Virus record (IMG/VR): IMGVR_UViG_3300029922_002860
Reading direction: 5' to 3' (one strand)
Length of the DNA stretch: 64,000 nucleotides
DNA from: a virus
Lineage: Duplodnaviria > Heunggongvirae > Uroviricota > Caudoviricetes
The stretch's first letter is position 1; each line of letters begins with the position of its first letter. The notes beneath the pieces are model-generated. The model saw only the letters and a list, made by a program, of their open reading frames with translations, was not told the origin of the DNA and did no database searches. Below are positions 1-64,000 of this stretch, in pieces. Made by a program: the position numbers and the translations under genes.

Positions 1-653
1 AGGCTTCCGAAACCTCCCATGTCCTTCACGGACTTTTCCGTTATGATTCCGCGCTCAACAAGTCCCTTGGCGACCTCGGCAACGCGATCTGGCGTCGCAC
101 CGGCGAACCTCGAATCGAAACGGCGGAGGTGCATGTCGCGGACGCGCGCAACGGCCTCGTCCCAATCCTCCCGCCGGCCGAGCTTCTCGTCATAGCGGCA
201 GTAGCGGGAGACGGCCACGTACTCTTGCATCCCGTTCGCCAGGTGCTTCACCGGGCGCATGTCGGCCTGCCCCATGCGATAGCGCATGAAGCACAGGGCC
301 ACGTTCAGCATCCCCGCCTCAGCCACGACCAGCTCGATGGTGTTCTGCGTGTCCTCAACCTTCGGAACAGTGAACTGCCCGAACTTCTCAACGAGTCTGC
401 GCTGCACAGCAACCGCAAGTATCTGCGCCGTCTTGAACCCGTCGGCGTCCAGACCAAACCCCTTGCTAGGGTCGTGGCGGTGCGGATTCTCCGACGACTG
501 GTTTCGCGCTTCGTACATCGCGAGGGCAATGGCCCTGACGATCCGGTTGATGTCCCACTTTGCCAGGGAGCCGTCGCGCTTCTCCACGGATGGGAAAGGG
601 ACGGTGTCGGAGGTGACTGTCAGGGGTGCGTAGTCGGTCGTTGTCGAGGTCAT
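1..653 (-). CDS. ribonucleotide reductase-like protein, N-terminal part (ATP-cone plus class II NrdJ-like region); 3' end beyond window start
   Basis: Open minus-strand frame from the window edge to ATG at about 653, read by eye and not in the ORF track because it has no stop in the window. N-terminus VEKRDGSLAKWDINRIVRAI is ATP-cone-like. RYCRYDEKLGRREDWDEAVARV resembles the NrdJ N-terminal signature. Three upstream motif copies (CCATCTTAT, CCCCCATCTG, CCCCCCATATTTT) at 660-715. Confidence 0.55.
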   Translation of the reverse strand, partial: MTSTTTDYAPLTVTSDTVPFPSVEKRDGSLAKWDINRIVRAIALAMYEARNQSSENPHRHDPSKGFGLDADGFKTAQILAVAVQRRLVEKFGQFTVPKVEDTQNTIELVVAEAGMLNVALCFMRYRMGQADMRPVKHLANGMQEYVAVSRYCRYDEKLGRREDWDEAVARVRDMHLRRFDSRFAGATPDRVAEVAKGLVERGIITEKSVKDMGGFGS

Positions 654-747
654 GTGTGGTTGTTGATAAGATGGCCGAGCCTAAAATATGGGGGGCAGAT
701 GGGGGAGGATCTTGCAGGTGAGGGGTTCCAGAGGTGGTCGAATTGCG

Positions 748-1686
748 TTACAAGGCCGTATCGCTGGGAACCTCTGCCCCTTGGAAATCAGGGACATAGC
801 CGATAAGGCGGGATGCCAAGGCGTTTGCCTGCAAATATCGACCCTCCGCCAATGCCAACCGAACGGCATGGTAGGTGGAGCCGTAGGGCTCGCGGATCGA
901 CGCCTCGATTTCGGGGTCGAGCTTGTAGCCGCAATGGAGACATGCCGGAAGCCCGTAGAGGAGGCAGTTGACCTTCGTGATTTGCACAGCCCGCGGGTCG
1001 AGATCGGCTCCGACGAACTTCACGGCTCCGTAAGCCAACGCCCAGAGGGGAACCAGCGAGGCCATAGCCATAAGCGCGGACCCAGATCCGAGGATGGGTT
1101 CCGTGATGGTGACCGGGTCGTAGTGCTCCATCAGGACCGCCGAGTGCTTGTCCATGTACGAAATCACCGGGGCGTTGGACCAGTCCCCCACCCCCCAGGG
1201 GGCCAACCCCGCGAGGGTCGCGGCCTGGTGCAGGCGTGACATGAGCTGCCCCTCGATGTTCGTCACGGCAATCTGGGCTGACATCAGGCTTAGATGGAAA
1301 GGCGTGGTGAATTGGCCTAGGCCGGGATGTCCGATGAGGTGTGCGTAGGGCAGCCCAAGGACATCGGGGTTGTCCTTTCGATGAAACAGCGGATAGCACG
1401 CGTGGGACCTCATGATCGCGACTGCCTTGGAGTGGACCTGCATCGCCTTGCGACCAATGCCGCTGTCTCGGACCCCCCAGGGATCTTCCCCCTCGCCGGC
1501 CAAGAACGAGGCGACAGTCAATCCACCCCACTTTGCTGGGCGCCGGTAACTGTTGAGCAGGATGCTCTCGGTCAGGTCGAGCAGGGTATGAAAGTCCGAG
1601 ACGCTGCCCCATCCCTCATAAAGCCTGAGCAATGCTGCCGGCGCGTCCGGGTCGGGCTTGCGGGATTGCGGGCGAGGCTGCTTCAC
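748..1686 (-). CDS. hypothetical protein (312 aa, GTG start)
   Basis: GC3-rich ORF. The variant motif CCCCAACTTGCCCAC sits immediately upstream of the GTG. Confidence 0.45.
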   Translation of the reverse strand: MKQPRPQSRKPDPDAPAALLRLYEGWGSVSDFHTLLDLTESILLNSYRRPAKWGGLTVASFLAGEGEDPWGVRDSGIGRKAMQVHSKAVAIMRSHACYPLFHRKDNPDVLGLPYAHLIGHPGLGQFTTPFHLSLMSAQIAVTNIEGQLMSRLHQAATLAGLAPWGVGDWSNAPVISYMDKHSAVLMEHYDPVTITEPILGSGSALMAMASLVPLWALAYGAVKFVGADLDPRAVQITKVNCLLYGLPACLHCGYKLDPEIEASIREPYGSTYHAVRLALAEGRYLQANALASRLIGYVPDFQGAEVPSDTAL

Positions 1687-1754
1687 GTGGGCAAGTTGGG
1701 GCCAACGGGGGATTTGCGGCCCCCTGCCCTTTTGGAGCAGAGGGCCGCGACCCC

Positions 1755-1940
1755 TTAGTTCCTCTTCTCACGCACCCTAGCGTGAGCGAGACTGGACCTG
1801 AGAAGGCGATGTACGCCCACCTCGCCGGAGGAATCTCCGGAAATTGAAGCTGGCAGCCCCATCCGGGAAATCCCGTGGGGAGTGGCACGCATCTTACTGC
1901 CTACCACACCGTCCGCGAAATTGGGGAAAAGGGCTGCCAT
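1755..1940 (-). CDS. small hypothetical protein (61 aa)
   Basis: Internal ATG of ORF 1755..1991 preceded by CCCCCCATAATTATATCC. Confidence 0.4.
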   Translation of the reverse strand: MAALFPNFADGVVGSKMRATPHGISRMGLPASISGDSSGEVGVHRLLRSSLAHARVREKRN

Positions 1941-1987
1941 GGATATAATTATGGGGGGACCCCTCCAGGGTTTCGCCGTTGGGCGCC

Positions 1988-2356
1988 TCAAATCAGACGT
2001 GAGACTCGCCTCCCACGGGCCTCGGCTACGACCGACTGCTTCCCGTGTAGGGAGAAAATCACGTACCGTACGGCACTGCCGCAGGTGAACCTCTCGACGC
2101 GCCCCACCCCCGGGAGAACCCTCCGGAACACCGCCAACGCCGCCTTAAGGTCGGGGTCAGGCACCTCCTCCAGTGTCTTCCACACCGTATCAAGACGAAA
2201 TCCGCGCCCTAGGGTTGCCCCGTGAACACGGTCGTCGTGCTGCCTCTTGGTTCGGCTCGTGGCCTCAGCCTCTAACCGTGCCAGATAGTTCGGGTGCCCA
2301 GGGACGATGCCCTTTGAGGCAAGGCGGGCGATGTCAGCGTTGTTGAAGTGCGGCAT
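1988..2356 (-). CDS. hypothetical protein (122 aa)
   Basis: Internal ATG (MPHFNNADIARL...) directly preceded by CCATCTTGGTGC. A terminator lies just upstream. Confidence 0.5.
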   Translation of the reverse strand: MPHFNNADIARLASKGIVPGHPNYLARLEAEATSRTKRQHDDRVHGATLGRGFRLDTVWKTLEEVPDPDLKAALAVFRRVLPGVGRVERFTCGSAVRYVIFSLHGKQSVVAEARGRRVSRLI

Positions 2357-2371
2357 GCACCAAGATGGCTG

Positions 2372-2409
2372 TAAAAGCCACAGGCCCGCCTTTTTGAGAA
2401 GCGGGCCTG
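2372..2409 (-). terminator. rho-independent terminator downstream of the lipoprotein gene
   Basis: GGCCCGC-loop-GCGGGCC hairpin followed by a CTTTT run on the minus strand. Confidence 0.55.
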
Positions 2410-2484
2410 CGCTTATGACCCTCAACCTTATCGTTTTCCAACCGCCTACAGGTCCAACCAACCACGGATGGCCTGCCAAGTTGT

Positions 2485-3327
2485 TTACTCTTCGAAGGAC
2501 GCGGACAGGAGAATGTGTCCGATCTCCGGTGCATCCTTGTCGTAAATCTGAAAATCCACGGTCTGCCCGACTAGCGCTTCGCTAGCCGTGATCGTCGCCA
2601 GGGAGGGAGCAATCAGCGCGTTATGGGGGGACCCCAAGGTGAGTTGCATCGCGTCCGTGTGGTGCATGATCGCTTTGTACCTCCCCGGAGAGACGGGGAA
2701 AATGGTGACCGGCAGGCCACAGAACATGGAGGCGCCGATGATTCGAAGCGTGCCCGATGAAGCGGGGACATCGTCTGGGTTCGCCGCGAGCAGCAACGGC
2801 GGACCGGAGCGATCCGTTGGAGCCGTCTTCTTGTCGAAGTACAGGACCGCAGTAGCGGTGCCGTTGATCGAGTCGTACGGGACCAGTTCCAGTGTGTTCG
2901 ACGATGCCCCGCGGACCACTGCGCCCTTCGGCGTGGTATCGACCAGAACGTGGATGAATAGAGAGCCCTCGCGGCTGTACGCGACCAAGGAACCCGTCTT
3001 GTTCTTAAGCTCGTCAAAGTTGACCGGCTCCAGCACGACAAGGGAGGATTCGCCGAGGTACGGGCACATCGAGCCAGTTGCCGCCACTTGGCCCACCCAA
3101 AGCGTGGCATTACTGTCTGTCATCGACTTTGCCATCTTGAGCGCCTCTCCGTAAGTGCGGTCCGACTTCGGCATCACTCCACTCGGGTTGCTGGCAGGGT
3201 CCGGTGCTTTCGTCCTGTGCCAGTGGTACGCAGAGGCCATCGTGTGGCATCCGCTAGCGAGCAGTTGGCTGCCAAGAAGAAGGGTGCAGATGATGGCGCG
3301 CGTGGTGCAGGTCATGTCGGGATACAT
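2485..3327 (-). CDS. secreted lipoprotein, unknown function (280 aa)
   Basis: Signal peptide with lipobox LLASGC. Leaderless-type start: CCCCCCATAATTC then ATG. Confidence 0.6.
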   Translation of the reverse strand: MYPDMTCTTRAIICTLLLGSQLLASGCHTMASAYHWHRTKAPDPASNPSGVMPKSDRTYGEALKMAKSMTDSNATLWVGQVAATGSMCPYLGESSLVVLEPVNFDELKNKTGSLVAYSREGSLFIHVLVDTTPKGAVVRGASSNTLELVPYDSINGTATAVLYFDKKTAPTDRSGPPLLLAANPDDVPASSGTLRIIGASMFCGLPVTIFPVSPGRYKAIMHHTDAMQLTLGSPHNALIAPSLATITASEALVGQTVDFQIYDKDAPEIGHILLSASFEE

Positions 3328-3343
3328 GAATTATGGGGGGTGG
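3328..3343 (-). promoter_or_regulatory. conserved upstream motif CCCCCCATAATT (class A) for the lipoprotein gene
   Basis: The motif ends 1 nt before the ATG. Part of a divergent pair with the 3369-3382 instance. Confidence 0.5.
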
Positions 3344-3368
3344 CTGCCAGATCATACAGACGGGTGCT

Positions 3369-3382
3369 CCCATAATTGTAGT
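3369..3382 (+). promoter_or_regulatory. conserved upstream motif CCCATAATTGTAGT (class A) for the NYN gene
   Basis: Motif immediately 5' of ATG 3383. Confidence 0.5.
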
Positions 3383-4567
3383 ATGGCCGACCTCGCCGCC
3401 AAACCCTCTGCCCTCCTCGTAATGGACTGCGCGAACGTGAACCGGTCGTTCATGGTCAACGGTGTTCAGGGACTCATCGACTACAGCAGGGTGCCGGGGG
3501 TGATCGAGGGCGCAGCCGGCGTGGATCTCCGGGAAGCAGTGATCTGCGAATACAGCAGCCACAACCCAGAGCATATCGACTACCTGGGGGCGTTGAAGAA
3601 GAGCGGCTACACCGTTGTCGAGCGCCGCTTGCGAGCGGTGACCGGTTCAGACGGGACCCACAAACTCATTTGCAACATGGACGCCGAGGTAGCCAATGAG
3701 GCGCTCCTTCGCTCGCACGCCCACGATGTTGTCGTTATTGGTAGTGGGGATGCCGATTTTGTGCCCCTTGTGCATGCGCTCAGGATGCAGGGCAAGAAGG
3801 TCCTGGTGGCAGCGAACAAACCTGCGATTTCGCGGCAACTCGCAGAGGCCGTGGGCTTCAACCGTGTCATTGAGTTCGGCCAGTACCAGAAAAGTCTGGC
3901 AATGGCCCCCGGTGAGCGCGCCCCATGGCCCAACCACCTCAAGCAAGTCGATAGGGTGCCCGCGCAGGAGATCGGTAGCCCTGGAAAGACGGACTCTGCG
4001 ACCCTCTTGATCGACGGCTTCAATCTCTACAACTCCGCTGGACACGAAGGGTGGAGGATCAACTGGCGAAGGTTGGTGTCCGAGGCTGAAACCAAGTATG
4101 GCAACCTCAGCAACGTGCTCCTGTTCGACCGGGGGCCGAAGCCGGCTGTCGTCAACGATCTCTACGCCCGGCTTCAGGATGAAGGGTGGAGGGTCGAACT
4201 GAAGGAACCGAAGAGCAGCGGGTCATATTCGTGCGTCGTCGAAATGGCCTGTGCGTCGATTGAAGCGGCGCGGCGCGGCGACAGCGTTGTGCTGGCGACC
4301 GGCAGCGGGCATCTCCTCTCAACAGTTCGAAGGCTGAAGGAGAATGGCGTATCCGTGGGGTTGATGGCTCCTGAGTGCGGACTCTCGGGTTTGCTCCACA
4401 AGGAATTCTCTCCCGAGGCATTCTACAGCATTACGAGCCATCGCGAAGAGTTGATTTACCGCAACTCCGGCCCGTCATCAGCCTCGTGGATCGACAGGGG
4501 TTTGCCGCCGCTCCCCTCCCCGCGTTTACCCTCCCGTCCCGGCCAAGGGCAGCAGTCGCCGCAGTAA
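3383..4567 (+). CDS. tandem NYN/LabA-like (PIN-like nuclease fold) domain protein
   Basis: Two repeats of the LabA/NYN pattern (VMDCANV...DVVVIGSGDADFVPLV... and LLIDGFNL...SVVLATGSGHLLSTV). Internal start chosen by the motif; the upstream part of ORF 3155.. overlaps the divergent lipoprotein gene. Confidence 0.6.
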   Translation: MADLAAKPSALLVMDCANVNRSFMVNGVQGLIDYSRVPGVIEGAAGVDLREAVICEYSSHNPEHIDYLGALKKSGYTVVERRLRAVTGSDGTHKLICNMDAEVANEALLRSHAHDVVVIGSGDADFVPLVHALRMQGKKVLVAANKPAISRQLAEAVGFNRVIEFGQYQKSLAMAPGERAPWPNHLKQVDRVPAQEIGSPGKTDSATLLIDGFNLYNSAGHEGWRINWRRLVSEAETKYGNLSNVLLFDRGPKPAVVNDLYARLQDEGWRVELKEPKSSGSYSCVVEMACASIEAARRGDSVVLATGSGHLLSTVRRLKENGVSVGLMAPECGLSGLLHKEFSPEAFYSITSHREELIYRNSGPSSASWIDRGLPPLPSPRLPSRPGQGQQSPQ

Positions 4568-4576
4568 AAGCAGAAA

Positions 4577-4607
4577 ACCCGGGGTTACCGGGTTCTCTTT
4601 CTTCTAA
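4577..4607 (+). terminator. rho-independent terminator after the NYN gene
   Basis: AACCCGG-GGTTA-CCGGGTT hairpin followed by TCTCTTTCTTC. Confidence 0.55.
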
Positions 4608-4770
4608 CCTTTGGTCGGCCGCGGTCTTTGGTCCACGGCCATTATGTAGGTGCCATTATCTCTTTCGAGGCATGAACCTTTCGGCTCAAGGGCGGGAATC
4701 TGCTGACAAGAACATGATCGCCAACTTCGGCGTTAAATCAAGATGGAACTGGTAGGAGGCGCAGTTGGCA

Positions 4771-5004
4771 TCAAGAGCAACCTGCCGTATCCATTCGTGC
4801 GTCCTCAGGTTTGGCGTGGGCAAAAGTACCTACGGGGTGCTCGTGGAGTTCCGGTTCGGAGGGCTCAAATATACCCACCAAAGCCGCTGGATCAATGGAG
4901 CCGCCGTGGGAGAGGTGCCAAAGCAGGTTGTTCCTCCAGAGTGCTCGGTCCATGCTGCTGGCCGTGCCGTACGGGAAGTGGGCGGCTGTGCAAGGTTTGT
5001 TCAT
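4771..5004 (-). CDS. small hypothetical protein (77 aa)
   Basis: ORF with CCCCATAATTAACGG located 22 nt upstream of its ATG. Confidence 0.35.
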   Translation of the reverse strand: MNKPCTAAHFPYGTASSMDRALWRNNLLWHLSHGGSIDPAALVGIFEPSEPELHEHPVGTFAHAKPEDARMDTAGCS

Positions 5005-5106
5005 ATTAGCGTCGGTTATCCGTTAATTATGGGGAGGAATAGGACGTTGCTCCTTCAGACTGGTCCGAATGTGCAGCTTCTGTCATGGGCGCCCCATAGT
5101 TATAGG

Positions 5107-5568
5107 ATGACCTTTACGTCTAAAACAATGGCCAGCGCGAAAAGGGGCTACACGCTCACTGAAATCATCGTTGTCGTTACCCTAATCGGTATCCTCGTCG
5201 GAATCGGCTATTCGCTGCTGACGAAGACCACCGCTACAGGTCTCACCAACGCCGGCAATCGCAATGCCGCGGAGTTGAACAACTGCATGAATAATCTCCA
5301 GGCCGCGAATGCTAACTTCGCGACGGGAGCCGCGGCCGTCACCCAGGGCACCGCGACCAGCTCCGCGACGGTCACAATGCCAGCCGCGCCTGCCACGGCC
5401 GACATCCAGACTATCATCACAGCGCTCACAAACGGCACAGGTATCGCCAGCTATGGGAGTACCCAGATGATGTCCAAGGCCCCGACCGCCGCTTCATACA
5501 ACTGCGCCATTCAGGCTGGCACGCTTAAGCCGGTCTTCACCTACAAGGGTGCCGGCGCTCAGCCTTGA
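5107..5568 (+). CDS. type IV pilin-like / pseudopilin protein with prepilin-type N-terminal cleavage/methylation domain
   Basis: N-terminus KRGYTLTEIIVVVTLIGILVGIGYSLL is a class III signal plus hydrophobic helix. Ala/Thr-rich body. CCCCATAGTTATAGG immediately before the ATG. Confidence 0.65.
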   Translation: MTFTSKTMASAKRGYTLTEIIVVVTLIGILVGIGYSLLTKTTATGLTNAGNRNAAELNNCMNNLQAANANFATGAAAVTQGTATSSATVTMPAAPATADIQTIITALTNGTGIASYGSTQMMSKAPTAASYNCAIQAGTLKPVFTYKGAGAQP

Positions 5569-5584
5569 TCCCTCTCGGGATCAT

Positions 5585-6178
5585 TCAGCCCGTCATGAGG
5601 GCTTGCTCCGTGCGAGATTGAGCCGACTGGAGTCGGCCAAGGGTTGTGCCGCTGAAACAGCACGCTTCCTCGGTAAAGGGCGTCAATGAGCGTTTGACGA
5701 CGATCATGCCATGCCTAGTGTCTGGGTAATTCTCGTGAATCCACCGCGCCTTGCGCTTGGCCTCCGCCGTTGACGGCACAGGACTGCGGTAAACCGCCTT
5801 GCATGGCGAGACGGACACGTCACTGCCGACAGCGCCCTCTGGGTTTTGGGTGACAGTGCCTTCCACTTGGTAGTGGAGCGACACGTCACCAGGACAATCT
5901 ATGCGGATCTCCCCCGTGAGCCCAAATGTCGTCTCCCATACCTTTGAGCAATTGGCACGAACGGCCAGACGGGGCTCAACAGCATATCCGCAGCTGAGCG
6001 CATTTTCCACCGAGGGTATCGAGTGGGCGCACGCCGAGATTGGTACATCTGCATCAAAGACGTGAAACACTCCTCGCGGAGTGCGCAAAGTGTATTCGTG
6101 GTGCCAATTGAGTGGAGCGACCAACTTGCCGGAGCGATAGCTCACGGCCGCTGGCAGGCCGAAAGTACGAGGGGACAT
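5585..6178 (-). CDS. hypothetical protein (197 aa)
   Basis: GC3-rich ORF with a weak CATACTTCC motif upstream. Confidence 0.4.
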   Translation of the reverse strand: MSPRTFGLPAAVSYRSGKLVAPLNWHHEYTLRTPRGVFHVFDADVPISACAHSIPSVENALSCGYAVEPRLAVRANCSKVWETTFGLTGEIRIDCPGDVSLHYQVEGTVTQNPEGAVGSDVSVSPCKAVYRSPVPSTAEAKRKARWIHENYPDTRHGMIVVKRSLTPFTEEACCFSGTTLGRLQSAQSRTEQALMTG

Positions 6179-6229
6179 CGTAGGGAGTGAGGAAGTATGT
6201 TGCGAGGCGACCCCGCAAGCGGAATCCGA

Positions 6230-7120
6230 TCAGAATCTATGGCCAGGATGCCGAGCCAATGAATTCGTCGGGGTTGGAAGAGGGGTTGACGAGGGTGTTG
6301 CGGAGTACGCAGCAAAGACGCGGTTGAAGATTTCATTCGCAGATTGCCATGCGTCCTGCCCCACCGGCTCCCGTATCCGCTGTGAAAAGTCCATCTCGCC
6401 TCTCTCGATAGAGGCCCCCCGGGGGGTGGTCCGATCATGCCCCCTGCCGGCAATCAGCTCCACAGCGTAGGCCAATTTGAGCCCATTCCATATCCTGGCC
6501 GGCCCCTTGTTCAGAGCATCAATCAGCTCCCGCGCTCTCTCACATCCATCATGCGAGTTGAATTCAGTGCAACAAATAGCCCGCCCCGCCACGTAATGTT
6601 TGAACTGGGCGACTCCTCCATTGGAGACGTTCCCACCAAGGTACCCGAGGGCGCTTGCAGGGTTGAGCTTGTTGAATTGCTCCCGTTCGGAATTCGTCTC
6701 GGTCTCCCACTTCTCCCTAGAAAACGAGGGACCCTCGCGTGCCGAGGGAAAGCCCTCGGCTAAGAATTGTGATTGCTCACAGAGCCCAATGGATCGACGT
6801 GTTCCCATCTCCGTGAATCGGCCGTTTGCGGACGGGTTCTGGAGCAGGTTACCCGCAAGCGTTCTCAGCGCATTCAGGTAGTCCGGGCAGTTCCCGGCAA
6901 GCGCGCAGCGAAGGTAGTCTCGGCGGACCTCGTTTGAGAGCCTGCCTATGGCTCCATCGTCCCCGGACGATTGGAGATCGGCGATATGACAGGCGCTCTC
7001 TCGGTCCTTCCCGCAATGGACAGTCGCAAGCAATTCGTCGTGTTGTTCGGCCTCGACAAACCACGTCCACCCCTCCCGTTGTCCAGGAAAAGGCGTGTGG
7101 CTTTCAGGGCTGGAACTCAT
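6230..7120 (-). CDS. hypothetical protein (296 aa)
   Basis: Long GC3-rich ORF with no recognisable domain. Confidence 0.4.
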   Translation of the reverse strand: MSSSPESHTPFPGQREGWTWFVEAEQHDELLATVHCGKDRESACHIADLQSSGDDGAIGRLSNEVRRDYLRCALAGNCPDYLNALRTLAGNLLQNPSANGRFTEMGTRRSIGLCEQSQFLAEGFPSAREGPSFSREKWETETNSEREQFNKLNPASALGYLGGNVSNGGVAQFKHYVAGRAICCTEFNSHDGCERARELIDALNKGPARIWNGLKLAYAVELIAGRGHDRTTPRGASIERGEMDFSQRIREPVGQDAWQSANEIFNRVFAAYSATPSSTPLPTPTNSLARHPGHRF

Positions 7121-7149
7121 CTAGGAACCGGGCAGGTGTTAATTCCCTA

Positions 7150-7773
7150 TTAGCCAATTGCAGGTCCTACGGCGACAGAAATTTCCGGGGGCGAATCTAC
7201 TTCTCCTGGCGCCCTGTCCAGGACCGCCGGCCTCATGCGGGCCGCCACGGCGCATAGTCGCCGGTCACGCTCAGCTGCAAGCGCTCGCATGAAGAGTTTC
7301 TCCGACTCGATGCCCGCTTTGCGCTCGCCCCACATCATCTGGTCGATGATCGAGGTTAAGTCTTCAAGGGACGCGTTTTTCGGGGCCGACATGACGGCCC
7401 GTGCGATCTCCGCCGCTAACGGTGTTGAGCCGCCCGCGTGGACCATGCCCTGCTCCCGCGAGGACCCCGAGACCACGAAGGTTCGAGGCGACTGAGCGAA
7501 TCGTGCCAGCGCCCTCCAAGGGGCGATGAAGGTGTCGATCTCCTTTGGCAGTTGCAGCTCAACGCACGTGATCGCCTCGGCATAGAGGGCCATGAAGAAC
7601 GGCAACCCGTCTGTCAAAACGTGCTTCCCCCTCAAGTCCTCGGCATGCGGAGTTGAGAACACCGGCGTATCGACGGTGGCGAGGCCGAGATGCACCACGA
7701 GCTGCGCGAAGCCTTCGTACCGGCTTGCGATAATTATCTCCGCAGGAGGCAGAGTGGAAAAGAGTGCTGTCAT
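7150..7773 (-). CDS. hypothetical protein (207 aa)
   Basis: ORF with CCCCATAATCTAAGCACAGCA upstream of its ATG. Confidence 0.5.
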   Translation of the reverse strand: MTALFSTLPPAEIIIASRYEGFAQLVVHLGLATVDTPVFSTPHAEDLRGKHVLTDGLPFFMALYAEAITCVELQLPKEIDTFIAPWRALARFAQSPRTFVVSGSSREQGMVHAGGSTPLAAEIARAVMSAPKNASLEDLTSIIDQMMWGERKAGIESEKLFMRALAAERDRRLCAVAARMRPAVLDRAPGEVDSPPEISVAVGPAIG

Positions 7774-8126
7774 TGCTGTGCTTAGATTATGGGGTGACCG
7801 AGGCAGAGGCTACCGCTGGCTCATCCCGAGAGCCTTTCTGCATGAACGTGTAATGGAACTGTTAATCTCGCCGGCCGCCGGCGGTTTCTCCCTAAGCTCC
7901 GCAATCCTCCCACGTCTTGGTCCGCCAGAATCAAATCCAGTTCGAGCCATTGGGGCGATGGGTGGGCAAAGAAGGAGGCGTCTGGTCGAACGAAAGCCGG
8001 CGGGTGAGAGCCGCAAATCTACCACCCCCCGGGGGGCCTCATTCGAGGGAGCGGCACCGTGAAAGAGGAAGGCTAACGAGTGATTGTCGCCCCTCCTCCC
8101 CCACCCCTTCGGCTTGAATCCGGACA

Positions 8127-8612
8127 TTGAAAGCCGATTATGATGGGGTGCCACGAACACCCAGAGCCACTCGTGAAGCCACCCGCCGGCGGCTGGCGAA
8201 CTTCCGTGCGCGAAAGAAGTCCCAGGGCCTTGTGGAGATCCGGGCGCTTGTGCCGGCTTCGGTCGTCGCGGAGCTGGAACTGGCAGCCCTGTCCCTGCCC
8301 GACGGTGCGAAGGAATCGGCGATCCGTCTGGCGCTGGAAGGGTACGTCGAGAAGCACGCCCAAGAGGCCAAGCAGGTGCGGCTACTTATCTCGAAGTATT
8401 GGTCTCAGGTAATGGAATACAAGGCCCGGGTCCCTACCCCGCTCCGCGGAAACGCCCCCGTCCGGATAAAGGAACGATGGTACACCCCGGATGAGGCCAC
8501 GAAACTCCTCGAAATCCGGACCCTGATCGAGGGCTTCTTCAAGGCCCGTGGGGTCCCCCACCCTTACGAAGCTGCCTGCGGGGTCTTCAACAGGCTTTCG
8601 GTGGCTAAGTGA
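8127..8612 (+). CDS. putative ribbon-helix-helix-like DNA-binding protein (start uncertain)
   Basis: RRRLANFRARKKSQGLVEIRALVPASVV resembles an Arc/MetJ/CopG beta-strand motif. Lies next to the iteron region and parA. Confidence 0.4.
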   Translation: MKADYDGVPRTPRATREATRRRLANFRARKKSQGLVEIRALVPASVVAELELAALSLPDGAKESAIRLALEGYVEKHAQEAKQVRLLISKYWSQVMEYKARVPTPLRGNAPVRIKERWYTPDEATKLLEIRTLIEGFFKARGVPHPYEAACGVFNRLSVAK

Positions 8613-8774
8613 TTTGAACGAAACGGCTTCGTGCCATCCCTAGTTTGATCTCAGCCGAAGTCCGTGCGTTACGCGTAACGCATCAAAACGTCCATAAATT
8701 TCGGTCGATTCTGGAAGATTAGCCGGCCCTCAGAAAAGCCGAAAATGCGACGGAAACGTATTGTGCGCGAGAAA

Positions 8775-8900
8775 TGCGCGATTATCGCGCGTAATCTGGT
8801 TCGGTCACGGTATTGGTAATGGTAACGGTAACAGTTCGTGTTACCGTTACGGTAAAAGTAACGGATAAAGTCGAGGTTTTGGTAACGGTAACAGCTGCCG
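8775..8900. repeat. iteron / inverted-repeat cluster (GGTAACGGTAAC units) in an AT-richer intergenic region upstream of parA
   Basis: GGTAACGGTAACAG occurs twice. A perfect inverted repeat GGTAACGGTAAC-agttcgtg-GTTACCGTTACC (read from 8821-8852). CGCGAT-TA-TCGCG palindrome nearby. Confidence 0.55.
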
Positions 8901-9000
8901 TCATTGAATCTGCGCGAATACTGCGCGATTTCTGCATTGACATTTGATTGTGATGCGGTGCAGAATTAGCGCAGAAAGCAAACCTCCGTTCGTCGAACCT

Positions 9001-9516
9001 ATGAAAGATCCACTACTCACGCCGCCGCAGCCCGCGGGAAAGGTCGCAAAAGGCCGTCCACCGCATGGCAGATACCGGCTGATCCGAAGCAAGTTTGAGG
9101 AGATCGCGAAGGCCAGAGATGTCCTCCGCCTGTCGGACCGACTGGCGGCAAAGAGGGTAGGGCTCAGGGGCGCTCGCGAGTACGCGGAAGCCTACGATCT
9201 CCTGAAAAAGCATGGGGCGAGCATCATGGCCCAGAACGATTGGGAGGGGGTCGAGGCAGTCATCTACGCTCGGTTTCCCCGCTACCGAAACGACAAGAAA
9301 TTTCACGAGATTCAGGCTGAATACAATGACCCACGGCCCCGGTTGGGTCTCGCGGATGCGGGCATGGAACCGCCGCGGCAGGGTGGGGGGGAGAAGCCAT
9401 CTGGCGCCACGCCAGATGCCCCGGCAACGCCCCTTGTGAGGCCGCAAGCATCTACTCCGCAACGAAGCCCTTGGGGCGGGAAAGACCCAGGCAGCCGCGC
9501 CTTCCCCAAGACCTAA
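9001..9516 (+). CDS. hypothetical protein (start at internal Met)
   Basis: ORF 8944.. with a TTGACA-N17-CAGAAT-like sequence upstream. No recognisable domain. Confidence 0.35.
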   Translation: MKDPLLTPPQPAGKVAKGRPPHGRYRLIRSKFEEIAKARDVLRLSDRLAAKRVGLRGAREYAEAYDLLKKHGASIMAQNDWEGVEAVIYARFPRYRNDKKFHEIQAEYNDPRPRLGLADAGMEPPRQGGGEKPSGATPDAPATPLVRPQASTPQRSPWGGKDPGSRAFPKT

Positions 9517-9528
9517 ACACCCCTATCC

Positions 9529-10212
9529 ATGTCGCGAATCGTCATCACCACGCAGGAAAAGGGTGGGGTAGGAAAGACCACCACTGCGGTTCACATCGCC
9601 CACCATCTGAAGGCCCTCGGTCACGAATTTGTCCTGGCCGACCTCGACTACGAACCTCGAATGCTGGTGCGGTACGATCCGCTTTGCGGCCTCGTATCCC
9701 CCAACGTCGAGGCGCTGAAAGCTGGCGTCAGCAATGCGTCCGAACTTGTGGATCTGGCTCTGAAAGGGCGGAACCTCCTGATCGACTGCGGGGGGAACAC
9801 CTTCGAGTTTTGGGACACGCTGTTCCGGATCGTCCGCCCAAACCTGCTCGACACACTGGCCCAGATTGGGGCGAAGATCACCTTGGTCGTGATGGTCAGC
9901 GACGACCTCGACTCGCAGGACTACTTCGTCCGATACGATTCCCTTTTCCCTGGCGCAACAAAAATTCTGGCGACAATCGGCGACGACGTTCGCGCCAACC
10001 CTGGCTTCCCGACGCACCCGGAGAAACTCACGATCACGCTTCCCCGCATGCCCGACATCCTGAACCAGGCCGTCCAGAGGCTTGCGAAGCCCGTGGGGGA
10101 AATCGCGCTCATGCCGCCAGAGGGCCTGAAGTTCCCGGTAGGGTTTGCCCGTAACGCAGACCTCGCTTTCTCAGAGCAATTCACACGCATCCTAGACTAT
10201 CTCAAACCATGA
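9529..10212 (+). CDS. parA: ParA/Soj-family partition ATPase
   Basis: Deviant Walker A TTQEKGGVGKTTTA, and ParA-like length. Confidence 0.8.
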   Translation: MSRIVITTQEKGGVGKTTTAVHIAHHLKALGHEFVLADLDYEPRMLVRYDPLCGLVSPNVEALKAGVSNASELVDLALKGRNLLIDCGGNTFEFWDTLFRIVRPNLLDTLAQIGAKITLVVMVSDDLDSQDYFVRYDSLFPGATKILATIGDDVRANPGFPTHPEKLTITLPRMPDILNQAVQRLAKPVGEIALMPPEGLKFPVGFARNADLAFSEQFTRILDYLKP

Positions 10213-10658
10213 GCACGCCGCGCCGCACTACGTCTGAACTCATAGCCCTCGCCCAAAAGGACGGGTGGCACCAAGACCCACTCGGGAGGGAGATCATAGC
10301 CGAACTGGCTGCCCGCAAGCCCATCCCAACTGCCGCCAAGCTATCCATCGCTGTCCTGGCGGGCCTGCTGGCGGTCGCTTTCATTGTGATCGCGGACCAG
10401 CGGGCCAAGGGCTCCGCCCTGGAGGCACGAATCGTGTCCGCACAAGCGATTGAAGAGGGGCTCAAGGCCCAGATTGCCAGCGACGCCAAGGACTACGAGA
10501 ACCTCCGCTCCTCCAGTGATCTAATCGGAAAGACCCGTGATGAGGCAAAGTCAGAAGTCATGAAGGCCCTGAACGAACGCATCGACCGCCTCACCCGGGA
10601 GAACGAGCAGCTGAAGGTGGAGAATGTCGCCCTGAAGACGGCGGCGGATAAGCGTTAG
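10209..10658 (+). CDS. membrane-anchored coiled-coil protein
   Basis: Overlaps the parA stop (ATGA). Contains a transmembrane helix followed by a heptad-rich C-terminus. Confidence 0.5.
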   Translation: MSTPRRTTSELIALAQKDGWHQDPLGREIIAELAARKPIPTAAKLSIAVLAGLLAVAFIVIADQRAKGSALEARIVSAQAIEEGLKAQIASDAKDYENLRSSSDLIGKTRDEAKSEVMKALNERIDRLTRENEQLKVENVALKTAADKR

Positions 10659-10679
10659 CCGCAGATTTTCTACGGTCCC

Positions 10680-12497
10680 ATGCGAGTTTCGGCCGTAGAT
10701 GTCATTGTGCCCCCTTCTTCAACAGTCCAAGCCGACCCCCTCACACGCTTTCGTGTGCGGATAAAGGAACTCCTTCCTCGCGGGAAGGAGTTTTCGGCCA
10801 CAGCCGCACTTGAAGCGCTGGCGCGCGCAAGGGGGAATTCAACTCCTGCCGAGGTCGAGGCGTTCAAGACTGACCTCGCTCCTCTGCCAAATCCGTTTCC
10901 ATCGGTACCGACCACGGACATCGCCCTGAAGCGCATCCAGAGTGCTGTGGCGAACAAGGAAACGGTGGTCGTCCTCGGCGACTACGATGTGGATGGGATC
11001 ATCTCGACCGTGCTCATGTTCGAGGTGCTTCGCCGCACCGGGCTCAATGTGAAGTGCTTTATCCCGGACCGCATTGAGGACGACTATGGCGTGACGCAGA
11101 AGGCCGTGGAGAAGTGCTTGGCCGAGTACGCCCCAAAGCTCATCATCTCCGTGGACTGCGGCTCCACTTCAGTTGGGGTCATCGGTCCGTTGAAGGAAAA
11201 GGGTGTCGATTTCATCGTCCTCGATCACCACGAGCCCGGCGGATGCGTCGAAGGCCACCCCGCCTTGGCCCATCTGAACCCAAAGGCATGGAAGGGCCGG
11301 TCCCCCTTGGTGGATGAGGCGGCTTCGTTCTGTGCAGGTGGTTTGGTCTTCTTCTTCGCCGAATATCTCGCAAACGCGCTTCCCGCCCCGGGTTGGAGAC
11401 GGGATCGTTCCCTGATTCTCGCCGGCATTGCCACGGTTGCCGATGTGATGCCGCTCACCCGAACCAACCGGTCTCTCGTACGGCATTCCGTCTCCCTCGC
11501 GTCCACCGCGCAGGGGAGGAGCCTGGTCCCAGGGGTCTCGCTCCTGCTTGAACGTGCATCCGCTGCGGAATTCACTGCAAAGACTTACGGTTGGGTGATC
11601 GGTCCGCACCTAAACGCCGCTGGACGCGTCACGCACGCACGAATCTCTGCCAATCTTGTGGCGACCAACAATCCCGAGGTTATGGCCAAGAGCGTCGCAG
11701 AGTTGATCGCCACGAATCGCGAGCGCAAGGCCGTGCAGGACAAGGTTCAGGATCAGGCCATGGAACAAGCGGAGGTGCAGATGGCCCTGAATCCTGAGCG
11801 CCGATTCCTGGCCCTATTCGGAAAGGAATGGCACCCTGGAGTGGTGGGGATCGTGGCCGGGCGAATTCGCGAGCGGTTCCTGTTGCCGAGCATTGTCTGC
11901 GGCCTTCACCCCGAGGAAGGGTATTGGAAGGGTTCGGCACGCAGCGTGCGCGGGTGTAACCTCGGCGGCATCGTCCATGAGGCCGTGGACGCAAAGGTGC
12001 TGCTCGGTGGGGGAGGGCACCAGATGGCAGCCGGCCTTCGCCTGGCACAGGGCCGCGAAGATGAGTTTCGGGCGTGGCTCGAAGATCACACTGCCGGGAT
12101 GACATGGGACACCGAGGAGCAATTGGAGGTACTGGGGCCGTATTCTGCCATGAAGGCCAAGGACTGGGACAAGCTGCTGTCCCTGGCTGGCCCATTTGGT
12201 AATGGCAGTCCGGAACCGGTCATGCTGCTGCAAAACGCAGTGTTGACCGGTGGAATCAAGACTCTCGCGGCGTCTCAGTCCGGCAAGGTCTTCGGGCTCT
12301 CGTTCGAGCTGGTGGATAACGGCCGCACCTACAAAGTCTCGTGGCTGGGCCTATCCGCGGAAGCGGATCTGGCTGCCGCCGAGGGAATGCTCCGTCAGCG
12401 ACAGCCAGCGAATTACGCAGTCCGGCAAACCTCTCGGGTCAAGGAGGGCATGACCTACCTGAACCTTGAGATCGCCGGACTGCCGAAGGCGGCCTAG
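10680..12497 (+). CDS. recJ: RecJ-like single-stranded-DNA exonuclease (DHH/DHHA1 family)
   Basis: Motifs VVVLGDYDVDGIIS, DHHEPG and GGGHQMAAG are typical of RecJ. Confidence 0.8.
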   Translation: MRVSAVDVIVPPSSTVQADPLTRFRVRIKELLPRGKEFSATAALEALARARGNSTPAEVEAFKTDLAPLPNPFPSVPTTDIALKRIQSAVANKETVVVLGDYDVDGIISTVLMFEVLRRTGLNVKCFIPDRIEDDYGVTQKAVEKCLAEYAPKLIISVDCGSTSVGVIGPLKEKGVDFIVLDHHEPGGCVEGHPALAHLNPKAWKGRSPLVDEAASFCAGGLVFFFAEYLANALPAPGWRRDRSLILAGIATVADVMPLTRTNRSLVRHSVSLASTAQGRSLVPGVSLLLERASAAEFTAKTYGWVIGPHLNAAGRVTHARISANLVATNNPEVMAKSVAELIATNRERKAVQDKVQDQAMEQAEVQMALNPERRFLALFGKEWHPGVVGIVAGRIRERFLLPSIVCGLHPEEGYWKGSARSVRGCNLGGIVHEAVDAKVLLGGGGHQMAAGLRLAQGREDEFRAWLEDHTAGMTWDTEEQLEVLGPYSAMKAKDWDKLLSLAGPFGNGSPEPVMLLQNAVLTGGIKTLAASQSGKVFGLSFELVDNGRTYKVSWLGLSAEADLAAAEGMLRQRQPANYAVRQTSRVKEGMTYLNLEIAGLPKAA

Positions 12498-13336
12498 CCC
12501 CCTTCGGCTACCTCGTCAGCACCTGACGCCACGAGAAATTGCTCGATGCCCCCTTCTCCTCCGTTCGCGATCTTCCTCTTCATCTTGGCCAGCGCATCTT
12601 CTACGACCTGGCGAACCCGCTCCGTGCAGTAACCGGCCTTCTTGGCAATCTCGGTCAGGGTCTTGGGATCGGTGCCGTCGAGGCCGAAGTGGGCAACAAG
12701 GTACTGCCTCTCCCGCTCTTCCAGAGTATCGAGTTGGTCCATGATAAGCTTCGACTTTTCATTGCTCTCGATCACTTCGTTCGGGCGCGGGCCATGGTCA
12801 GCAACCCACTCCTCGCCGCTCTCAAGCAGTAGAAGAGAGACGTTTGACCTCCGCGCCGCTGCGATCACGGCGATGCGCTGGGCTCGCCGGGTCGAGATGC
12901 CGTGCTTGGCAGCGAACTTGTCGATGTCGAGGAAGGTGCGGCCGTGCAGGTGCAGCTCGTCCTCCAGATCCGCCCTGTACTGCAAAACGAACTTATGATT
13001 CTGCCGGCCACCGACCTTGCGACTGTTTCGCAGCTCGTCGAGGACCGCCAGACGCCCCTGGTAGTACCAGAAGTGGAAGATGTCCGCCTTCGCCTGGTCG
13101 AACTTCTTCAAACTCACAATGAAGCGCTCGAAGGCGATTGAAGCCGCGTCATCGGCCGAGAGGGCGACCGACCGCATTTCCATGCCGATGCGCTTGGCAA
13201 GGAATCGGGCCGAGGTGAGCAGAGTTGCAAGGGCAGCCATATCGCCGCCCTTCGCGGCCACAGCTAGCTTGTTCTGCTGCTTGCGGTCAACGAGACAGTC
13301 AACGATGGGCTGGGTGCCACTGGGTGTAGAGTTCAT
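12494..13336 (-). CDS. sigma-70 family RNA polymerase sigma factor
   Basis: Region 2-like segment (FERFIVSL...FHFWYYQGRLAV) and region 4 helix-turn-helix (LTEIAKKAGYCTERVRQVV). CCATCTTGGCGTAG sits immediately upstream of the ATG. Confidence 0.7.
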   Translation of the reverse strand: MNSTPSGTQPIVDCLVDRKQQNKLAVAAKGGDMAALATLLTSARFLAKRIGMEMRSVALSADDAASIAFERFIVSLKKFDQAKADIFHFWYYQGRLAVLDELRNSRKVGGRQNHKFVLQYRADLEDELHLHGRTFLDIDKFAAKHGISTRRAQRIAVIAAARRSNVSLLLLESGEEWVADHGPRPNEVIESNEKSKLIMDQLDTLEERERQYLVAHFGLDGTDPKTLTEIAKKAGYCTERVRQVVEDALAKMKRKIANGGEGGIEQFLVASGADEVAEGG

Positions 13337-13354
13337 CTACGCCAAGATGGCGGG
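13337..13354 (-). promoter_or_regulatory. conserved upstream motif GCCATCTTGGCGTAG (class B) for the sigma factor gene
   Basis: Motif abuts the ATG. Confidence 0.45.
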
Positions 13355-13390
13355 CGGTTTTAGAGACCGCTCCGCCATATCCGAAAAAAA

Positions 13391-13996
13391 TCAGGCCGGT
13401 ATGGCGATGGCCGCCGGCATCTCCAAATTGACGATGGATTCCGCGCCGACGGAGGCTACCACATGGTGCATCTGCCAGTCGCTGTAATCCGACTCGTCCT
13501 TGTCAATGCGCAGGTCAGTGAACGGGACGCGGCACATGAGGGCAACTGGGGAGCCTCCAAAGGAATCGCATGCCCGCTTGGAGAAAAGGGCAGGACGGTC
13601 GCCGGTGCGCTCAGTGGTCACAAACACCACCTTCGAAAGGTCGGCTTTCCGCCCTACCTTGTGAAGACCTGCGACCAGGCCCTTTTCGCGGATCGACTCC
13701 AGCAGGGCCGAAGAGGTGTGATGGTAGACGATGATGGAGTGCCCGCCGAGAAACTTGCGCACAACGCTGTTGATGACCTTGAGGGAAATCGACCCGTCAC
13801 GGTTCACCCTGACCCCGAACTGGTCGAGGAGGTAGGCGAAGACGGCCTCGTCCGGGGGCGCCTGGCGCGTAATGTGGTAAGGTTCGCTCAAACCGTGGTT
13901 GGCAGAGATCCAATCGCGGAAGAGTTCGAACATCACGAGCTTCTCGGAGAGTTTCCGAAGGGTCTGGCTTGCGGTGGTTGAGGTCGAACTGTTCAT
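13391..13996 (-). CDS. hypothetical protein (201 aa; weak KptA/Tpt1-like H-x-T motif)
   Basis: ORF with CCCATAATTAGAAAACAGGC upstream. VYHHTSSALLESIREKGL loosely resembles RNA 2'-phosphotransferase. Confidence 0.45.
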   Translation of the reverse strand: MNSSTSTTASQTLRKLSEKLVMFELFRDWISANHGLSEPYHITRQAPPDEAVFAYLLDQFGVRVNRDGSISLKVINSVVRKFLGGHSIIVYHHTSSALLESIREKGLVAGLHKVGRKADLSKVVFVTTERTGDRPALFSKRACDSFGGSPVALMCRVPFTDLRIDKDESDYSDWQMHHVVASVGAESIVNLEMPAAIAIPA

Positions 13997-14005
13997 GCCT
14001 GTTTT

Positions 14006-14020
14006 CTAATTATGGGTTGG
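14006..14020 (-). promoter_or_regulatory. conserved upstream motif CCCATAATTAG (class A)
   Basis: Lies 9 nt upstream of the ATG of gene 13391..13996. Confidence 0.45.
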
Positions 14021-14641
14021 CGGGGGGAGAGACTACATGTGGCTCCACCCGAACGGTTGCAGGGTTGAACAATTCGAGCCCTGGGAGGCAAATGTGCCAT
14101 GTGGGGATGCCCTTACCGAGGCAGATTCCCATGGTGTTGGCGCTTCCGCCGGGCTTTAGCTCGGCGCCGGCCCCGAAAGTAAGCGCGACGACACCGTCGG
14201 CGTTGTCCGCGATCCCTGCGTTACGGGCATCGAAACCGAATCGAACCTCGCTATGGCACCCCGAATCGAGGATCGCCCGACGCAGTGCATTCAGGCTGTC
14301 GCCCCCGCATTTGCGCGAAAACTCGCGGTGCCAGTGGTTTGTGATGCTCCCGGGGCACTTGCGATAGGGTTCGACATACCTTCCAGTAGCCAGACTGTAA
14401 TGCGCGGGGAGGTATAGCCGGAGAGATGGTACACGCCCCTTGAGGAAGAGGTGAACCGCCAGATGGTCGGCGAAAGCAGCCCCTCCGCTCACGAGGGTAT
14501 CGACCGACCCCAAGGCTGAAATCAGTCCTTCGACCTTCTCGTACGCCGCCCGATAGAGCGCAGAGGTGATCCGGAAAGCGTCATCCCTCCTCCCAGCGGA
14601 GCCGATAATGGCCAGCTTTTTGACTGTCGGAAAAGGTTTCA
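14010..14641 (-). CDS. Rossmann-fold SLOG/DprA-like nucleotide-binding protein
   Basis: KKLAIIGSAG...VDTLVSGGAAFADHLAVH pattern. Its ATG overlaps the stop of the upstream gene (ATGA). Confidence 0.45.
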
Positions 14642-15121
14642 TGCGCTCCGAGGCAAGATGGCGAGGTACCCCCCGGGGGGCCTCCACAGAGCCATCGGCT
14701 CTTTCAAAAGGGGCGATTCCGGCAGCAGAAGGCTGTTGAAGCGCTCCGGGTAGTACCGAGCCGCGAATTCCTCGGCGACCGCGACGCCAAAGTAATGGTC
14801 CCCGTCGCCATTCCATCCTGGGTCCACAACCTGGCCGCCGGCGGTGGCGCACCACGTGTGCTCCCGCGGAACCGGAATCCCGGTGACCGAAGCGTACCCT
14901 TCGACAAGGAACAGGCCCCGCCGGCGCCCAGCCTTGCTTTGCAACAGCTTCCATGAGGCTAATGCCGGGAACTCGCTGGCAACGCCCCCGGCCGCCGATT
15001 CGGGCTGCCCATAGAACGTCCCAACCCCTGGCGAAAGCAGCAGCCCCCGGCCATTCATTGGCGAATACTGGGCGAGGCGGCTAAGAAGTTCCAGGAAACG
15101 AGCCTGGGGGAATGGTGGCAC
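14639..15121 (-). CDS. hypothetical protein (possible papain/transglutaminase-like fold)
   Basis: GTG start preceded by GGCCATCTTGGAAT. Cys/His/Asp-containing core (HTWCATAGGQVVDPGWN). Confidence 0.4.
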   Translation of the reverse strand: MPPFPQARFLELLSRLAQYSPMNGRGLLLSPGVGTFYGQPESAAGGVASEFPALASWKLLQSKAGRRRGLFLVEGYASVTGIPVPREHTWCATAGGQVVDPGWNGDGDHYFGVAVAEEFAARYYPERFNSLLLPESPLLKEPMALWRPPGGYLAILPRSA

Positions 15122-15134
15122 ATTCCAAGATGGC

Positions 15135-15380
15135 CTACTTCTTGCCGGGCCTGGGTTGTTTTGGAGGGGTAGGGGAGCGGCCTCGCGCCTCCTCGTCCTC
15201 CAAGACGATCTTTGCTACGATGGGATCGAGTTTGGCTCGTGCAGCTACCCTGAGGGAATACCGAAGCACGTGGGATTGCGAAATCACCCGGTCGCCGGAC
15301 TCGCTCGCCACGAGCTGCGCGCGCACCTGCTCCATAAGCCTGGCGTACTGGGGTGGAAATTTGGCGGAAACGGGCTTCAT
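15135..15380 (-). CDS. small hypothetical protein (81 aa)
   Basis: CCCCATAGTTATC upstream of its ATG. Confidence 0.45.
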   Translation of the reverse strand: MKPVSAKFPPQYARLMEQVRAQLVASESGDRVISQSHVLRYSLRVAARAKLDPIVAKIVLEDEEARGRSPTPPKQPRPGKK

Positions 15381-15534
15381 GGGGCGACGGTAAGATAACT
15401 ATGGGGTGCGTGAGCCCGAAAGAAAGCCAAAAAGCCTTTAAAAGTAAAACTTTCAATAGTCTTGAAAGAAAAGATTCCTTTATTCTTGAAATTCATAATT
15501 GGTTGGCGATGATAACTGCGAACCAAATAATGCG

Positions 15535-16539
15535 ATGGCCTTCAAACCACTAAAAAAGCAACTCCACCCCGTGCGTCGCTGGGCCGTCAAAGGTCCTCCC
15601 GGCTGCGGCAAGTCATCATTCGTGACCCAGGCCGAGGGACCGATCCTCGTACTGGACATTGATCGTCGCTTTAGCGACGTGCGCCATCTCACCACCTCGG
15701 ACGTTCTGAGCATCTCGGACCAGGACGCAGATCTGGCCGATGTCCGCGCCATTGACCGCCTGATTGCCGAGAACTCTCGGAACAGCGGCATCAAGAGCAC
15801 CGTCGTGGACTCCGTCACGCCACTATTCCAGCGCATCATCCGTCGCAAGGCCCTCGACGAAGCCGCCGGCGAAGGCGAGAGGAACAAAGGGGCCGCCCAC
15901 CGCGAGAAGGCCGACACGATGGCCCTCCTGACCGATGCAGTCTGCGCCAGCGCCGGAGCCGTCTACTTCATCTGGCACACTGGCCACAGCCGTCTCGGGA
16001 CCGAGGTCAAGGAGACCGAGTCCCTGTCCAAGGTCGAGCAGGAGCGCCTTCGCCGCCACCTGAACGCCGAGATCGAGGTGATCTCGGACCCGAAGGACAC
16101 ACGCCGTCGCGGCGTCAAGGTGCAGTATTGCCGCACCAATCCCTCCGCCGAGGGCAAGATCCTCTGGGATTCCCCGGAGAACCTGGCCGCCGGGACCTTC
16201 TGGAAGGGCATGATGGATCGCCTCGACATCCTCTTCACCCCCGCCGCCGCCACGCCTGCTCCGAAGCCGGCACCCCTCCCGTCGTCCACCGCGGCTGCGG
16301 ACGCCCCGACCCCGGAAACCGCCCCCCGGGGGGACGCTCCGGTCGCCCGGACGTTCGCGAGCCCCGATGAGGCCATCGCCTGGGGTGCCACCGAACTTCA
16401 ACTCAACGTGGAGGAGGTTGCCGCGGTGTACGAGGAGACAAAGAAACAGGTTAAACCTGCGTCTGCCAAGCAGATGTGGACGGCCTGGGTCACCACGGTA
16501 GAGGAGCGCAAGAAGCTCCTAGCGGCGAAGGAGTTCTAG
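15535..16539 (+). CDS. P-loop NTPase (AAA/RecA-like, possibly Sak4-like)
   Basis: Walker A VKGPPGCGKSS. Start at the Met after CATAATTGG. AT-rich promoter region upstream. Confidence 0.6.
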   Translation: MAFKPLKKQLHPVRRWAVKGPPGCGKSSFVTQAEGPILVLDIDRRFSDVRHLTTSDVLSISDQDADLADVRAIDRLIAENSRNSGIKSTVVDSVTPLFQRIIRRKALDEAAGEGERNKGAAHREKADTMALLTDAVCASAGAVYFIWHTGHSRLGTEVKETESLSKVEQERLRRHLNAEIEVISDPKDTRRRGVKVQYCRTNPSAEGKILWDSPENLAAGTFWKGMMDRLDILFTPAAATPAPKPAPLPSSTAAADAPTPETAPRGDAPVARTFASPDEAIAWGATELQLNVEEVAAVYEETKKQVKPASAKQMWTAWVTTVEERKKLLAAKEF

Positions 16540-16580
16540 GACCCAACTTTAGTTCAGGGCAGTCAAAAATCATCGCAGTA

Positions 16581-16619
16581 AGGGCCGCCGGCAAGTCGCT
16601 GGCGGCCCTTATTGTTTTT
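16581..16619 (+). terminator. rho-independent terminator
   Basis: GGGCCGCCGGC-loop-GGCGGCCCTT hairpin followed by ATTGTTTTT. Confidence 0.6.
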
Positions 16620-16811
16620 CGACAACGGAACTCGTCGTTAATACAGTTTGGCCCTCGGAGCGGGTCCGAGAAAGCTCAAGGATGTCTAAGGCAGTAATTG
16701 CACTCATCCTCTAGATATGGGGGCGACCGTGCGTAGCCCCCTCCCGTATCGGTTTCGTTGGGCCGCCATCCAAAACGCGTTTCTCCCAATGCCACCCCCC
16801 ATAATTCCTCT

Positions 16812-17942
16812 ATGGACACCCTTAACGCTGCGGATAACGAAAAGCGGAGCAACCTGCTGAAGGTGATGCTCGCGAACCAGATCGTCAATCAATCAACCGA
16901 CCTCCACATCAGCAAGGAGGGGCGCATGATGTACCGCTGCCGTGGCAACATGGTGCTGGCTGCCAATTGGGAACGCCTGACCGACCCAAAGGGATTCCTT
17001 CTCCCGGAGTTCTCGTTCGACAAGGTCCGCGAGCTTCTGATCGGAGAGGAGAGCGAGATCGGCGGTGTGACGAAGGTCCACCGCGGCCAAACCACGCAGG
17101 TGCGCGTGCAGGGGCTCCGCACCGCCTCCGGAGACAAGATATTCATCCGCGTTCAACCGCTTGAGCCGCCGAAGTTGGTCAGCACCTTGGCGTCCCAGAT
17201 GTACAATCCGCTGAGGACGGCCCTGACCAATGCCAGCGGTTTGGTCCTAGTATGCGGCCCCATCGGCTCCGGAAAGACAACTCTCGCGGCCGCGCTCGTC
17301 GAGCACTGGGCCAGCAACCGCGCGCGCCACATTGCGACCATCGAGGACCCGACCGAATACCTCCTCTCGCCGAAGTCGGGAGAGGTCTCCTCGGTAAACG
17401 CCAACCTGCTGCGGGGGCTTCCCGGCAAGGGGGCGGCCTTCACGGAGGTACTCCGCGACCTACTGCGCTCCGACATCGACGGGCTGTTCATCGGCGAGGC
17501 CCGCGACCCATCGACCAGGAACGCATGCCTGGACTTCGCAGCTACGGAGGAGCCTGTGGTCACAACGGTCCACGCCGGCGGCTTGGCCGACGCGATCCTG
17601 CGGCTCACGCACAGCGAAGATGGTCGTGACACAGCCTCACTCCGCCACGTGCTTTCGCAGTGCTTGCACTCCATTGTCTACGTGAAGCTTGCCTACACCA
17701 GCGACGGGAAGCCGGTCCCCGTCATTACGGCGCTCCCCGGGCACATCCCGGCTGTACGCAACGCCATCGCTACCGGCAACCCAGCCACCATCTCAACGAG
17801 CCTCTCCCAGGCTCTCGCAGGTTGCGAAGAGCAGGGAGGCGCCTCTGGTGGCAAAGCCCTGCAATCCGCAACGGAACGCCAGGCGACAGAAGCTTCTGCG
17901 AAGGAAGCCCTGCCTCCTGAGGCCCGTCAGCAGAAGACCTGA
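16812..17942 (+). CDS. PilT/VirB11/GspE-family secretion-type ATPase
   Basis: Walker A LVCGPIGSGKTT and an EDPTEY motif. CCACCCCCCATAATTCCTCT immediately before the ATG. Confidence 0.7.
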   Translation: MDTLNAADNEKRSNLLKVMLANQIVNQSTDLHISKEGRMMYRCRGNMVLAANWERLTDPKGFLLPEFSFDKVRELLIGEESEIGGVTKVHRGQTTQVRVQGLRTASGDKIFIRVQPLEPPKLVSTLASQMYNPLRTALTNASGLVLVCGPIGSGKTTLAAALVEHWASNRARHIATIEDPTEYLLSPKSGEVSSVNANLLRGLPGKGAAFTEVLRDLLRSDIDGLFIGEARDPSTRNACLDFAATEEPVVTTVHAGGLADAILRLTHSEDGRDTASLRHVLSQCLHSIVYVKLAYTSDGKPVPVITALPGHIPAVRNAIATGNPATISTSLSQALAGCEEQGGASGGKALQSATERQATEASAKEALPPEARQQKT

Positions 17943-17949
17943 CCGGTCG

Positions 17950-18276
17950 TCACAGGTCCGGTTTACGTCGGTTGCCATACCCCCCGGGGGGCCTCCTACG
18001 AGGGAGGCTCGGGGAGTTTGAGCGCTTCCGGCATAGAGGGCAGGTGGGCTCGGTATTCGAAATGAGGCTGCCGTCGTCCAGAAGGCTCTTTCTCTGGACG
18101 CCCCGACACAGGGGTTTGTCCGTCTCCAGGTCCACGGCATGCGTCCGGAATGCCGCCTGGTGCCCCTTAACGCGTCCGTAGGCAGCTTCGCTATAGGCAG
18201 AGGCCGCGACCTCGAAGGTGAGGTACTGGAAGCCCGTAGAACGGGCAGGAACGATACCCCAGTCGCGGGCCTTCAT
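17950..18276 (-). CDS. hypothetical Cys-containing protein (108 aa)
   Basis: Its ATG overlaps the stop of the upstream gene. Confidence 0.35.
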   Translation of the reverse strand: MKARDWGIVPARSTGFQYLTFEVAASAYSEAAYGRVKGHQAAFRTHAVDLETDKPLCRGVQRKSLLDDGSLISNTEPTCPLCRKRSNSPSLPRRRPPGGYGNRRKPDL

Positions 18277-18521
18277 GGCGCGGCGGTAACTTTCGGCGCC
18301 ACAATGCGGCTCCTAGCCGCCCGGTCGGCCGTTCGCATCGCCTGGTCGTCGTCCGCGCTCCGCAGGAACCAGTCTTGCGTGGCCGCCCAAGCGTAGATCG
18401 CCAACAGATCCTTGGGGGTGCGGACGGTCTCGTAGCGCCCGACGGCAGCCTGGCAGGCTCTGTGAGTGCGTTCTTCCGCAACCTGGGTCCCTGCAATGGC
18501 TTTTCGGGTACTACGGCTCAT
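18273..18521 (-). CDS. hypothetical protein (82 aa)
   Basis: Internal ATG preceded by CCAACTTGGCTTAGA. Confidence 0.4.
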   Translation of the reverse strand: MSRSTRKAIAGTQVAEERTHRACQAAVGRYETVRTPKDLLAIYAWAATQDWFLRSADDDQAMRTADRAARSRIVAPKVTAAP

Positions 18522-18560
18522 TCTAAGCCAAGTTGGCGCAGGCAGTAGCGGCCGCAAGGG

Positions 18561-18893
18561 TCACTTCGGGTAGTGGGGCGGCTTTGGACCGATATAGACT
18601 GGGGGGAGGGTAGGATACCCGTGCTCGGCCATCTGGTCGGCCGTGGCGTCGATGATCGTCCCGTCTGGCATCTCCAGCCACACGTGCTCCAATTCGCCCC
18701 CGGCGATCTTGAAGAAGCGGGATACGACCTCGGTCTTGATGTTCTCGGCAAATGACAGGTATCCCTGGAGGGGGAGACTGACTGCATCGCACATCCTAGC
18801 CGAGGGGCGTCCGTCCAGTATTCCCGCGCGGAATTCGGACACCGTTTCATGGATAGAGTTAAGTGCCGCCGGCGTTAAGGGGGCAACTTGCAC
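18561..18893 (-). CDS. hypothetical protein (110 aa)
   Basis: GTG start 2 nt after the stop of the upstream gene. Confidence 0.4.
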   Translation of the reverse strand: MQVAPLTPAALNSIHETVSEFRAGILDGRPSARMCDAVSLPLQGYLSFAENIKTEVVSRFFKIAGGELEHVWLEMPDGTIIDATADQMAEHGYPTLPPVYIGPKPPHYPK

Positions 18894-18895
18894 AA

Positions 18896-19222
18896 TCAGT
18901 AACCCCTGAAGGCGATCTGCCTGCGTCGCACAGCGACATCCATGTCCGCTTCAGCTGCCTGGACGTGCCGCCTGCTCCGTGAAATGTACATGGCGCCCAT
19001 GACCACGGCTAGCATCACGCCGCCATAAGCCAAATAGATGCGGGAGAAGAGGGGCACGGAATACACGCCGATGAAAACCCCGAGAAATAGCGCGACCAAG
19101 ATTGAGGCGCCCCAAGCCCCCAAAACCGCCCTTTGCCTCTTGCGAAGCCTCCGAACCCGAAAAGTCATGAACTGCGCCCGGACAGACTCAGCGTTGGGGG
19201 ACATTCGCGGTGATTCGTTCAT
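18896..19222 (-). CDS. small membrane protein
   Basis: Two predicted transmembrane helices. Confidence 0.4.
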   Translation of the reverse strand: MNESPRMSPNAESVRAQFMTFRVRRLRKRQRAVLGAWGASILVALFLGVFIGVYSVPLFSRIYLAYGGVMLAVVMGAMYISRSRRHVQAAEADMDVAVRRRQIAFRGY

Positions 19223-19497
19223 GCCGCGGTGGTTGCAGGGAGGGGGATGGTCCGGTCATTGCGCCGGTCGAGCAAGGGGAACTCGTTGCCCCAGGCTTCG
19301 AGAACTGAGTCGAAATGTTCGCGGTCCTCTGTCGAGACAGACCGGCACGGGGAGAATCGCGCCCCGTCGGTGCGGTAGAGCACGACCTCGCCCGCGCCTT
19401 CGTCGTCGAAGACGGCCGTGTGGGTCACCTGGTCCTTTGAGAGCGGCCGGATCTGTGTCGCATGTTTCCAGTCGTAGCCCTTGGCATCGGTCAGCAT
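19219..19497 (-). CDS. hypothetical protein (92 aa)
   Basis: CTCCATCTTGAGG upstream. First gene of a four-gene minus-strand operon. Confidence 0.45.
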   Translation of the reverse strand: MLTDAKGYDWKHATQIRPLSKDQVTHTAVFDDEGAGEVVLYRTDGARFSPCRSVSTEDREHFDSVLEAWGNEFPLLDRRNDRTIPLPATTAA

Positions 19498-19519
19498 AGT
19501 GGTACCTCAAGATGGAGGG

Positions 19520-20371
19520 TTAGTCCGTCCAGTCCGTCGTTGCAAACCGCCAGACGGCATACGGGGAAAGATTCGCCTCCTCGGCCGCGTACCGAATCGC
19601 GAGGCTACTGCCGGCATAGAGGAGACCCGAGGCGCGGGCATAGCCAGGTTGCTCCGGTGTCGGCATCCGAAAGCATTCGCCTGGAGCCAGAGGGGTTTCA
19701 CTATCAAGGGAGATGATCCCCATATCCAGCATCTTGGATGCGAGTTCCGGGGACCACGGAGGCGGGATCGACCACCGTGCAGAAGAGAACACCCCAAGTC
19801 TCGTCCAGAGGAGGTAGGTAAACATGTTGCCGCGCGCCCGTGCGACATCGTCTCTGACACCAGGGAGTGTCGAGAACACGGTCCATGCCTTAAAGGACTC
19901 GTCCTCCATGGCGAAGCGAGTGAGGTTTCCGTAGGACGATTCCAACTCGGCCGAGAGCAGGAGCGCTTCCCTGAGAAGCCCGTTGTCGCTCATTGGGACA
20001 AAGCTTAGCGCATGGGTGAAGTGGGAAAACACTGAAGGCCCCTGCGCCTTCATCGTCCGGGCAATCGCGGTCAATACGGACACGTCCTTTGCTCCATAGG
20101 GGGCTCCTCCCGGAGAGGTTTGGGTCAGTGCCTCAAGGGCGCACATGAGCAATCCATTCTGAGACCATGTCGGTTCGGGAATCTGCTCCCTTTCCAGAAG
20201 CAAGGCGTAGGAGATGGCCGTATTGAGAACCCTGAGGCGGGTGTGATTGATTCGCACCCCACCCCCTGATTCGCCCTCCGCTGGGAGAATCATATTCTCC
20301 ATCATGGGCCAGACGCTACGGGTACTCATCGAGATTGGGTGAGTCGAGTAGATGCCAGCTTGTGCAGTCAT
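19520..20371 (-). CDS. hypothetical protein (284 aa)
   Basis: Internal Met (MTAQAGIYST...). The N-terminal extension of ORF 19520..20482 is unlikely to be real. Confidence 0.4.
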   Translation of the reverse strand: MTAQAGIYSTHPISMSTRSVWPMMENMILPAEGESGGGVRINHTRLRVLNTAISYALLLEREQIPEPTWSQNGLLMCALEALTQTSPGGAPYGAKDVSVLTAIARTMKAQGPSVFSHFTHALSFVPMSDNGLLREALLLSAELESSYGNLTRFAMEDESFKAWTVFSTLPGVRDDVARARGNMFTYLLWTRLGVFSSARWSIPPPWSPELASKMLDMGIISLDSETPLAPGECFRMPTPEQPGYARASGLLYAGSSLAIRYAAEEANLSPYAVWRFATTDWTD

Positions 20372-20429
20372 GGGCGAGAGATTAGTAAGACGTGCTCTTC
20401 GGGGTCGTAGGGTGGGAACCGGTCCTGCC

Positions 20430-20774
20430 TTAGGTGAGTGGTGCGGGCCGAGACTTGGGCTTCGGGCCTGCCGGCGCGGCATTTGGCTGAGCGCTCGTTG
20501 CCTGCCGGGGGCGGCCCTTCAGATCCAGTCCGCATTCGAGGCGCTGGGCGGGGGTCCATGCCTCGATAGGCACCTCTTCGAAGCCCATGAATTGGATGCT
20601 GTAGCGCGAGGTCCCTAGCAGCGCATTGAGCGTTTCGAGCGCCGCGTCCTCGGAAAGGGCGGCAAAGCTGGCTTCGGATATTACCCGTGCGCCAGAGATT
20701 CGCGAGGTTGTAAACCGGAAGTGGTACTTCCCGAACCAAGGTTGGGAAGTTGGGCATTTAAGCAGTTGTGGCAT
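20430..20774 (-). CDS. hypothetical protein (114 aa)
   Basis: Internal ATG preceded by CCCATAATTACTTT. The upstream Pro/Arg-rich extension was rejected. Confidence 0.4.
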   Translation of the reverse strand: MPQLLKCPTSQPWFGKYHFRFTTSRISGARVISEASFAALSEDAALETLNALLGTSRYSIQFMGFEEVPIEAWTPAQRLECGLDLKGRPRQATSAQPNAAPAGPKPKSRPAPLT

Positions 20775-20781
20775 AAAGTAA

Positions 20782-21501
20782 TTATGGGTTGGGCGGGGGA
20801 GAGGAACCGTCAGCCGGGGGGTCGTCTTTCTTCTCTTCCTCAGGGTCCTTCTGCCAGTCGGTGAAGGCACCAAGGAAGCCCTCGGCGTCGTCCGACCCGG
20901 CAGGGTCCTTGTCGGCCACGGCAGTCGAGGCGGTCGATGAAAGCCCAAGGATGTTGTCGCCGCCAATCTCGGGCTGCGGGGCGTCGCCGGCCTCGACGAC
21001 CTGGAACTCGTCAGCAAGCTCGGCAACTCGCTCGGCGAGATAACCGACTGAGCCGTAATTGCGGATCACCCAGTCGGCGTCCCCAATTCCGACCTCGGTG
21101 TTGTCGCGGACAACCCCCCTGCGGTCCATCCACACGATCACGGGCACGAGCCCGCAATCCCGGATGTGCTGGCGGGCCGCGCGAAGCTCCACCCTGCGGC
21201 GAACCCCAGAGATGACCCGCACCCCGCGCTTGAGCAGGGGGGCGACCAGGGCCGTGGGCGTATTGGCGCACAGGGCGTTCCCCACGCGAACCAAATCAGG
21301 AACCAGATCGTCCTTTTCGAGGGACTCCAATTCCCAGGGGCGTACCCCGCGCTCCTTCGCAAGCTCCTCGTAAACAATGGATGAGGTGGCCGCGTGCGTG
21401 ACCCTGGCCGCGTGCGAGAACAGCTGCCCCGCGAGCTTCTTCCCGGACTTCGGCCATCCAATGAAGATGAAGACGTAGTTGAATGGTGTGGTCCGTTTCA
21501 T
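20782..21501 (-). CDS. P-loop nucleotide/nucleoside kinase-like protein with acidic C-terminal tail
   Basis: Walker A FIGWPKSGKK. CCATCTTGACCC abuts the ATG. Confidence 0.5.
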   Translation of the reverse strand: MKRTTPFNYVFIFIGWPKSGKKLAGQLFSHAARVTHAATSSIVYEELAKERGVRPWELESLEKDDLVPDLVRVGNALCANTPTALVAPLLKRGVRVISGVRRRVELRAARQHIRDCGLVPVIVWMDRRGVVRDNTEVGIGDADWVIRNYGSVGYLAERVAELADEFQVVEAGDAPQPEIGGDNILGLSSTASTAVADKDPAGSDDAEGFLGAFTDWQKDPEEEKKDDPPADGSSPPPNP

Positions 21502-21517
21502 GGGTCAAGATGGCTGG
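21502..21517 (-). promoter_or_regulatory. conserved upstream motif CCAGCCATCTTGACCC (class B)
   Basis: Motif abuts the ATG of gene 20782..21501. Confidence 0.45.
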
Positions 21518-21826
21518 ATCTTACTTGAATGGGGCGGTAAAATTGAGTGCCACTGACAGGGTGAAGTTCTTGCCGAACTAAGATTGTCGCCAGTTAGCGC
21601 CGAACCGGAGGGCCATGGCCCGTTCGAAAACACTATGCATGTGCGCATTGTAGCGTTCCGCTGGGGAGCGGTAGCGGCGAGGTTTGCGAACGGGCGCCTG
21701 TGGTGGGTTACCGACAGGTTGTTCGTGGCAGGATGGGGAGGGCATAGGTGGCCGAGTTGGTTGTTGGAGAAATACGGTTGTGCGATGCGGAAACAGACAG
21801 ATTGCGGCAAGCAGCGGCATATCCCA

Positions 21827-23266
21827 TTACTTGAAAGCCAACGTCGCTGCGTGCTCGATGCACCGCACTTGAGCCGCGTTCGGGGAACCGTCTGTGTTAA
21901 GTCCAACCCAACTCGCGGCCATATCCTTGAGAGTCCCGGGAAGCCCTCGGACGCTATCCGCAACGTGCAGGGCTCGCACAAGCTCCCGAAGTGAAGGGGC
22001 CTGCTTCGCCTGCCCGTCCTCCTTGAGCTTCCGGACCATTTTGCCAAACTTCACAAGTGATTCCGCTGCGCTCGGGGCAAATCCAAGTGCCTTGCACTCG
22101 CTCTTGAGGATGCCGAGTTTGCGGGGGTCAGGCATCTTGTAGTAGACTTGGTGCCAGCGGGAAGCCTCGGCGGGATCATCTTCCTCTACGTCATAGCTGC
22201 CGCCAGCGTTGGTCGTGCCGATGATCGACAGATGGGACTCGGGGCATTCCAGGGTCTCAATAACCGGGGGAAGGTCCTTGAAGCTGGAGAACACGGGCCG
22301 ACCAGACTTCATCCGATAGATGATCTTACCGTCCTTCGTCGTCGCCGGGGAGAGCGCACTGAGGAATACGCTGCGCTCACGGCGGGGGACACGGCGTATT
22401 TCGTCCACAATGAGAAGGACCCTGCGTCCTGCGGCGGCGTGCCGAAAAGCCTCGGTGACGGGACCGTCAACCCACGCAAGACCTTCCTTGCCCGGGAGGG
22501 CCAGTGTGCCACCAAGGAAATCAATGGCCTCCATCCCTGCGTGTCCGTGACACTCGATCACTACGTCGAATTTATCCTTCTCCGCGAAGGCTCGCGCATC
22601 CGTGGTCTTGCCTTCGCCGAACTCGCCGAAAACAAGCACAGGAAACTTGCGGTGTTTCCCGGGATTGGCAGGGCACACCCGCTCAAAAGTTTCCATCAAC
22701 TCAGTGAGCGCGGCCACTTGCGTGGATGTGCCAGGGCCAGAGGTCAGCAAGTCGAGGACGGAATCGACACCCCCGGTTTGCGTTAGGTGGAAGGCGACAG
22801 TCGCCACATGCTTGCAACCAAGCTCGCGCCCGCCTGCTGCGTTGTACTCTCGCCAAAAACCGCAAACCGAGTCGCCTTTGGCGAAATCGACGCCATCGCG
22901 GGCCTGCTTCTTGAATTCCGCAGCGGTAAACCCGCTTGTGCGACCCAGGCCGGACACGGCCTCGGCCAAGGAATTCGTCATCTTAGCGGCATCCCACTCC
23001 CCCTTCATGTAGGCCGGACCGCAAATCGGAAACCAGCAGTCGGTCGTAAGGTCGATGCGTCGGCAAAACCCGACCGTGTGCTGTTTACTCCCCGCCCGAA
23101 GCGTCCAGAAAGCGCCCACCGCGGGGTAGGAGGTTCCTGTCCCGGTTTCCGGGAACGGGAACGTAAGGACCTTGGGGTCGCCAGTGACGGAATATGCAGT
23201 GTCCGTGTCGCTGCGCATAACCCTCCCCATGGCCTCCTTGAGCGCATCTTTGGAAAAGTATCGCAT
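21827..23266 (-). CDS. MoxR-family AAA+ ATPase (CobS/NorQ-like)
   Basis: Walker A GEFGEGKT, Walker B LLIVDEI, and MoxR-like length. CCCCATCTTGCCCT upstream of the ATG. Confidence 0.7.
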   Translation of the reverse strand: MRYFSKDALKEAMGRVMRSDTDTAYSVTGDPKVLTFPFPETGTGTSYPAVGAFWTLRAGSKQHTVGFCRRIDLTTDCWFPICGPAYMKGEWDAAKMTNSLAEAVSGLGRTSGFTAAEFKKQARDGVDFAKGDSVCGFWREYNAAGGRELGCKHVATVAFHLTQTGGVDSVLDLLTSGPGTSTQVAALTELMETFERVCPANPGKHRKFPVLVFGEFGEGKTTDARAFAEKDKFDVVIECHGHAGMEAIDFLGGTLALPGKEGLAWVDGPVTEAFRHAAAGRRVLLIVDEIRRVPRRERSVFLSALSPATTKDGKIIYRMKSGRPVFSSFKDLPPVIETLECPESHLSIIGTTNAGGSYDVEEDDPAEASRWHQVYYKMPDPRKLGILKSECKALGFAPSAAESLVKFGKMVRKLKEDGQAKQAPSLRELVRALHVADSVRGLPGTLKDMAASWVGLNTDGSPNAAQVRCIEHAATLAFK

Positions 23267-23283
23267 AGGGCAAGATGGGGAGG
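23267..23283 (-). promoter_or_regulatory. conserved upstream motif CCTCCCCATCTTGCCCT (class B)
   Basis: Motif abuts the ATG of the AAA ATPase gene. Confidence 0.45.
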
Positions 23284-24849
23284 CTATTTCCTGGCGAAAC
23301 TCTTGAAGTCCACCGTTGCGACTATGGCTTCAAGCAGATCCATCGGTTGCTCGCGTATCAGTGCGAGTGGGAACCATGACTTGAGTGTGGGGGCCATGCT
23401 TTCATCCCCGCAGTAGAGGCCGATGGGCCGGATATTGTGGGACGCTAGCCACGCCCTGTCCACCGGGGCGTCCGTGATCCGCCCGTCGGTGTAGCAGAAC
23501 ACGAAATCGCACTTGAGAAGCGTGGGGAGGCTAAGTTTCAGCGCCGGTTCAATGCCCTCTGCGCCGCCGTTATTCGGGATGCGCTCAAAAAACGAATCGG
23601 GAAGCGGAAACGCGTAGCTCGCGCAACGGCTCTTGCCTCCCACAATCTGGTGAAGAATGACGTGTCCCGTTACCAGCCCCCGCCGAGCCATGAGGTTAAG
23701 CCCCATGGCTATGGCGATACCTATAGCAATGACCCCTCTCATGCTCCCGGAGCAGTCGATGAGATATGCGATTTCAACGGGACGGCCCTTCCCTCCACTA
23801 ATGGGACATGTGCGTCGGCGGTAAAAGTCGCTTCGACCCGCAATGTAGGCCCGCGTGGAAAGTCGCTTCGAGGCGTGACAGGTCCTCTCCTTGGTTTCTG
23901 TGGGGGCCAGGAGCGAGGAAAGTCGGTCGGCAACTCTGCCGGCCAAGTCGTGGTCCAGCGTCTGGACTGGACCTGAGGCGATGATTCCATGATTGGAAGT
24001 GTCGGGCTCGCTCTCGACGGATTCCTCATCGACCTCCTCTCTCGGCCCGCCGCCTTCACCCTCTTCCCCCGACTGTAGCTGCGCAAGCTGCACGAGCGCA
24101 TCAAACACCTCCTGGGTCAGCCCGAGACTCATCGCGAGGTCCATTGGGAGCCCGTCTTCCTTTTTGCCAAACTCAGCTTTCCACTCCTTCATCAGCGGAA
24201 TCAGGCCCGCCGAGGTCTTCGTCGCTATGGTCTTGGCGTAGTAGTAATCCCGCACCCGCTTGACCCAAGCCTCCCCAAGAACCGCCTCGATTAGAAGGTC
24301 GTCGCTATGAATGCCCCGGTTCTGGATCAGGTTAAAGTAATAGCCATTCGGGTCGGAGGCGGGGGTCAGCGTTTCATAGTCCAGCCACTTCATCGGGAAA
24401 CCGAACTTTTCGCGTCCGTAATGCTCGATTCTCGCGTCCTCGAATATGTTGAACAAACGGAACGGGAGCCCGTGCTTTTCGAGAAGCTTGTTCATCTTGC
24501 GAAGGTCCCGAACCGTCAGGCATGCATGGCAAAACTCGTGGTGGGCGTAGCACGTGATATAGCCCTGCCAACCGCTGCCCGGGACCAGTTTGTTGAGTGC
24601 CGTGAGGCAGAAGTGGATCAGGTGTGCCCCAGGTACGCCACGGAAAGACCAGCAAGCAGTGCCGGGGGACGGGTTGCTCTGTGTGCGGGGGGCCGCAATC
24701 CCTCTGACGACAAACCGGAGCGCCTCGCCGACAAAGCGGTCGAACCGCTCGTCAAAGCGCAATTCCCTGCGAAGGTTTTCCAGGAACTCAATCGCTTCCT
24801 CCGTTGTCGGAAGCTCCGCAGTGGGCGATATGGCGACGGCAAGCGGCAT
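23284..24849 (-). CDS. von Willebrand factor A domain protein (CobT/NorD/ViaA-like partner of the AAA ATPase)
   Basis: MIDAS motif DCSGSM near the C-terminus. CCCATCTTGGATC immediately before the ATG. Confidence 0.65.
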   Translation of the reverse strand: MPLAVAISPTAELPTTEEAIEFLENLRRELRFDERFDRFVGEALRFVVRGIAAPRTQSNPSPGTACWSFRGVPGAHLIHFCLTALNKLVPGSGWQGYITCYAHHEFCHACLTVRDLRKMNKLLEKHGLPFRLFNIFEDARIEHYGREKFGFPMKWLDYETLTPASDPNGYYFNLIQNRGIHSDDLLIEAVLGEAWVKRVRDYYYAKTIATKTSAGLIPLMKEWKAEFGKKEDGLPMDLAMSLGLTQEVFDALVQLAQLQSGEEGEGGGPREEVDEESVESEPDTSNHGIIASGPVQTLDHDLAGRVADRLSSLLAPTETKERTCHASKRLSTRAYIAGRSDFYRRRTCPISGGKGRPVEIAYLIDCSGSMRGVIAIGIAIAMGLNLMARRGLVTGHVILHQIVGGKSRCASYAFPLPDSFFERIPNNGGAEGIEPALKLSLPTLLKCDFVFCYTDGRITDAPVDRAWLASHNIRPIGLYCGDESMAPTLKSWFPLALIREQPMDLLEAIVATVDFKSFARK

Positions 24850-24873
24850 GATCCAAGATGGGAAGGTCCTTCC

Positions 24874-25083
24874 CTAAGCAGGCTCGACCTCGGAGATTGC
24901 GACCTTGTGTCCGACCCGAGCCTCAAGAGCCGTCCACGCTGCGTGGAGCTGGCGCGCACGGTTTGCCACCACACCCTTTCGGGTCTCACCATCGGAGGAC
25001 AGGTTTTCAGGAGAAAGCTGGTCGGCTAACTCCTGAAACTCCTTCCGTTGGGAATCGGAGAGCGTGGATCGCGAAGGGGGCAT
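24874..25083 (-). CDS. small hypothetical protein (69 aa)
   Basis: ATG preceded by CTCCATCTTGGGGGGA. Confidence 0.4.
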   Translation of the reverse strand: MPPSRSTLSDSQRKEFQELADQLSPENLSSDGETRKGVVANRARQLHAAWTALEARVGHKVAISEVEPA

Positions 25084-25101
25084 TCCCCCCAAGATGGAGC
25101 C

Positions 25102-25542
25102 TCAAAAACCGAAACTGCCCTGCGCTGGCGGAGTCGGAGATGTATGCATCCGGTACCTCACCTGGACCCCGTCCTGACGACCTCGCCCCATCAGGAAGTC
25201 GAGGAACTCAGGAGCCCAACCCTCGGCCATTGACCATGCCTCGCGGTCTATCTCGCTCAGTAGGACCCTTCGCGGGGCTTCCGTGACCTCGATCAGACAC
25301 GAGTCCCCCTTGAACGCCCCTTCCTTGAACGGTCCTGACCAAATCCGCACGAGATCACCGGGCCTAAGAGCACGCCACCTTGCGAACTGCTCGGGACCGT
25401 CCTGAGGAAATCGGGTGGTGGAAGTCCGCTCGCCTTTGACGACCGCCTCAAAGCATGTCTTGGCCGTCACACCATGCCTCTGACTTTTCCCGAAGCGGAA
25501 GTACATCGAGGCGTCGAGGCGCACGTGGGTAGCCGGCTCCAT
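25102..25542 (-). CDS. ASCH/PUA-like beta-barrel domain protein
   Basis: VKGERTSTTRFPQ...LRPGDLVRIW pattern. Last gene of an operon. Confidence 0.4.
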   Translation of the reverse strand: MEPATHVRLDASMYFRFGKSQRHGVTAKTCFEAVVKGERTSTTRFPQDGPEQFARWRALRPGDLVRIWSGPFKEGAFKGDSCLIEVTEAPRRVLLSEIDREAWSMAEGWAPEFLDFLMGRGRQDGVQVRYRMHTSPTPPAQGSFGF

Positions 25543-25554
25543 AGGGAGGTTTGT

Positions 25555-25728
25555 CTACGAAAGATTGCAGACGACGAACACGACGGAGCCGATGGCAAGG
25601 AACCATAGGGAAAGCTCCAACCGGTAGGCGCGAATGTAGTCGCGAAGGCCACGGCCAACGGCATGACGACCGCCTCCACGCCTGTGCTGTCGGGTGGAAC
25701 AGGGCCGGACGATGAGGGGGCCGCTCAT
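25555..25728 (-). CDS. small membrane protein (57 aa)
   Basis: C-terminal transmembrane helix. Its ATG overlaps the upstream stop. CCCCAATTCCCCA precedes it. Confidence 0.3.
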   Translation of the reverse strand: MSGPLIVRPCSTRQHRRGGGRHAVGRGLRDYIRAYRLELSLWFLAIGSVVFVVCNLS

Positions 25729-25973
25729 TGGGGAATTGGGGAGGGGGCCGGCGTTTGCGAACTGCTCGCTGCGCAGTCCGGGATGGTCTGCCGGGGTTCG
25801 TACATGTGCCGCGGTATCATTCCCTGGGGGCATTCACGCCATGCCTTCTTCCGTTCAAGCCCAACGAGCTTGTTGTCGATGACCTTTAGGGCCGTTCGAA
25901 ATTGAGGGGACTCAGCCTGCTGCGCGGTTACCGCTGCGTTGCGGATGATCGAGAGAGCTGTGTAGAGGTTCAT
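25725..25973 (-). CDS. hypothetical protein (82 aa)
   Basis: ORF in translationally coupled series. Confidence 0.35.
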   Translation of the reverse strand: MNLYTALSIIRNAAVTAQQAESPQFRTALKVIDNKLVGLERKKAWRECPQGMIPRHMYEPRQTIPDCAASSSQTPAPSPIPQ

Positions 25974-25986
25974 GCGAGGTCGCCCG

Positions 25987-26379
25987 TCAACGGATTGTCC
26001 GGCCGGCGCTGGGGATGGTCGCTATGTGTGAAGATACGATTCGCCGTAGGAATAGGTCGCAGCTGTCAAGGTAGTCTCCTGCAACCTGGGTCAGGCCGCC
26101 TCCGTTGAGCGCCGCAGTGGCGAACTCGTGAAGCCCGCTTTGGTTCACAAGCCACGGGAGCCCGTCGGGGCGAACCGCGTCCGCCGGCGGCCGAAGCGTT
26201 TTGATAGATTTGTCGGCAACGCGCACGTCGTTGTAGACGTGTACGCGGAGCTGGGTCTCGGCCCATTCGTAGAAGTCATCGGAGATCCTGGTCATCTTGG
26301 TGGCAAGGCCCGGACGCTTGCGGACGCACTCAAAAGTGAAGTCCCGGAGCTGTGTCTTGTTAAGGAGTGAAGTGCTCAT
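25987..26379 (-). CDS. hypothetical protein (130 aa)
   Basis: Preceded by a canonical extended -10 (TGGTATAAT) 10 nt upstream of its ATG. Confidence 0.5.
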   Translation of the reverse strand: MSTSLLNKTQLRDFTFECVRKRPGLATKMTRISDDFYEWAETQLRVHVYNDVRVADKSIKTLRPPADAVRPDGLPWLVNQSGLHEFATAALNGGGLTQVAGDYLDSCDLFLRRIVSSHIATIPSAGRTIR

Positions 26380-26384
26380 GATCG

Positions 26385-26400
26385 CGCCTATTATACCAGT
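26385..26400 (-). promoter_or_regulatory. sigma-70-like extended -10 element TGGTATAAT
   Basis: Exact TG-n-TATAAT 10 nt upstream of ATG 26379, giving a near-leaderless transcript. Confidence 0.4.
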
Positions 26401-26549
26401 CGGGAAAATGGGACACGACCGTTTGTTTCGATTTTCAGGAACTTACAAAACGCCGCGCTCCGAGAGAAATACATGTTGACAGAAAAACGAGAACCCGAGG
26501 CTTCTCCTCTGAAACGCGGGGTCCGGGCTTGTTCTGGGAGCGTTGTCAT
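26391..26549 (-). CDS. possible small ORF or 5' leader (52 aa, atypical codon usage)
   Basis: CCCCATACTTAGACTG then ATG. Codons are T-rich, so it may be a noncoding leader. Confidence 0.2.
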   Translation of the reverse strand: MTTLPEQARTPRFRGEASGSRFSVNMYFSRSAAFCKFLKIETNGRVPFSRLV

Positions 26550-26600
26550 CAGTCTAAGTATGGGGAGGATCAAAGGCTCTTTTGTTGCTGGAGCGACGGC

Positions 26601-29600
26601 CTAGACCAGGGTTGTTTCCCTGTGGAAGGGGTTCTGCATAACGCCCTCCCGCAGTCGGGGAATCTCCGGCTTGTAGGGTTTCACCTGGACCTCAAAGGAG
26701 TCAGGGACGACAGAAGGATGACGAAACATGGTGCGCAGCGCTGCGAGGCTCATCTTTACCTTCCCCTTGAACTTCTTGCCGGAATCGGTGTTCGTGACCT
26801 CAAGAACCGTGCCGCCCTTTTGCCGTTGTTCGAGGGACCGCGCCCTTTCCTCGAAGTCGCCAGCCTCGGGTCCGGCCACACTCGCCGTCGTGCCCAGAAC
26901 GACTGCGGCCGTCATGTCTTCGAGCAGGACCATGTCATTCATGCTGAGGCGGACGCCGTCCTCCCCTTTTAGGACCCGTCCGGACATCACCACCGGCTTG
27001 TCGCCGCGAATGATCTCGTACGCCTTTTCGAAGCTGTCGGAATAGCAATGGACAGGATACCCCCCGTGGGGGGTGTCGAGGACAAAGGCCGCCCATTGGC
27101 GACCGTCTTTCTTGGCGTTCTTGATCGTGAGTTCGGAGACCAAGCCGCAAAGCCTGAAGTGGGTGTTCCCGTGTGTCGTTTGCAACTCGGACGGTTCGTG
27201 CGAGGAGAGCGCTGACACAAGGGGGATGATGTCGTCCAGAGGGTGCCCCGAAAGGTAGAAGCCGAAGTAGAGCTTTTCTGCCGCCAAAGCCTCAGAACGG
27301 GGAAAATCCGCCTCGGCCGGGCCGGTAACGAAGACCGGGGCGGGCTCCGGCATGTCAAAAAGGAGCCCTTGTCCGGAGCGTTCGGCCTGGCGGGCGTCCT
27401 CTGCATTCGCAACGACGGTATCGAGGCGAGCGAGGAGCCTCCCCTGGTTCGTCTCCACGGAATTGAACGCCCCGGTCTTAATCAGGGCTTCCAGAGCCCT
27501 CCGGTTGACCTCCCTTTTGTCCACACGGGCCGCGAGGTCATCAATCGAGGCAAAGGGGCCATGTTCGTCCCGAGCCCGCACAATGGCCTCTGCTGCGGAC
27601 TCTCCCATGGTCTTAATCCCGCTTAGACCGTACCGGACCCCTCGGCCTTCGGGGGTGAAGCAGGCTTTCGAGTGGTTTACGTCCGGCCCCAGTAGGTCGA
27701 GCCCCATGGCCCTCACTTCCTGGCAGAACTTCGCGCACTTTTCCGTGGACCCGATTTCCGAGGTCAGCAGCGCGGACATGTACTCTGCCGGGTGATGCTG
27801 TTTCAGGTAGGCCGTCTGGTAGGCGAGCAGTGCATACCCTACCGAGTGAGACTTGTTGAATCCGTAGCCGGCGAAGCGTTCAAGTACGTCGAAAATCTTG
27901 TTCGCGTCCTCGGCCTTGATGCCGTTCACACGGGCCGCCCCCTCGACGAACACGTCGCGCTGCTTGACCATCTCCTCCAGTTTCTTTTTCCCCATGGCCC
28001 GGCGCAGCAGATCCGCTTGCCCAAGCGAGAAGCCTGCGACCGCCTGGGCTGCCTGCATAACTTGCTCCTGGTACACCATGATGCCATAGGTCTCCCGGCA
28101 AATCGGCTCCAATAGCGGGTGCATGTACGTTACGGAGGAGGGGTCGTTCTTCCCCTGGATGTATTCCGGGATCAGGTCCATCGGGCCAGGCCGGAACAAG
28201 GCGTTGGCGGCGGCAATCTCCTCGAACTTGGTGATATGGATCTGCCGACACAGAGACTGCATTCCCGTGCTTTCCAGCTGAAACACGCCCACTGTCCTTC
28301 CGGTGCGGATCAGTTTCAGGGTATCCTCGTCATCGAGGGGGGCTGTCTCGATGCTGAACTTCTCAAACCCTTCCTTCTCGCGGATGAACCGTTGCGCGTG
28401 GTTGATGACCGTGAGCGTCTTTAGGCCAAGGAAGTCCATCTTCAGCAAGCCAAGGTCGCTCACGATGTTCATGTCGTAGGCTGACAGCATCTCCTCGCCC
28501 TGGCGCGCTAGCGGTACGGCAAGCTCAAGCGGCTTGTCGGAGATGAGCACCCCCGACGCGTGCTTGCTCGGGTTGCGCACCATCCCCTCGATGATCCCCG
28601 CCTGCTCGTAAATCGTGCGGAACGTGGGGGAAGATGCCACTATCCCACGGAACTCCGCGTTGTAGTCGTAGGTGTGCTGGAGGTCGTCAGTCGCGTCGTC
28701 GGAAACGAGCTTCGCCAGCTTGTCGGCGTCGGCTAGGGGGATCGAATGGACGCGGCAGAGGTCCCGGAGCGCCCCGCGCGGGCCGAGAGTATTGAAGGTG
28801 ATGATCCCCGAAACACACTGTTCGCCGTACTTTTGGCGCACGTATTCGATAACCTCGCCCCTGCGGTCTTCCGCGAAGTCTATGTCGAGGTCAGGCGGAG
28901 AAACGCGCTCCGGGTTGAGGAACCGCTCGAACAGCAGACCGTACTTGTACGGGTCGATTGCCGTGATCCCAAGAGAGTAGGCCACCATGCACCCGGCGCC
29001 GGAGCCACGCCCGGGGCCAACCGAGATTTCCTTCGACTTTGCGTGGTCCACAAAGTCGGAGACGATCAGGAAGTAATCCGTGAAGCCGGTCTTCGCGATG
29101 ACATCAAGCTCGTGCTTGAGCCGGTCCGCTACCTTCTGCGCCTCGGGGTGAGGAATGCCCTTGGGTTCGATGGCGAGGCCGGCAAGGGGAACGCTTGCCC
29201 CTGAGAGCGAGTAATAGTCGATCCCGTACAGCTTGGCCACTCCCTTGGCACAGCAGTATTCGAGGTATTGGTGGCTGGTGGCAAAACCCTCGGGTTGAGC
29301 GAATGCTGGGTAGTGCTTGCCGGAAAAGTCGATCTTCAGGTCGCACATGTCGGCGACGACCTTCGTGTTCGTAAGCGCATCCGGCATCTCGCTGAACAGG
29401 GTCCCCATCTCCGACGGGGACTTGAGCCAGAACTGCCTTGCGTCGTAGCGCATCCGGTCCGGGTCGCTCAGCTTGGACCCGGTCTGGATGCAAAGCATTG
29501 CGTCGTGGGCATCCGCATGCCCCTGCATGATGTAATGAACGTCGTTTGACGCGACGGTTCTCAGACCAAAGCGCTTCGCGAGTTCCCGAAGCGGGGTTAT

Positions 29601-30164
29601 CAGGGCCGCCTGTTCGGCGATCCCGTGATTCATGATCTCGATGAAGAACTGGTCTTTGCCGAATATGTCGATGAATCGTTGGGTGGCGGCCGCGGTCTCC
29701 TGGGGCTTGTTCTGGAGGATCATCTGGGGGATCAGTCCCTGCATGCATCCCGAGAAAGCAATCAACCCCTCCTTGTGCTTGGCGAGGGTCTCGATGTCCG
29801 TGCGCGGCTTGTAATGGAACCCGTTCCGTTGCGAATCCGTGGAAAGCAGCATCAGGTTCCGGTACCCCTCTGCATTTCGCGCTACCAGGCCCATGTGGTA
29901 GGTCGGGTTCGTCTCAGAGTTGAGCTTCTTTAGCCGGGAATCGCCAGCCAGGTACATCTCGCACCCGATCACAGGGTGCAGCCCTGCCTTGGAAACCGCC
30001 TTGTAGAAGGCCGGAACGCCGGAAACGGTGCCATGGTCGGAAATGGCCACCGAGGTCATTCCAAGGGCCTTTACGCGATCAGCGAGCTTGTCGGCGCGGC
30101 AGGCCCCGTCGAGGGTCGAAAAGTCTGTGTGAACGTGAAGGTGAACGAAGTCGTCCATGGTCAC
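26601..30164 (-). CDS. dnaE: DNA polymerase III alpha subunit (DnaE family)
   Basis: N-terminal PHP domain (HLHVHTDFSTLDG), polymerase core, and OB-fold tail; 1187 aa. CCCATACTTAAC upstream of the GTG/ATG start. Confidence 0.9.
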   Translation of the reverse strand: MTMDDFVHLHVHTDFSTLDGACRADKLADRVKALGMTSVAISDHGTVSGVPAFYKAVSKAGLHPVIGCEMYLAGDSRLKKLNSETNPTYHMGLVARNAEGYRNLMLLSTDSQRNGFHYKPRTDIETLAKHKEGLIAFSGCMQGLIPQMILQNKPQETAAATQRFIDIFGKDQFFIEIMNHGIAEQAALITPLRELAKRFGLRTVASNDVHYIMQGHADAHDAMLCIQTGSKLSDPDRMRYDARQFWLKSPSEMGTLFSEMPDALTNTKVVADMCDLKIDFSGKHYPAFAQPEGFATSHQYLEYCCAKGVAKLYGIDYYSLSGASVPLAGLAIEPKGIPHPEAQKVADRLKHELDVIAKTGFTDYFLIVSDFVDHAKSKEISVGPGRGSGAGCMVAYSLGITAIDPYKYGLLFERFLNPERVSPPDLDIDFAEDRRGEVIEYVRQKYGEQCVSGIITFNTLGPRGALRDLCRVHSIPLADADKLAKLVSDDATDDLQHTYDYNAEFRGIVASSPTFRTIYEQAGIIEGMVRNPSKHASGVLISDKPLELAVPLARQGEEMLSAYDMNIVSDLGLLKMDFLGLKTLTVINHAQRFIREKEGFEKFSIETAPLDDEDTLKLIRTGRTVGVFQLESTGMQSLCRQIHITKFEEIAAANALFRPGPMDLIPEYIQGKNDPSSVTYMHPLLEPICRETYGIMVYQEQVMQAAQAVAGFSLGQADLLRRAMGKKKLEEMVKQRDVFVEGAARVNGIKAEDANKIFDVLERFAGYGFNKSHSVGYALLAYQTAYLKQHHPAEYMSALLTSEIGSTEKCAKFCQEVRAMGLDLLGPDVNHSKACFTPEGRGVRYGLSGIKTMGESAAEAIVRARDEHGPFASIDDLAARVDKREVNRRALEALIKTGAFNSVETNQGRLLARLDTVVANAEDARQAERSGQGLLFDMPEPAPVFVTGPAEADFPRSEALAAEKLYFGFYLSGHPLDDIIPLVSALSSHEPSELQTTHGNTHFRLCGLVSELTIKNAKKDGRQWAAFVLDTPHGGYPVHCYSDSFEKAYEIIRGDKPVVMSGRVLKGEDGVRLSMNDMVLLEDMTAAVVLGTTASVAGPEAGDFEERARSLEQRQKGGTVLEVTNTDSGKKFKGKVKMSLAALRTMFRHPSVVPDSFEVQVKPYKPEIPRLREGVMQNPFHRETTLV

Positions 30165-30179
30165 GTTAAGTATGGGAGG
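30165..30179 (-). promoter_or_regulatory. conserved upstream motif CTCCCATACTTAAC (class A variant) for dnaE
   Basis: Motif abuts the start codon. Confidence 0.45.
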
Positions 30180-30218
30180 TAGGGGCCAGCAAAGCTCCAG
30201 GGTGGAGGTGCTCTTACC

Positions 30219-30794
30219 TCAAAGTCCACGCTTGCTCTCGTCGTAGATGCGTTGTTTGAGCGCCGTCGTCGCCCTCTGGCAGCGAGCGTTTTCACGCCGC
30301 TGAAGCACTGTGACCCCAATTACATAGCCCACAATAGGACATGCGAAAAGGAGCAGGAACCCGTTGAGGTATTCGTGATAGCCAAAGCCGAGCATGATGC
30401 ATAGCGCACCCGCGATTCCGCCAATGAGAGCTGGCGCACCTCTGGCGTCCTTGGGGTAGTAGACCGAAGCATTTAGGTAGTAGTTGACCTTCGTTGTAAG
30501 GTTGCGGACACCGGCCAGCGCATCGCCCACAAAGACAAATCGCATCTCGTGTCCCGGCCGCGCCGCGATCACCACGTCATTGAAGGTAAAAAGAGACTCC
30601 GCCGGCTCAAAACCGTCCGGGTTCTTCACCCAGATTTCGGTAATTGTCCTGTGAGTGGACTGGGTGGACGAAGAGACGTATGTGTGGCCTCCCGACAATC
30701 TTGAGGAATGCGAGCTGCGCAGGTCCGAGTAATCCCTCGTGTTGAGCGAAATTACTGTGCCGTCGCGGCTCGTGATATTGGGTGAAGTGGTCAT
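30219..30794 (-). CDS. membrane protein (191 aa)
   Basis: C-terminal transmembrane helices. Starts 22 nt after the stop of the upstream gene. Confidence 0.4.
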   Translation of the reverse strand: MTTSPNITSRDGTVISLNTRDYSDLRSSHSSRLSGGHTYVSSSTQSTHRTITEIWVKNPDGFEPAESLFTFNDVVIAARPGHEMRFVFVGDALAGVRNLTTKVNYYLNASVYYPKDARGAPALIGGIAGALCIMLGFGYHEYLNGFLLLFACPIVGYVIGVTVLQRRENARCQRATTALKQRIYDESKRGL

Positions 30795-30815
30795 GAAATT
30801 TGCCTTGAATAGGCG

Positions 30816-31097
30816 TTACCGAATGCGCTCACAAACCGGGGTTGTGCGCCGCATCCTCTGGGAATAGGCCGAAACCCCGAGAAAGATAAGAACGGGGATC
30901 GCGAGCTTGTTGAAGTTCCACGACTGCGAAAACTCGCCGGTGAGGAGGTGCCCGATGGATCGGCTGAGGCCGCAGAAAGGGCAGGGCGAACCCGTGGCCA
31001 AATAGAAAGGGCAGAAAGGGATATATGGCGCGTGCGAAAGAACAAGCGCCACGCAGGTGATGGGGTAGCCCACGCAGAACAGGTAGACTCCCCACAC
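30816..31097 (-). CDS. DUF2752-like CxxC membrane protein (GTG start, start uncertain)
   Basis: CPFCGLSR motif and hydrophobic helices. The upstream part of ORF 30816..31472 was judged spurious. Confidence 0.4.
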   Translation of the reverse strand: MWGVYLFCVGYPITCVALVLSHAPYIPFCPFYLATGSPCPFCGLSRSIGHLLTGEFSQSWNFNKLAIPVLIFLGVSAYSQRMRRTTPVCERIR

Positions 31098-31110
31098 GAA
31101 GGACCTGGAG

Positions 31111-31365
31111 CTAGACCACCTTGATTTCGATAACCGAAACCTCGGGCAGGGTGGAGTAGTAGATGGCATAGATGATGAGTCCGATGCAGCAGCACAGGAA
31201 GCCAACGATGCCCAGTGCCACGTTGAACTTCTTCGGCTTGTGCATGGTCGCGAAAGTCTCGCTGCGATTGGCGACGGTGTACCCCCTTCCGATGTATTGG
31301 GAGATCGTGCTCTCCAGTTGCTCTTTCGTGGTGACCTTAACGGTCTGTGGTAGTTTTGATGCCAT
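31111..31365 (-). CDS. small membrane protein (84 aa)
   Basis: CCCCATAATTTATACAACAAGG upstream. Single transmembrane helix with a CCC motif. Confidence 0.5.
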   Translation of the reverse strand: MASKLPQTVKVTTKEQLESTISQYIGRGYTVANRSETFATMHKPKKFNVALGIVGFLCCCIGLIIYAIYYSTLPEVSVIEIKVV

Positions 31366-31504
31366 AGTGGTGCCTTGTTGTATAAATTATGGGGTGAACG
31401 AGGTCCAAAGTCGCGAGGCTCGCCACCGGTAGGAAAGAAAAAGGCCAGGCCCTCCGAGGGCATGGCCTTCAAGCTGTCAAAAGGTGGCCGGTATTTCTTG
31501 AGGG

Positions 31505-32437
31505 CTACTTGGCTCCTGCCGCCTTTTCGGTTGCCGTCGGCGACGTGTTGAAACTGCCGTTGCTCGGGGCTACGAGAGGCACGCCCATGGGGCCAACCGG
31601 GATGTAGATCGTCGTGTGGTTCGGGCTGTTTACCATCGCAAGCTGGGCTTTCACCGCCTCGTACTGGATGTACTCCGGCGTAAGCTTTGCATTTATGGTG
31701 TCCATGGCCTGGGCGATGCCCTTCGCCTCCTCCTCCTTCTGAGACGCTTGCGCGGTCACGATCTTGAGCATCGTGGCCTGCCGCTCATAATCCTGCTGAG
31801 CCGCGATCTTGTTCGCCACGGCCTGCGTGACATTGGGCGGGTACTGGATGTTGCCGACAACGAGGTTCAGTATCTTGAACGGCGTTCCCTTGAGGTTTGC
31901 CTCGACGACCTTTCTGACGTTCGCCGTTACGGTCTCGATGTTGTCCTGCACAGTCAGTCCGTCATACTTCGAAAGCTCAGCTCGCGCGGCCGTGCGAGCG
32001 GGCTCTTTGACGAAGTTGTTGTAGGCCGTCTGGACAATCGAATCAGGTGCATTCGACCCGTCCGGGCTCAGTGTAGAGAACTTCTCTACGAAGGGCTGGA
32101 CCAGAGTGGCGTCGATCTGGAACGTGATGTGCATGCTGAACGAGAGCGCCAACTGGTCCTTGGCGAGCACCCCCGTGTTGTTGGCAACGAGGAACTCCTC
32201 GTCGTAGGTGTAGGGAGTTACGCTGATGTTCGTCACCGCCAGCAGGAAGCCCAGGCCGGAACTGGTTGGGCCTACCTGCAAGCTGTCGAACTTGGCTGCG
32301 CCAGTTATGGAGCCTTTGGTGACGTACCCAACGTACCCCGGAGGGGTCTCGACGTTATGGAAGCCGCAGCCCGAAAGCGTGAGGCAAAGAATCGCGGCCA
32401 CAGGCGCCAGCATTCGGCTAATGGATGGAGTTTTCAT
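31505..32437 (-). CDS. SPFH/band-7 (prohibitin/HflK-like) domain lipoprotein
   Basis: Lipobox LTLSGC. Central SPFH-like region followed by a coiled-coil/Ala-Gln-rich tail. Confidence 0.65.
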   Translation of the reverse strand: MKTPSISRMLAPVAAILCLTLSGCGFHNVETPPGYVGYVTKGSITGAAKFDSLQVGPTSSGLGFLLAVTNISVTPYTYDEEFLVANNTGVLAKDQLALSFSMHITFQIDATLVQPFVEKFSTLSPDGSNAPDSIVQTAYNNFVKEPARTAARAELSKYDGLTVQDNIETVTANVRKVVEANLKGTPFKILNLVVGNIQYPPNVTQAVANKIAAQQDYERQATMLKIVTAQASQKEEEAKGIAQAMDTINAKLTPEYIQYEAVKAQLAMVNSPNHTTIYIPVGPMGVPLVAPSNGSFNTSPTATEKAAGAK

Positions 32438-32481
32438 GGTAAGGAAACTTGGAAGGGTGCTTGTTGCGCTCGGAATCGGAC

Positions 32482-33495
32482 CTAGATCGCTGTCTCAGGT
32501 TTTGACGCCTGTGCCCCAAGGAGGACCGCGCCGGAATTGGCGTAAGTCTCCCACCACGGGGCGTTGCTCTTCGTGAGGTACTGGAGGAACCGCAGCTTTG
32601 TGCCGGACACCGTCACCTTGTGGGCGAGGAATGTCGCCCGGCTGTAGGCTTCCCATTTTCCCGTGTCACCCGATACCTCGCGAAGCGCTGCGGCTTCCCG
32701 GTGCAGGCCGGCTCCGTCGAGCGCCGCGCACGTGCGGGTCATGGACTCCCCCCGGACATTTATCACTTCCGCCCAGACGTGCTCGCACTTGTCCGTGCGA
32801 ATCGCCTGGGTGATGTCGCGAGAGAACGCCTCGTAGTCGTCGCACGGAAGGCTCGGGCAGATCATCCCAAAGGTCCTGTAGCCGTCGTCCTGGAGGGAGT
32901 GTAGGGACTCGATGCGCTTCGACACGAGAGGCGTGCCACCCTCGATGACGCGAGCCAGGTTGTCGTCCAGAGTGCCGGTTGACACCCCGTAGATGACCCG
33001 CGCACGTCCGGCGTCTCCGAGATGTTCGGCTATGAAAGGAAGGAGGTTGGACTTCGAAAGGAGTCGAATCTGCCAATTGGTGAGCGAAAGGATGAGCTTG
33101 CAGGCTTCGACGGTCTCTTTCGCCAACTCGACGTTGGCGGCCACGTCCACCAAGGGGGACGAATAGATGACCCGCCGGTCGCCCTCGGCCTTGAATTTGG
33201 GGCGGCCTTTTGTGTCGAGGAGCTGCTCCTCCATGCGCTTGACTGCGTCCGTGCGCCTCAGGACCAACTCGTGGTGCGCCTTCTTGTGCGTGACCATGGC
33301 CTCCTGCACCGCCGGGAGCTTAACCATCATGGCGGGGACGTAGCAGAATGCGCAGCTGTACACGCATCCGGTGCCAAGACTGAAAGTCGGACCATCACAG
33401 AGCAGCTTCTCCTTGAATCCGCTGTGCAGGTTGATGACCTTTCGGATGTCGTGATAGAGAACGGGCTTCCCCTGGATTGTAGCCGTGACGTTCAT
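32482..33495 (-). CDS. radical SAM enzyme (SplB/DNA-photolyase-like family)
   Basis: CVYSCAFC (Cx3Cx2C) motif. Internal start with GCCATCTGG 36 nt upstream. Confidence 0.6.
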   Translation of the reverse strand: MNVTATIQGKPVLYHDIRKVINLHSGFKEKLLCDGPTFSLGTGCVYSCAFCYVPAMMVKLPAVQEAMVTHKKAHHELVLRRTDAVKRMEEQLLDTKGRPKFKAEGDRRVIYSSPLVDVAANVELAKETVEACKLILSLTNWQIRLLSKSNLLPFIAEHLGDAGRARVIYGVSTGTLDDNLARVIEGGTPLVSKRIESLHSLQDDGYRTFGMICPSLPCDDYEAFSRDITQAIRTDKCEHVWAEVINVRGESMTRTCAALDGAGLHREAAALREVSGDTGKWEAYSRATFLAHKVTVSGTKLRFLQYLTKSNAPWWETYANSGAVLLGAQASKPETAI

Positions 33496-33523
33496 AGTGG
33501 ATTGGTAAGAGCGATTTCGCCCG

Positions 33524-33766
33524 TTACCAGATGGCTTCCCATTCGGAGCACTTGGATCTGGCGGGCACCTCAAACGGCACCCCGGGTGAACCTTCAGTCG
33601 AAAATGGTTTCTTCTTCATCTCCGAAAACGCCCTTGATCCTCCGTGGCACATTCCGCGGCCGCCATTCACGGTCCTCACACCCCTGTAATGGGTACATGA
33701 AACGCAGCGTCCTGGGGTAGGACCTCCGGTCGTGACATGTACCGTGATTTTGAGGGGCCTTGGCAT
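33524..33766 (-). CDS. small Cys-rich protein (80 aa)
   Basis: CVSCTHYRG...CHGG pattern. Lies between the ParB-like gene and the radical SAM gene. Confidence 0.3.
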   Translation of the reverse strand: MPRPLKITVHVTTGGPTPGRCVSCTHYRGVRTVNGGRGMCHGGSRAFSEMKKKPFSTEGSPGVPFEVPARSKCSEWEAIW

Positions 33767-33772
33767 CGGCGA

Positions 33773-34714
33773 TCAGGCGCAAAGCGGCTCAGGCTGGGGT
33801 ACGTCCGCAAGTATGAGCTTGGGGAGGTAGAAGTTGGCGGGGACCTTGGACTCGAATAGCTCCTCCATGATTGGAGTAATGCGGCCCTTGGCGGCGTCGC
33901 GGAGCCAGCCCAGCCCCTCGCCCGTGATGCGCAGGTGCTTGATGTGGTCCCCGCGGAGCCTGGCGCAAATGGCGTGGCAGACCTTGTAGTGGACAGTGTC
34001 CATGCTGTCGCGGGAGGTCGGGTTCAGCTGCTCCGCGAGATAGAGGTGAAGGGCTCGGATCGGGTCGCGGTCCGTGAAGCCCACTGCGTCCTTCAGCTGC
34101 GCAACGATCAGGTCCGCCATTGATGGATTCACGATTCGCGCGAGCACGAGAGTGGAGATCACCGGGCGCGGGGCCATCTTCCTTAGGCGCTTCTTGTATT
34201 CGGTGACGGCGATGACCTCGGGCTCGATGTTCCTAAGGATCGCGTTGATATGGGACGACCTGAGGCCGCCCGTCTCTCGGTGGAACCCTAACGCATAGCG
34301 GGCTGTGCTGCTGCACACGGACGCGACCAGGGTCGGGTCCGTGAGGTCGGTGCGGGTTGTCGAGAGAATGTCGCCGAACGTCCGTACCGGCCCCTGGCCG
34401 ATCACGGCAAACTCGTCGGGTTCGCACCCCCAGACGACAGTCATCTCAACTGTCGCCCCAGAATTCACTATAGCCCAAAGACGGTGCTGCCCGTCGATCA
34501 ATGTCTCCTTCTGCGATTTGCCCTCGCTATCGACGTAGGGGTGGCAGAACTGAATGGCCTCGGAGGTCAGCTTCCACTCGCCGCGCTTCATGGCGGCCGT
34601 GTACCTCTCTACGACATTGTTCCGGATCGGGCGGTTGTGGGTGTTGCTGTTGAGCCACCGCTGGGCCATCTCAGGCGTCACGGACAGCGTCTTGGTCTTT
34701 CGAATGTTGCTCAT
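33773..34714 (-). CDS. ParB/sulfiredoxin-like N-terminal nuclease domain protein
   Basis: IDGQHRLWAI motif. Confidence 0.6.
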   Translation of the reverse strand: MSNIRKTKTLSVTPEMAQRWLNSNTHNRPIRNNVVERYTAAMKRGEWKLTSEAIQFCHPYVDSEGKSQKETLIDGQHRLWAIVNSGATVEMTVVWGCEPDEFAVIGQGPVRTFGDILSTTRTDLTDPTLVASVCSSTARYALGFHRETGGLRSSHINAILRNIEPEVIAVTEYKKRLRKMAPRPVISTLVLARIVNPSMADLIVAQLKDAVGFTDRDPIRALHLYLAEQLNPTSRDSMDTVHYKVCHAICARLRGDHIKHLRITGEGLGWLRDAAKGRITPIMEELFESKVPANFYLPKLILADVPQPEPLCA

Positions 34715-34773
34715 GGGGAGGATTGGTTAGGCCGGAAGGGTTTCGCGTCGATGGAATCAGGCTCACGATGGGG

Positions 34774-34983
34774 TCACGCCCACGCTCCGCGGACATCGCC
34801 AACAGGGGTCCGAAAACTGCGACCTGCTGCGCGAGTGTGAAGGAAGCCGCCCTCAACCTTGACGATCTCTCCCTCGACGCTCTCGACCAGAAACGGCTTG
34901 CCGTTCACGCGGAGGCATCCGTTCAAGACTGAAACCGTGTCGGTATCCGACAGGCGCACGGGGGATTCAGCGTCGGTATTCAT
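34774..34983 (-). CDS. small hypothetical protein (69 aa)
   Basis: GC3-rich ORF preceded by a GTCGGC-loop-GCCGAC hairpin. Confidence 0.3.
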   Translation of the reverse strand: MNTDAESPVRLSDTDTVSVLNGCLRVNGKPFLVESVEGEIVKVEGGFLHTRAAGRSFRTPVGDVRGAWA

Positions 34984-35084
34984 GAGGGTCAATGTGTCGG
35001 CGCAAAGGGCCGACGATAGATCATCGGCAGTGAGGCGACGATTTCAACGGGTGTTCGTCGCCCCACGAATTTTCGCAGGGGAAA

Positions 35085-36629
35085 CTAGAGGAGTTCCGCA
35101 GCACGCTCGGACATTTCCGAACGCTCGCCCTTCACCAGGCTAATCGAGGCGAAGAAGGGCTCATTGCGCATCCGCTTGATGAGGTAGACCAACCCGTTCG
35201 AGTACCGGTCCACGTAGGGGTTGTCGATCTGGGCCGGGTCGCCCATGAAGATCAGCTTCGAGCCCTCGGCCATGCGTGTGGCGATGGTCTTTACCTCCTG
35301 TGGTGTAAGTTGTTGGCTTTCATCGACTATGAAGATTGCATTTGGGATCGAGCGGCCCCGGATGTATGTGAGGGGCTCGATAGTCACGACGCCCGAGGCC
35401 AGAAGCCTCTCGTGCGGCTTCATCGGCGGCTTGCCACCGTTGCCGTACCCCTCCCCCCGGGGGGCCTCAAATGACGGGCCTTCGAACCCCCGCTGACCCT
35501 TCCCCCTGTTCTTCTTGCCAACGGGCTTCCCTGCAAACTGCGGCTCTACCGGACGGCGCAGGGGCATTAGGTACTGCAAAGCGTCGTAGTACGGTGCCAG
35601 CCAGGGCTTCATCTTCTCCTCCATGGTGCCGGGCAGGAACCCAAGGTCCTTGCCAAGCGCCATGATCGCGCGGGTGATGAGGAGCTGGTCGTACCGCGGA
35701 TTCGGCCCCATTACCTGGGCGAGCGCGCCGGCGACGGCCAGAAGGGTCTTCCCCGTGCCCGCTTTGCCCTTCACAGCAATGAGGGTGATTTCGGGGTTGA
35801 AGATCGCGTCCAGGAGGAACTGCTGCTCAAGGTTCCGCGGTCGAATGCTTTGGCTCCCATCAAACCGGACTGCGTCGGGGTAGGATAGGGCGACGACCCT
35901 GGAGTCGGAAACAGCCCTCCCTGGCATGCCGCTCCCGCCCTCGTCGGGGCTCAGCAGGACGTACTCGTTGCAACCGAGCTTCCGGTCCTCGTTGTATTCG
36001 AGGTCGATAGCCTTGTTGCTCGCGAAGCTTTGCAAAGCGTGCCGCTCCACCGTCATCTCGGTGTGCTCGGTCTTCACGTCATTGTCGCCCACCTTGTCGT
36101 TGAGGTAATCCTCGGCATCAAGGCCGACAGCCCGGGCCTTGAGCTGCATGTTCACGTCTTTCGTGACAAGGATGACCGGTGGCTTTGAGGTGCTCTTGAT
36201 GTAGAGCGCGGTCTCGATAATGCTGTTATCCATCTTGTACGAATCACGCAGGACACTGTGGGCTCCCGGAGGAAGTTCGAAGTTTCCGGGCCGGATCGAG
36301 ATCGAGATATTGCCACCATGCGGCAGGCGCGCTCCCTCGGCCATAGTCCGCTTGTCGGGGAACAGTTCGGCGAGAAAGCGGGCGACCTGGCGGGCGTTGC
36401 GGCCACGCTCACTGTCCGTTTCTGTCTTGATGTGGTCCAGCTCTTCAAGGACCTCGACCGGGATCGCCACCGTGTTATCCTTCTCGAAGTTGAAGATCGC
36501 GCGCGGATCGTGGATGAGAACGCACGTGTCCAATATATAGGACTTAACGCGCGTACCTGTATGTCTAGCTGCTAACTTGGAATTAGTTACATAGGTCTGC
36601 GCAGAACCATCGAGCGTAACTGTCTTCAT
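35085..36629 (-). CDS. phoH: PhoH-like ATPase with N-terminal PIN domain
   Basis: PIN motif YILDTCVLIHDP. P-loop AVKGKAGTGKT. PhoH-like C-terminus. Unusual roughly 75-nt AT-rich leader after the CCCCCCATCTTAG motif. Confidence 0.85.
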   Translation of the reverse strand: MKTVTLDGSAQTYVTNSKLAARHTGTRVKSYILDTCVLIHDPRAIFNFEKDNTVAIPVEVLEELDHIKTETDSERGRNARQVARFLAELFPDKRTMAEGARLPHGGNISISIRPGNFELPPGAHSVLRDSYKMDNSIIETALYIKSTSKPPVILVTKDVNMQLKARAVGLDAEDYLNDKVGDNDVKTEHTEMTVERHALQSFASNKAIDLEYNEDRKLGCNEYVLLSPDEGGSGMPGRAVSDSRVVALSYPDAVRFDGSQSIRPRNLEQQFLLDAIFNPEITLIAVKGKAGTGKTLLAVAGALAQVMGPNPRYDQLLITRAIMALGKDLGFLPGTMEEKMKPWLAPYYDALQYLMPLRRPVEPQFAGKPVGKKNRGKGQRGFEGPSFEAPRGEGYGNGGKPPMKPHERLLASGVVTIEPLTYIRGRSIPNAIFIVDESQQLTPQEVKTIATRMAEGSKLIFMGDPAQIDNPYVDRYSNGLVYLIKRMRNEPFFASISLVKGERSEMSERAAELL

Positions 36630-36695
36630 AGTATTTTGAATTTTCTGTGCTCTAAACTTGTGTGGCCACTTTGTAGTTGGTGGTGAGTTGAACGG

Positions 36696-36878
36696 TTAAA
36701 CTAAGATGGGGGGGTGCGAAGGAGTCCCGGGCGCTCCGTGAAAAGCGAAAGGTCGGACATCCACCTCGTTCCCGACCTGGAGATCCCTGCCAACGCGGCT
36801 TCGCTCGATGTCGGCGACAGGGGACCCAGATACTGCGGCGGAGAAGATTGCTCCCGAATGGGCGCTGGGCTGATTCAT
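36696..36878 (-). CDS. small hypothetical protein (60 aa)
   Basis: CCCCATAATTATATCAGCCA then ATG. Its last codons (PPIL) coincide with the phoH upstream motif. Confidence 0.3.
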   Translation of the reverse strand: MNQPSAHSGAIFSAAVSGSPVADIERSRVGRDLQVGNEVDVRPFAFHGAPGTPSHPPILV

Positions 36879-36926
36879 TGGCTGATATAATTATGGGGAG
36901 AAGCAGCCGGGGATTCGTTCGGTCGA

Positions 36927-37604
36927 TTACGTGAATTCCTGAAAACTTTGCGGAACCGAAGGGTTGCTTAGTTTGCGTAAACCAGCCTTGGGGAACAGAT
37001 TCGGTTGGGATGGCGAGCTGGCCTGGCCCAAGGCTGCCATCTCCTCGCGGTGCTTGCTCGTGGTGTGGAGCGTAGCGGTGCGGAGACACTCAGATGGATC
37101 GGCTGTTAGTCGGGGAAGCGTGTCGCCCCGGCCGCGTTCCTCCGAAAGAAGCAAACCGTCCTTGCACAGTACAATCAGTCGGCCCTTCGCCCCGCCGTCT
37201 CGGTAGTCCCATTGGTGGACCGCATCACCGTCGCGCGGGGAGATGACCGGAAATCCTGCGGCGCGGGCGAGGATTTCGACCGCGAGGTAGTCCATCTTAT
37301 GGGGCGGCAGGTCGTCTCCTAGGCCGTAGTACCCGAGGTCCCTTTGCTGTACAAGGGCCTCCTTGTCGAATCCCACCACCTCGACATAGCGCCCATCCAT
37401 GCGCGAAAGCTGACTGATCGGCAAACGTCCGCGTGCGAATTCCTGGCGAATTACGAAGCCGGTTTCGATGCCTTCAGGAAGGCGAGCTTCTGCAACCTCT
37501 CCACCTATCGCCGACGACACCCTAAGCGGAGGGCGCGAACCAGGGAGGGTCCAAAGACTCTCTCCGGGTGCTAGTCGAAAACTGGCCGGAGTTGCTGTGC
37601 TCAC
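36927..37604 (-). CDS. hypothetical protein (225 aa, GTG start)
   Basis: CCCCCCCATACTTAATTT then GTG. Confidence 0.45.
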   Translation of the reverse strand: MSTATPASFRLAPGESLWTLPGSRPPLRVSSAIGGEVAEARLPEGIETGFVIRQEFARGRLPISQLSRMDGRYVEVVGFDKEALVQQRDLGYYGLGDDLPPHKMDYLAVEILARAAGFPVISPRDGDAVHQWDYRDGGAKGRLIVLCKDGLLLSEERGRGDTLPRLTADPSECLRTATLHTTSKHREEMAALGQASSPSQPNLFPKAGLRKLSNPSVPQSFQEFT

Positions 37605-37647
37605 AAATTAAGTATGGGGGGGCTGACCTGGGCACCTGTTCAGCTAC

Positions 37648-38910
37648 TCACTGGGTCAAAGTCGGGTGATGCCGTCCCGCATGGAGGATGAGGATTTGCC
37701 GGGTTTCGGGCAGCCATTCGAAGAAGAGTCGGAAGCAGTGCTTAGGATCGCGCGAAATCCCTATGCACAGGTGCTTCTGGAGAACGATCTTTGAGCCCTG
37801 GTAGTTGCGCACGTAGAAGTTCGCGTGCTGGCCTACGGTCAAGGGCGACATGTGCGATGAATAGCTCGCACGACACCGCTCGATGGCCTTTTGCACAGTG
37901 GAAAACTCGGCGCCGGACCTGTAGTGGGGAAGGAATCCTTCGAAAAGGAGCCTCACACACGCCCAAGCGGATTCCACGTCCTCAAACGGGGAGTCTTCGA
38001 GCGAGCGGATTGCCGGCTTGTCGAACACGATGCGTTCGCCAAAGCAGAGGTCGCATGCCACAGGAAAGTCGATCAGCCGCCGGGGCGGATGTATCTCCAC
38101 AGCCGACGCGGCCTTGGCAAGAAGCCCATCCCTTTCAGCTCGAACAATCGCTAGGTCGTTCTGGAGGTCTGCTACAGCGAGTTCGGCCGTGGAGAGAGCT
38201 GAACTTAGTCGGACGGTTTCGGTCTCGAACTCGGTAGAAAGAGCGCTCTTGTAAGACAGTTCTTTTCTAAGAAGGACCCGCTTAACCCCTACTGCCCGTG
38301 CCCTTGCCCTGCCACGTTGCACCACCCGGACCTCTTGTGTCCCAACGAGCAGGCTGGTCGTTGCGACGGAAGAGTGCCCGAGCCATTCGGCTGTCTTGAG
38401 CAAGTTTTCGCCAGATGAAACGTAGTAGTCGTGGGCCGCAGTCGCGTACAATTTCTGCGGATTAAGCCCCTTCACTCCCGCCGCCCTCCCCATAGACCTT
38501 ATGTTCTGAAAGCAGGTAGCTCGATCCATCGCCCTTCCACGGCTCTGCCTTGACTTGAAAAGGTGCGAGGACGGATCTTGCCCAGCCTCTACCACCAGCG
38601 CCGTAAGCGACGACCGGCATTCCTGTGGGATTTGGCGACATTGCCGAAGGATACATCTCCGACGAACATCCCCTCGTTGAACCTCATCCTTTACCTTTCC
38701 GAATTCAAAGTCCCAAACGTCGCCCACGGTTAGGGCGATAACCTCCATGGCCCCAATTCCTGCGTGCCGAAGCAGGTAAAATAGGGCCTGGTTTCTAAGG
38801 GAGAATGCCGGGAGGGCTTTCGCGATTCGAGCGTCTTCGTCCGGCGTGAGGAATCGCTCGGACTGCGTCGGTTGAGGGACCGATCCTAGGGTGAGGGCAG
38901 TGGCTACCAT
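37648..38910 (-). CDS. tyrosine-recombinase (phage integrase family) catalytic-domain-like protein with long C-terminal extension
   Basis: LLRHAGIGAMEVIALTVGDV and LGHSSVATT segments. No obvious catalytic Tyr. CCCCCATACTTGTTGT immediately before the ATG. Confidence 0.45.
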   Translation of the reverse strand: MVATALTLGSVPQPTQSERFLTPDEDARIAKALPAFSLRNQALFYLLRHAGIGAMEVIALTVGDVWDFEFGKVKDEVQRGDVRRRCILRQCRQIPQECRSSLTALVVEAGQDPSSHLFKSRQSRGRAMDRATCFQNIRSMGRAAGVKGLNPQKLYATAAHDYYVSSGENLLKTAEWLGHSSVATTSLLVGTQEVRVVQRGRARARAVGVKRVLLRKELSYKSALSTEFETETVRLSSALSTAELAVADLQNDLAIVRAERDGLLAKAASAVEIHPPRRLIDFPVACDLCFGERIVFDKPAIRSLEDSPFEDVESAWACVRLLFEGFLPHYRSGAEFSTVQKAIERCRASYSSHMSPLTVGQHANFYVRNYQGSKIVLQKHLCIGISRDPKHCFRLFFEWLPETRQILILHAGRHHPTLTQ

Positions 38911-38990
38911 ACAACAAGTATGGGGGAACGCTGCCAGGGATTCCTTCAGGAAAGGCCGGTTTTCTACCCCACGCACCCCATACTTTCATT

Positions 38991-39449
38991 GTGCCAACAG
39001 AACTTATCTATTTCCCGATGCGCCAACTTCGCTGGGGCGAGGGCGCTCCCGACGACCAGATGTCGGGGAGCCTGACCGTGTTTCGGGTCGCCAAACAGAA
39101 CCGCCGCGGTTCCCCAGCCTCGCAGGGTTCAGAGGCGCGTTACTGCAACGCCGCCGGTACGGTTGTCATCGCCCTGGCAAAGGAAGAATTGGCCCGTACG
39201 CGGAATCTTTTGGAGCGCGCCGAAAAGGTCTCCTCCGACTACCAGGAGCACATGGGTGTCGTGGAGGCCCAGGGTGTTGGCAACGGACCGATCATCTTCC
39301 ACTTCCGTGACGGCAAGCTCTCCGTTGAAGTCTCTCTGGAGGCTTCGGTCGAGGAGGAAGTGCGCGTAACCCGCAAGATCGTCCTTACCAAAGGCGGCGC
39401 ATCAATCAACCTGCCGTACTTCGGAGAAGCCTTACCCCCTAAGAACTGA
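38991..39449 (+). CDS. hypothetical protein (152 aa, GTG start)
   Basis: CCCCATACTTTCATT then GTG. Divergent from the recombinase gene. Confidence 0.45.
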   Translation: MPTELIYFPMRQLRWGEGAPDDQMSGSLTVFRVAKQNRRGSPASQGSEARYCNAAGTVVIALAKEELARTRNLLERAEKVSSDYQEHMGVVEAQGVGNGPIIFHFRDGKLSVEVSLEASVEEEVRVTRKIVLTKGGASINLPYFGEALPPKN

Positions 39450-39759
39450 GCCTGGCTGCCAACGCTGCGTCGCTCGGCGACGACATTTCGACCGCAACTG
39501 CGATCAATGTCAGTGGATTCTTACCGGCTGACACCATGGCTTTGGCCGCAGGGATCACGGCGGAAAGAGGATTTGGGTTCCTCTCCTCGGCCATGATGCG
39601 CTCGATCTCGGGCTTCAATCTGGCAACCGTTGCCGGCCACGTATCGCCGAGAAGCTCCCTCGCCGTATCACGGGCATGTTCAAGTTGAATGGCCAGTTGG
39701 ATCATGGTCGGCATAGGGCTGGATTGTGCATGTAGACCACATTTGCCCACCCTAGGCAA
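39439..39759 (-). CDS. hypothetical helical protein (start uncertain)
   Basis: ORF convergent with gene 38991..39449. Confidence 0.25.
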   Translation of the reverse strand: MPRVGKCGLHAQSSPMPTMIQLAIQLEHARDTARELLGDTWPATVARLKPEIERIMAEERNPNPLSAVIPAAKAMVSAGKNPLTLIAVAVEMSSPSDAALAARLSS

Positions 39760-40096
39760 GGTGGCCTATGCAGGGGAATCCTAGAGCCACGGACGAAGTT
39801 TAGCCTCGTCCTCGCTCGTGATCTTTCGCCGGGTGGCCTTAATTGGTCGATCCGAACCGTCGCACTCCGAGATCCACTTCTGGACGGCAGGGTGGAAAGT
39901 GACATCAACGACGACGCGCTTACCATCTGTCGTGTTGTAATGCCCTTGACCGTGTTGGTCAGCAAGTCGCTCCCTTTTTTTCGCAGGTCTTCAGCAGGCA
40001 TGGGAAATATCATCGGCGAATAAGGCCGGAATTCAACCAGCACAGGTTCGATTCCGTTCGGGCTCGTAAAGGCAGAATGCCGCCCGATCCTAAATG

Positions 40097-41161
40097 TCAG
40101 GAGGCGAGCCTGCGGGTCGCGTGCATTCTGACGCCACCGCCGCCCGGCAAAAGCTCGTAGGTGGGCTGGTAGCCGTGCGCGTGGAAAACCATTCGTACTA
40201 ACGGCAGGCCGGTCCCAAGGTGACCGTTCGGCTTCGAGGAGTAGCTCCCGTGCTTAACTTTGTAGAGTTCGCGGGGGTCCATCGCGCGCCCGTCGTTGTC
40301 GAGAGTGAACCCACTGGTCCAATCGGCGCTACTGAACACGATATTCTTCGCCTTGGCGTCCACTGCGTTCTGGAGAATGGCCCGGAACGCTTGGCCCATC
40401 TGAAACGGCATCCCATTCGCCGGGAACGAGCCTCCGTCGCAGCGAATTGTAAGCTTGAGCGAACTGGCGAAGGCGTCGTCGGCACATGCGGCCTTCAGGC
40501 ACTCGACCACGTCGAAGCGTTCGATGTCCGCGAGCGGTCCGCAAAGCGACCGCCACGAAGAAATAAGTGCGTGCGCCCGCCGCGAATAGGCCATGACGGA
40601 CTGAAGCTTCTCGTTAACCTCGCTCACCGAGGCTCCGCGTACAGGTGTTTCAATCTCGTGGGATGAGGCAACAATCATCTCGGAGAGGTCATCGACCATG
40701 ATGTGGGCGGAGGACAGCAGGCTCTTCAATACCTGCGCATCGAGACGAAGCTTGTTGAGGGATTTCATTTCCCTCCTGGCGGCCACCCGCTGAGCGCAGG
40801 TGTGGATCGCGTCCTGGAGCTTGTTCAGGGGCGGCATCTTTACCAAGAAAAGGTCGCATTCCAGTGAGGAGGTCATCTCCGAGAGCACGCTCGACGGATA
40901 GCCAGTGAGCATGATGGTCCCAACGTAGGGGTCAGACCCACGAATGCTCCTAAGAACGTCGATGCCGGTGATTCCACCGGGCATCTGGTAGTCGAAGATC
41001 ACCACGTCCCATTCCTTGGACTGGAACTTCTCCAAACCGGCCATTCCTCCAACAGCGATCTCTGGTTTGATCGCTTTGCCAAGCGTGGACCGAATCGACA
41101 GCAGGAAGTTCTCGTCATCGTCAATGAAGAGAACGCGTAGGGGGGTTACGGAAGTGGGCAT
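40097..41161 (-). CDS. response-regulator receiver domain fused to a histidine-kinase-like ATPase domain
   Basis: REC domain (VLFIDDDENF...DVVIFDYQMPG). DHp-like helix with His. HATPase_c-like C-terminus. Confidence 0.65.
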   Translation of the reverse strand: MPTSVTPLRVLFIDDDENFLLSIRSTLGKAIKPEIAVGGMAGLEKFQSKEWDVVIFDYQMPGGITGIDVLRSIRGSDPYVGTIMLTGYPSSVLSEMTSSLECDLFLVKMPPLNKLQDAIHTCAQRVAARREMKSLNKLRLDAQVLKSLLSSAHIMVDDLSEMIVASSHEIETPVRGASVSEVNEKLQSVMAYSRRAHALISSWRSLCGPLADIERFDVVECLKAACADDAFASSLKLTIRCDGGSFPANGMPFQMGQAFRAILQNAVDAKAKNIVFSSADWTSGFTLDNDGRAMDPRELYKVKHGSYSSKPNGHLGTGLPLVRMVFHAHGYQPTYELLPGGGGVRMHATRRLAS

Positions 41162-41184
41162 GTTTTCACATTATCGTCTCAAAA

Positions 41185-41255
41185 CGTGGGGATTCAAGGA
41201 AGAGGTCGCTCCCCCGGGGGAGTAGAAACACTCCCCAGAATTCCACGTTTTAGCG
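41185..41255. promoter_or_regulatory. approximately 70-bp imperfect palindrome (AAAACGTGGGGATTC ... GAATTCCACGTTTT) centred on CCCCCGGGGG
   Basis: Fills the gap between the sigma factor stop and the response-regulator start. Confidence 0.4.
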
Positions 41256-41936
41256 AGAAAGTTCCCGGACCTCAGGCATCTTGCTCAGGCGCAGGAGCCC
41301 TCGACGGATCATCTTCAGGGCGCTGGTCTCACACTTGCCAAGCTCCGCCGCGATCTGCTTGGCAGACCACCCTTCAAGGACGTTCAACTCGACAGCGGCC
41401 CGCTCCTTTGGAGGCAGCTTGGCGACAGCCTCGCGCAAAACCTCGGGAGAGTCGTCGAAAAAGGGGTTTCCTGACTCCGCGAGCACGGGTTCGTCCGGCA
41501 ACGCAACGTGCTGGGAGGTAAGCTCCATTTCAAGCAACTCCTTCACCTTCGCGGGAGGGATGCCCTCAACGCGCGGGATTGCGACCGCGCGTCCCGCCAA
41601 GAAGTCCGCCCGCTGCTGGCGATGGATCTTCGTGAGCATCGCCCTGGAGTGCCGGCTCAGCCGGTCAATCAGCCGCTTTTCGTTGGTGATCGCCGTGGAA
41701 ACGAAGACGAACAGGCGCGCCCGCTCGTCATCCTCTGTGTCGGAAGCCAGGTGCTTGCCTGTGCGGTAGAACTGGGCGTACGCGTTCGCGGCAACACTCT
41801 CGATGTCCTCACGCTCCATGCCGTAGGGTATAAACCCGTAATGCACGGACATCGCGCGTTGGGCCACGGGAAAGTTACGGGCATGGATGAACCGTGCCTG
41901 AATGCTGGTTTCGGGTGTGTCTGTCATGCGATTCAA
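41250..41936 (-). CDS. ECF-like sigma-70 family sigma factor
   Basis: Region 4 (ERAAVELNVLEGWSAKQIAAELGKCETSALKMIRRGL). CGCCATCTTGAATCGC immediately before the ATG. Confidence 0.65.
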   Translation of the reverse strand: MNRMTDTPETSIQARFIHARNFPVAQRAMSVHYGFIPYGMEREDIESVAANAYAQFYRTGKHLASDTEDDERARLFVFVSTAITNEKRLIDRLSRHSRAMLTKIHRQQRADFLAGRAVAIPRVEGIPPAKVKELLEMELTSQHVALPDEPVLAESGNPFFDDSPEVLREAVAKLPPKERAAVELNVLEGWSAKQIAAELGKCETSALKMIRRGLLRLSKMPEVRELSR

Positions 41937-41987
41937 GATGGCGTTGGCGGCATCAGAGAAACGACCGCCGGCCGGATTGATGCGTCT

Positions 41988-42494
41988 TCAGGCAGCCTTC
42001 TCTTCCTTGTTTTGTCGCTGCATGTACTCGGCTGCCGTGCCGGCGTACGAGAGGCGGATGCTAACGTGCCAATACTTGCGCCGGCCGTAGTCCTGGCCGG
42101 CCCTGATCGGAACCCGGTACTTCCGGGTCGCGATCATTGTGCCGACCTTTCGGCCTTTTGCGGCCTCAAACAGAGATGTGGCTGTGAAAGAGGCGAGAGG
42201 GGTGCCGGACAGGCTCTTCAGCGTATCCTCAACCGTCCTGAGATCGGAGCCATCTCCGCTGCCGCCGTCGTAGTCGGAGGTGTGCGAAACCTCGAATAAC
42301 GGCGCGTCGGCTTCGATTGTGAACTGCTCGGGTTTGCCCAGGGCAAACTTTGCCCCTTTGACCTTCGCCGGATTCTCGTAGTCATAGGCCGCAGCGAGCT
42401 GCGCTGCGTCCTCTTGTTTCGCGAAGAGCGCGAACGTCTCGTGGCCGCAGGTCTGCCAGTTGATCCTGACGCCAAACAGTTCTGGGGTTTTCAT
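41988..42494 (-). CDS. hypothetical protein (168 aa)
   Basis: GCGCCATCTTGGGTAAATC then ATG. Confidence 0.45.
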   Translation of the reverse strand: MKTPELFGVRINWQTCGHETFALFAKQEDAAQLAAAYDYENPAKVKGAKFALGKPEQFTIEADAPLFEVSHTSDYDGGSGDGSDLRTVEDTLKSLSGTPLASFTATSLFEAAKGRKVGTMIATRKYRVPIRAGQDYGRRKYWHVSIRLSYAGTAAEYMQRQNKEEKAA

Positions 42495-42674
42495 GATTTA
42501 CCCAAGATGGCGCCGTGATTCAACCGCCCGGCACCCGGACGCCTCGCTACGCGAAGCTGCGTACTCAGCGTCCCATGATCGGCGGAACTGAGGAGGCAAG
42601 GCGCCTTCTCATACCGGAGGAGGCGTAAAATGGACCAGACGCCCTCAGCCGCCGCACCTCATCGAAGGTTCCGA

Positions 42675-42995
42675 TCAAGGCGGCGGGAGGTAGGCGTTGC
42701 CACTCTTGGCGGCAAGGATCGCCTCCGCAGCAAGGGGCGCATAAACGATGCCCCTGTACTCGACTTCCATGTCGCCAAGCGGCTTACCGCATTCGCGGCA
42801 TCTCGCACGGGTAAAGCTTCCGCTCCTGTGCGGCGGCCTAAGCGCCGCGTGGTAGTAGCATGAACAATCGCAATTCAACCGGAGGACGTGATATTTGCGG
42901 ACTACGGCCTTCGATGTAAGCTCGCCTGCCTCGACCCTCTGCCGAGCGGAAACTTGCGCTGCTTTCTTTAACTGGAGTTCTTCAGCTTTCATTTC
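42675..42995 (-). CDS. zinc-ribbon-containing hypothetical protein
   Basis: CxxC...CxxC pairs. Its ATG overlaps the upstream stop. Confidence 0.35.
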   Translation of the reverse strand, partial: EMKAEELQLKKAAQVSARQRVEAGELTSKAVVRKYHVLRLNCDCSCYYHAALRPPHRSGSFTRARCRECGKPLGDMEVEYRGIVYAPLAAEAILAAKSGNAYLPPP

Positions 42996-43336
42996 CGAAA
43001 CACCGGTCGCCCAGTCCGTCGAGCTTCGATGATTGCCGGCTCGTAGCCCGGGTCCTTGATAATGGCTCGTCCGCACGGAGTGATGTGCCAGTACAAATCG
43101 CTATTTCCGCCCCCCTGTGAGCCGCGATCAGGCGTAATGAGGCAAAGTTCCACGAGTTTCCGGGCCGTCGCCGCTGAATAGCGCGCCCCCCCAACCCAGA
43201 CCTCGATGCCAGCCCATGCAATGTCTTCGCCTTCCTTTACCATCTGACCGAGGCACCTCTCCATTGCTGCCGTCAGCCATGGACTTCGGGTGGGTGCCGG
43301 TTTTGCCGAGCGGCTCTTTTTAGGTCCCTTGAACAT
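42989..43336 (-). CDS. hypothetical protein (115 aa)
   Basis: GCCATCTTGCTCT then ATG. Confidence 0.45.
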   Translation of the reverse strand: MFKGPKKSRSAKPAPTRSPWLTAAMERCLGQMVKEGEDIAWAGIEVWVGGARYSAATARKLVELCLITPDRGSQGGGNSDLYWHITPCGRAIIKDPGYEPAIIEARRTGRPVFRK

Positions 43337-43447
43337 AGAGCAAGATGGCTCCTCGTTACGGAAAGTTCAATCCGTACCGGCCTGAGCTGCCGTGTATCGA
43401 AAGAAACGTCGTGCCCCCTTCTGCCCCTCCCCCGGGGGAGGGGGTGG

Positions 43448-43861
43448 GTGGCTCGAATGAAGTGGACACCGCGGGGCACGGACAGTCGTTATAGTAATCG
43501 CATGACAACACTATGCTCCCAGATCAGACAGGTGGCGAAAATGCGTGCTGAGTTTGAGCAGGCTCGCAATCGCGAACTGGCCAAGCTGCACATTACGTTT
43601 GGGTACGAAACTCCGCTTGAGTTGATCCACGCCATAAAAAAGCATGCCAGAAAGCCTGTGGTTGTTGCTTCAGGGGCTCCGAAAGGCAATCGCTCCCACC
43701 GCTTGAGCGAAACAGAGCGGGCGGCCCTCAGGAAGGACGTTCTTGCCGGGGCTACAGCGGGACAAATCTCCAAGAAATATAAAATCTCGTGGCCCGCTGC
43801 CCAATACCACGTGGCTCGAAAAGGGAAGCCCGCCGTCAAGAAGGGGCCGCAACCAGGATGA
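43448..43861 (+). CDS. helix-turn-helix DNA-binding protein
   Basis: ATAGQISKKYKISWPAAQYHV is HTH-like. The GC palindrome CCCCTCCCCCGGGGGAGGGG sits upstream. Confidence 0.4.
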   Translation: MARMKWTPRGTDSRYSNRMTTLCSQIRQVAKMRAEFEQARNRELAKLHITFGYETPLELIHAIKKHARKPVVVASGAPKGNRSHRLSETERAALRKDVLAGATAGQISKKYKISWPAAQYHVARKGKPAVKKGPQPG

Positions 43862-44075
43862 ACCGGTCGTGGCCGATGATGAGTCCGCAGGTGCGGCCGT
43901 TGTCCCAAGTCACGTGGAGCACGCCCATGTCATCGACCGTCGAGACCTTGCCTTCATCGCCGCGAGTAAGCGGCTGTGGGTCATCGTCCCCATAGGCCAC
44001 GAAACGAACGCGGCGTCCCACATACCGAGCACGGTAGCGGTCTACGGGTATGGTTGCTTGGGTCATGGTGGCCAT
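43836..44075 (-). CDS. small hypothetical protein (79 aa)
   Basis: GCGCCATCTTGGTCC then ATG. Confidence 0.45.
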   Translation of the reverse strand: MATMTQATIPVDRYRARYVGRRVRFVAYGDDDPQPLTRGDEGKVSTVDDMGVLHVTWDNGRTCGLIIGHDRFILVAAPS

Positions 44076-44093
44076 GGACCAAGATGGCGCAGG

Positions 44094-44966
44094 TCAAGCT
44101 TGGGGGCCGAAGACCGCCGCACCTTCGTTGAGCATCGCGTGGCGAGGTGCCGGAAAGGGTAGAGAGCGAAGCTTAGCCGGCGCTGGGTCCATCTCCCGCT
44201 TCGCCGAAACGGCCAGTTGTAGCTCTGGCGAAGCCATCAAAATCTGTTTGGAATCGAAGACCACGTAGGACTGGGCGAAGGACCCGCCGCCGGCGGCGTC
44301 CATAAACGTCACGCAGTCATATCCGAGGTGTCCTGCCGCCCGCGTGAAATCGTCTTGGTAGCGGCTGTACCAGTCTTGGCCCATGCTCTCCTGAAAAGTC
44401 TTCCTCGCCAAAAGAACCGCCATGGACACCTTCGGCGCGTCGGACATGAAGTCCCTTAGCCTGGTGGCTTCGTCCGTGCGTCCCATCTCGCCGAGCTGCT
44501 CCGCGATGTTCTCGATGTCCCAATCGCTGGGCTCCTGCTTTTTCAAGGCGTGGCTCAATTCCTCTGCCACGTCTGGGTTGCGCTCCGCCAAGCGGCCAAT
44601 GGCTTCCCATGCCTCCCGGATTGAATCAGGCGAAGGTCCCTCGTCGAGGTCATCAATCGCCTCGCGGGCTATGGCTTCGAACACTTGGTCGTCTTCGAGG
44701 TCCGCGATCCGCCTTGCGTTCAGGTAGACCTCATAAGTTTTGCCGCCCCGGTTGCCCTTGTAGAAATCCGCAGCCGAGCGCTCGGGCGTGAAGAAGTAGC
44801 CGTAGGCAGTGTCTTGCCGGTTGATCGTCTCAATGTCTTCGCACGAGCTTCCGTGAAAGAGGAGGAGTGGGGCTCCTCCTTGGCCCACCACTCTCGATCC
44901 ATCGAACCACCGCCAAAACGCTGCCGCCTCGGATTGGACAGTAGGTTCTGTGGGCATCCCTGGCAT
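44094..44966 (-). CDS. hypothetical protein (290 aa; N-terminal region weakly ADP-ribosyltransferase-like)
   Basis: CACCCCATAATTTAGGA then ATG. The LLLFHGSS...GYFFTPERS segment is the weak similarity. Confidence 0.45.
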   Translation of the reverse strand: MPGMPTEPTVQSEAAAFWRWFDGSRVVGQGGAPLLLFHGSSCEDIETINRQDTAYGYFFTPERSAADFYKGNRGGKTYEVYLNARRIADLEDDQVFEAIAREAIDDLDEGPSPDSIREAWEAIGRLAERNPDVAEELSHALKKQEPSDWDIENIAEQLGEMGRTDEATRLRDFMSDAPKVSMAVLLARKTFQESMGQDWYSRYQDDFTRAAGHLGYDCVTFMDAAGGGSFAQSYVVFDSKQILMASPELQLAVSAKREMDPAPAKLRSLPFPAPRHAMLNEGAAVFGPQA

Positions 44967-44990
44967 TCCTAAATTATGGGGTGTGCCTGC
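44967..44990 (-). promoter_or_regulatory. conserved upstream motif CACCCCATAATTTAGG (class A)
   Basis: Motif abuts the ATG of gene 44094..44966. Confidence 0.45.
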
Positions 44991-45213
44991 CCACTGGGCC
45001 TTCAGCCGTAAATCCGGAACAGCTATGTGGGGACTTGCCGCAAAGGCGCCCGCGCTGATGGAGGAATGACTCTCCGATAAGTCTGTAAAGAGTCGCAGGC
45101 GAGCAACCTGCCATAGCCGCTTCGTTTGAACCGGGTTGCCCGAAGTGCGTGCCCTGGAGTCTCACCCCCGGGGGGGTAGCTGTCCTTCAGTCAATAGACG
45201 CGCTAAGAACAGC

Positions 45214-45246
45214 AAAAAAACGAGAGACCAGAAGGCCAGTCTTCTC
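45214..45246 (-). terminator. candidate rho-independent terminator in the 370-nt intergenic region
   Basis: Imperfect GAGAGAC/GTCTTCTC hairpin followed by a T7 run on the minus strand. Confidence 0.35.
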
Positions 45247-45344
45247 TAAACTGTGACACGAAAGGTACGATCCTTTCTTAGGCCGGGACTGCCCCGCTCG
45301 GCTAGTGGAGGCCCGACAACCGACACCAATGGGCTCTACACCTA

Positions 45345-48113
45345 ATGATCCAAACCGAACCCAACCCCGATGACCCTGGGCGGAGCCATTCGAAACTCGA
45401 ACAAGCCGGGATGAAGTGGAGCGTTGTTGTCGTTAGGGACAAGGATTCGCTTCGGTGGCTCGATTTCGACATCTGCGCATCCGAACTGACCGAGCGGGTG
45501 TTTGGGCTGACCTGCACCACCCGCAGTGAACGCCTTTGGAGCCACGTCACCGCCCCTGACTTGCCCGCAATGACAGCCTTCGGGAACAAGGCCATCTTGG
45601 GCGGGGAAAAGGCTTACCGCCAAAAATTCAGGGTGGTCAACAATGGCCGCCTATTCTGGCTCCTTGAACATGTTGAGATCCGGCCAATTGATGAAAACTC
45701 ATGGAACGTGAGCGGAATAACGGTTGAGACTCCGTCGGAAAGCAGCGCTAGCGAGCCACACCTTACCCATGCAGACGACGTTCAACAGATTCTGAACGCG
45801 GCCGACTGCCTGCTTTGGCGAGCAAACGTATTTCGCAAGCCCGGTGGAATCGACGCTGTATGGGTCCTCCACATCCCGCCTTCCAATTTGTATCGAAGGA
45901 TTTTCGGATGCGACCCACCGCTGCATCCATATCAGCTGTGGGATGTCAACATGGTGCCGTCGCTCCCGGAAATGAGCGCAAAGAGCAATGCCGCTATTAT
46001 TGCCGGAGCTTCAAAATACGAGCAGGAGTATTTGGTGCTCGCTGGAGGCAAATCCCGTTGGATGCACGAGCACGTCCGTATCACGAAGGTGACAGAGGAC
46101 GAATGGTCTCTAACCGGGATTCTCATGGATGTCACGGCGACGCACGAGGCAACCGAGGCGTTGAAGAAGAGTGACGCTCAAATGCAGCACATCCTCGAAG
46201 CGGCCGACTGCCTGATATGGCATTCGGTCTTGGAGCCCGACGGATCTGGGGACTATGCATGGACCACGTTTGCCGCTGATTCGGCGCTCTACCGCAAGCT
46301 GTTCGGAGAACGGGATGGGAAGGCCGAGGATAGCAGGCTCGTGCTCGATTGGCGGAAATTAAAAGTCCCGGATCTTCCCGTGATGATAAGGCGGTACAAG
46401 GGCGCGTTGGCTAAACATCAGCCAGGATACGAGCAAGAGTTCGAGGTCGTCGGGGACCGGTTCACCTATTGGCTGCATGAGCAGGTCTCCATCACCCCTT
46501 TGGGCAACGACCGGTTCGAATTTGTCGGTGTGATAACCGACATTACGCACCGACGCCACACAGAGGAAGCACTAGCCTCGGAGCGCGAGAAGCTCGCCGT
46601 CACGCTTCGAGCGATGGCTGAAGGCGTCATAACCACTGACGTAAACGGCTACGTGCAGTTCATCAATCCAGCTGCGTCCATTCTCGTCGGATACGAAGAG
46701 GGAGAATGCGTCGGGGTGCGTATCACGGAAATCTGCGTCCTCGAACACAAGGACCACGCTCGCGGGACCCTGGCAATGCCGAACCTCCTCATAGACAGCA
46801 CCCTCGAACTTCCTGACCAAACGGTGCTCGTCGCTCGATCAGGCGTTAAGCGGACGGTCGAAGGATGCAACACGCCGATTCACGACCATGGCAGCAAAGT
46901 GATCGGCATGGTGCTTGTGTTCAGGGACATTACCGAGCGGGAGCGCATGGAGAAGGAGTTGGTACGGGCGTCCCGCCTCGAATCTGTGGGCATTCTTGCC
47001 GGTGGAATTGCCCATGATTTCAACAACATCCTGACGGCGGTAATTGCCAACCTCTCCCTTGCAAAGCTCGACATACAAGGCGACTCCGACCTGGCCACTT
47101 GCGTTCGGGAGGCAGAGTCGGCCACCTTGCGCGCTCGCGACCTTACCCAGCAGCTCCTCACGTTTGCAAACGGAGGAGAACCCGTCCGGTCCGCTGTGGA
47201 TTTCACTTCGGTTGTCCGTGAGGTCACCGAATTCGCCCTTCACGGAGCAAAGGCCAATTGCACCTTTGATTTGGAAGACGGCCTGTGGCCGGTCGATGCC
47301 GACAAAGGACAGCTCGGGCGGGTGATTCAGAATCTCGTAATTAACGCCGTGCAGGCCATGCCCGAAGGAGGAACCATTCGCATCGTCGCCAGGAATCACG
47401 CCGTTATAGGGATAGGCCGGCCGGCTGTAGATCCCGGAGACTATGTGCATATTTCGATCCAAGACAGCGGAACCGGAATTAAGCCGAAGGATTTGCCCCA
47501 CATCTTTGACCCGTATTTCACTACCAAGCAGACAGGAACCGGCCTTGGGCTAGCGGCAGTCTACTCGATCATAAAGAAGCACCGTGGCCTTATCGACGTT
47601 GATTCCGAACTCAAAAAAGGGACGACCTTCCATATCTGGATGCCCGCCCTGCGTGCAAGCAAAGCCCTCCCTGAAGCGGCGTCCCTGTCGGCGATTGTCC
47701 CAATGAAGGGGAAGATTCTCTTCATGGACGATGAGCCCAGTATTAGGAGCATGGCCACGATGCTCATGCGCCGAATCGGCCTAGAAGTTGTCGCCGTAAG
47801 CGATGGGCGGGAAGTCATTGATAAGTATAATGCAGCGCTCGAAGACGGTACACCGTTCTCGCTTGTCATCATGGACCTGACGGTCCCAGGGGGGATGGGC
47901 GGGCGAGAGGCTCTGAGTTACCTGCGAGAAATCGACGCCGCCGTGAAGGTTGTCGTCTCAAGCGGCTATTCAAGTGACCCAATCATGGCGAACCACAAGG
48001 AGCACGGGTTTTGCGGGATGATCGCCAAGCCTTACGATGTGGGCCAGTTCAACCGCGTGATCGTAGAAACACTGGGGCGGGGGTGCCTCGGAGCTACGCC
48101 TTCCGCGAACTAA
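45345..48113 (+). CDS. hybrid sensor histidine kinase with PAS domains and C-terminal receiver domain
   Basis: PAS repeats, H-box HDFNNILT, HATPase motifs (GTGLGL), and a REC domain (ILFMDDEPSIR...DLTVPG). Confidence 0.85.
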   Translation: MIQTEPNPDDPGRSHSKLEQAGMKWSVVVVRDKDSLRWLDFDICASELTERVFGLTCTTRSERLWSHVTAPDLPAMTAFGNKAILGGEKAYRQKFRVVNNGRLFWLLEHVEIRPIDENSWNVSGITVETPSESSASEPHLTHADDVQQILNAADCLLWRANVFRKPGGIDAVWVLHIPPSNLYRRIFGCDPPLHPYQLWDVNMVPSLPEMSAKSNAAIIAGASKYEQEYLVLAGGKSRWMHEHVRITKVTEDEWSLTGILMDVTATHEATEALKKSDAQMQHILEAADCLIWHSVLEPDGSGDYAWTTFAADSALYRKLFGERDGKAEDSRLVLDWRKLKVPDLPVMIRRYKGALAKHQPGYEQEFEVVGDRFTYWLHEQVSITPLGNDRFEFVGVITDITHRRHTEEALASEREKLAVTLRAMAEGVITTDVNGYVQFINPAASILVGYEEGECVGVRITEICVLEHKDHARGTLAMPNLLIDSTLELPDQTVLVARSGVKRTVEGCNTPIHDHGSKVIGMVLVFRDITERERMEKELVRASRLESVGILAGGIAHDFNNILTAVIANLSLAKLDIQGDSDLATCVREAESATLRARDLTQQLLTFANGGEPVRSAVDFTSVVREVTEFALHGAKANCTFDLEDGLWPVDADKGQLGRVIQNLVINAVQAMPEGGTIRIVARNHAVIGIGRPAVDPGDYVHISIQDSGTGIKPKDLPHIFDPYFTTKQTGTGLGLAAVYSIIKKHRGLIDVDSELKKGTTFHIWMPALRASKALPEAASLSAIVPMKGKILFMDDEPSIRSMATMLMRRIGLEVVAVSDGREVIDKYNAALEDGTPFSLVIMDLTVPGGMGGREALSYLREIDAAVKVVVSSGYSSDPIMANHKEHGFCGMIAKPYDVGQFNRVIVETLGRGCLGATPSAN

Positions 48114-48170
48114 CGGGCCTCCCGGTCAGGGCGGCCGGTGCCGGCCGGCTCGCCCCTTCATGGTGCAGGC

Positions 48171-48887
48171 TTAAGTCTGGATCTCTACCATCGCGTCGAT
48201 GAGCGCAATGTCGCCCCGCAGCTTCTCTTCAGCCGCCACCCTCAGCTGGTGAACGCGGACAACGCTGAGTCCCATCTCGGCAGCAATCTCCTGGAGCGTT
48301 AGCCCACCGAAGTAGTACCGCTGGAGGACACTGGACTGACCGGGCGTCAACCGCTGGATTGCTGCCCGGATAAGGGCGGCGCTTTCGCTCTCCTCTGCAC
48401 TCTCGGCCGGGGAGACAGCATCGGCGTCAACGATGGAGCGAAGGCTACCGCCGCTGACCTCAATGGCGTCGGTGCTTAGCCGCTCAGCCGAAGCGGCAAG
48501 GTTCTCGATCTTGCGGACCTCGTCCTCGGGCACTCCCATTTCGTCTGCGATCTCCGCATCGGTGGGAGCGCGGTTGAGGGTGGACTCCAGGTAGGCGAGC
48601 GCCTTCTGGAGCCCCTTAACCCGAGCCCGGCCGTAGCGAGACAAGGGGTCCAGCCTGCGCATCTCGTCAAGAACAGCTCCCCTTACTCGGCAAACGACGT
48701 AGCCGCGATCCTGCGAGAGATCGTTGTTGAAGTCCCCCAGGACCTCCATCACGGCGAGTTTGCCGGCACTGGCCAAGTCCTGCGCCGATACGTGCGCAGG
48801 CAGGTGCCGGCTCATCTGCGCCACGACGGCGTCAACGATGGGCATGACATCCAGCAGGGAGATGTTTTCTGTGAGTGTGAGGGTCAC
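48171..48887 (-). CDS. FliA/WhiG-like sigma-70 family sigma factor (sigma-28 type)
   Basis: Regions 2, 3 and 4 (LTLQEIAAEMGLSVVRVHQL). CCCCCTATACCC then GTG. Confidence 0.75.
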   Translation of the reverse strand: MTLTLTENISLLDVMPIVDAVVAQMSRHLPAHVSAQDLASAGKLAVMEVLGDFNNDLSQDRGYVVCRVRGAVLDEMRRLDPLSRYGRARVKGLQKALAYLESTLNRAPTDAEIADEMGVPEDEVRKIENLAASAERLSTDAIEVSGGSLRSIVDADAVSPAESAEESESAALIRAAIQRLTPGQSSVLQRYYFGGLTLQEIAAEMGLSVVRVHQLRVAAEEKLRGDIALIDAMVEIQT

Positions 48888-48906
48888 GGGTATAGGGGGT
48901 AAGAAA

Positions 48907-48929
48907 GCAGCCGGTTTTTAAGCGGCTGC
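48907..48929 (-). terminator. hairpin terminator overlapping the HNH stop codon
   Basis: GCAGCCG-loop-CGGCTGC followed by TTTCTT on the minus strand. Confidence 0.5.
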
Positions 48930-49568
48930 GTCCTTACGAGATGGCTGAGGGCAGGTGAGAAACAGCAGCCAGTCCGGGTGCTTGGGCGTCCGGATGAGGC
49001 TGCAACGGGGAAGCCCGAGGGGTGCCCGGGGCCTGCGGATCAACTTGAGGCCGCACTCGCTGTTAAGGCGGTTGCCCTTCCACGAGTTGATGGACCTGGT
49101 GCAGGTTACGAGGTTTTCCCAGGTATCGCCGCCGCCACGGTCCTTCGGGATGACGTGGTCGATGTTCGCCTCCTCCGGCCGCAGGCGTTTGCCCGTGTAC
49201 TGGCACCGCCACCCGTCACGCTCGTAGACCCCCTGGGGGGAGAGGCGAGGGCGTGCGTGAGGCATGTCAGCGTAGGCAGGAGCCATGATAACCGTGGGCG
49301 CCCGCAGCCATCCACGTGCGGTCTCGATCACCACGTCGAAGGGGCGCACGGGAAGAGAGACCCACTCCGCCCATGTGACTGTGCGACGCTCCAAAGGCTC
49401 ATCGTAGTTCGGGCGGCCGTCTGGACCGAGAGCGTACTCGATGTCGAAGGCCAAGGCGGGGTTCTCGCCCGTCATGGCAGTGATCGCGTCACGAACGGTC
49501 CTTGCGTCAATCGGGAGGTGAACCCGGTTGACATCGAGAACAATGGTCTGGTCGAGGACTGCGCTCAT
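48918..49568 (-). CDS. HNH endonuclease
   Basis: CQYTG...DHVIPKDRGG...WENL...C motif set. Confidence 0.8.
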   Translation of the reverse strand: MSAVLDQTIVLDVNRVHLPIDARTVRDAITAMTGENPALAFDIEYALGPDGRPNYDEPLERRTVTWAEWVSLPVRPFDVVIETARGWLRAPTVIMAPAYADMPHARPRLSPQGVYERDGWRCQYTGKRLRPEEANIDHVIPKDRGGGDTWENLVTCTRSINSWKGNRLNSECGLKLIRRPRAPLGLPRCSLIRTPKHPDWLLFLTCPQPSRKDAAA

Positions 49569-49618
49569 GGTGAAAGTCGATCACGCGCGAAGGGCCTGTG
49601 GCTCTTTTCTTCAGAAAT

Positions 49619-49692
49619 TGGCTGCTCGGCTAGGACTCGAACCTAGACACGCAGATTCAGAGTCTGCTGTGCTACCATTACACTACCGGGCA
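49619..49692 (-). tRNA. tRNA-Gln(CTG)
   Basis: Cloverleaf inferred by eye. CCA is encoded. Anticodon loop CTCTGAA. Confidence 0.6.
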
Positions 49693-49693
49693 G

Positions 49694-49777
49694 TGGTGCG
49701 GGGACCGCGATTCGAACGCGGATGCTTTTCAGCGCCAGGTTCTAAAACTGGTGCGTCTACCATTTCGCCACCCCCGC
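49694..49777 (-). tRNA. tRNA-Leu(TAG), type II
   Basis: Acceptor GCGGGGG. Leu-like D arm. Anticodon loop TTTAGAA. Long variable arm. Confidence 0.55.
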
Positions 49778-49810
49778 AAAGTCATGCGCCCGTGTCGGGC
49801 AGGATTAGCG

Positions 49811-50065
49811 CTATAAAAGCGCCTTGAATCGGTTCAGTTCAGCGATGGTGCCGTCAATGTCGCCGCGAAGAACGTCGCGCGTCTTCTCGATGATGTGAGT
49901 CGCGCCCTGTTTCTCAAGGTCCCCGAGGTAAGCTTGCCAATTGGCGTCGAGTACCTTGACCGCCGCCTGCGCGGCGTAGCCCGTTAGCTCCTCGGGGAAC
50001 CCGTCAGGGCGACCCTGCGTTGCTGCGAGACTGTTCACCTTGTCCGCGTAGGCTTTTATTTGCAT
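49811..50065 (-). CDS. small hypothetical helical protein (84 aa) embedded in the tRNA array
   Basis: CGCCATCTTGGCGC then ATG. Confidence 0.5.
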   Translation of the reverse strand: MQIKAYADKVNSLAATQGRPDGFPEELTGYAAQAAVKVLDANWQAYLGDLEKQGATHIIEKTRDVLRGDIDGTIAELNRFKALL

Positions 50066-50093
50066 GCGCCAAGATGGCGGATCTTTCCGTGAA

Positions 50094-50169
50094 TGGAGCC
50101 GGCGATGGGACTCGAACCCGCAACCGCGTGTTTACAAAACACGTGCTCTGCCATTGAGCTACGCCGGCG
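50094..50169 (-). tRNA. tRNA-Thr(TGT)
   Basis: Acceptor GCCGGCG. Anticodon loop TTTGTAA. Two CGCCATCTT copies immediately 5' of the mature end. Confidence 0.65.
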
Positions 50170-50182
50170 AAGATGGCGAAGA

Positions 50183-50277
50183 TGGCGGAGATGGATAGAT
50201 TCGAACTATCGGCGTCAGGGGATACCTGGCGCGGAACTTTAGCAAAGTTCTGGTTTAGACCTCTCACCCACATCTCC
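50183..50277 (-). tRNA. tRNA-Ser(GCT), type II
   Basis: Acceptor GGAGATG. Anticodon loop TTGCTAA. Long variable arm. Confidence 0.6.
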
Positions 50278-50281
50278 AAAA

Positions 50282-50366
50282 TGCCGACGGCCCGACTCGA
50301 ACGGGCACGACCTCGATGGTCACGAGCTTCTGAGACTCGCGTGTCTACCAATTCCACCACGCCGGC
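50282..50366 (-). tRNA. tRNA-Leu(CAG), type II
   Basis: Leu-like D arm. Anticodon loop CTCAGAA. No CCA encoded. Confidence 0.55.
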
Positions 50367-50375
50367 GAAAGAAAA

Positions 50376-50463
50376 TGGCGGTGAGGGCGAGATTCGGACT
50401 CGCGGTACCTCTCGGTACTTCTGTTTTCGAGACAGGTGCCTTAAACCACTCAGCCACCTCACC
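50376..50463 (-). tRNA. tRNA-Ser(CGA), type II
   Basis: Acceptor GGTGAGG. Anticodon loop CTCGAAA. Confidence 0.55.
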
Positions 50464-50472
50464 GTGGAAAGT

Positions 50473-50549
50473 TGGAGCTACGGGCCGGATTTGAACCGGC
50501 ATCATTCGATTTAGAAAATCGAGGCCCTATCCAATTGGACGACCGCAGC
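50473..50549 (-). tRNA. tRNA-Arg(TCT)
   Basis: Anticodon loop TTTCTAA. T arm GCCGGTTCAAATCCGGC. Confidence 0.6.
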
Positions 50550-50565
50550 GGAATCGCTCAGTAAA

Positions 50566-50642
50566 TGGCGCTCCGGCCCTGATTCGAACAGGGAGCCTTC
50601 TCGTTAGGACCGAGCTGCGCTATCCAATTGCGCCACCGGAGC
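50566..50642 (-). tRNA. tRNA-Arg(CCT)
   Basis: Acceptor GCTCCGG. Anticodon loop GTCCTAA. Confidence 0.55.
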
Positions 50643-50829
50643 ACGAAGCCTGAAATGGTGCTTGGCGGGATGGAGGTGATCCTACTCCGGTTGCCCGGGC
50701 CAGCTTATCTCCTCGCCGGCACAAACCCTCCGCAACCGGCTGAGAAAGTGGTGGCCGCTGCCGGATTTTAACCCGCGATTACCCGATTATGGGTCAGGTG
50801 CTTTGAACACTAAGCTAAACGGCCGTAAA

Positions 50830-50906
50830 TGGGGAGACCAACGAGGATCGAACTCGCAACCCCGAGATCCACAATCTCGTGCTCTGCCGATTGAGCTATG
50901 GCCTCC
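50830..50906 (-). tRNA. tRNA-His(GTG) with extra 5' G(-1)
   Basis: G-1 pairs with C73. Anticodon loop TTGTGGA. Confidence 0.65.
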
Positions 50907-50912
50907 ATGAAG

Positions 50913-50987
50913 TGGCGCCCGATAGCGGGGTCGAACCGCTGCCTGAACCTTGAGAGGGTCCCGTCCTGACCGCTAGACGAACCGGGC
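50913..50987 (-). tRNA. tRNA-Glu(CTC)
   Basis: Glu-type D arm. Anticodon loop CTCTCAA. Confidence 0.6.
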
Positions 50988-51012
50988 GAAAGAGTTGCCG
51001 TGAATGAAAATG

Positions 51013-51086
51013 TGCCCAAGGCGCGATTTGAACGCGCGACCCCAAGTTTCGGAAACTTGTGCTCTATCCAACTGAGCTACCTGGGC
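51013..51086 (-). tRNA. tRNA-Arg(CCG)
   Basis: Anticodon loop TTCCGAA. No CCA encoded. Confidence 0.6.
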
Positions 51087-51093
51087 AAAAGAA

Positions 51094-51175
51094 TGCGCCT
51101 GAGCAGGGTCGAACTGCTATGCCTTGCGGCACGTGTCCCTCAAACACGCGTGTATCCCAATTCCACCACAGGCGC
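51094..51175 (-). tRNA. tRNA-Leu(GAG), type II
   Basis: Anticodon loop TTGAGGG. Confidence 0.55.
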
Positions 51176-51185
51176 GTAAAGTGAT

Positions 51186-51273
51186 TGGCGGTGGGTGCAT
51201 GATTCGAACACGCGGCGCGGTGAAGCGCTCCCAATTTCAAGCTGGGTGCATTAGGCCACTCTGCCAACCCACC
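51186..51273 (-). tRNA. tRNA-Ser(TGA), type II
   Basis: Anticodon loop CTTGAAA. Confidence 0.55.
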
Positions 51274-51279
51274 AAAATA

Positions 51280-51366
51280 CGGAAGCGGAAAGATTCGAAC
51301 TTTCGGCGCCATTGTGGACGCGTCTCGTTTCCAACGAGGTGCCTTAAACCGCTCAGCCACGCTTCC
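51280..51366 (-). tRNA. tRNA-Ser(GGA), type II
   Basis: Anticodon loop TTGGAAA. Confidence 0.5.
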
Positions 51367-51373
51367 GAGTAAA

Positions 51374-51449
51374 TGGAGCCACGGGTCGGATTCGAACCGA
51401 CGACCTACGCTTTACGAAAGCGTCGCTCTGCCAACTGAGCTACCGAGGC
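51374..51449 (-). tRNA. tRNA-Thr(CGT)
   Basis: Anticodon loop TTCGTAA. Confidence 0.6.
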
Positions 51450-51466
51450 ATCAAATGATGAAATCG

Positions 51467-51552
51467 TGGGCTAGGCCGGATTCGAACCGGCATGAGTTGT
51501 TAACCTCGGCAGGGTTTGAGCCTGCTGCGTCTCCCAATTCCGCCACACGCCC
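51467..51552 (-). tRNA. tRNA-Leu(CAA), type II (two acceptor-stem mismatches)
   Basis: Anticodon stem-loop GCAGG-CTCAAAC-CCTGC. Confidence 0.45.
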
Positions 51553-51562
51553 ATGGAAAGAA

Positions 51563-51635
51563 AGCTCGTGACCAGGATCGAACTGGTGACCTCGTCCTTA
51601 CCAAGGACGTGCTCTACCGACTGAGCTACGCGAGC
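51563..51635 (-). tRNA. tRNA-Thr(GGT)
   Basis: Anticodon loop TTGGTAA. CCCCATCTT abuts the mature 5' end. Confidence 0.6.
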
Positions 51636-51648
51636 AAGATGGGGAGAT

Positions 51649-51723
51649 TGGTGGCGCGCCGGGGACTCGAACCCCGAACCTACTGATTAAGAGTCAGCTG
51701 CTCTACCATTGAGCTAGCACGCC
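51649..51723 (-). tRNA. tRNA-Lys(CTT)
   Basis: Anticodon loop CTCTTAA. Confidence 0.6.
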
Positions 51724-51739
51724 ATAGGAAAGAATTCGT

Positions 51740-51813
51740 TGGCTGCCTAGCGTGGTTTCGAACCACGACCAAGAGGGTCAAAGCCTCCCGTGCTACCATT
51801 ACACCACCAGGCA
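51740..51813 (-). tRNA. tRNA-Gln(TTG)
   Basis: Anticodon loop CTTTGAC. Confidence 0.6.
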
Positions 51814-51821
51814 ACGAAAAA

Positions 51822-51894
51822 TCGGGGTGGCAGGATTCGAACCTGCGGCCTCTTCGTCCCGAACGAAGCGCTCTGCCAGACTAAGCTACACCCC
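51822..51894 (-). tRNA. tRNA-Pro(CGG)
   Basis: Anticodon loop TTCGGGA. Confidence 0.6.
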
Positions 51895-51895
51895 G

Positions 51896-51975
51896 GAAAT
51901 TGGCGGTCTCGCTCGGTTTGGAACCGAGGACCTGTCGCCTGAAACGCAACGGATCTACCGATGAGAAAAGGGGCG
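51896..51975 (-). pseudogene. tRNA 3'-half fragment (T arm, acceptor and CCA, with no matching 5' half)
   Basis: CTCGG-TTCCAAA-CCGAG T-arm-like hairpin followed by CGAGACC-G-CCA. No complementary 5' acceptor strand is present. Confidence 0.3.
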
Positions 51976-51978
51976 AAA

Positions 51979-52188
51979 TTAGTTCTGCGTGTCTTGCCCT
52001 GCCAGCTTCCAGATGTCGTTGCGGACATCATTGATTATCTCCTCGGCTGCCTCGACGGAGGCCATCTCTTCGGCGGTGAGCGCACGGCCTTTCGCCATGA
52101 CCAGCCCATTGAGCACCGTATGGACATCGCCCAGGCGTTTGTCGATGGACTTGGTGAGGACGGAGCGGAGGGGGGAGCTGGATTCCAT
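51979..52188 (-). CDS. small hypothetical helical protein (69 aa) within the tRNA array
   Basis: GACCACCATCTTGGGAT then ATG. Confidence 0.45.
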   Translation of the reverse strand: MESSSPLRSVLTKSIDKRLGDVHTVLNGLVMAKGRALTAEEMASVEAAEEIINDVRNDIWKLAGQDTQN

Positions 52189-52332
52189 ATCCCAAGATGG
52201 TGGTCTCTCGCAGTAAGAGAAATGGAAAGCGGCGAGGGCTGATTTCTTGCAAACCACCTCAATGAGCCGAGGTGCTTGATCTGTGAGACCTAAGTCCCAG
52301 AACGGCTAATTCACTAGAGACTGCCCGTGCGC

Positions 52333-52629
52333 TCAATGCTGCGGGGTGTGCGGCGTCCAACCCTTGCTCTCACACACGCACTCGATGAACTGGAGGCACT
52401 TAACCGTATCAAACCAGTCCTTCTCGCAGAGGTGAAGAACCCACTGGGCGAGAGCATGGTAATCGGGGATGCGGGACAGCGAAACGTCGTACGCGTTCGA
52501 CGGATTACCTCCCTTATGGATGACCACGCAGCCACGCTCGATCCGTACGAACTGCGGAAATGTAGGCGGATTGCCCGTGTTTATGCGGCGAAACCCCAGT
52601 TGCCCTAGGGGCGATGGTTGTTTTTTCAT
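52333..52629 (-). CDS. Cys-rich hypothetical protein (98 aa) within the tRNA array
   Basis: CCACCATCTTGGTTTGC then ATG. The motif overlaps the CCA end of the upstream tRNA. Confidence 0.45.
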   Translation of the reverse strand: MKKQPSPLGQLGFRRINTGNPPTFPQFVRIERGCVVIHKGGNPSNAYDVSLSRIPDYHALAQWVLHLCEKDWFDTVKCLQFIECVCESKGWTPHTPQH

Positions 52630-52640
52630 GCAAACCAAGA

Positions 52641-52715
52641 TGGTGGCAGGACCAGGATTCGAACCTGGGATAAGACGATGTCATCGTCCCGTCATAACCG
52701 CTTAACGATCCCGCC
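52641..52715 (-). tRNA. tRNA-Val(GAC)
   Basis: Anticodon loop ATGACAT. Confidence 0.55.
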
Positions 52716-52721
52716 GAAATT

Positions 52722-52794
52722 TGGACCTGACCGGACTCGAACCGGTCGCCCCCTGCTTGCAAAGCAGGCGCTCTTCCAGATGAGCTACAGGCCC
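52722..52794 (-). tRNA. tRNA-Ala(TGC)
   Basis: G3:U70 pair. Anticodon loop TTTGCAA. Confidence 0.65.
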
Positions 52795-52800
52795 GAAAAA

Positions 52801-52877
52801 TGGCGGGATGGACCGAGTTCGAATCGGCAACCTTTCGCGTGACAGGCGAATGCTCTAACCAGTTGAGCTACCACCCC
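52801..52877 (-). tRNA. tRNA-Asp(GTC)
   Basis: Anticodon loop CTGTCAC. Confidence 0.6.
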
Positions 52878-52883
52878 AAAAAT

Positions 52884-52960
52884 TGGAGACCCGCCGCGGA
52901 GTTGAACCGCGCGCTTCCTCGTTTGCTGCGAGGTCCGTTCACCAGGCTCGGTCGCGGGCC
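52884..52960 (-). tRNA. tRNA-Cys(GCA), atypical (A33, unusual D arm and T loop)
   Basis: Anticodon stem-loop CCTCG-CAGCAAA-CGAGG. Confidence 0.4.
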
Positions 52961-52969
52961 ACTGAAAAA

Positions 52970-53041
52970 TCGGGGCGGGCAGGATCGAACTGCCGATCTC
53001 GCGGCCCCCAGCCGTGCGCGTTGCCACTTCGCTACGCCCCG
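52970..53041 (-). tRNA. tRNA-Pro(GGG)
   Basis: Anticodon loop CTGGGGG. Confidence 0.5.
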
Positions 53042-53047
53042 TAAAGA

Positions 53048-53122
53048 TGGCTGCTCGGGCTGGGGTCGAACCAGCGACCAAGTGCTTAACAGGCACCTGC
53101 TCTGCCACTGAGCTACCGAGCA
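53048..53122 (-). tRNA. tRNA-Asn(GTT)
   Basis: Anticodon loop CTGTTAA. Confidence 0.6.
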
Positions 53123-53129
53123 ATGAGAG

Positions 53130-53205
53130 TGGTGCGCGAGGAGGGACTCGAACCCCCAACCCTCTCGGTGTAAACGAGATGCTCTCACCATTAAGCTACC
53201 CGCGC
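53130..53205 (-). tRNA. tRNA-Val(TAC)
   Basis: Anticodon loop TTTACAC. Confidence 0.6.
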
Positions 53206-53269
53206 ATTTTGAAACTGGAATCGGATTGGGAACACGGAAACGGAGGTTGCCGTTGACCATCGCGTATAT

Positions 53270-53860
53270 TTGATCCCCGACGTGCCGAGAGCGTGTCAAA
53301 ACCCTGAGGGATACTTGGAGGCTCGTGGGGTTGCGGTGATCGAAGTGCCGCCGTACCAAGGCATTCTTGGTGCAGGCACAGCGGGCTACGTAAAGGAGGA
53401 AAAGACTGTCTATATCTCGTCCGCCGCAAAGGGGAAACGCCGCCAGTGGGCTCTATGGCATGAGGCCGCCCATGTTGCGGACTATAAGCACGCCAGTTTC
53501 AGTTTCGAGTACGGCGCTGTTTCCCTGCGCCTTAAGACCGCGCTGCTTGCGCACAAGGAATTCCTTGTGCGGTTGCATACCCGCGGACCGCGCCTCTCGG
53601 AAGCCTTCATCGCCACCCTCCCATCCGCAGCGCAATTATTGATACAGTTGGAAAGGGAGCGAGAGATGATCCTTCAGCGGACGATTCGCATGCAACCCTG
53701 CGAGTTGTTCGCGGACGCTACCGCCTGCCTGTTCTGCTGCCACCGACTATTCTTCAAGCGGGCTGGCGGGCTGTTCCACCCCTTGTCCAAGGAGCTTCGC
53801 CGCTACCGATTTCCCCTTGAAGACCTCATCGACATGCGCCTCGACGATGTGCGCGCCTGA
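53270..53860 (+). CDS. ImmA/IrrE-family zinc metallopeptidase (HEAAH motif), encoded on the plus strand inside the tRNA array
   Basis: WHEAAHVADYKH matches HExxH. The N-terminal region is typical of the COG2856 family. Confidence 0.6.
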   Translation: MIPDVPRACQNPEGYLEARGVAVIEVPPYQGILGAGTAGYVKEEKTVYISSAAKGKRRQWALWHEAAHVADYKHASFSFEYGAVSLRLKTALLAHKEFLVRLHTRGPRLSEAFIATLPSAAQLLIQLEREREMILQRTIRMQPCELFADATACLFCCHRLFFKRAGGLFHPLSKELRRYRFPLEDLIDMRLDDVRA

Positions 53861-53867
53861 AATCGTG

Positions 53868-53940
53868 GACCTGGACGGACTTAAACCGTCAACCTCTTCG
53901 ATGCCATCGAAGCGCTCTATCAGCTGAGCTACAGGCCCAA
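53868..53940 (-). tRNA. tRNA-Ala(GGC)
   Basis: G3:U70 pair. Anticodon loop ATGGCAT. Confidence 0.6.
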
Positions 53941-53946
53941 GAAAAT

Positions 53947-54033
53947 TGGTCGGCAGCGCGGGGGTCGAACCCGCACGAGCTTGCGCTCACCGGAGTTTAA
54001 GCCCGGCGCGTCTACCAGTTCCGCCACCCGCCG
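53947..54033 (-). tRNA. tRNA-Leu(TAA), type II
   Basis: Anticodon loop CTTAAAC. Confidence 0.55.
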
Positions 54034-54036
54034 AAA

Positions 54037-54111
54037 ATCGGGGCGACAGGGTTCGAACCTGCGACCTCCTGGTCCCAAACCAGGCGCTCTACCAGACTAA
54101 GCTACACCCCG
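54037..54111 (-). tRNA. tRNA-Pro(TGG)
   Basis: Anticodon loop TTTGGGA. Confidence 0.6.
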
Positions 54112-54116
54112 GAAAA

Positions 54117-54192
54117 TGGCAGGAACGGAGGGAGTCGAACCCCCAACCAACGGTTTTGGAGACCGCTACTCTACCAATTGAGCTACGTTCCT
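54117..54192 (-). tRNA. tRNA-Trp(CCA)
   Basis: Anticodon loop CTCCAAA. Confidence 0.6.
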
Positions 54193-54203
54193 ATCTCTGA
54201 AAT

Positions 54204-54282
54204 TGGGTGCAGAGACTGGATTTCAACCAGCGATCTCCACCTTATGAGGGTGGCGAGGACAAGCAGGCTCCTCCACTCTGCA
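54204..54282 (-). tRNA. tRNA-Met(CAT), atypical D loop and T loop
   Basis: Anticodon stem-loop CCACC-CTCATAA-GGTGG. Confidence 0.45.
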
Positions 54283-54335
54283 ACAAAGCTGTGTTCGTCG
54301 TCGCGAGAGAAAAGCTCGCGCCCGACTCTGGAAAA

Positions 54336-54482
54336 TGTTCGCGACGGGAATCGAACCCGCGCCACCCCTTGCGGGGGTTTTCCGTCGCAGCATTATCCGA
54401 CGCAGTTGCCTAGGCATGCGTCAGTGCCGCGCCGGCCGCTAGGCTACGTGAACCCGCAGTGCTGCCACTACACCACGCGAAC
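54336..54482 (-). ncRNA. tRNA-like locus with a roughly 70-nt insertion in the anticodon region (intron-containing tRNA or disrupted pseudogene; possible Val(CAC))
   Basis: Perfect acceptor stem GTTCGCG/CGCGAAC, a Gln-like D arm and a canonical T arm are spread over 147 nt. Insertion begins after ...GCGGG-TTCACG. Confidence 0.4.
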
Positions 54483-54490
54483 GAAAATCG

Positions 54491-54562
54491 TGGACCGAAG
54501 GGGGATCGAACCCCTGACCTCATCGTTGCGAACGACGCGCTCTTCCACTGAGCTACCGGCCC
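54491..54562 (-). tRNA. tRNA-Ala(CGC)
   Basis: G3:U70 pair. Anticodon loop TTCGCAA. Confidence 0.55.
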
Positions 54563-54569
54563 ATCGAAA

Positions 54570-54646
54570 TGGTGGTCTCGGGTGGGTTCGAACCACCGAC
54601 CCCGCGCTTATCAAGCGCGTGCTCTAACCAGCTGAGCTACGGGACC
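54570..54646 (-). tRNA. tRNA-Ile(GAT)
   Basis: Anticodon loop TTGATAA. Confidence 0.6.
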
Positions 54647-54655
54647 ATAAGTGGA

Positions 54656-54729
54656 TGGAGCGGTAGCCGGGAATCGAACCCGGGACACCTGTTTGGAAAA
54701 CAGAGGTTTTGCCACTAAACTACAACCGC
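54656..54729 (-). tRNA. tRNA-Gly(TCC)
   Basis: Anticodon loop TTTCCAA. Confidence 0.55.
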
Positions 54730-54734
54730 GAGAT

Positions 54735-54812
54735 TGGCGGTAACGGGTGGGTTCGAACCACCGACACGCGGCTTTTCAGACCGCTGCTCTACCAATACTG
54801 AGCTACGTCACC
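54735..54812 (-). tRNA. tRNA-Phe(GAA)
   Basis: Anticodon loop CTGAAAA. Confidence 0.6.
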
Positions 54813-54830
54813 AAAAATGGTTCTGCGAAA

Positions 54831-54917
54831 TGGTGCGTCAGGAAGGACTCGGACCCTCGAAGCCCCGAAGGGCGGCGCGTTTACAGCGCGCTGCATTTGC
54901 CGCTCTGCCACTGACGC
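54831..54917 (-). tRNA. tRNA-Tyr(GTA), type II
   Basis: Anticodon loop CTGTAAA. Long variable arm. Confidence 0.55.
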
Positions 54918-54924
54918 GTGAAAG

Positions 54925-55001
54925 TGGGGGAACTGGGTGGACTTGAACCACCGACATTCGCCTTATGAGGGCGCTCCTCTGCCAACTGAGGTACAGTTCC
55001 A
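54925..55001 (-). tRNA. tRNA-Met(CAT) second copy (elongator, initiator or Ile2 not distinguishable)
   Basis: Anticodon loop CTCATAA. Three G-C pairs in the anticodon stem. Confidence 0.5.
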
Positions 55002-55018
55002 TGCGTATCCAGAATTGT

Positions 55019-55090
55019 GGGACACCTGGGACTCGAACCCAGAACCTACTGCTTAAAAGGCAGCAGCTCTGCCATTGAGCTAGTGACCCA
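55019..55090 (-). tRNA. tRNA-Lys(TTT)
   Basis: Anticodon loop CTTTTAA. Confidence 0.55.
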
Positions 55091-55362
55091 TACGAAAGTG
55101 TCTCCGCCTCGGCCATGAATGCAGGCCCGTGGGGCTCAACCGCGCTTCGCATCGCGGGCACTCTGATACCAACCGACGGCACAAGCCGACGCGTTTAGCC
55201 CTGCCTGCCGCGCGAAGCCGCAGCGCAGACTGAACGGAGATTCTTGAAAGTGTCCGATGGGTCCCAGGTCGCTCCAGGATGCTCAGGTTCTCACCCGCAT
55301 GTGACGCAAGGCTCCACCGCCTTGGACGCCGCTCCCAGCCCTCGATGCCCCACCGGAAATTA

Positions 55363-55436
55363 AGCGGTAAGAGGGACTCGAACCCTCGGCCTCCACGTTG
55401 GCAACGTGGCGCTCTAACCGACTGAGCTACTACCGC
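55363..55436 (-). tRNA. tRNA-Gly(GCC)
   Basis: Anticodon loop TTGCCAA. Confidence 0.6.
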
Positions 55437-55552
55437 GAGAGAGATTATTCCTGCACGCTACGCTTCGGCTTCGTGCTTGCCGGGTACCACAGCACCAGGG
55501 GACCCGACGGAGTTAAGTGCCCGCTGTCTCGGGTCAACGATAGCAGGGAGAA

Positions 55553-55629
55553 TGGCGCGAACGGCAGGGTTCGAACCTGCAACTTCCTGATCCGTAGTCA
55601 GGGGATCTATCCAGTTGATCTACGTTCGC
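55553..55629 (-). tRNA. tRNA-Arg(ACG)
   Basis: Anticodon loop CTACGGA. Confidence 0.6.
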
Positions 55630-55639
55630 GTGAAAGTGT

Positions 55640-55710
55640 CGCCCCCAGCCAGAATCGGACTGGCGCGCCGCGCGTGAAAGGCGCGTGTCCTGCCACTAGA
55701 CGATGAGGGC
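55640..55710 (-). tRNA. tRNA-Glu(TTC), first gene of the array; extended acceptor pairing with flanks
   Basis: Anticodon loop CTTTCAC. Glu-type D arm. Leader GTC pairs with trailer GAC. Confidence 0.5.
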
Positions 55711-56010
55711 GACATGAAAGTGAAAAGCTGGGTGGCGGGCACGAATGCCCCTTACCGCGCGAGCGCGCGACCACCCAGCTCTTGCCATCGCCTGGCCACG
55801 AATGTGGCTGGAGCCTCACGGAGTTTAGGCCGATTTACGCTCCGGCGCTGGCTTCTATCTGAAGAAAAGAACCACCTGCCGTCCCTCTCGGCTTTCGCCG
55901 GATTGGACCCGCCCCCAGTGTGGGAAGGCGTCTTCGCTGATTCGTGGGGCTCAGCTGTGAAGCCACTTGGAAATTGGAAAGGTGTAGGACCCGGTCCGGA
56001 AGTGGCTTGG

Positions 56011-56039
56011 CGTCTGGCCAACAAAAAACCCACTTCCGG
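56011..56039 (-). terminator. strong rho-independent terminator upstream of the tRNA array
   Basis: Perfect 9-bp stem CCCACTTCC-gggg-GGAAGTGGG followed by a T6GTT run on the minus strand. Confidence 0.7.
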
Positions 56040-56333
56040 GGTGGAAGTGGGTCGGCTCAGTGTGCGGTTGCTTTCCGCCCTAGCTGGCTTTCCCACCTCC
56101 TGTGACGCCTGCGCTATCCAGATTAAACTGATAACCTTGCTTTGAGGTTATCCTCGGGATGGCGGCCCACATTGGGCACAGCGTCAGCGAGCGTCCTTCG
56201 GGGCTTGTCCCGAGGGCCGGCGCTAATTTCGGCTGTGAATGGAGGGTCATTTGCGAAGATGTGTTATGACTGTCTGAGTTGCTGAACGGATGATGAAGGA
56301 GAATTTTTAAGAGGGGTGCTAAAGAAAGATGGA

Positions 56334-56366
56334 AAATAAAAATCCCACCGTCGGATGAGGGTGGGT
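56334..56366 (-). terminator. rho-independent terminator after small ORF 56395..56577
   Basis: CCCACC-loop-GGTGGG hairpin followed by ATTTTTATTTT on the minus strand. Confidence 0.6.
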
Positions 56367-56394
56367 CGGGTCGAACGGGACGAAGAACTGATCG

Positions 56395-56577
56395 TCAACG
56401 ATTCAATCGTAACCCACCCTTGCTCGGTTCCAGATCGAGCCCGCGGTTTCCCGCGAAGGTTGTTGCGGTCGGGATAGAGCCCTGCCGCAGCCAACCGCTC
56501 AGGCGGCTTGGCACTAACGTGCGGTATTGTGAGGAGGGCTTCATGGAAAGGTGTGTGCTTGTTACGATATGAACCAT
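56395..56577 (-). CDS. small ORF (60 aa) or noncoding transcript
   Basis: CGCCATCTTGGAGCGTC motif, then a roughly 45-nt AT-rich leader, the ORF, and a terminator. Confidence 0.25.
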   Translation of the reverse strand: MVHIVTSTHLSMKPSSQYRTLVPSRLSGWLRQGSIPTATTFAGNRGLDLEPSKGGLRLNR

Positions 56578-56687
56578 CGGCAAATGTTCCGGAGATTCAA
56601 GGAGTTTGTTGGATATTTGTTATGACGCTCCAAGATGGCGTGAGGTTACAGCGTATCACGAAATGAATTACCGAGGCGCCCGCCATC

Positions 56688-56981
56688 TCACTGGTTCACT
56701 GTCAATGCCGAGGCCCCAGGGATGGCAATAGCGGGAGATGGGATGGATTCCGTAAGCAGAGCCCGGGCACCAGATGGGGTTTCTGCGGCGATCTTGACCA
56801 TGAGCCTGTGCAGCTGCGCATACGTGACAGGCTGCTCGACCGCGGCCTGGGTTGGGTTCGAGGGGGACGGTGAGGCGCATGCAGTGAGCAAAAGCGCGGC
56901 AAGCGCTATCGACCCGGCGAGCTTCCGGCGCCGGGCTACAATACTTGAGAGAGGGGTGTTCATATCGAATGGGTACACCAT
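56688..56981 (-). CDS. small lipoprotein (97 aa)
   Basis: Lipobox LLTAC. Leaderless arrangement: CACCCCATAATT is directly followed by ATG. Confidence 0.5.
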   Translation of the reverse strand: MVYPFDMNTPLSSIVARRRKLAGSIALAALLLTACASPSPSNPTQAAVEQPVTYAQLHRLMVKIAAETPSGARALLTESIPSPAIAIPGASALTVNQ

Positions 56982-56995
56982 AATTATGGGGTGCC
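56982..56995 (-). promoter_or_regulatory. conserved upstream motif CACCCCATAATT (class A) with zero spacer to the ATG
   Basis: Motif 3' edge coincides with the ATG of gene 56688..56981. Confidence 0.5.
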
Positions 56996-57526
56996 GCCGG
57001 CCTCAGGGGCCGAGAGGGAGTGAATGCGCCCGACCGCCAAATCGGGTACGTGCCACTCAGGGTAGCCGAACACTGCCGGAATATGGGTCCGCCTCTCCGC
57101 AATCGCAGCCTCCCATCGGTGATTTCCGTCCTGACGGTGCCAGGACCAGTCGCTTGTCGCCGCACCACAGGGGCTCGCAAGGATCGTGATGGGTGGGAGG
57201 GAGCCTCCCTTCCTTAGCATGTTCCGGTACTTGCGGACGCCGCGGCGATACGCTCCGCCTTCCCCAGGCTCCATGGCCACGGGCAGTGGCAGTTCCACAA
57301 CCGGCGAGAACAAAAAGCCGTCCGGATCAAATGGCAGGGCGAATGAGTCGCGGCCATTGAAGTGGAACTCCGAGAACCACGCATCGGAGTTCTCATACGG
57401 GCTCCACTCACCCATAGGAGGAAGAGTTGCGAGAGCGCAGCGGTAGCGCTCGGGCAGCGTGGGCGCCTGGTGAATCTGCCGGCAGGGGAGGGGTGTCTGG
57501 TTGCCCACAAGGGCGCTCTGGTCCAT
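56984..57526 (-). CDS. hypothetical protein (180 aa)
   Basis: CACCAGCTTGGTCT then ATG. Confidence 0.45.
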   Translation of the reverse strand: MDQSALVGNQTPLPCRQIHQAPTLPERYRCALATLPPMGEWSPYENSDAWFSEFHFNGRDSFALPFDPDGFLFSPVVELPLPVAMEPGEGGAYRRGVRKYRNMLRKGGSLPPITILASPCGAATSDWSWHRQDGNHRWEAAIAERRTHIPAVFGYPEWHVPDLAVGRIHSLSAPEAGGTP

Positions 57527-57598
57527 AGACCAAGCTGGTGACCCACGAATTTGCTCATTTTACCCACCCCCCGGGGGGCCTCCTCAGAGGGAAAACCT

Positions 57599-57889
57599 TC
57601 AGATGTAACGGCCCGCTGACTCCAATTTCTTGAGCCCCGCCTCCATCAGCTCAGCCGATTGCAAGTTCCTGAGCTGGTGCGCAATTGCCGCAGCCTGGGG
57701 AACGTCATTTGTTCCCTCGCCCGGAGTTCCAAGGCGGCTTTGGACTACTCGCAGCATGCAGCGGAGACAAAAGTCGCTACGTCCTTTCAGCGACCGTTGA
57801 AGGGCCACGAGCAGCTCCTCGCTGGATCGTGCCGGCGCCCCGCCACGGAGATCCCGCTCGTAGGGCTCGTGCGGGCAGGGCGACCTCAT
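57599..57889 (-). CDS. hypothetical protein (96 aa)
   Basis: GC3-rich ORF. Confidence 0.35.
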   Translation of the reverse strand: MRSPCPHEPYERDLRGGAPARSSEELLVALQRSLKGRSDFCLRCMLRVVQSRLGTPGEGTNDVPQAAAIAHQLRNLQSAELMEAGLKKLESAGRYI

Positions 57890-58217
57890 CGAGGGGGTGT
57901 CGGCACAAATGCTCGTCCTCCGAGGACCCGAGCGATCTGTTTCGAAGCTATTCCCGAGGTTAATCTGGCCCTGAAGCTCCCTCGATCCCCGGGACTTGGG
58001 GTCATGCGCAAGAGTCTCCTCCCCACGAGCTTCGCGTCAGTTTGATGCCGATAAGCGGGATTCGTTTGTTACATCCATTTGGATTTTTTGAAAAGCGAAA
58101 AGGTCGAGATACTGGGCGCAAGTCACTGATCTGTGCTGAAATTGGCTCGACTCCGTTGGTAGTTGTAACAAGGAAGGATTCGTCGTTTTGGGCTCCACCC
58201 GGCCCATAATCTTCACG

Positions 58218-58279
58218 ACCACCCTTAGTTCCTTGTTCGTTAGTTCCACCCTTAGTGCAGATAGAAACCACCCTTAGTC
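58218..58279 (+). repeat. three direct repeats of CCACCCTTAGT upstream of, and overlapping, the start of the LexA-like regulator gene
   Basis: Copies at about 58219, 58247 and 58268. CCCATAATCTTCACG lies just upstream. Confidence 0.5.
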
Positions 58280-58734
58280 CCAAGGCCCTGCCACTCCAAC
58301 AGGCCAAGCTCCTGCGTTATGTAGCGGAAACGCATCAAACGCTCAGAGTTCCTCCGTCCCAGACCGACATGGCGCGGTACCTAGGAGTGCGGAATGTCCA
58401 AAACTACCTCACCCCCCTCATTAAGAAGGGCTATCTAGCCCGCGTGCCTGGTGGGCCAAAGGGTCGTTCCAGAGGAGTCGTAACGACGGGCAAGGGCGAT
58501 GACTGGGTCGAAGCGGTCAAAGATCAGGCGCTCCTCTCATTAAGAAGCCGCTTCGTGCAGTTCAAGCCGGATGGTCTCCGGGGGCCGAAGCAGCGGGTGC
58601 TATTCAGGGCTCCGAAGGTCGAGGCGGGAACTGTCGAGGCCGACGAAGATTCTGTGGCTCGACTCCGCCCATCTGAAAGCGACCAAAGCGCGCACCCAAG
58701 CCTGCCACTTGAGGAAGGAGCGTTACGCTCGTGA
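58255..58734 (+). CDS. LexA-N-terminal-like winged-helix transcriptional regulator (no S24 peptidase domain)
   Basis: LPLQQAKLLRYVAETHQTLRVPPSQTDMARYLGVRNVQNYLTPLIKKGYLARV matches the LexA DNA-binding domain pattern. Confidence 0.55.
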   Translation: MQIETTLSPKALPLQQAKLLRYVAETHQTLRVPPSQTDMARYLGVRNVQNYLTPLIKKGYLARVPGGPKGRSRGVVTTGKGDDWVEAVKDQALLSLRSRFVQFKPDGLRGPKQRVLFRAPKVEAGTVEADEDSVARLRPSESDQSAHPSLPLEEGALRS

Positions 58735-60197
58735 ACGAATTCCTGAACATCGGGGCTCTCATCAATTCGAGCGCTGTGGGCCGTTCCATGGCTCAGCCGG
58801 AATTTGAGTTTGCCCAGGAATACGGAGTTCGGAAGTTCTACGCGCCTCGGGAGTGGTCCTCGGTCGCGGGCATGTTTTCGGTTGCCGGATCGTCCGAACG
58901 ACTGACGGTACGGAAGGCCGGAGCGAAGACACCTTCCGGCCCTGAAGAGAAGGTCACACGCAAACGGGCTCGCGTCATCAAAGTCGTCACCGCCGACCTG
59001 GAGGACTCCTACGGTCGCTACCGTCTGGAGATTGGGGGCTTCGATCCGTTTAGAGGAGGGACACCGTTGGAGAGCGCCTCGGTCGCACTGGAGAACCCTG
59101 TTCTCGACGTGGAGCTGCTCCATCTGCTCGGCGTCCTGATGTACCTTTGCCAAGTTTCGCCCGGCGAAAGACCGCAGCCTCGAAACATTGCATGGGCTGA
59201 GGCTGTCCGGATCTTCGCGGGTAACTGCGCCGACGGCAATGCGCCTGGAAGCTACGACAGGGCAAAGATGAAGAAGCTCTTCCTCCGGTTGACCAACGTG
59301 CGCTGGGCGATTGGTCGCCCTTCAGGCGGTGGTCAGACTATCTGGGGGAAGTCGGAGCGAATCTTCACACACGACGCAATCACTCCAAAGACTGTGGCTC
59401 GCATGGTAAAGGGCCGCACAAAGCGGACAGTGTTCAACACCCTGGACGGGCTGTTGTTCAACGAGCGGTTCATAGAGGCTCTGCTCCCCTCGTGGGATGT
59501 TGAAAAGGAGAAGGGGAAAGCCGAGAGACAATTGCAGGAGATTTCCCTCGATGGCCTAGCCTGCGGCCGCAGTCCGCTCGGCAAACTCTTCTTCCTGTAT
59601 TTTCCGAAATTGGCTGTCGGGTCGAACGGACGGCCTCCGTTTGAAATAGGCGTTACCAAGCTGTGCGAGCAATTGGGGGTGCCAATGAAAGCCGGCCACG
59701 CGAGACGGGTTTTCCTTGGGCACAAGCTAGACGGAACTAGCGGCATTCTCCACGACTTCGATGGTGCGCCACTTCTGCGTGGAGTTCTTCGCCTGGGTGC
59801 TCGCGAAGGAAAGAATGACCTCCTCGCGCTAGGCTGGGCTGATGGATACCGCAGGGTTTCCGACAAGGAAATGGCGGACAAGTCGCTGCTTCGCGCCTTC
59901 ACTAAGCTCTCCGCTGATGAGTTTGCCAAGCTCACCCGTCCGCTACCCGCATTGAGCATGCACGAAAAGGCGCTCCTCGGTGCCGCCGAGATCGGTTCGC
60001 CGACTTCCGGCTTCAGGGTAGAGATCCTCGAAGCGAGAGCGCTGATGGGCAGGGAGAATTTCGAGAGCTTCCTGGTCGATATGGACGCTGCGCGCTACCG
60101 GCGAGAGGGCGGCGCGTACACGGAGGGTCCAGAGGCCCGGCTGCGCCATTACATGCGCAAGCGGGTTGGCGAGCTATTCGGATCTGCCGGCCGGTAG
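58731..60197 (+). CDS. putative replication initiator (Rep-like) protein
   Basis: Its start overlaps the regulator stop (GTGA). It lies adjacent to an iteron array. No Walker motif. Assignment is by context only. Confidence 0.4.
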   Translation: MNEFLNIGALINSSAVGRSMAQPEFEFAQEYGVRKFYAPREWSSVAGMFSVAGSSERLTVRKAGAKTPSGPEEKVTRKRARVIKVVTADLEDSYGRYRLEIGGFDPFRGGTPLESASVALENPVLDVELLHLLGVLMYLCQVSPGERPQPRNIAWAEAVRIFAGNCADGNAPGSYDRAKMKKLFLRLTNVRWAIGRPSGGGQTIWGKSERIFTHDAITPKTVARMVKGRTKRTVFNTLDGLLFNERFIEALLPSWDVEKEKGKAERQLQEISLDGLACGRSPLGKLFFLYFPKLAVGSNGRPPFEIGVTKLCEQLGVPMKAGHARRVFLGHKLDGTSGILHDFDGAPLLRGVLRLGAREGKNDLLALGWADGYRRVSDKEMADKSLLRAFTKLSADEFAKLTRPLPALSMHEKALLGAAEIGSPTSGFRVEILEARALMGRENFESFLVDMDAARYRREGGAYTEGPEARLRHYMRKRVGELFGSAGR

Positions 60198-60614
60198 ATC
60201 CTTCGCCTGGGTGCCAGGGAGGAGCGGTTTCCTGATGTAGGGTAGGAGGGACCTCGCGTAGCGGTTTGTGACCCCCGCTGCCTCTCCCAGCTCCGCCGCT
60301 GTCGGCTCGCGACCCAGATCGCCTTTCAGCCGGGTGTACTCGACGCCTACTGCAAAGCGCTTCCGCGGCGGCCTGCCCCTGGGCCGGAAGAACATCAACT
60401 CGTCCGGGAGCCCTGACTCGTCCACGTCGCATTCCCGCAGCAGCTTGACCCACCTGTACGCGATCACGCGCGACACGCGGGCGGACTTGGCGGCCGCCTT
60501 AAACTCCAGCGGCCGGCCTCCCGGGGCACCCTTGAGCCATTGCCAAAAAAAGAGGATGGGTCTGGCGTTGGGGCAGGGGAGTCGGTTCTTTCCGATCAGG
60601 TAGGTCGCGAACAT
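60174..60614 (-). CDS. helix-turn-helix DNA-binding protein (146 aa)
   Basis: TAAELGEAAGVTNRYARSLL is HTH-like. The longer ORF reading through the iterons was rejected. Confidence 0.4.
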   Translation of the reverse strand: MFATYLIGKNRLPCPNARPILFFWQWLKGAPGGRPLEFKAAAKSARVSRVIAYRWVKLLRECDVDESGLPDELMFFRPRGRPPRKRFAVGVEYTRLKGDLGREPTAAELGEAAGVTNRYARSLLPYIRKPLLPGTQAKDLPAGRSE

Positions 60615-60704
60615 TGCTTCCGCCCTTCGGATGTCTTCTGATGTTGGCGTCACGCAAGGCGGAGACTGAGCGGCATGCCCTTTGGGGTGTAAACTAATTA
60701 TTTC

Positions 60705-60800
60705 CCCTTTTCGGTAATTCTGGCCCAGGGTGGGTAAATCTGGACCTGGGGTGGGTAAATCTGGCCGGCCCGAGGGCGATCTGGCCGAGGGTGGGTAAAT
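60705..60800. repeat. iteron array: three to four direct repeats of GGGTGGGTAAATCTGG(A/C)C
   Basis: Repeats spaced about 21 bp apart; candidate replication origin. Confidence 0.6.
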
Positions 60801-60943
60801 CTGGACACGCCCCAGAGGGGGAATCGCTCTGCTCATCCCCTCACGTCCGCATCTAAACAATCATTGCCAACATGGGGGTGGCATCCTTTCGAGCTTAAAT
60901 CGACCCAGACCGGGCGGCGAGCGGGCTATGAATGGTAGGCACT

Positions 60944-61017
60944 TAATGACCCATAGCCCAAGGCTGGTAGGCTCTTCTTGACCTGAAGGGGAAAATGGTA
61001 GGCACTTATTGACCCTA
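60944..61017 (+). repeat. two 20-bp direct repeats AATGGTAGGCACTTA(A/T)TGACCC plus a TGGTAGGC half-site immediately upstream of ATG 61017
   Basis: Read by eye; candidate operator sites. Confidence 0.45.
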
Positions 61018-61448
61018 TGAAACGCCTCTCGATCCTGCTGTCCTCGTCCGACATCGAGACACTGACAGCCGCCCGGCGCCGACCCAGGTGCCCCGCGGAC
61101 ACCCAGCGGTACATCCAGATACTTTTTGCGCTTTCGGGACCCGAGGCTGGTGAACGGTCCGTTGCCAGGGCGCTCCAGGTATCCCGGGACCTCGTTCGTA
61201 AGGTAGCTCGGTTACATACCGTCGGCGGTGTTGCGGCGGTCCTGGCCCACAAGCCGGTGGCCTCTCGGCCTCCGCTGCCGGCTGAACGGATTGACGCCCT
61301 CAAGGATCTGGCCGCCAAGCATCCTGACTGGCGTGTCGTTGACCTGGCCAATGCGGTGAGCGCCACGGTCGGGCACATTTCCAAGGGCAGCGCAGTTGCA
61401 GCGCTCAAGGGCCGGCCGAGGCGTCGGGCTTCGATCAAGCCTGCATAG
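61017..61448 (+). CDS. double helix-turn-helix protein resembling the N-terminal DNA-binding part of an IS630/Tc1-type transposase (no DDE domain)
   Basis: Two HTH-like segments (SVARALQVSRDLVRKV, VVDLANAVSATVGHISKGS). Only 143 aa. Confidence 0.4.
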   Translation: MKRLSILLSSSDIETLTAARRRPRCPADTQRYIQILFALSGPEAGERSVARALQVSRDLVRKVARLHTVGGVAAVLAHKPVASRPPLPAERIDALKDLAAKHPDWRVVDLANAVSATVGHISKGSAVAALKGRPRRRASIKPA

Positions 61449-61616
61449 CCCCGGGAAGGCCGCCAAACGGGCGTTTCTGAGGCCCTTCCGCGCCCGATCT
61501 GGGGGAGGTCGCCACCCCTACAGCCAAATTCGTGGGAGGTAGCGCCGCGCCAGGCGCCTTTCGGAGGCTTTGAGCCACCCAATACCCCTCCCCCGGGGGA
61601 GGGGTGTGCGACCGGG

Positions 61617-61919
61617 TCAGTCCCCCTCGGGCTCGGATTCCAAGCTCCCCGACGCCTCGAACACGAGCGACCCATCGGAGACGCCACGGAGGGTGTAGTC
61701 CACGTTCATGAGGCAATCGTGCCCAACGAGCGCCACGGACAGCGCATCCATGAACCCCTCGAACCCGCCGAAGAGGTCGCTGAGGTCGAGCGCGACCAGG
61801 CCACGGATCTCACCATCGTTCTCGCGCCACATCTTCAGCAACGCTTCTCCCTTAAGCGGCGAGGTCAAGACCTGGCCCGGATCGGAGTCGGCAACGGCGG
61901 ATTTGGCGGATGGAGGCAT
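61617..61919 (-). CDS. small acidic protein, possibly STAS/anti-sigma-antagonist-like
   Basis: CGCCCCATCTTGGGGC then ATG. LVALDLSDL...FEASG pattern. Confidence 0.35.
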   Translation of the reverse strand: MPPSAKSAVADSDPGQVLTSPLKGEALLKMWRENDGEIRGLVALDLSDLFGGFEGFMDALSVALVGHDCLMNVDYTLRGVSDGSLVFEASGSLESEPEGD

Positions 61920-61952
61920 GCCCCAAGATGGGGCGGTCGTGACGACCTGGAT

Positions 61953-63083
61953 CTATGCGACGCTCAAATTTAGGGTTCGCTCGGGAGCTACAGAGCCCTG
62001 CAATTTCACGAGTTCGGCAGAGAAGCCGTCGGCGTTGCTGCGCTCGCATGCTTCGGTGATCCGCAGGAGCACAAGCGCCGCATCCATCGTCGTGAGGCGC
62101 TCGTCAATTTCGCCTTGTTCGGCCAGAGCGAAGAATGCCTCGATCTCGTCAGCGACTCTGTTGTTCGCAGAGTTCGTGTCGCAGAGCACAGATTGGTCGG
62201 ACGCCCTGATGACCGTCAGGTGGTCGCAGCGCTTGCCGTCAGAGATCGCGTCAAACTGGATCTCGAAGAGGTACACGTCTCCGGCAGCCTGGAACGCGCC
62301 GTTCACGACGCGGTGCTGTGACACCCGCAGAAAAGAGCTGCGAAGCGTGGCGATGGTGTTCGGCATCCCCACGGGCTGAATTACTGACGAAACGCCCGAT
62401 GACGGGGATGCGGGAAAGAACGCGTCGGCGCTGCTCGCGAGGCTTTGACTGGCAATGTCCACATAGGGGACAAATCCGACGCGAGCAGAAATCGTGAGCC
62501 CGGAAGGGCGGTAAGGCCGGAGAAGATCGACGATGATCCCCATGCCGTGAACTGATTCGTCGGCCAAGGCCCCCGCTGTGGGGCGCTTGTCGCCTGTTCG
62601 GTTCTTACCCCATTCCACGTGGATCTCCCTGGGCTCGGCGTGGAAGCCGGACATCAGCGCCTTGAGTTGGGAAACGGACCGTGAGAACCGCATCAGGTAG
62701 GCTACGTGGATGGAGGATGACGGCACCATTTCGGCCTCCGCCTCCAGTTGCTCCGCCTCGCTGGCATTCAGCACCACCGGTTTCTCGACAAACATGCGCT
62801 TGCATCCCATGCGAAGCAGATCCCGGAGGTTCCCAAAATGTGCCGGCGTGTTCGAAAGGACAAAGGCAATGTCTGGGACGCACCCGGTCCCATCGAGGCT
62901 GCGGATAACTGTCGCCCCCGGGTAGTCACGCTGCAACCGAAGCACCTTTGCAGGGTCTAGCTCGACCAGAATCAAGGGCGCGCTAGTGTGGGAGCGAATC
63001 AGGGGGATGTAGGTTGCGGCCATGACGCCGCCGGCGCCGACGATCACCACGGGCGTTTGCTTGTCGGTAGAGGATGCGTTCAT
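61953..63083 (-). CDS. Gfo/Idh/MocA-family NAD(P)-dependent oxidoreductase
   Basis: Rossmann N-terminus PVVIVGAGGVMAATYIPLI and an EKP motif. Start at an internal Met; the upstream Arg/Gly-rich extension was rejected. Confidence 0.55.
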   Translation of the reverse strand: MNASSTDKQTPVVIVGAGGVMAATYIPLIRSHTSAPLILVELDPAKVLRLQRDYPGATVIRSLDGTGCVPDIAFVLSNTPAHFGNLRDLLRMGCKRMFVEKPVVLNASEAEQLEAEAEMVPSSSIHVAYLMRFSRSVSQLKALMSGFHAEPREIHVEWGKNRTGDKRPTAGALADESVHGMGIIVDLLRPYRPSGLTISARVGFVPYVDIASQSLASSADAFFPASPSSGVSSVIQPVGMPNTIATLRSSFLRVSQHRVVNGAFQAAGDVYLFEIQFDAISDGKRCDHLTVIRASDQSVLCDTNSANNRVADEIEAFFALAEQGEIDERLTTMDAALVLLRITEACERSNADGFSAELVKLQGSVAPERTLNLSVA

Positions 63084-63094
63084 GGCGAAAGTTC

Positions 63095-64000
63095 CTAGGC
63101 GTGCGGAACGGCCTCGGGGGCGGGCTCGGATTCGGCTTCGGCGACCCTGTCGGGAATTTGTGCAGGCGCTCCGGACTCGTGGTGGGCAGCCTTCGGGTGG
63201 TGTCGCTGCTGAAGTTCCATGTCGATGGGGACGGTTCCCAGAGCCTCCTCCATGGAGGTAAGCCCCATCTTCACCTTGAGCATCGAGTCCTGGTGGAGCG
63301 TCTTCATTCCGTTGCGCATGCAGATCCCCTTTAACGTGGCCGTGTCCGCTTCTTTGTTGATCGCCGAGGTCAGTTCCTCGCTTGCCGTTAGCAACTCGTG
63401 GATGCCCACGCGCCCCTTGTAGCCGGACGAACCGCAAGCGGGGCAGCCTTTTGCCCGCGCCTTGAACACCTTGCCGGACCACCCAACCGCCCGCTCCATG
63501 ATTTGCGCCGCATTGCCTTCGAGCTGGACCTCCTCCTTGCACACCTTGCAGAGACGGCGCATGAGGCGCTGGGAACAGACGCAGATGAGAGATGAGGAGA
63601 TCATGAACGGCTCAATCCCCATGTCCGTAAGGCGGGCCACCGTGCTCGGGGCGTCGTTCGTGTGAAGCGTCGAGAGGAGCAAGTGCCCCGTGAGAGCCGC
63701 CTCGATGGCGATGCCCGCGGTCTCCTGGTCGCGGATCTCACCCACAAGAATCACGTCGGGGTCCTGTCGCAGGAAGGCGCGCAAGGCGCTGGCGAAGGTG
63801 AGGCCGATCTGCCGATGCATCTGCATCTGGTCCAGATTGGGGAGCGTGTACTCGATGGGGTCCTCGGCGGTGCGGATCACCATGTCCGGTGTGTTGATTT
63901 CGCCGAGGGCCGAGTAAAGCGTCATCGACTTGCCGGAGCCAGTAGGCCCGCAATGAAGAATCATCCCGTAAGGCTGGCGGATGCAGTCACGGTATGTGGC
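63095..64000 (-). CDS. GspE/PilB-family type II/IV secretion ATPase, C-terminal part (start beyond window end)
   Basis: Walker [10 protein letters not shown], Asp box, His box (TLHTND) and a C-terminal Zn-binding CxxC pair. Confidence 0.8.

What the first reader, a model, noticed from the sequence alone, without database searches (positions are those of the whole stretch)
650..61940. Conserved gene-start-proximal motif in two variants, CCCCATAATT(A) and (G)CCATCTTGG(C), upstream of about 45 genes and several tRNAs
On the coding strand, a pyrimidine-rich motif sits 0 to about 25 nt upstream of the start codon of most first-in-operon genes on both strands. A few sit further out, at 36 nt (radical SAM) and 75 nt (phoH). 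Class A (CCCCATAATT, also CCCATACTT and CCCATAGTT) is seen at the lipoprotein 2485, NYN 3383, pilin 5107, dnaE, pilT-like 16812, recombinase 38910 and lipoprotein 56688 genes (the last with zero spacer). Class B ((G)CCATCTTGG, often the dyad CGCCA-AGA-TGGCG) is seen at the RNR, two of the three sigma factor genes, AAA ATPase, vWA, kinase-like and phoH genes, the small genes inside the tRNA array, and immediately abutting the mature 5' ends of tRNA-Thr(TGT), tRNA-Thr(GGT) and tRNA-Pro(GGG). Divergent gene pairs carry back-to-back copies (3328-3382, 5023-5106, 38911-38990). Many downstream 5'UTRs lack any Shine-Dalgarno. This fits an element-specific promoter whose start site lies at the motif's 3' edge, giving leaderless or short-leader mRNAs and tRNAs needing little 5' processing. 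The two classes may be read by different sigma factors (three are encoded here) or by an element RNA polymerase not in this window. An RNA-level processing or translation signal cannot be excluded.
Basis: seen in the sequence. Interest (0 to 1): 0.85.

Follow-up and report, generated by a model that had tools for sequence, protein, structure and literature searches.

The report
Element-specific promoters making leaderless mRNAs
A giant mobile element from peat bacteria carries two short DNA words a fixed 5-7 bases upstream of about half of its genes, most likely its own promoters placed so that the messenger RNA starts at or within a few bases of the start codon, with no leader or ribosome-binding site.

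Summary
CCATA-N-TT (class A) and CCATCTT (class B) each occur with exactly 5 nt before ATG/GTG 9 and 10 times, against 0.06 and 0.17 in shuffles. They are the top enriched k-mers upstream of genes, and 36 of 68 genes carry one. The pattern recurs in 17 kb of flanking sequence from the same element. In six diverged relatives, orthologous genes keep CCA[T/G/A]CTTG 4-7 nt from the ATG. It is absent from Verrucomicrobia (candidate host) loci.

Best reading: these are -10-type promoter cores. In class A, CATAAT lies at -12 to -7 if the A of ATG is +1. Transcription would start at the sixth base after the motif. That base is a purine preceded by a pyrimidine even where no start codon lies there (15/22, p=2.5e-5). 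About half the sites therefore give leaderless mRNAs.

- The start site is probably not at the motif's 3' edge.
- The motif is not confined to first-in-operon genes.
- Lack of Shine-Dalgarno is a host-lineage trait.
- The tRNA-adjacent copies are weakly supported (4 against about 1 expected, and two borrow the upstream tRNA's CCA end).

This is a new variant of a known kind.

The parts
668..674 (-). class B core CCATCTT, 14 nt before the ATG (653) of the ribonucleotide-reductase-like gene
   Evidence: the gene is identified through L248
684..691 (-). class A variant CCATATTT, in tandem with the B copy at 668-674, 30 nt before the same ATG
712..717 (-). upstream CTGCAA hexamer, 20 nt before CCAT of the class A site 684-691
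1693..1699 (-). class B variant CCAACTT, 6 nt before the GTG of gene 748-1686
1947..1954 (-). class A CCATAATT, 6 nt before the ATG (1940) of a 61-aa ORF
2362..2368 (-). class B, 5 nt before the ATG of gene 1988-2356; a terminator hairpin and T-run end 4 nt upstream
   Evidence: the independent gene call in L248 uses the same start
3329..3336 (-). class A; the 6th base after it is A; ATG at +1 and an in-frame ATG at +13 (gene 2485-3327)
3344..3349 (+). upstream CTGCCA hexamer, 20 nt before CCAT of the site 3370-3377
3370..3377 (+). class A, 5 nt before the ATG of the NYN-domain gene 3383-4567
5025..5032 (-). class A, 20 nt before the ATG of the 77-aa ORF 4771-5004; 6th base A
5053..5058 (-). 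upstream CTGAAG hexamer, exactly 20 nt before CCAT of 5025-5032
5094..5101 (+). class A CCATAGTT, 5 nt before the ATG of gene 5107-5568
6193..6200 (-). one-mismatch class A variant ACATACTT, 14 nt before the ATG of gene 5585-6178 (weak)
7785..7793 (-). one-mismatch class A variant CCCATAATC, 11 nt before the ATG of gene 7150-7773
13344..13350 (-). class B, 7 nt before the ATG of sigma-factor gene 12494-13336
14008..14015 (-). class A, 11 nt before the ATG of gene 13391-13996; 6th base A
14655..14661 (-). class B lying inside the 3' end of the upstream gene, 12 nt before the ATG of gene 14010-14642; GGAG in the spacer
15127..15133 (-). class B, 5 nt before the GTG of gene 14639-15121
15397..15404 (-). 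class A CCATAGTT, 16 nt before the ATG of gene 15135-15380; 6th base A
16799..16806 (+). class A, 5 nt before the ATG of the PilT/T2SSE-like gene 16812-17942
18530..18536 (-). class B variant CCAACTT(GG), 8 nt before the ATG of gene 18273-18521
19509..19515 (-). class B, 11 nt before the ATG of gene 19219-19497
20780..20787 (-). class A, 5 nt before the ATG of gene 20430-20774
20808..20813 (-). upstream CTGACG hexamer, 20 nt before CCAT of 20780-20787
21507..21513 (-). class B, 5 nt before the ATG of gene 20782-21501
23272..23278 (-). class B in a 17-nt intergenic gap, 5 nt before the ATG of the AAA_5 ATPase gene 21827-23266; conserved in relatives
24855..24861 (-). class B, 5 nt before the ATG of the 521-aa gene 23284-24849; conserved in relatives
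25091..25097 (-). class B, 7 nt before the ATG of the 69-aa ORF 24874-25083
26556..26563 (-). class A CCATACTT, 6 nt before the ATG (26549) of a 52-aa ORF
30168..30175 (-). class A CCATACTT upstream of dnaE (26601-30158); 6th base G; ATG 9 nt after the motif
30195..30200 (-). upstream CTGGAG hexamer, 19 nt before CCAT of the dnaE site
31385..31392 (-). class A, 19 nt before the ATG of gene 31111-31365; 6th base A
36703..36709 (-). class B, 73 nt before the ATG of the PIN-PhoH gene 35085-36629 (long leader)
36889..36896 (-). class A, 10 nt before the ATG of the 60-aa ORF 36696-36878; 6th base A
36917..36922 (-). upstream CCGAAC hexamer, 20 nt before CCAT of 36889-36896
37610..37617 (-). class A CCATACTT, 5 nt before the GTG of gene 36927-37604
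37638..37643 (-). upstream CTGAAC hexamer, 20 nt before CCAT of 37610-37617
38916..38923 (-). class A CCATACTT, 5 nt before the ATG of the tyrosine-recombinase gene 37648-38910
38944..38949 (-). upstream CTGAAG hexamer, 20 nt before CCAT of 38916-38923
38978..38985 (+). class A CCATACTT, 5 nt before the GTG of gene 38991-39449 (divergent partner of 38916-38923)
41935..41941 (-). class B, 7 nt before the ATG of the ECF-like sigma gene 41250-41927
42504..42510 (-). class B, 9 nt before the ATG of gene 41988-42494
43342..43348 (-). class B, 5 nt before the ATG of ORF 42989-43336
44081..44087 (-). class B, 5 nt before the ATG of gene 43836-44075
44972..44979 (-). class A, 5 nt before the ATG of the ADP-ribosyltransferase-like gene 44094-44966
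45000..45005 (-). upstream CTGAAG hexamer, 20 nt before CCAT of 44972-44979
50071..50077 (-). class B (full dyad CGCCATCTTGGCG), 5 nt before the ATG of the small gene 49811-50065 inside the tRNA array
52194..52200 (-). class B, 5 nt before the ATG of the small gene 51979-52188 inside the tRNA array
52637..52643 (-). class B, 7 nt before the ATG of gene 52333-52629; its CCA is the encoded 3' end of tRNA-Val(GAC)
56326..56332 (-). class B directly after a terminator hairpin and T-run; opens a unit of about 300 nt that ends at another terminator near 56020
56632..56638 (-). class B with 6th base G; followed by a unit of about 250 nt (small ORF) ending at the terminator 56370-56336
56982..56989 (-). 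class A within the palindrome CCATAATTATGG; ATG at 0 nt and an in-frame ATG at +18 (gene 56688-56963/56981)
57532..57538 (-). class B variant CCAGCTT(GG), 5 nt before the ATG of gene 56984-57526
58203..58211 (+). one-mismatch class A variant CCCATAATC, 43 nt before the GTG of gene 58255-58734 (weak)
61925..61931 (-). class B (GCCCCATCTTGGGGC), 5 nt before the ATG of gene 61617-61919
50170..50176 (-). CCATCTT copy 1 nt before tRNA-Thr(TGT); doubtful as a functional site
50179..50185 (-). CCATCTT copy whose CCA is the 3' end of tRNA-Ser(GCT); probably incidental
51636..51642 (-). CCATCTT copy abutting the 5' end of tRNA-Thr(GGT); doubtful as a functional site
53044..53050 (-). CCATCTT copy whose CCA is the 3' end of tRNA-Asn, 2 nt before tRNA-Pro(GGG); probably incidental
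12494..13336 (-). divergent sigma-70-family gene (weak region 2, region 4); candidate reader
41250..41927 (-). ECF-like sigma gene (region 4 only detected); candidate reader
48171..48887 (-). FliA/WhiG-like sigma gene (148.7 bits, below the 189.6 family cut-off); no class A or B motif upstream; candidate reader

Best explanation
The two motifs are the -10-type cores of promoters specific to this element and its clade. A multi-subunit RNA polymerase, most likely host core enzyme with a sigma factor, would read them. Three sigma genes are encoded in the window.

Transcription would start at the sixth base after the motif, a purine preceded by a pyrimidine. At about half the sites (19 of 41) that base is the A or G of the start codon, so the mRNA has no leader. 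At many of the others the leader is only 1-15 nt, and a few are longer (up to 73 nt at phoH).

A leaderless mRNA can only be translated from its 5' end. Each such gene therefore needs its own promoter, which would explain copies in 13-24 nt gaps between co-directional genes and runs of consecutive genes each with its own copy.

Class A (C-n-CCCCATA-A/C/G-TT) has a second element, CTGAAG-like, at a fixed 20 nt upstream in about nine of 19 sites. Class B (cgCCA-N-CTTGG) has no detectable upstream element. The two classes probably have different readers or different timing.

Shown here: the motifs, their enrichment, their fixed geometry, the Y/R step, conservation in relatives and absence from host-lineage DNA. 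Inferred: that they are promoters, the position of the start site, and leaderless translation. Unknown: which factor reads which class.
For: 1. Fixed geometry. Motif + 5 nt + start codon occurs 9 times (class A) and 10 times (class B), against 0.06 and 0.17 in shuffles. The spacing histogram peaks at 5, 6 and 7 nt in the window, in flanks of the same element and in relatives.
2. Class A geometry. With the A of ATG as +1, class A is C-12 A-11 T-10 A-9 A-8 T-7. This is the sigma-70 -10 hexamer at its canonical distance (the promoter geometry is from established knowledge).
3. Start-site signature. The sixth base after the motif is a purine in 17/19 class A and 21/22 class B sites. The fifth is a pyrimidine in 15/19 and 19/22. 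At the 22 sites where the sixth base is not the first base of a start codon, the Y-R step is still present in 15 (p=2.5e-5), with a purine in 19 (p=4e-4).
4. DNA-level upstream element. CTGAAG, CTGAAC, CTGACG, CCGAAC, CTGCCA or CTGCAA lies at exactly 20 nt (CTGGAG at 19 nt) before CCAT in nine of 19 class A sites.
5. Terminators. A terminator hairpin and T-run end 4-5 nt before the motif at 2368 and 56332, and also in L248. This leaves no room for another promoter. The unit from 56332 to about 56020 is bounded by terminators on both sides.
6. Out-of-sample recurrence. 17 kb of flanks from the same element hold 10 more sites, including those before the DNA pol III beta and helicase genes.
7. 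Conservation. In six relatives, orthologues of the 521-aa gene (38-56% identical in protein) and of its AAA_5 neighbour keep CCA[T/G/A]CTTG 4-7 nt from the ATG. The surrounding intergenic sequence diverges.
8. Specificity. 61-71% of motif copies here, and 61% of class B copies in relatives, are followed within 12 nt by an ORF start. The figure is 0-14% in 234 kb of Verrucomicrobia loci. A more distant homologous gene pair in L252 uses ordinary Shine-Dalgarno leaders.
9. Start calls. Independent gene callers chose the motif-proximal ATG as the start for at least 12 genes.
10. Precedent. [quoted passage not shown]
Against: There is no transcript 5'-end data. The start site is inferred from sequence alone.

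With ATG as +1, class B places its A at -10 and its last T at -6. The start codon is then only 6 nt after a CATCTT hexamer, against a canonical mode of 7.

In relative L161 the class A-like sites read CCCTTAGTT, CCTTACTT and CCCCTAATT, so the supposed A-11 is not conserved.

The CTGAAG-like element lies 21 nt from CATAAT. This is longer than the 16-18 nt spacer of sigma-70 promoters, and a standard sigma-70 scan finds none of these sites.

The motif occupies the position where a Shine-Dalgarno would lie, and it occurs between tightly packed co-directional genes. An RNA-level translation signal would fit both facts.

Two sigma genes themselves carry class B, which does not fit a simple host-sigma to element-sigma cascade.

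The copies next to two tRNA-Thr genes are not explained, because a start 6 nt downstream would fall inside the tRNA.
Confidence: 0.6

Rival explanations
1. The motifs are promoters of an element-specific polymerase, for example a single-subunit or phiKZ-type enzyme encoded outside the window. The start site lies at the motif's 3' edge. This gives 5-nt leaders and tRNAs whose primary 5' end is almost mature.
For: CCATCTT abuts tRNA-Thr(GGT) at 0 nt and tRNA-Thr(TGT) at 1 nt, and tRNA junctions show a mild excess (4 against about 1). Short promoters with the start at their 3' end exist for single-subunit polymerases (own knowledge). phiKZ late promoters are TATG with the start at the G (PMC5312081). 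Class B does not resemble a -10 hexamer well.
Against: The conserved Y-R step and the start codons sit at the 5th/6th base after the motif, not at its edge. Distances to the tRNA 5' ends are 0, 1 and 2 nt, and two of the four copies borrow the tRNA's CCA. Class A matches CATAAT at the canonical distance from the ATG. Sigma factors are encoded in the window, but no polymerase was seen there or in the 17 kb of flanks.
Confidence: 0.12
2. The motif acts in the mRNA as a substitute for Shine-Dalgarno. It would be a translation-initiation element at -12 to -5, recognised by the ribosome or by an element-encoded factor in a host lineage that does not use Shine-Dalgarno.
For: The motif occupies the Shine-Dalgarno position at a fixed 5-7 nt from the start codon. 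It is present before genes separated by only 13-24 nt, and inside the 3' end of an upstream gene. Both the element and Opitutales lack Shine-Dalgarno.
Against: About a third of sites lie 9-73 nt from the start codon. There are two unrelated sequence classes. The Y-R step stays at a fixed distance even where no start codon is there. Class A has an upstream element at a fixed 20 nt, which would lie outside a short mRNA signal. Terminators abut the motif. Half the genes lack the motif yet are presumably translated. The motif is pyrimidine-rich and not complementary to the canonical 16S 3' tail (own knowledge).
Confidence: 0.1
3. The motif marks an RNA-processing (punctuation) site. An element-encoded nuclease, with the NYN or PIN-PhoH proteins as candidates, would cut polycistronic RNA a few bases downstream. 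This would release leaderless mRNAs and trim tRNA precursors.
For: NYN and PIN-PhoH genes are present and an RNA ligase gene lies in the flank. Copies occur at tRNA junctions and between tightly packed genes. The class B core can form a mini-hairpin, CCA-UCU-UGG.
Against: No conserved structure extends beyond 3 bp. Dyad extension is at chance level, about 5 of 13 sites. The class A upstream element and the CATAAT geometry point to DNA recognition. Sites lying directly after terminators would have no precursor to process.
Confidence: 0.07
4. Class B is chiefly an operator for a dimeric regulator that overlaps the true promoters. It would be a dyad, CCA-n3-TGG, bound by a repressor that controls many genes at once.
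For: The core is an inverted repeat. In L162 it is a perfect 9-bp palindrome, CCAACTTGG. Two or three window sites extend the dyad to 5-7 bp.
Against: Orientation is strictly tied to gene direction. The central CT is invariant and asymmetric, while the fourth base varies. Dyad extension does not exceed chance. The distance to the start codon is fixed to within a base or two, which an operator would not need.
Confidence: 0.05

Closest known systems
[quoted passage not shown]
   Same: A -10-like element lies a fixed 6-7 nt before ATG or GTG, with no widely conserved -35. The start codon serves as the transcription start. Leaders of 1-3 nt are tolerated. A large share of genes is affected (PMC4007540).
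   Different: The consensus here is not TANNNT. It is CCCCATA-N-TT or CCA-N-CTTGG, with a C-rich 5' extension. It belongs to a mobile element, not to the host lineage. It occurs gene by gene inside tight arrays. No start sites have been mapped.
Phage T4 late promoters (TATAAATA at -13 to -6, read by gp55/gp33 with the sliding clamp)
   Same: An 8-bp -10-only element occupies -13 to -6, which is exactly the position of CCATAATT if ATG is +1. It has no -35, is scattered in front of many individual genes, and is read by a phage-encoded sigma-family protein (own knowledge of T4).
   Different: The sequence differs. T4 late mRNAs have leaders with Shine-Dalgarno. No gp55-like protein was identified here; the three sigma genes have a region 4.
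Two-class promoters of giant phages AR9 and phiKZ
   Same: These are giant elements with two element-specific consensus classes and a start at a fixed 6 nt after the motif. AR9 early is AAATATATATTAT-6N-G and AR9 late is AACA-6N-TA/G. Promoters lie before about half the genes (PMC5312081).
   Different: Those promoters are read by phage multi-subunit polymerases without sigma. Leaders are 26-491 nt in AR9, and no leaderless transcript was found in phiKZ (PMC8244752). Here sigma genes are present and the leaders would be 0 to a few nt.
Sigma-28 (FliA/WhiG) promoters, TAAA-N15-GCCGATAA
   Same: One encoded sigma is FliA/WhiG-like. CCCCATAA and GCCAT share the CC-AT-AA pattern of GCCGATAA. The distance from the motif to the start is similar (own knowledge of the consensus).
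   Different: The G of the CGA core is missing. There is no TAAA at the expected -35 position. The FliA-like protein scores below the family cut-off.
Poxvirus late promoter/initiator TAAATG
   Same: A short viral promoter core is fused to the start codon of individual genes (own knowledge).
   Different: It is eukaryotic and uses a viral polymerase. Its transcripts acquire a poly(A) leader by slippage. There is no sequence relation.

Membership tests
Canonical sigma-70 promoter (TTGACA, 16-18 nt, TATAAT) | -10 hexamer with A at position 2 and T at position 6, 6-8 nt upstream of the start | tested here: met
   Class A CATAAT, CATACT and CATAGT lie at -12 to -7 relative to the start codon. Class B CA-N-CTT lies at -11 to -6. 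The start site itself is inferred, not mapped.
Canonical sigma-70 promoter (TTGACA, 16-18 nt, TATAAT) | -35 hexamer 16-18 nt upstream of the -10 | tested here: not met
   The consensus scan finds none of the sites. Class A has a CTGAAG-like hexamer with a 21-nt spacer to CATAAT. Class B has no upstream signal.
Leaderless-gene promoter architecture (Deinococcus / Actinobacteria type) | -10-like element immediately upstream of the start codon, at a distance that puts the transcription start on the first base of the codon | tested here: met
   The spacing mode is 5 nt after the motif, which puts the start codon 7 nt after CATAAT in class A and 6 nt after CATCTT in class B: 9 and 10 cases against 0.06 and 0.17 expected.
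Leaderless-gene promoter architecture (Deinococcus / Actinobacteria type) | Mapped primary 5' ends at the start codon | not testable with these tools
   No transcript data are available. The only surrogate is the Y-R step at the predicted position.
Leaderless-gene promoter architecture (Deinococcus / Actinobacteria type) | No Shine-Dalgarno between the promoter and the start codon | tested here: met
   7% of starts have GGAG, GAGG or AGGA at -17 to -5, against 59% in a Clostridia control. The Opitutales loci also show only 9%, so this feature does not discriminate.
Sigma-28 / FliA promoter | -10 GCCGATAA | tested here: inconclusive
   CCCCATAA matches 6 of 8 positions, but the G of the CGA core is replaced (the consensus is from own knowledge).
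Sigma-28 / FliA promoter | -35 TAAA, 15 nt upstream of the -10 | tested here: not met
   Base counts at the corresponding positions show no TAAA.
T4-type late promoter | -10-only 8-mer at -13 to -6, without a -35 | tested here: met
   This holds for class B (no upstream signal). Class A occupies -13 to -6, but about half of its sites have an upstream element.
T4-type late promoter | gp55-like minimal sigma plus gp33 and clamp dependence | not tested
   Only the window and about 17 kb of flanks were inspected. The three sigma genes found have a region 4.
phiKZ / AR9-type promoters of virus-encoded multi-subunit polymerase | Element-encoded split beta/beta' polymerase subunits | tested here: inconclusive
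   None was seen among the proteins scanned in the window or in the called genes of the flanks.
Shine-Dalgarno ribosome-binding site | Purine-rich sequence complementary to the 16S 3' tail, 5-10 nt before the start | tested here: not met
   The motifs are pyrimidine-rich. No Shine-Dalgarno k-mer is enriched.

The most novel reading that the evidence does not exclude
The motifs might not be promoters at all. They could be RNA 'punctuation' marks. An element-encoded nuclease would cut long precursor RNAs a fixed few bases downstream of CCAUCUU or CCAUAAUU. This would release leaderless mRNAs and, at some junctions, tRNA 5' ends. It would be a bacterial mobile-element counterpart of mitochondrial tRNA punctuation, operating in a host lineage that lacks Shine-Dalgarno.
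Probability: 0.07. Interest if true: 0.85.

Novelty: new variant of a known kind. Interest (0 to 1): 0.5.

Why it matters
If the reading is right, this giant uncultivated element, probably of Opitutales (Verrucomicrobiota), expresses about half of its genes from its own promoter grammar, and many of them as leaderless mRNAs, gene by gene.

This has three practical consequences:
- It gives a rule for finding true start codons. Gene callers misplace several starts here, for example 4765 against 5107 and starts in L250 and L248.
- It gives a sequence tag for recognising members of this clade, which is absent from IMG/VR.
- It provides defined DNA targets for the three encoded sigma factors.

It also offers a tractable case for how genes are expressed and translated in a phylum that does not use Shine-Dalgarno.

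Tried and rejected
- megablast of 20 kb against 50,697 phage records found no match.
- DnaE-based searches of IMG/VR, metagenomes and genomes returned only hits of 53% identity or less. These lack the motifs. They served as negative controls and pointed to Opitutales as the nearest lineage. They were not useful as relatives of the element.
- Copies of the same element (L077-L080) are 99.98-100% identical to the window, so they carry no information on selection.
- The standard sigma-70 promoter and terminator scan finds none of the motif sites, and terminator-like sites are fewer than in shuffles.
- My own terminator search finds a hairpin and T-run within 75 nt upstream of only 5 of 41 sites, against 6.6% at random positions. 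Terminator adjacency is therefore informative at a few sites but is not general.
- The extended dyad as a conserved hairpin was rejected. Extension pairs are at chance level.
- Genome-specific co-variation of the fourth base of class B was rejected. L161 and L247 carry both CCAGCTT and CCATCTT.
- The sigma-28 and Bacteroidetes -7 (TAnnTTTG) consensus sequences were considered and do not fit.
- Rfam finds nothing but tRNAs.
- PHROGs and Pfam did not settle whether the element is a phage or a plasmid-like replicon.
- Literature searches found no description of this motif, and none of leaderless transcription in Verrucomicrobia or giant phages.
- The syntenic position in L161 lacks the 280-aa sigma gene, so no sigma-to-motif correlation could be drawn.

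Full report
CONTEXT

The window is about 60% G+C. It carries an array of 43 tRNA genes on the minus strand. Genes identified include:
- dnaE;
- a ribonucleotide-reductase-like gene;
- ParA;
- a RecJ-like DHH protein;
- PilT/PilB-type ATPases;
- a tyrosine recombinase;
- NYN and PIN-PhoH nucleases;
- an ADP-ribosyltransferase-like protein;
- two-component proteins;
- three sigma-70-family proteins.

Identical sequence occurs in many bog and peat metagenome assemblies, on contigs of up to 0.2-1 Mb. It is absent from the phage collection and from IMG/VR. Its DnaE is closest (45-49% identity) to Opitutales/Opitutaceae genomes of the Verrucomicrobiota, including one from a palsa. I could not decide whether the element is a huge phage or a plasmid-like replicon.

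THE OBSERVATION

Both motifs are real and strongly enriched.
- CCATA-N-TT followed by exactly 5 nt and ATG/GTG occurs 9 times, against 0.06 in 200 dinucleotide shuffles.
- CCATCTT followed by 5 nt and ATG/GTG occurs 10 times, against 0.17.
- The distance histogram has a sharp mode at 5 nt with minor peaks at 6 and 7.
- An unbiased k-mer count on the 40 nt upstream of 68 genes ranks CCATCTT, CATCTTG, CCCCATA and CCATAAT first, with p from 1e-13 to 1e-20. No Shine-Dalgarno word appears.

I curated 19 class A and 22 class B sites, plus five one-mismatch variants. 36 of 68 genes have a copy within 45 nt upstream. The extended consensus is C-n-CCCCATA-[A/C/G]-TT-a for class A and c-g-CCA-T-CTT-G-G for class B.

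GENERALITY AND SPECIFICITY

About 17 kb of the same element outside the window contains ten further sites. They include CCATCTT + 5 nt + ATG before the DNA polymerase III beta and helicase genes. They also include CCATAATT or CCATACTT + 5 nt + ATG/GTG at places where the gene caller had chosen a later start.

Homologues of the 521-aa protein (23284-24849) led to six diverged relatives on seven contigs: L161, L162, L163, L244/L245, L246 and L247. They are 38-56% identical in protein and 65-70% in coding DNA. In every one, this gene and its AAA_5 neighbour are preceded by CCA[T/G/A]CTTG at 4-7 nt from the ATG, within a gap of 13-24 nt that is otherwise not conserved. L161 also has class-A-like sites (CCCATAAATT, CCCTTAGTT, CCTTACTT).

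In the window, 71% of class A and 61% of class B copies are followed within 12 nt by the start of an ORF of at least 60 aa. In the relatives the figure is 61% for class B, but none of their four exact CCATA-N-TT copies qualifies. In 234 kb of Verrucomicrobia loci it is 0% for class A and 14% for class B, which is chance level. A more distant homologous gene pair (L252) has ordinary GGAGG leaders. The signal therefore belongs to this element clade and not to the host lineage.

WHERE THE RNA PROBABLY STARTS

If the A of ATG is +1, class A reads C-12 A-11 T-10 A-9 A-8 T-7. This is a -10 hexamer at the canonical distance (the geometry is from established knowledge of sigma-70 promoters).

The sixth base after either motif is a purine in 38 of 41 sites, and the fifth is a pyrimidine in 34 of 41. 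This is not just the start codon. At the 22 sites where the sixth base is not the first base of a start codon, pyrimidine-purine is present in 15 (p=2.5e-5 against 0.25), and a purine in 19 (p=4e-4). A Y(-1)R(+1) step at a fixed distance from a -10-like element is the signature of a bacterial transcription start.

Class A also has a second element on the DNA. One of CTGAAG (three times), CTGAAC, CTGACG, CCGAAC, CTGCCA or CTGCAA lies exactly 20 nt before CCAT, and CTGGAG lies at 19 nt before dnaE. Class B has no detectable upstream element.

At 2368 and 56332, and at L248:13606, a terminator hairpin and T-run end a few bases before the motif. No other promoter could fit between the terminator and the ATG. 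The unit that starts at 56332 ends at another terminator about 300 nt downstream.

MECHANISM PROPOSED

The motifs are promoter cores. Transcription begins at the sixth base after them. At about half the sites this is the start codon, which gives leaderless mRNAs. Elsewhere leaders of 1-20 nt result, and a few are longer (73 nt at phoH).

A leaderless mRNA is translated only from its 5' end, so each such gene needs its own promoter. This accounts for the copies in tiny gaps and for the runs of four (12494-15121) and five (20430-25083) consecutive genes each with a copy.

The closest documented analogue is Deinococcus deserti. [quoted passage not shown] Giant phages AR9 and phiKZ likewise have two promoter classes with a start 6 nt after the motif. 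Their leaders, however, are 26-491 nt, and phiKZ has no leaderless transcript (PMC5312081 and PMC8244752).

The promoter nature, the start position and leaderless translation are all inferences. Nothing here measures RNA.

WHO READS THE MOTIFS

Three sigma genes are present:
- a divergent sigma-70-family protein (12494-13336);
- an ECF-like protein with only region 4 detected (41250-41927);
- a FliA/WhiG-like protein (48171-48887; 148.7 bits, below the 189.6 cut-off).

The first two carry class B at 7 nt, and the third carries neither motif. CCCCATAA resembles the sigma-28 -10 element GCCGATAA in 6 of 8 positions. However, the TAAA -35 is absent and the CGA core is broken. The 21-nt distance between the CTGAAG element and CATAAT does not fit a primary sigma. 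I could not assign readers, and the idea of two classes read by two sigma factors stays untested.

1. A start at the motif's 3' edge is not favoured, for the reasons above.
2. The tRNA claim is weak.
   - Spacers in the array are 52% T and 24 of 35 tRNAs encode their CCA. CCA+TCTT therefore arises easily, and two of the four junction copies (50179-85, 53044-50) are of this kind.
   - The excess is 4 against 0.8-1.1 expected, P about 0.01-0.02.
   - A start 6 nt after the two remaining copies, both before tRNA-Thr genes, would fall inside the tRNA. These copies are unexplained.
3. The motif is not restricted to first-in-operon genes.
4. Lack of Shine-Dalgarno is shared by Opitutales loci: 9% of starts, against 7% here and 59% in Clostridia. 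It cannot be used as evidence for leaderlessness.
5. The long dyad is rare. The central CT of CCA-NCT-TGG is invariant and asymmetric, and orientation always follows the gene. This argues against a symmetric operator.

RIVALS AND WEAK POINTS

An RNA-level Shine-Dalgarno substitute would explain the position and the tight arrays. It would not explain the variable long spacings, the two classes, the Y-R step away from start codons, the class A upstream element or the sites that abut terminators.

An RNA-processing signal is not excluded, since NYN, PIN-PhoH and RNA ligase genes are present. It lacks any conserved structure and has the same difficulties.

Weak points of the favoured model:
- the off-by-one register of class B;
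- the loss of the putative A-11 in L161 class-A-like sites;
- the long spacer in class A;
- the complete absence of 5'-end data.

VERDICT

I put the probability that these are promoters at about 0.8, and the probability that they place the start on or within a few bases of the start codon at about 0.6.

This is a new variant of a known kind. Element-specific promoter consensus sequences and leaderless genes are both known. What had not been described, in the literature I could search, is this consensus, its gene-by-gene use in a giant verrucomicrobial element, and the scale of the predicted leaderless expression.

Noticed in passing
window 54336-54482 (-): Rfam reports a tRNA match spanning 147 nt (42.5 bits) in the long spacer between tRNA-Met (54204-54282) and tRNA-Ala (54490-54562). 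ARAGORN did not call it. It may be an intron-containing or disrupted 44th tRNA.
   Followed up: no
window 49619-55711 (-): The array holds 43 tRNA genes covering nearly all amino acids. 24 of the 35 tRNAs at short junctions encode their 3' CCA. Spacers are short (4-24 nt) and 52% T with only 6% G.
   Followed up: partly
whole window; L164-L169, L196: Neither the element nor the Opitutales/Verrucomicrobia loci use Shine-Dalgarno (7% and 9% of starts, against 59% in Clostridia). Regions upstream of starts are C/A/T-rich and G-poor. This looks like a lineage-wide non-SD mode of initiation.
   Followed up: partly
window 4765/5107, 15058/15121, 2485-3327; L250:5723 against 5768 and 6356 against 6419; L248:16467 against 16569: Automatic gene calls often disagree with the motif-proximal start codon, being either too long or too short. 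The motif could be used to correct start annotation in this clade.
   Followed up: partly
window 56020-56640 (-): There are two small units, each opening with class B and closing with a strong intrinsic terminator (56370-56336 and about 56050-56020). They hold only ORFs of about 46-50 codons and may encode small proteins or non-coding RNAs just upstream of the tRNA array.
   Followed up: no
window 26390-26395 (-) and about 41170-41175 (-): A canonical TATAAT lies 10 nt before the ATG of gene 25987-26379. GATAAT lies 8 nt before the ATG of the response-regulator/kinase gene 40097-41161. These would be ordinary -10 boxes that also give near-leaderless transcripts without the class A or B words.
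   Followed up: no
window 56978-56989: The 12-bp perfect palindrome CCATAATTATGG holds a class A word on both strands and an ATG inside it.
   Followed up: partly
window 4094-4101 (-): A CCATACTT copy lies antisense inside the NYN gene, with TCGAAC 21 nt upstream but without the C-run. It could be a weak antisense promoter or a chance match.
   Followed up: no
whole element: The element is abundant in peat assemblies (a single protein is found in 34-79 index blocks, on contigs up to 0.2-1 Mb) but is missing from IMG/VR and GenBank phages. No capsid or terminase gene was seen in about 81 kb. Its nature, huge phage or plasmid-like replicon, is open.
   Followed up: partly
L252 (Logan SRR18313615): A distant homologue of the AAA_5 + 521-aa gene pair sits in an unrelated phage-like contig with classical GGAGG ribosome-binding sites. 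The gene pair therefore travels between elements that use different expression grammars.
   Followed up: partly

Follow-up and report, generated by a model that had tools for sequence, protein, structure and literature searches.

Gene content of the window

The window, the whole stretch of 64,000 nucleotides analysed here, encodes replication and repair proteins, sigma factors, nucleases, secretion-type ATPases and a tRNA array, next to a putative initiator operon with iteron-like repeats and a partition cassette (Table 1). Pfam matches were obtained for about 25 of its approximately 75 protein genes (about one third), leaving some two thirds without a Pfam family. Housekeeping metabolic operons are absent from the window, as a preliminary description made from the sequence had stated.

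Table 1. Features of the 64,000-nucleotide window.
Feature	Position	Strand	Evidence or remark
N-terminus (ATP-cone) of 830-aa class II, B12-dependent ribonucleotide reductase (RNR)	1-653	-	continues left of window
NYN-domain protein, 394 aa, putative RNase	3383-4567	+	Pfam NYN 3.9e-19; limits from pipeline gene call
Prepilin-type protein, N-terminal methylation motif	5107-5568	+	N_methyl 22.1 bits (cutoff 21.2)
Private repeat CCCCCCGGGGGGCCTC-N4-GA, six dispersed copies	6405-57588 (starts 6405, 8025, 14669, 17980, 35453, 57567)
Direct and inverted repeat cluster (GTAACGGTAAC, TGCGCGA-type units)	8764-8975		upstream of parA operon
Partition cassette	9001-10658	+	171-aa ORF, then ParA, then 149-aa coiled-coil protein
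Small ParA, 227 aa	9529-10212	+	Pfam CbiA/MipZ/AAA_31; phrog_164 ParA-like
149-aa coiled-coil protein of partition cassette	10209-10658	+	gene layout
RecJ-like single-strand DNA exonuclease	10680-12497	+	DHH 1.3e-17, DHHA1 1.8e-13; phrog_2484 1.5e-62
Sigma-70 family factor no. 1	12494-13336	-	Sigma70_r4 6.5e-09; phrog_351
AAA_24/Sak4-like ATPase	15499-16539	+	Pfam AAA_24 9.8e-09; phrog_124 weak
PilT-like T2SSE-family ATPase, 376 aa	16812-17942	+	Pfam T2SSE 4.2e-27
AAA_5 (MoxR/CobS-like) ATPase	21827-23266	-	Pfam AAA_5; region matches phrog_249 and phrog_16448
521-aa partner adjoining AAA_5 ATPase, no family assigned	within 21827-24849	-
DnaE, full-length DNA polymerase III alpha subunit	26601-30158	-	Pfam DNA_pol3_alpha 1.2e-84
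SPFH/Band 7 lipoprotein and radical SAM protein	31529-33495	-	Pfam, PHROGs
Candidate ParB-like nuclease, 313 aa, DGQHR motif	33773-34714	-	phrog_5931 6.6e-37; motif from translation
PIN-PhoH fusion protein	35085-36629	-	PhoH 1.1e-44, PIN_4 1.1e-31
Tyrosine recombinase, Phage_integrase family	37648-38910	-	Pfam, PHROGs
Response-regulator protein	40097-41161	-	Pfam Response_reg
Sigma factor no. 2	41250-41927	-	Pfam Sigma70_r4_2
DUF4314 protein and ART-PolyVal ADP-ribosyltransferase-type protein	43836-44966	-	Pfam; polyvalent-protein modules
Hybrid PAS histidine kinase with receiver domain	45345-48113	+	Pfam
Sigma factor no. 3, regions 3 and 4	48171-48887	-	Pfam/PHROGs
HNH endonuclease	48918-49568	-	Pfam, PHROGs
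Array of 44 tRNA genes	49619-55711	-	ARAGORN and Rfam
Predicted initiator operon including repeats	58218-60197	+	three 15-nt repeats cover winged-helix gene start
LexA-type winged-helix gene	58255-58734	+	Pfam
Predicted RctB/Rep3-like initiator ('Rep'), 488 aa	58731-60197	+	homologs and predicted fold
Two iteron-like arrays, candidate origin	60713-61015		~560-bp intergenic region
GFO/IDH/MocA oxidoreductase	61953-63083	-	right-end gene calls
C-terminal half of 617-aa PilB/GspE-like ATPase	63095-64000	-	continues right of window

The genes dnaE, recJ and RNR named in that description are all present by Pfam, the last with only its N-terminal part in the window. DnaE contains the PHP, polymerase, finger and HhH domains. 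The complete RNR gene was read on a contig reaching past the left end of the window; its Pfam matches (ATP-cone, RNR-II_ins_dom and Ribonuc_red_lgC) were all weak, and its identity to annotated phage NrdJ genes was 38-44%. Two T2SSE-type ATPases, accompanied by a pilin, bear out the pilus/secretion ATPases of that description, the full PilB/GspE-like protein, taken from a right-overlapping contig, matching Pfam T2SSE at 2e-123. Among the proposed nucleases, HNH, PIN-PhoH and NYN were recovered by Pfam, whereas the DGQHR protein, assigned through its PHROG, is only plausibly a ParB-like nuclease because it had no Pfam match at E ≤ 0.001.

ARAGORN detected 43 tRNA genes in a single array, every one on the minus strand, in line with the roughly 43 counted before, and Rfam added a 44th (54336-54482, anticodon CAC) whose anticodon loop is interrupted by a 73-nt insert. 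The 43 ARAGORN genes represent 40 different anticodons plus three CAT genes, the only anticodon that is repeated, and cover all 20 amino acids. The set is non-redundant and able to read all codons. The Rfam search returned no rRNA and no family other than tRNA.

Initiator, candidate origin and partition

The 488-aa protein labelled Rep in the preliminary description had no Pfam, PHROG or phage match of its own, nor any match in a plasmid collection, in which the six replication proteins tested gave only single-gene matches of at most 43% identity. Support for the label is indirect: 3 of 23 homologs match Rep3_N and 2 match RPA, and the AlphaFold model (pLDDT 79.8) had RctB domains 2-3 as its only significant matches in the PDB (E = 5e-06, probability 1.00). 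TM-scores were modest (0.31/0.49), and no sequence similarity to RctB or any solved initiator was detectable. These results point to a replication initiator with a predicted RctB/Rep3-type fold. The iterons described alongside it are real, and consist of about 4.6 copies (4-5) of the 20-21-nt unit GGGTGGGTAAATCTGGMC at 60713-60806 and three 22-nt copies of AATGGTAGGCACTTAWTGACCC at 60931-61015. We propose that the initiator would bind these iterons, open the origin and load a replisome to which the element contributes some of the subunits.

ParA, also noted previously, would segregate copies of the element. The repeat cluster upstream of its operon is a candidate centromere or operator, and a ParB_N protein is encoded about 13 kb to the right of the window.

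Sigma factors and start-proximal motifs

All three sigma factors claimed for the window were confirmed with Pfam, and a fourth in the flanks brings the element to at least four. The private promoter motif reported earlier is likewise real and specific to the element, although it comes in two -10-like classes, CCATCTTG and CCCCATAMTT, located 4-7 nt before the ATG. Dozens of small orphan genes carry this uniform upstream motif, the IS605 TnpB of the element has the same start motif, and Shine-Dalgarno sequences are nearly absent. Because the -10-like elements lie so close to the ATG, expression driven by them would yield leaderless mRNAs, which is consistent with the scarcity of Shine-Dalgarno sequences. 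About 300 genes, mostly orphan, are estimated for the element, and its own tRNAs and sigma factors could render their expression partly independent of the host.

Extent, host and flanking genes

The DNA of the window recurs at 100% identity in independent assemblies from many metagenomes and dozens of samples. Each exact window protein was found on 23-29 contigs, the longest measuring 260,824 bp (JGI) and 239,169 bp (Logan/ENA); across the dozens of samples no such contig exceeded that maximum, let alone 1 Mb, and in at least seven samples the contig ends at 261 kb despite the complete clonality. The window probably makes up about one quarter of an extrachromosomal, clonal element measuring at least 261 kb. 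Since every named DnaE relative (46-50% identity) belongs to the Opitutae, the host is probably an uncultured Opitutae-like bacterium (Verrucomicrobiota) from peat.

On both sides, walking outward from the window revealed no core chromosomal synteny, which would have spoken for a chromosome, but more genes of the same type: DnaN, SSB, a Rad52-like protein, ThyX, a type II CRISPR-Cas9 locus and the fourth sigma factor. The element also encodes a 5'-3' exonuclease, RNA ligase and LPD1. Cell-like cargo in the flanks comprises a FadL-type outer-membrane protein, a ketoacyl synthase, PEMT/ICMT, IS605 and several two-component systems. The CRISPR-Cas9 locus includes cas1 and cas2 and has eight spacers, three of which match one tailed phage; Cas9 may shield the host-element pair from this local phage.

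The private repeat, observed six times in 64 kb against an expectation of 0, has one copy in frame within the PIN-PhoH gene (at 35453, a C6G6 repeat). It is shared by three contig families (261, 158 and 103 kb) that are also similar in composition. Co-occurring contigs of up to 158,410 bp encode a type IV coupling protein (T4CP) above Pfam gathering scores. They carry the same private repeat and start motifs, and in tetranucleotide composition they correlate with the window's element at 0.987 (against 0.974 between the two halves of the window), yet they have no gene in common with it. As they were never joined to contigs of the window, they may be a separate replicon. Neither a relaxase nor VirB4 was found. 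Horizontal transfer, the weakest step of our proposal, might use this T4CP together with PilB, PilT and the pilin.

The T4CP and the tyrosine recombinase would also suit an integrative conjugative or other integrated element of the host chromosome, assembled apart through strain variation at its borders, and some bacteria do have tRNA arrays on integrated elements, Acidithiobacillus ICEAfe1 being an example. We consider this very improbable: the element possesses a partition cassette and an autonomous initiator with iterons, no contig seen contains a host junction, the recombinase has a central position and not a terminal one beside an attachment site, and the element spans at least 261 kb with its own replisome genes.

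Plasmid, phage or chromosome

The preliminary description had proposed a giant non-chromosomal replicon, and the flanks, the contigs of at most 260,824 bp, the distant DnaE and the lack of rRNA agree with this. DnaE, DnaN, SSB and ThyX of core type together with a full tRNA set could nevertheless belong to a cellular chromosome, either a secondary one with essential genes or a main-chromosome fragment of a very divergent, poorly assembled bacterium; in that case the organism would have no other copies of DnaE, DnaN, SSB, RNR, ThyX and the tRNAs. RctB, to which the initiator is structurally closest, initiates a secondary chromosome, the three contig families resemble parts of one genome, and the start motif of the IS605 TnpB fits as well. 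This explanation is nonetheless unlikely. Genes for rRNA, ribosomal proteins, aminoacyl-tRNA synthetases and central metabolism were missing from about 142 kb of the window's element (A) plus 45 kb (B), no synteny connects the window with chromosomal DnaE loci of Opitutae, and the large fraction of window genes without a Pfam family, the recurrent contig end and the confinement of the tRNAs to one array, where dispersed genes would be expected, all argue against it, as do HNH, polyvalent-protein modules, orphan methylases and T4CP as markers of mobile elements.

The description had also found no capsid or terminase gene and considered phage versus plasmid undecidable within the window. The first statement holds, and extends to portal and tail families: Pfam and PHROGs detected none of the four in about 142 kb of the 261-kb contig (window, flanks and Cas9 region). 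The same PHROGs search on the spacer-targeted phage recovered TerL (1e-96), portal, major head protein and tape measure. On the second point the wider evidence leans towards a plasmid type, because of the RctB-like initiator with iterons, the repeats at ParA, the lack of structural genes and the absence of the private repeat from IMG/VR, where it had zero matches despite the presence of contigs from adjacent sample ids.

A huge temperate phage or phage-plasmid, kept at low copy number by Rep/iterons and ParA in the style of P1, N15 or SSU5, is the less probable though most credible alternative, as the searched DNA leaves some 120 kb of that contig. This remainder would then harbour the genes for capsid, portal, terminase and tail, or these would be too divergent to recognise; structural genes of jumbo phages are often missed by profile searches. 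The phage-typical cargo counts against a plasmid: Sak4-like AAA_24, RecJ, PhoH, HNH, the CobS-like AAA_5 ATPase, Rad52-like protein, SSB, RNA ligase, LPD1 and polyvalent-protein modules. Strings of tiny orphan genes with a uniform private motif recall phage promoter classes, and phages are among the best single-gene matches of RNR and PhoH. Huge phages reportedly also have many tRNAs, several sigma factors and CRISPR-Cas, all present here. Besides the missing structural and packaging families, which the control phage displayed strongly, and the blank result in IMG/VR, phage identity is opposed by IMG/VR DnaE loci without synteny to the window, by the FadL-like protein, the fatty-acid synthase gene and the many two-component systems, and by Cas1 and Cas2.

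Our analyses favour, with a probability of roughly 0.6, an element with plasmid-like maintenance, best viewed as a megaplasmid or a giant chromid-like element in an Opitutae-like host and distinct from both a virus and the main chromosome.

Comparison with known systems

Huge phages are said to exceed 200 kb and to combine tens of tRNAs, PhoH, RNR and many orphan genes with CRISPR-Cas systems aimed at other phages. They are defined by genes for capsid, portal, terminase and tail, none of which was found in the searched part of the element, and lytic jumbo phages do not typically carry a plasmid-type initiator with iterons. In its predicted initiator fold and the 20-22-nt direct repeats beside the gene, the element resembles RctB/ori2 of Vibrio cholerae chromosome 2 and Rep_3 iteron plasmids; unlike in RctB/ori2, the candidate iterons lie downstream of the initiator gene, with no defined ori2-like layout.

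The Pseudomonas megaplasmids pMPPla107 and pBASL58 (0.9-1 Mb) have 54 and 44 tRNA loci and mostly hypothetical genes, pBASL58 carrying tRNAs for 19 of the 20 amino acids and a complete CRISPR-Cas (PMC6482414). They share with the element their very large size, many hypothetical genes and tRNAs, housekeeping-type replication and repair genes and CRISPR-Cas, but are proteobacterial, with no private start-proximal promoter system described (PMC6482414). The plasmid-collection results given above reveal no sequence relationship between them and the element. Their tRNA sets are redundant and incomplete, in contrast to 44 genes without a repeated anticodon except the three CAT, and the Pseudomonas megaplasmid CRISPR is of type I (cas3/csy), not type II (Cas9).

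The 'Inocle' elements of oral Streptococcus (245-368 kb) were found in metagenomes, are classed as neither phage nor classical plasmid, and encode DNA polymerase III alpha, RecJ, an RpoS-type sigma factor, tRNAs and insertion sequences (PMC12340149). The size range, polymerase, RecJ, sigma factor and tRNAs are thus similar, whereas the Firmicute host, the GC content of 24-32% and the remaining gene repertoire differ, and no relationship is expected; in the text searched, tRNAs are mentioned only as a count varying between groups (PMC12340149).

Long tandem tRNA arrays on large plasmids are known from the trn operon of the Anabaena PCC 7120 megaplasmid (PMC10272220) and from Bifidobacterium pMP7017 (PMC10832533). 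While the 26 genes of the Anabaena operon supplement a complete chromosomal set (PMC10272220), the array described here amounts to a complete, non-redundant decoding set beside replisome genes.

Nature and extent of the element

We conclude, with a probability of about 0.6, that the window belongs to a plasmid-type giant extrachromosomal element of at least 261 kb, of which it represents about a quarter. We lean towards a plasmid type on account of a predicted replication initiator, a ParA cassette with repeats, the absence of the element from IMG/VR and the presence of hallmark genes in a control phage. Exact-sequence lookup in JGI, ENA and Logan assemblies found each window protein that was looked up on 23-29 contigs, the longest of which measured 260,824 bp (JGI) and 239,169 bp (Logan/ENA), with none exceeding 1 Mb. 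Several of these contigs are 100% identical to the window across tens of kb, which indicates one clonal population that has been sampled many times. The samples are probably peat, to judge from the JGI sample series and from DnaE relatives whose MAG names refer to palsa and SPRUCE. In JGI sample 3300029913, two element contigs, one covering window -2.1k to 41.0k and the other 41.0k to 112.7k, meet within a few bases at window position ~40,990, inside a response-regulator gene; such a coincidence suggests that assembly breaks here repeatedly, perhaps because of strain variation or a repeat.

Gene content and tRNA array

The window has a uniform GC content of ~60% and, according to a rough gene call, ~75 protein genes at a coding density of ~81%. 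Pfam and PHROGs scans confirmed almost all genes listed in the preliminary description, namely those for DnaE, RecJ and ParA, the N-terminal part of an 830-aa class II RNR, three sigma-70-family factors, nucleases of the HNH, PIN-PhoH and NYN types, and a PilT-like and a PilB-like T2SSE-family ATPase with an N-methyl pilin. In addition, the scans revealed an AAA_24/Sak4-like and an AAA_5 ATPase as well as SPFH, radical SAM, tyrosine recombinase, two-component, ART-PolyVal and DUF4314 proteins. About two thirds of the window genes have no Pfam family. The 43 tRNA genes predicted by ARAGORN, all confirmed by Rfam, comprise 40 different anticodons and three copies of CAT; they cover all 20 amino acids, and no other anticodon is duplicated. 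Rfam detected a 44th tRNA gene that ARAGORN had missed, with a full cloverleaf; its anticodon, CAC (Val), is one of just two common ones that the other 43 genes lack. The gene contains a 73-nt insert after position 37/38, far below the size of group I introns and at a site typical for archaeal and eukaryal tRNA introns.

Lookup of edge proteins brought the covered part of the element to ~142 kb. To the left of the window lie the remainder of the RNR, two nucleases (a 5'-3' exonuclease and an S1/P1 enzyme), an RNA ligase, an LPD1 polyvalent-type protein and a HATPase_c protein; to the right lie a PilB-like ATPase, a helicase, DnaN, a 1154-aa orphan protein, a ParB_N protein, an SSB and a Rad52-like protein. 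Part of the 260,824-bp contig as well, a third stretch holds a fourth sigma factor, ThyX, Cas9, Cas1 and Cas2 together with ~35 small orphan genes, followed past a CRISPR array by a FadL-type outer-membrane protein, an IS605 TnpA/TnpB pair, sensor kinases, a ketoacyl synthase and a PEMT/ICMT methyltransferase. The IS605-family genes (TnpB being OrfB_IS605 / Cas12f1-like TNB) are inserted beside the Cas9 region.

With a 1076-aa Cas9 containing HNH_4 and RuvC_III domains, Cas1 and Cas2 alongside, and a repeat-spacer array, the third stretch has the genes and array typical of a type II CRISPR-Cas system. The array, identical across three samples, has eight ~30-nt spacers between nine repeats of 37 nt. 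Spacers 1, 2 and 3 match the tailed phage IMGVR_UViG_3300031524_000747 at 30/30, 30/30 and 29/30 positions; spacers 4 and 6 had no match in IMG/VR. The array with its identified target ties the element and this phage to the same host.

Coordinates of features of the element and associated contigs. Positions are those of the window unless preceded by an L-number, which denotes a stretch of a metagenomic contig beyond it.
Feature	Position	Strand	Details
NYN gene	3383		preceded by class 2 motif
Private repeat copies	6405, 8025, 14669, 17980, 35453, 57567		CCCCCCGGGGGGCCTC-N4-GA
Repeat cluster	8764-8975		dense; upstream of small-ParA cassette
Class 1 motif, examples	13343-13351, 21506-21514, 23271-23279, 44080-44088		CCATCTTG
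PilT-like gene	16812-17942		preceded by class 2 motif
DnaE gene	30158		preceded by class 2 motif
Response-regulator gene	40097-41161		contig meeting point at ~40,990
tRNA array	49619-55711	-	43 genes (ARAGORN)
44th tRNA gene	54336-54482	-	Rfam 42.5 bits
Direct repeats at winged-helix gene	58218-58281		three 15-nt copies of ACCACCCTTAGTNCC, spacing 22-27 nt
Initiator gene	58731-60197		488 aa
Iteron-like array 1	60713-60806		~4.6 copies of 20-21 nt
Iteron-like array 2	60931-61015		three 22-nt copies
Type II CRISPR-Cas locus	L223 11621-16706		same 260,824-bp contig, outside the window
IS605 TnpA/TnpB pair	L233 12589-14450		class 1 motif before tnpB start, gap 6 nt
Type IV coupling protein	L179 6841-10047		1047-1068 aa; TraG-D_C 28.2 bits (cutoff 22), T4SS-DNA_transf 23.6 bits (cutoff 20.1)

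Putative replication initiator and partition cassette

The gene of the putative replication initiator forms one operon with a LexA-type winged-helix gene. Both iteron-like arrays are located ~0.5-0.8 kb downstream of it, so that directly repeated candidate initiator-binding sites adjoin the initiator gene, as would be expected of an iteron plasmid or chromid. The protein itself had no match in plasmids, phages, IMG/VR, Pfam, PHROGs or PDB sequences, and its homologs are scarce: a set of 1.84 billion representatives yielded a family of only 23, with Rep3_N detected in three and RPA in two of the 22-23 members scanned by Pfam. Its AlphaFold model (pLDDT 79.8, pTM 0.68) yielded RctB domains 2-3 as the sole Foldseek matches in the PDB at E <= 0.001 (5.4e-06, probability 1.00). 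The initiator is thereby predicted to belong to the winged-helix Rep/RctB structural class, an assignment based on the homolog family and the modelled fold, the sequence searches with the protein itself being empty. Three further direct repeats straddle the start of the winged-helix gene and are likely its auto-regulatory operator.

The candidate partition cassette comprises a ParA of 227 aa flanked by ORFs of 171 and 149 aa without a recognised family, and has a repeat cluster upstream. The ParB_N protein is encoded ~13 kb to the right of the window.

Plasmid, phage or chromosome

No rRNA, nor any Rfam family besides tRNA, was detected in the window and 123 kb of other loci, and no ribosomal-protein or aminoacyl-tRNA-synthetase Pfam families in any locus seen. 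The named DnaE relatives, at 46-50% identity, all belong to the Opitutae (Lacunisphaera, Opitutus, Didemnitutus and Opitutaceae), and four metagenomic DnaE lineages are related at 65-69% identity. Neither the IMG/VR DnaE loci nor 80 chromosomal dnaE loci from GTDB, the Opitutae loci included, show synteny with the window beyond DnaE itself, which led us to drop both a known huge-phage relative and a known chromosome as identifications. Taken together, the DnaE relatives and the non-syntenic loci suggest that the host is likely an Opitutae-like Verrucomicrobium and that the region is part of no known chromosome. We confirm the replication- and translation-rich content noted in the preliminary description, and the negative core-gene and synteny searches support its hedged view of a non-chromosomal replicon. 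Since the loci covered gave neither such core genes nor synteny with related species, a chromosome or essential secondary chromosome appears improbable; we regard an integrated element as still less probable.

The choice between phage and plasmid was approached through structural genes. PHROGs and Pfam searches detected no head, packaging or tail families in the window, its flanks and the Cas9 region (~142 kb covered, ~120 kb outside), and the ten largest proteins without annotation, compared with PHROGs, gave no capsid, portal, terminase or tail family. The same PHROGs search of the control phage, i.e. the tailed phage targeted by the spacers, at once recovered the large terminase TerL (1e-96), portal, major head protein and tape measure, which demonstrates that such genes are detectable in this habitat and GC range. 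That the element is a huge phage or phage-plasmid is unlikely in view of this difference and of the lack of any match to its private repeat (see below) in all of IMG/VR; much of its cargo is nonetheless phage-typical, and ~120 kb of the 260,824-bp contig lie outside the structural-gene search. In IMG/VR, which does include contigs from adjacent sample identifiers as seen from the spacer matches, the DnaE scan returned only relatives at 42% identity or less and the initiator scan no match. A megablast search of window positions 1-25000 against phage and plasmid collections found no near-identical DNA, and the element had no sequence relative in any collection searched. A protein-sharing comparison with six concatenated replication proteins did not discriminate, since phages and plasmids both gave single-gene matches only, at 26-44% identity.

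Private motifs at start codons

The preliminary description reported a private promoter motif; the motif is real, and it is located directly at the start codon and occurs in two classes. Class 1 (CCATCTTG, on the coding strand) has a modal gap of 4 nt to the ATG and precedes an ATG-initiated ORF in 26/40 copies on the element and 27/36 on the T4CP contigs, a separate contig family bearing a type IV coupling protein (including L186 and L239). It is present even within the 15-20-nt gaps that separate co-directional genes, and also precedes the tnpB start of the IS605 pair. Class 2, CCCCATA(A/C/G)TT, has a modal gap of 5-6 nt and precedes ATG-initiated ORFs in 24/39 and 6/9 copies, respectively, among them the genes for DnaE, the PilT-like ATPase, NYN, ParB_N and one sigma factor; it was also seen in L227, L229 and L231. 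In 1.47 Mb of chromosomal control loci the corresponding counts were 3/91 for class 1 and 4/179 for class 2, rates in 1.2 Mb of IMG/VR loci were similar to these controls, and no ORF of the targeted phage was preceded by either motif.

No conserved sequence was found upstream of the motifs. The hexamers CATAAT, CATACT and CATCTT, which end 5-7 nt ahead of the A of the ATG, all retain the invariant A and T of the -10 hexamer, and CATAAT is near the consensus. Shine-Dalgarno-like sequences precede only 12/137 genes and 133/137 start with ATG, and this near absence of the one and near universality of the other suggest that the mRNAs are mostly leaderless. The motifs are best read as putative -10-only promoters that would yield leaderless mRNAs, and the two classes are perhaps read by different sigma factors. 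A role as Shine-Dalgarno substitute was rejected because, by inspection, the motifs have no complementarity to the standard 16S rRNA 3' end. Motif-like sequences between the tRNA genes were also discarded as promoter evidence, as they are really encoded 3'-CCA ends followed by T-rich spacers.

Private repeat, associated contigs and possible transfer

The private repeat CCCCCCGGGGGGCCTC-N4-GA occurs in six copies in the window against 0 expected, and CCCCCGGGGG occurs at 11 sites. This 18-base repeat had zero matches among 2.9 million IMG/VR viral contigs, and as a genome-wide probe it retrieved 49 loci from JGI metagenomes. A short hairpin frequently follows the copies, and some of them are set in frame within genes; the one at 35453 forms an insertion in the PhoH domain. 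In these features the repeat resembles a miniature palindromic element.

The probe recovered the T4CP contigs, with sizes up to 158,410 bp (Ga0311362_10000089, from an assembly in which the element is in smaller pieces). Their type IV coupling protein scores above the gathering thresholds of both T4CP Pfam families. They further encode a UvrD-type helicase, a PLD-family protein, IS1595, two orphan C5 DNA methylases, a guanylate kinase and a string of ~45 tiny co-directional genes (L179; L186/L239). We had considered the motif-dense gene string as a phage morphogenesis module and dropped this idea, because it consists of the methylases, the guanylate kinase and tiny orphan genes; ~45 kb of these contigs contained no head, packaging or tail families.

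The tetranucleotide composition of the T4CP contigs correlates with that of the element at r = 0.987, compared with 0.974 between the window halves and 0.75-0.89 for chromosomal loci. The two co-occur, and the private repeat is present in both, as are the start motifs; the two have no homologous genes in common and were never joined in one contig. This pattern fits a single replicon assembled in two pieces as well as two replicons long resident in one host. No relaxase or VirB4-type ATPase was found among the scanned proteins or the Pfam lists of all loci seen, which cover parts of both families. Because no contig is shared and neither protein was seen, we keep conjugation as a hypothesis. A third, rarer contig family (L194/L175, up to 103,134 bp) also has the private repeat; it is less similar in composition (r = 0.93-0.94), has no genes in common with the other two, and could be host DNA or another element.

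Comparison with known giant elements

Giant extrachromosomal elements have appeared in habitat after habitat, as Borgs, Inocles and tRNA-array megaplasmids. To our knowledge, how they replicate, spread and express their hundreds of orphan genes is mostly unknown. The element offers concrete experimental handles on these questions, namely a predicted origin and initiator, a candidate partition locus, a Cas9 array and a defined motif pair. The combination of a complete non-redundant tRNA set with DnaE, DnaN and SSB on a plasmid-type replicon bears on the boundary between megaplasmids and secondary chromosomes. Should the T4CP contigs be part of the molecule too, it would rank with the larger known conjugative elements from outside the Proteobacteria.

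A more far-reaching reading is tentative, and we think it has clearly less than an even chance: the element would be the first of its class to be described, a class of giant mobile replicons from Verrucomicrobia of soil and peat, distinct from phages and conventional plasmids alike, with a near-self-sufficient information-processing kit and leaderless expression from two private -10-only promoter classes. Such a replicon would measure ~261 kb, or at least 420 kb if the T4CP contigs belong to it. Its kit would comprise the replisome core, nucleotide synthesis, four or more sigma factors and a tRNA set that is complete and non-redundant, and private promoters at start codons would insulate its expression from that of the host. 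The identities of related DnaE lineages (65-69%), initiators (32-43%) and coupling proteins (35-68%) suggest that a family of such elements may exist.

The megaplasmids pMPPla107 and pBASL58, which represent the kind with large tRNA complements and CRISPR-Cas, have 54 and 44 tRNA loci (PMC6482414). Inocles, giant elements of 245-368 kb, encode DnaE, RecJ and a sigma factor (PMC12340149). The tRNA-rich CRISPR-Cas megaplasmids and Inocle-like giant elements are the kinds nearest to our element, with huge phages nearest on the viral side. We file it among giant plasmid-like elements as a variant of its own, set apart from these by its single tRNA array with a complete and non-redundant set, by an RctB-like initiator next to the replisome core, by a Cas9 system whose target is known and by a dual start-proximal motif system.
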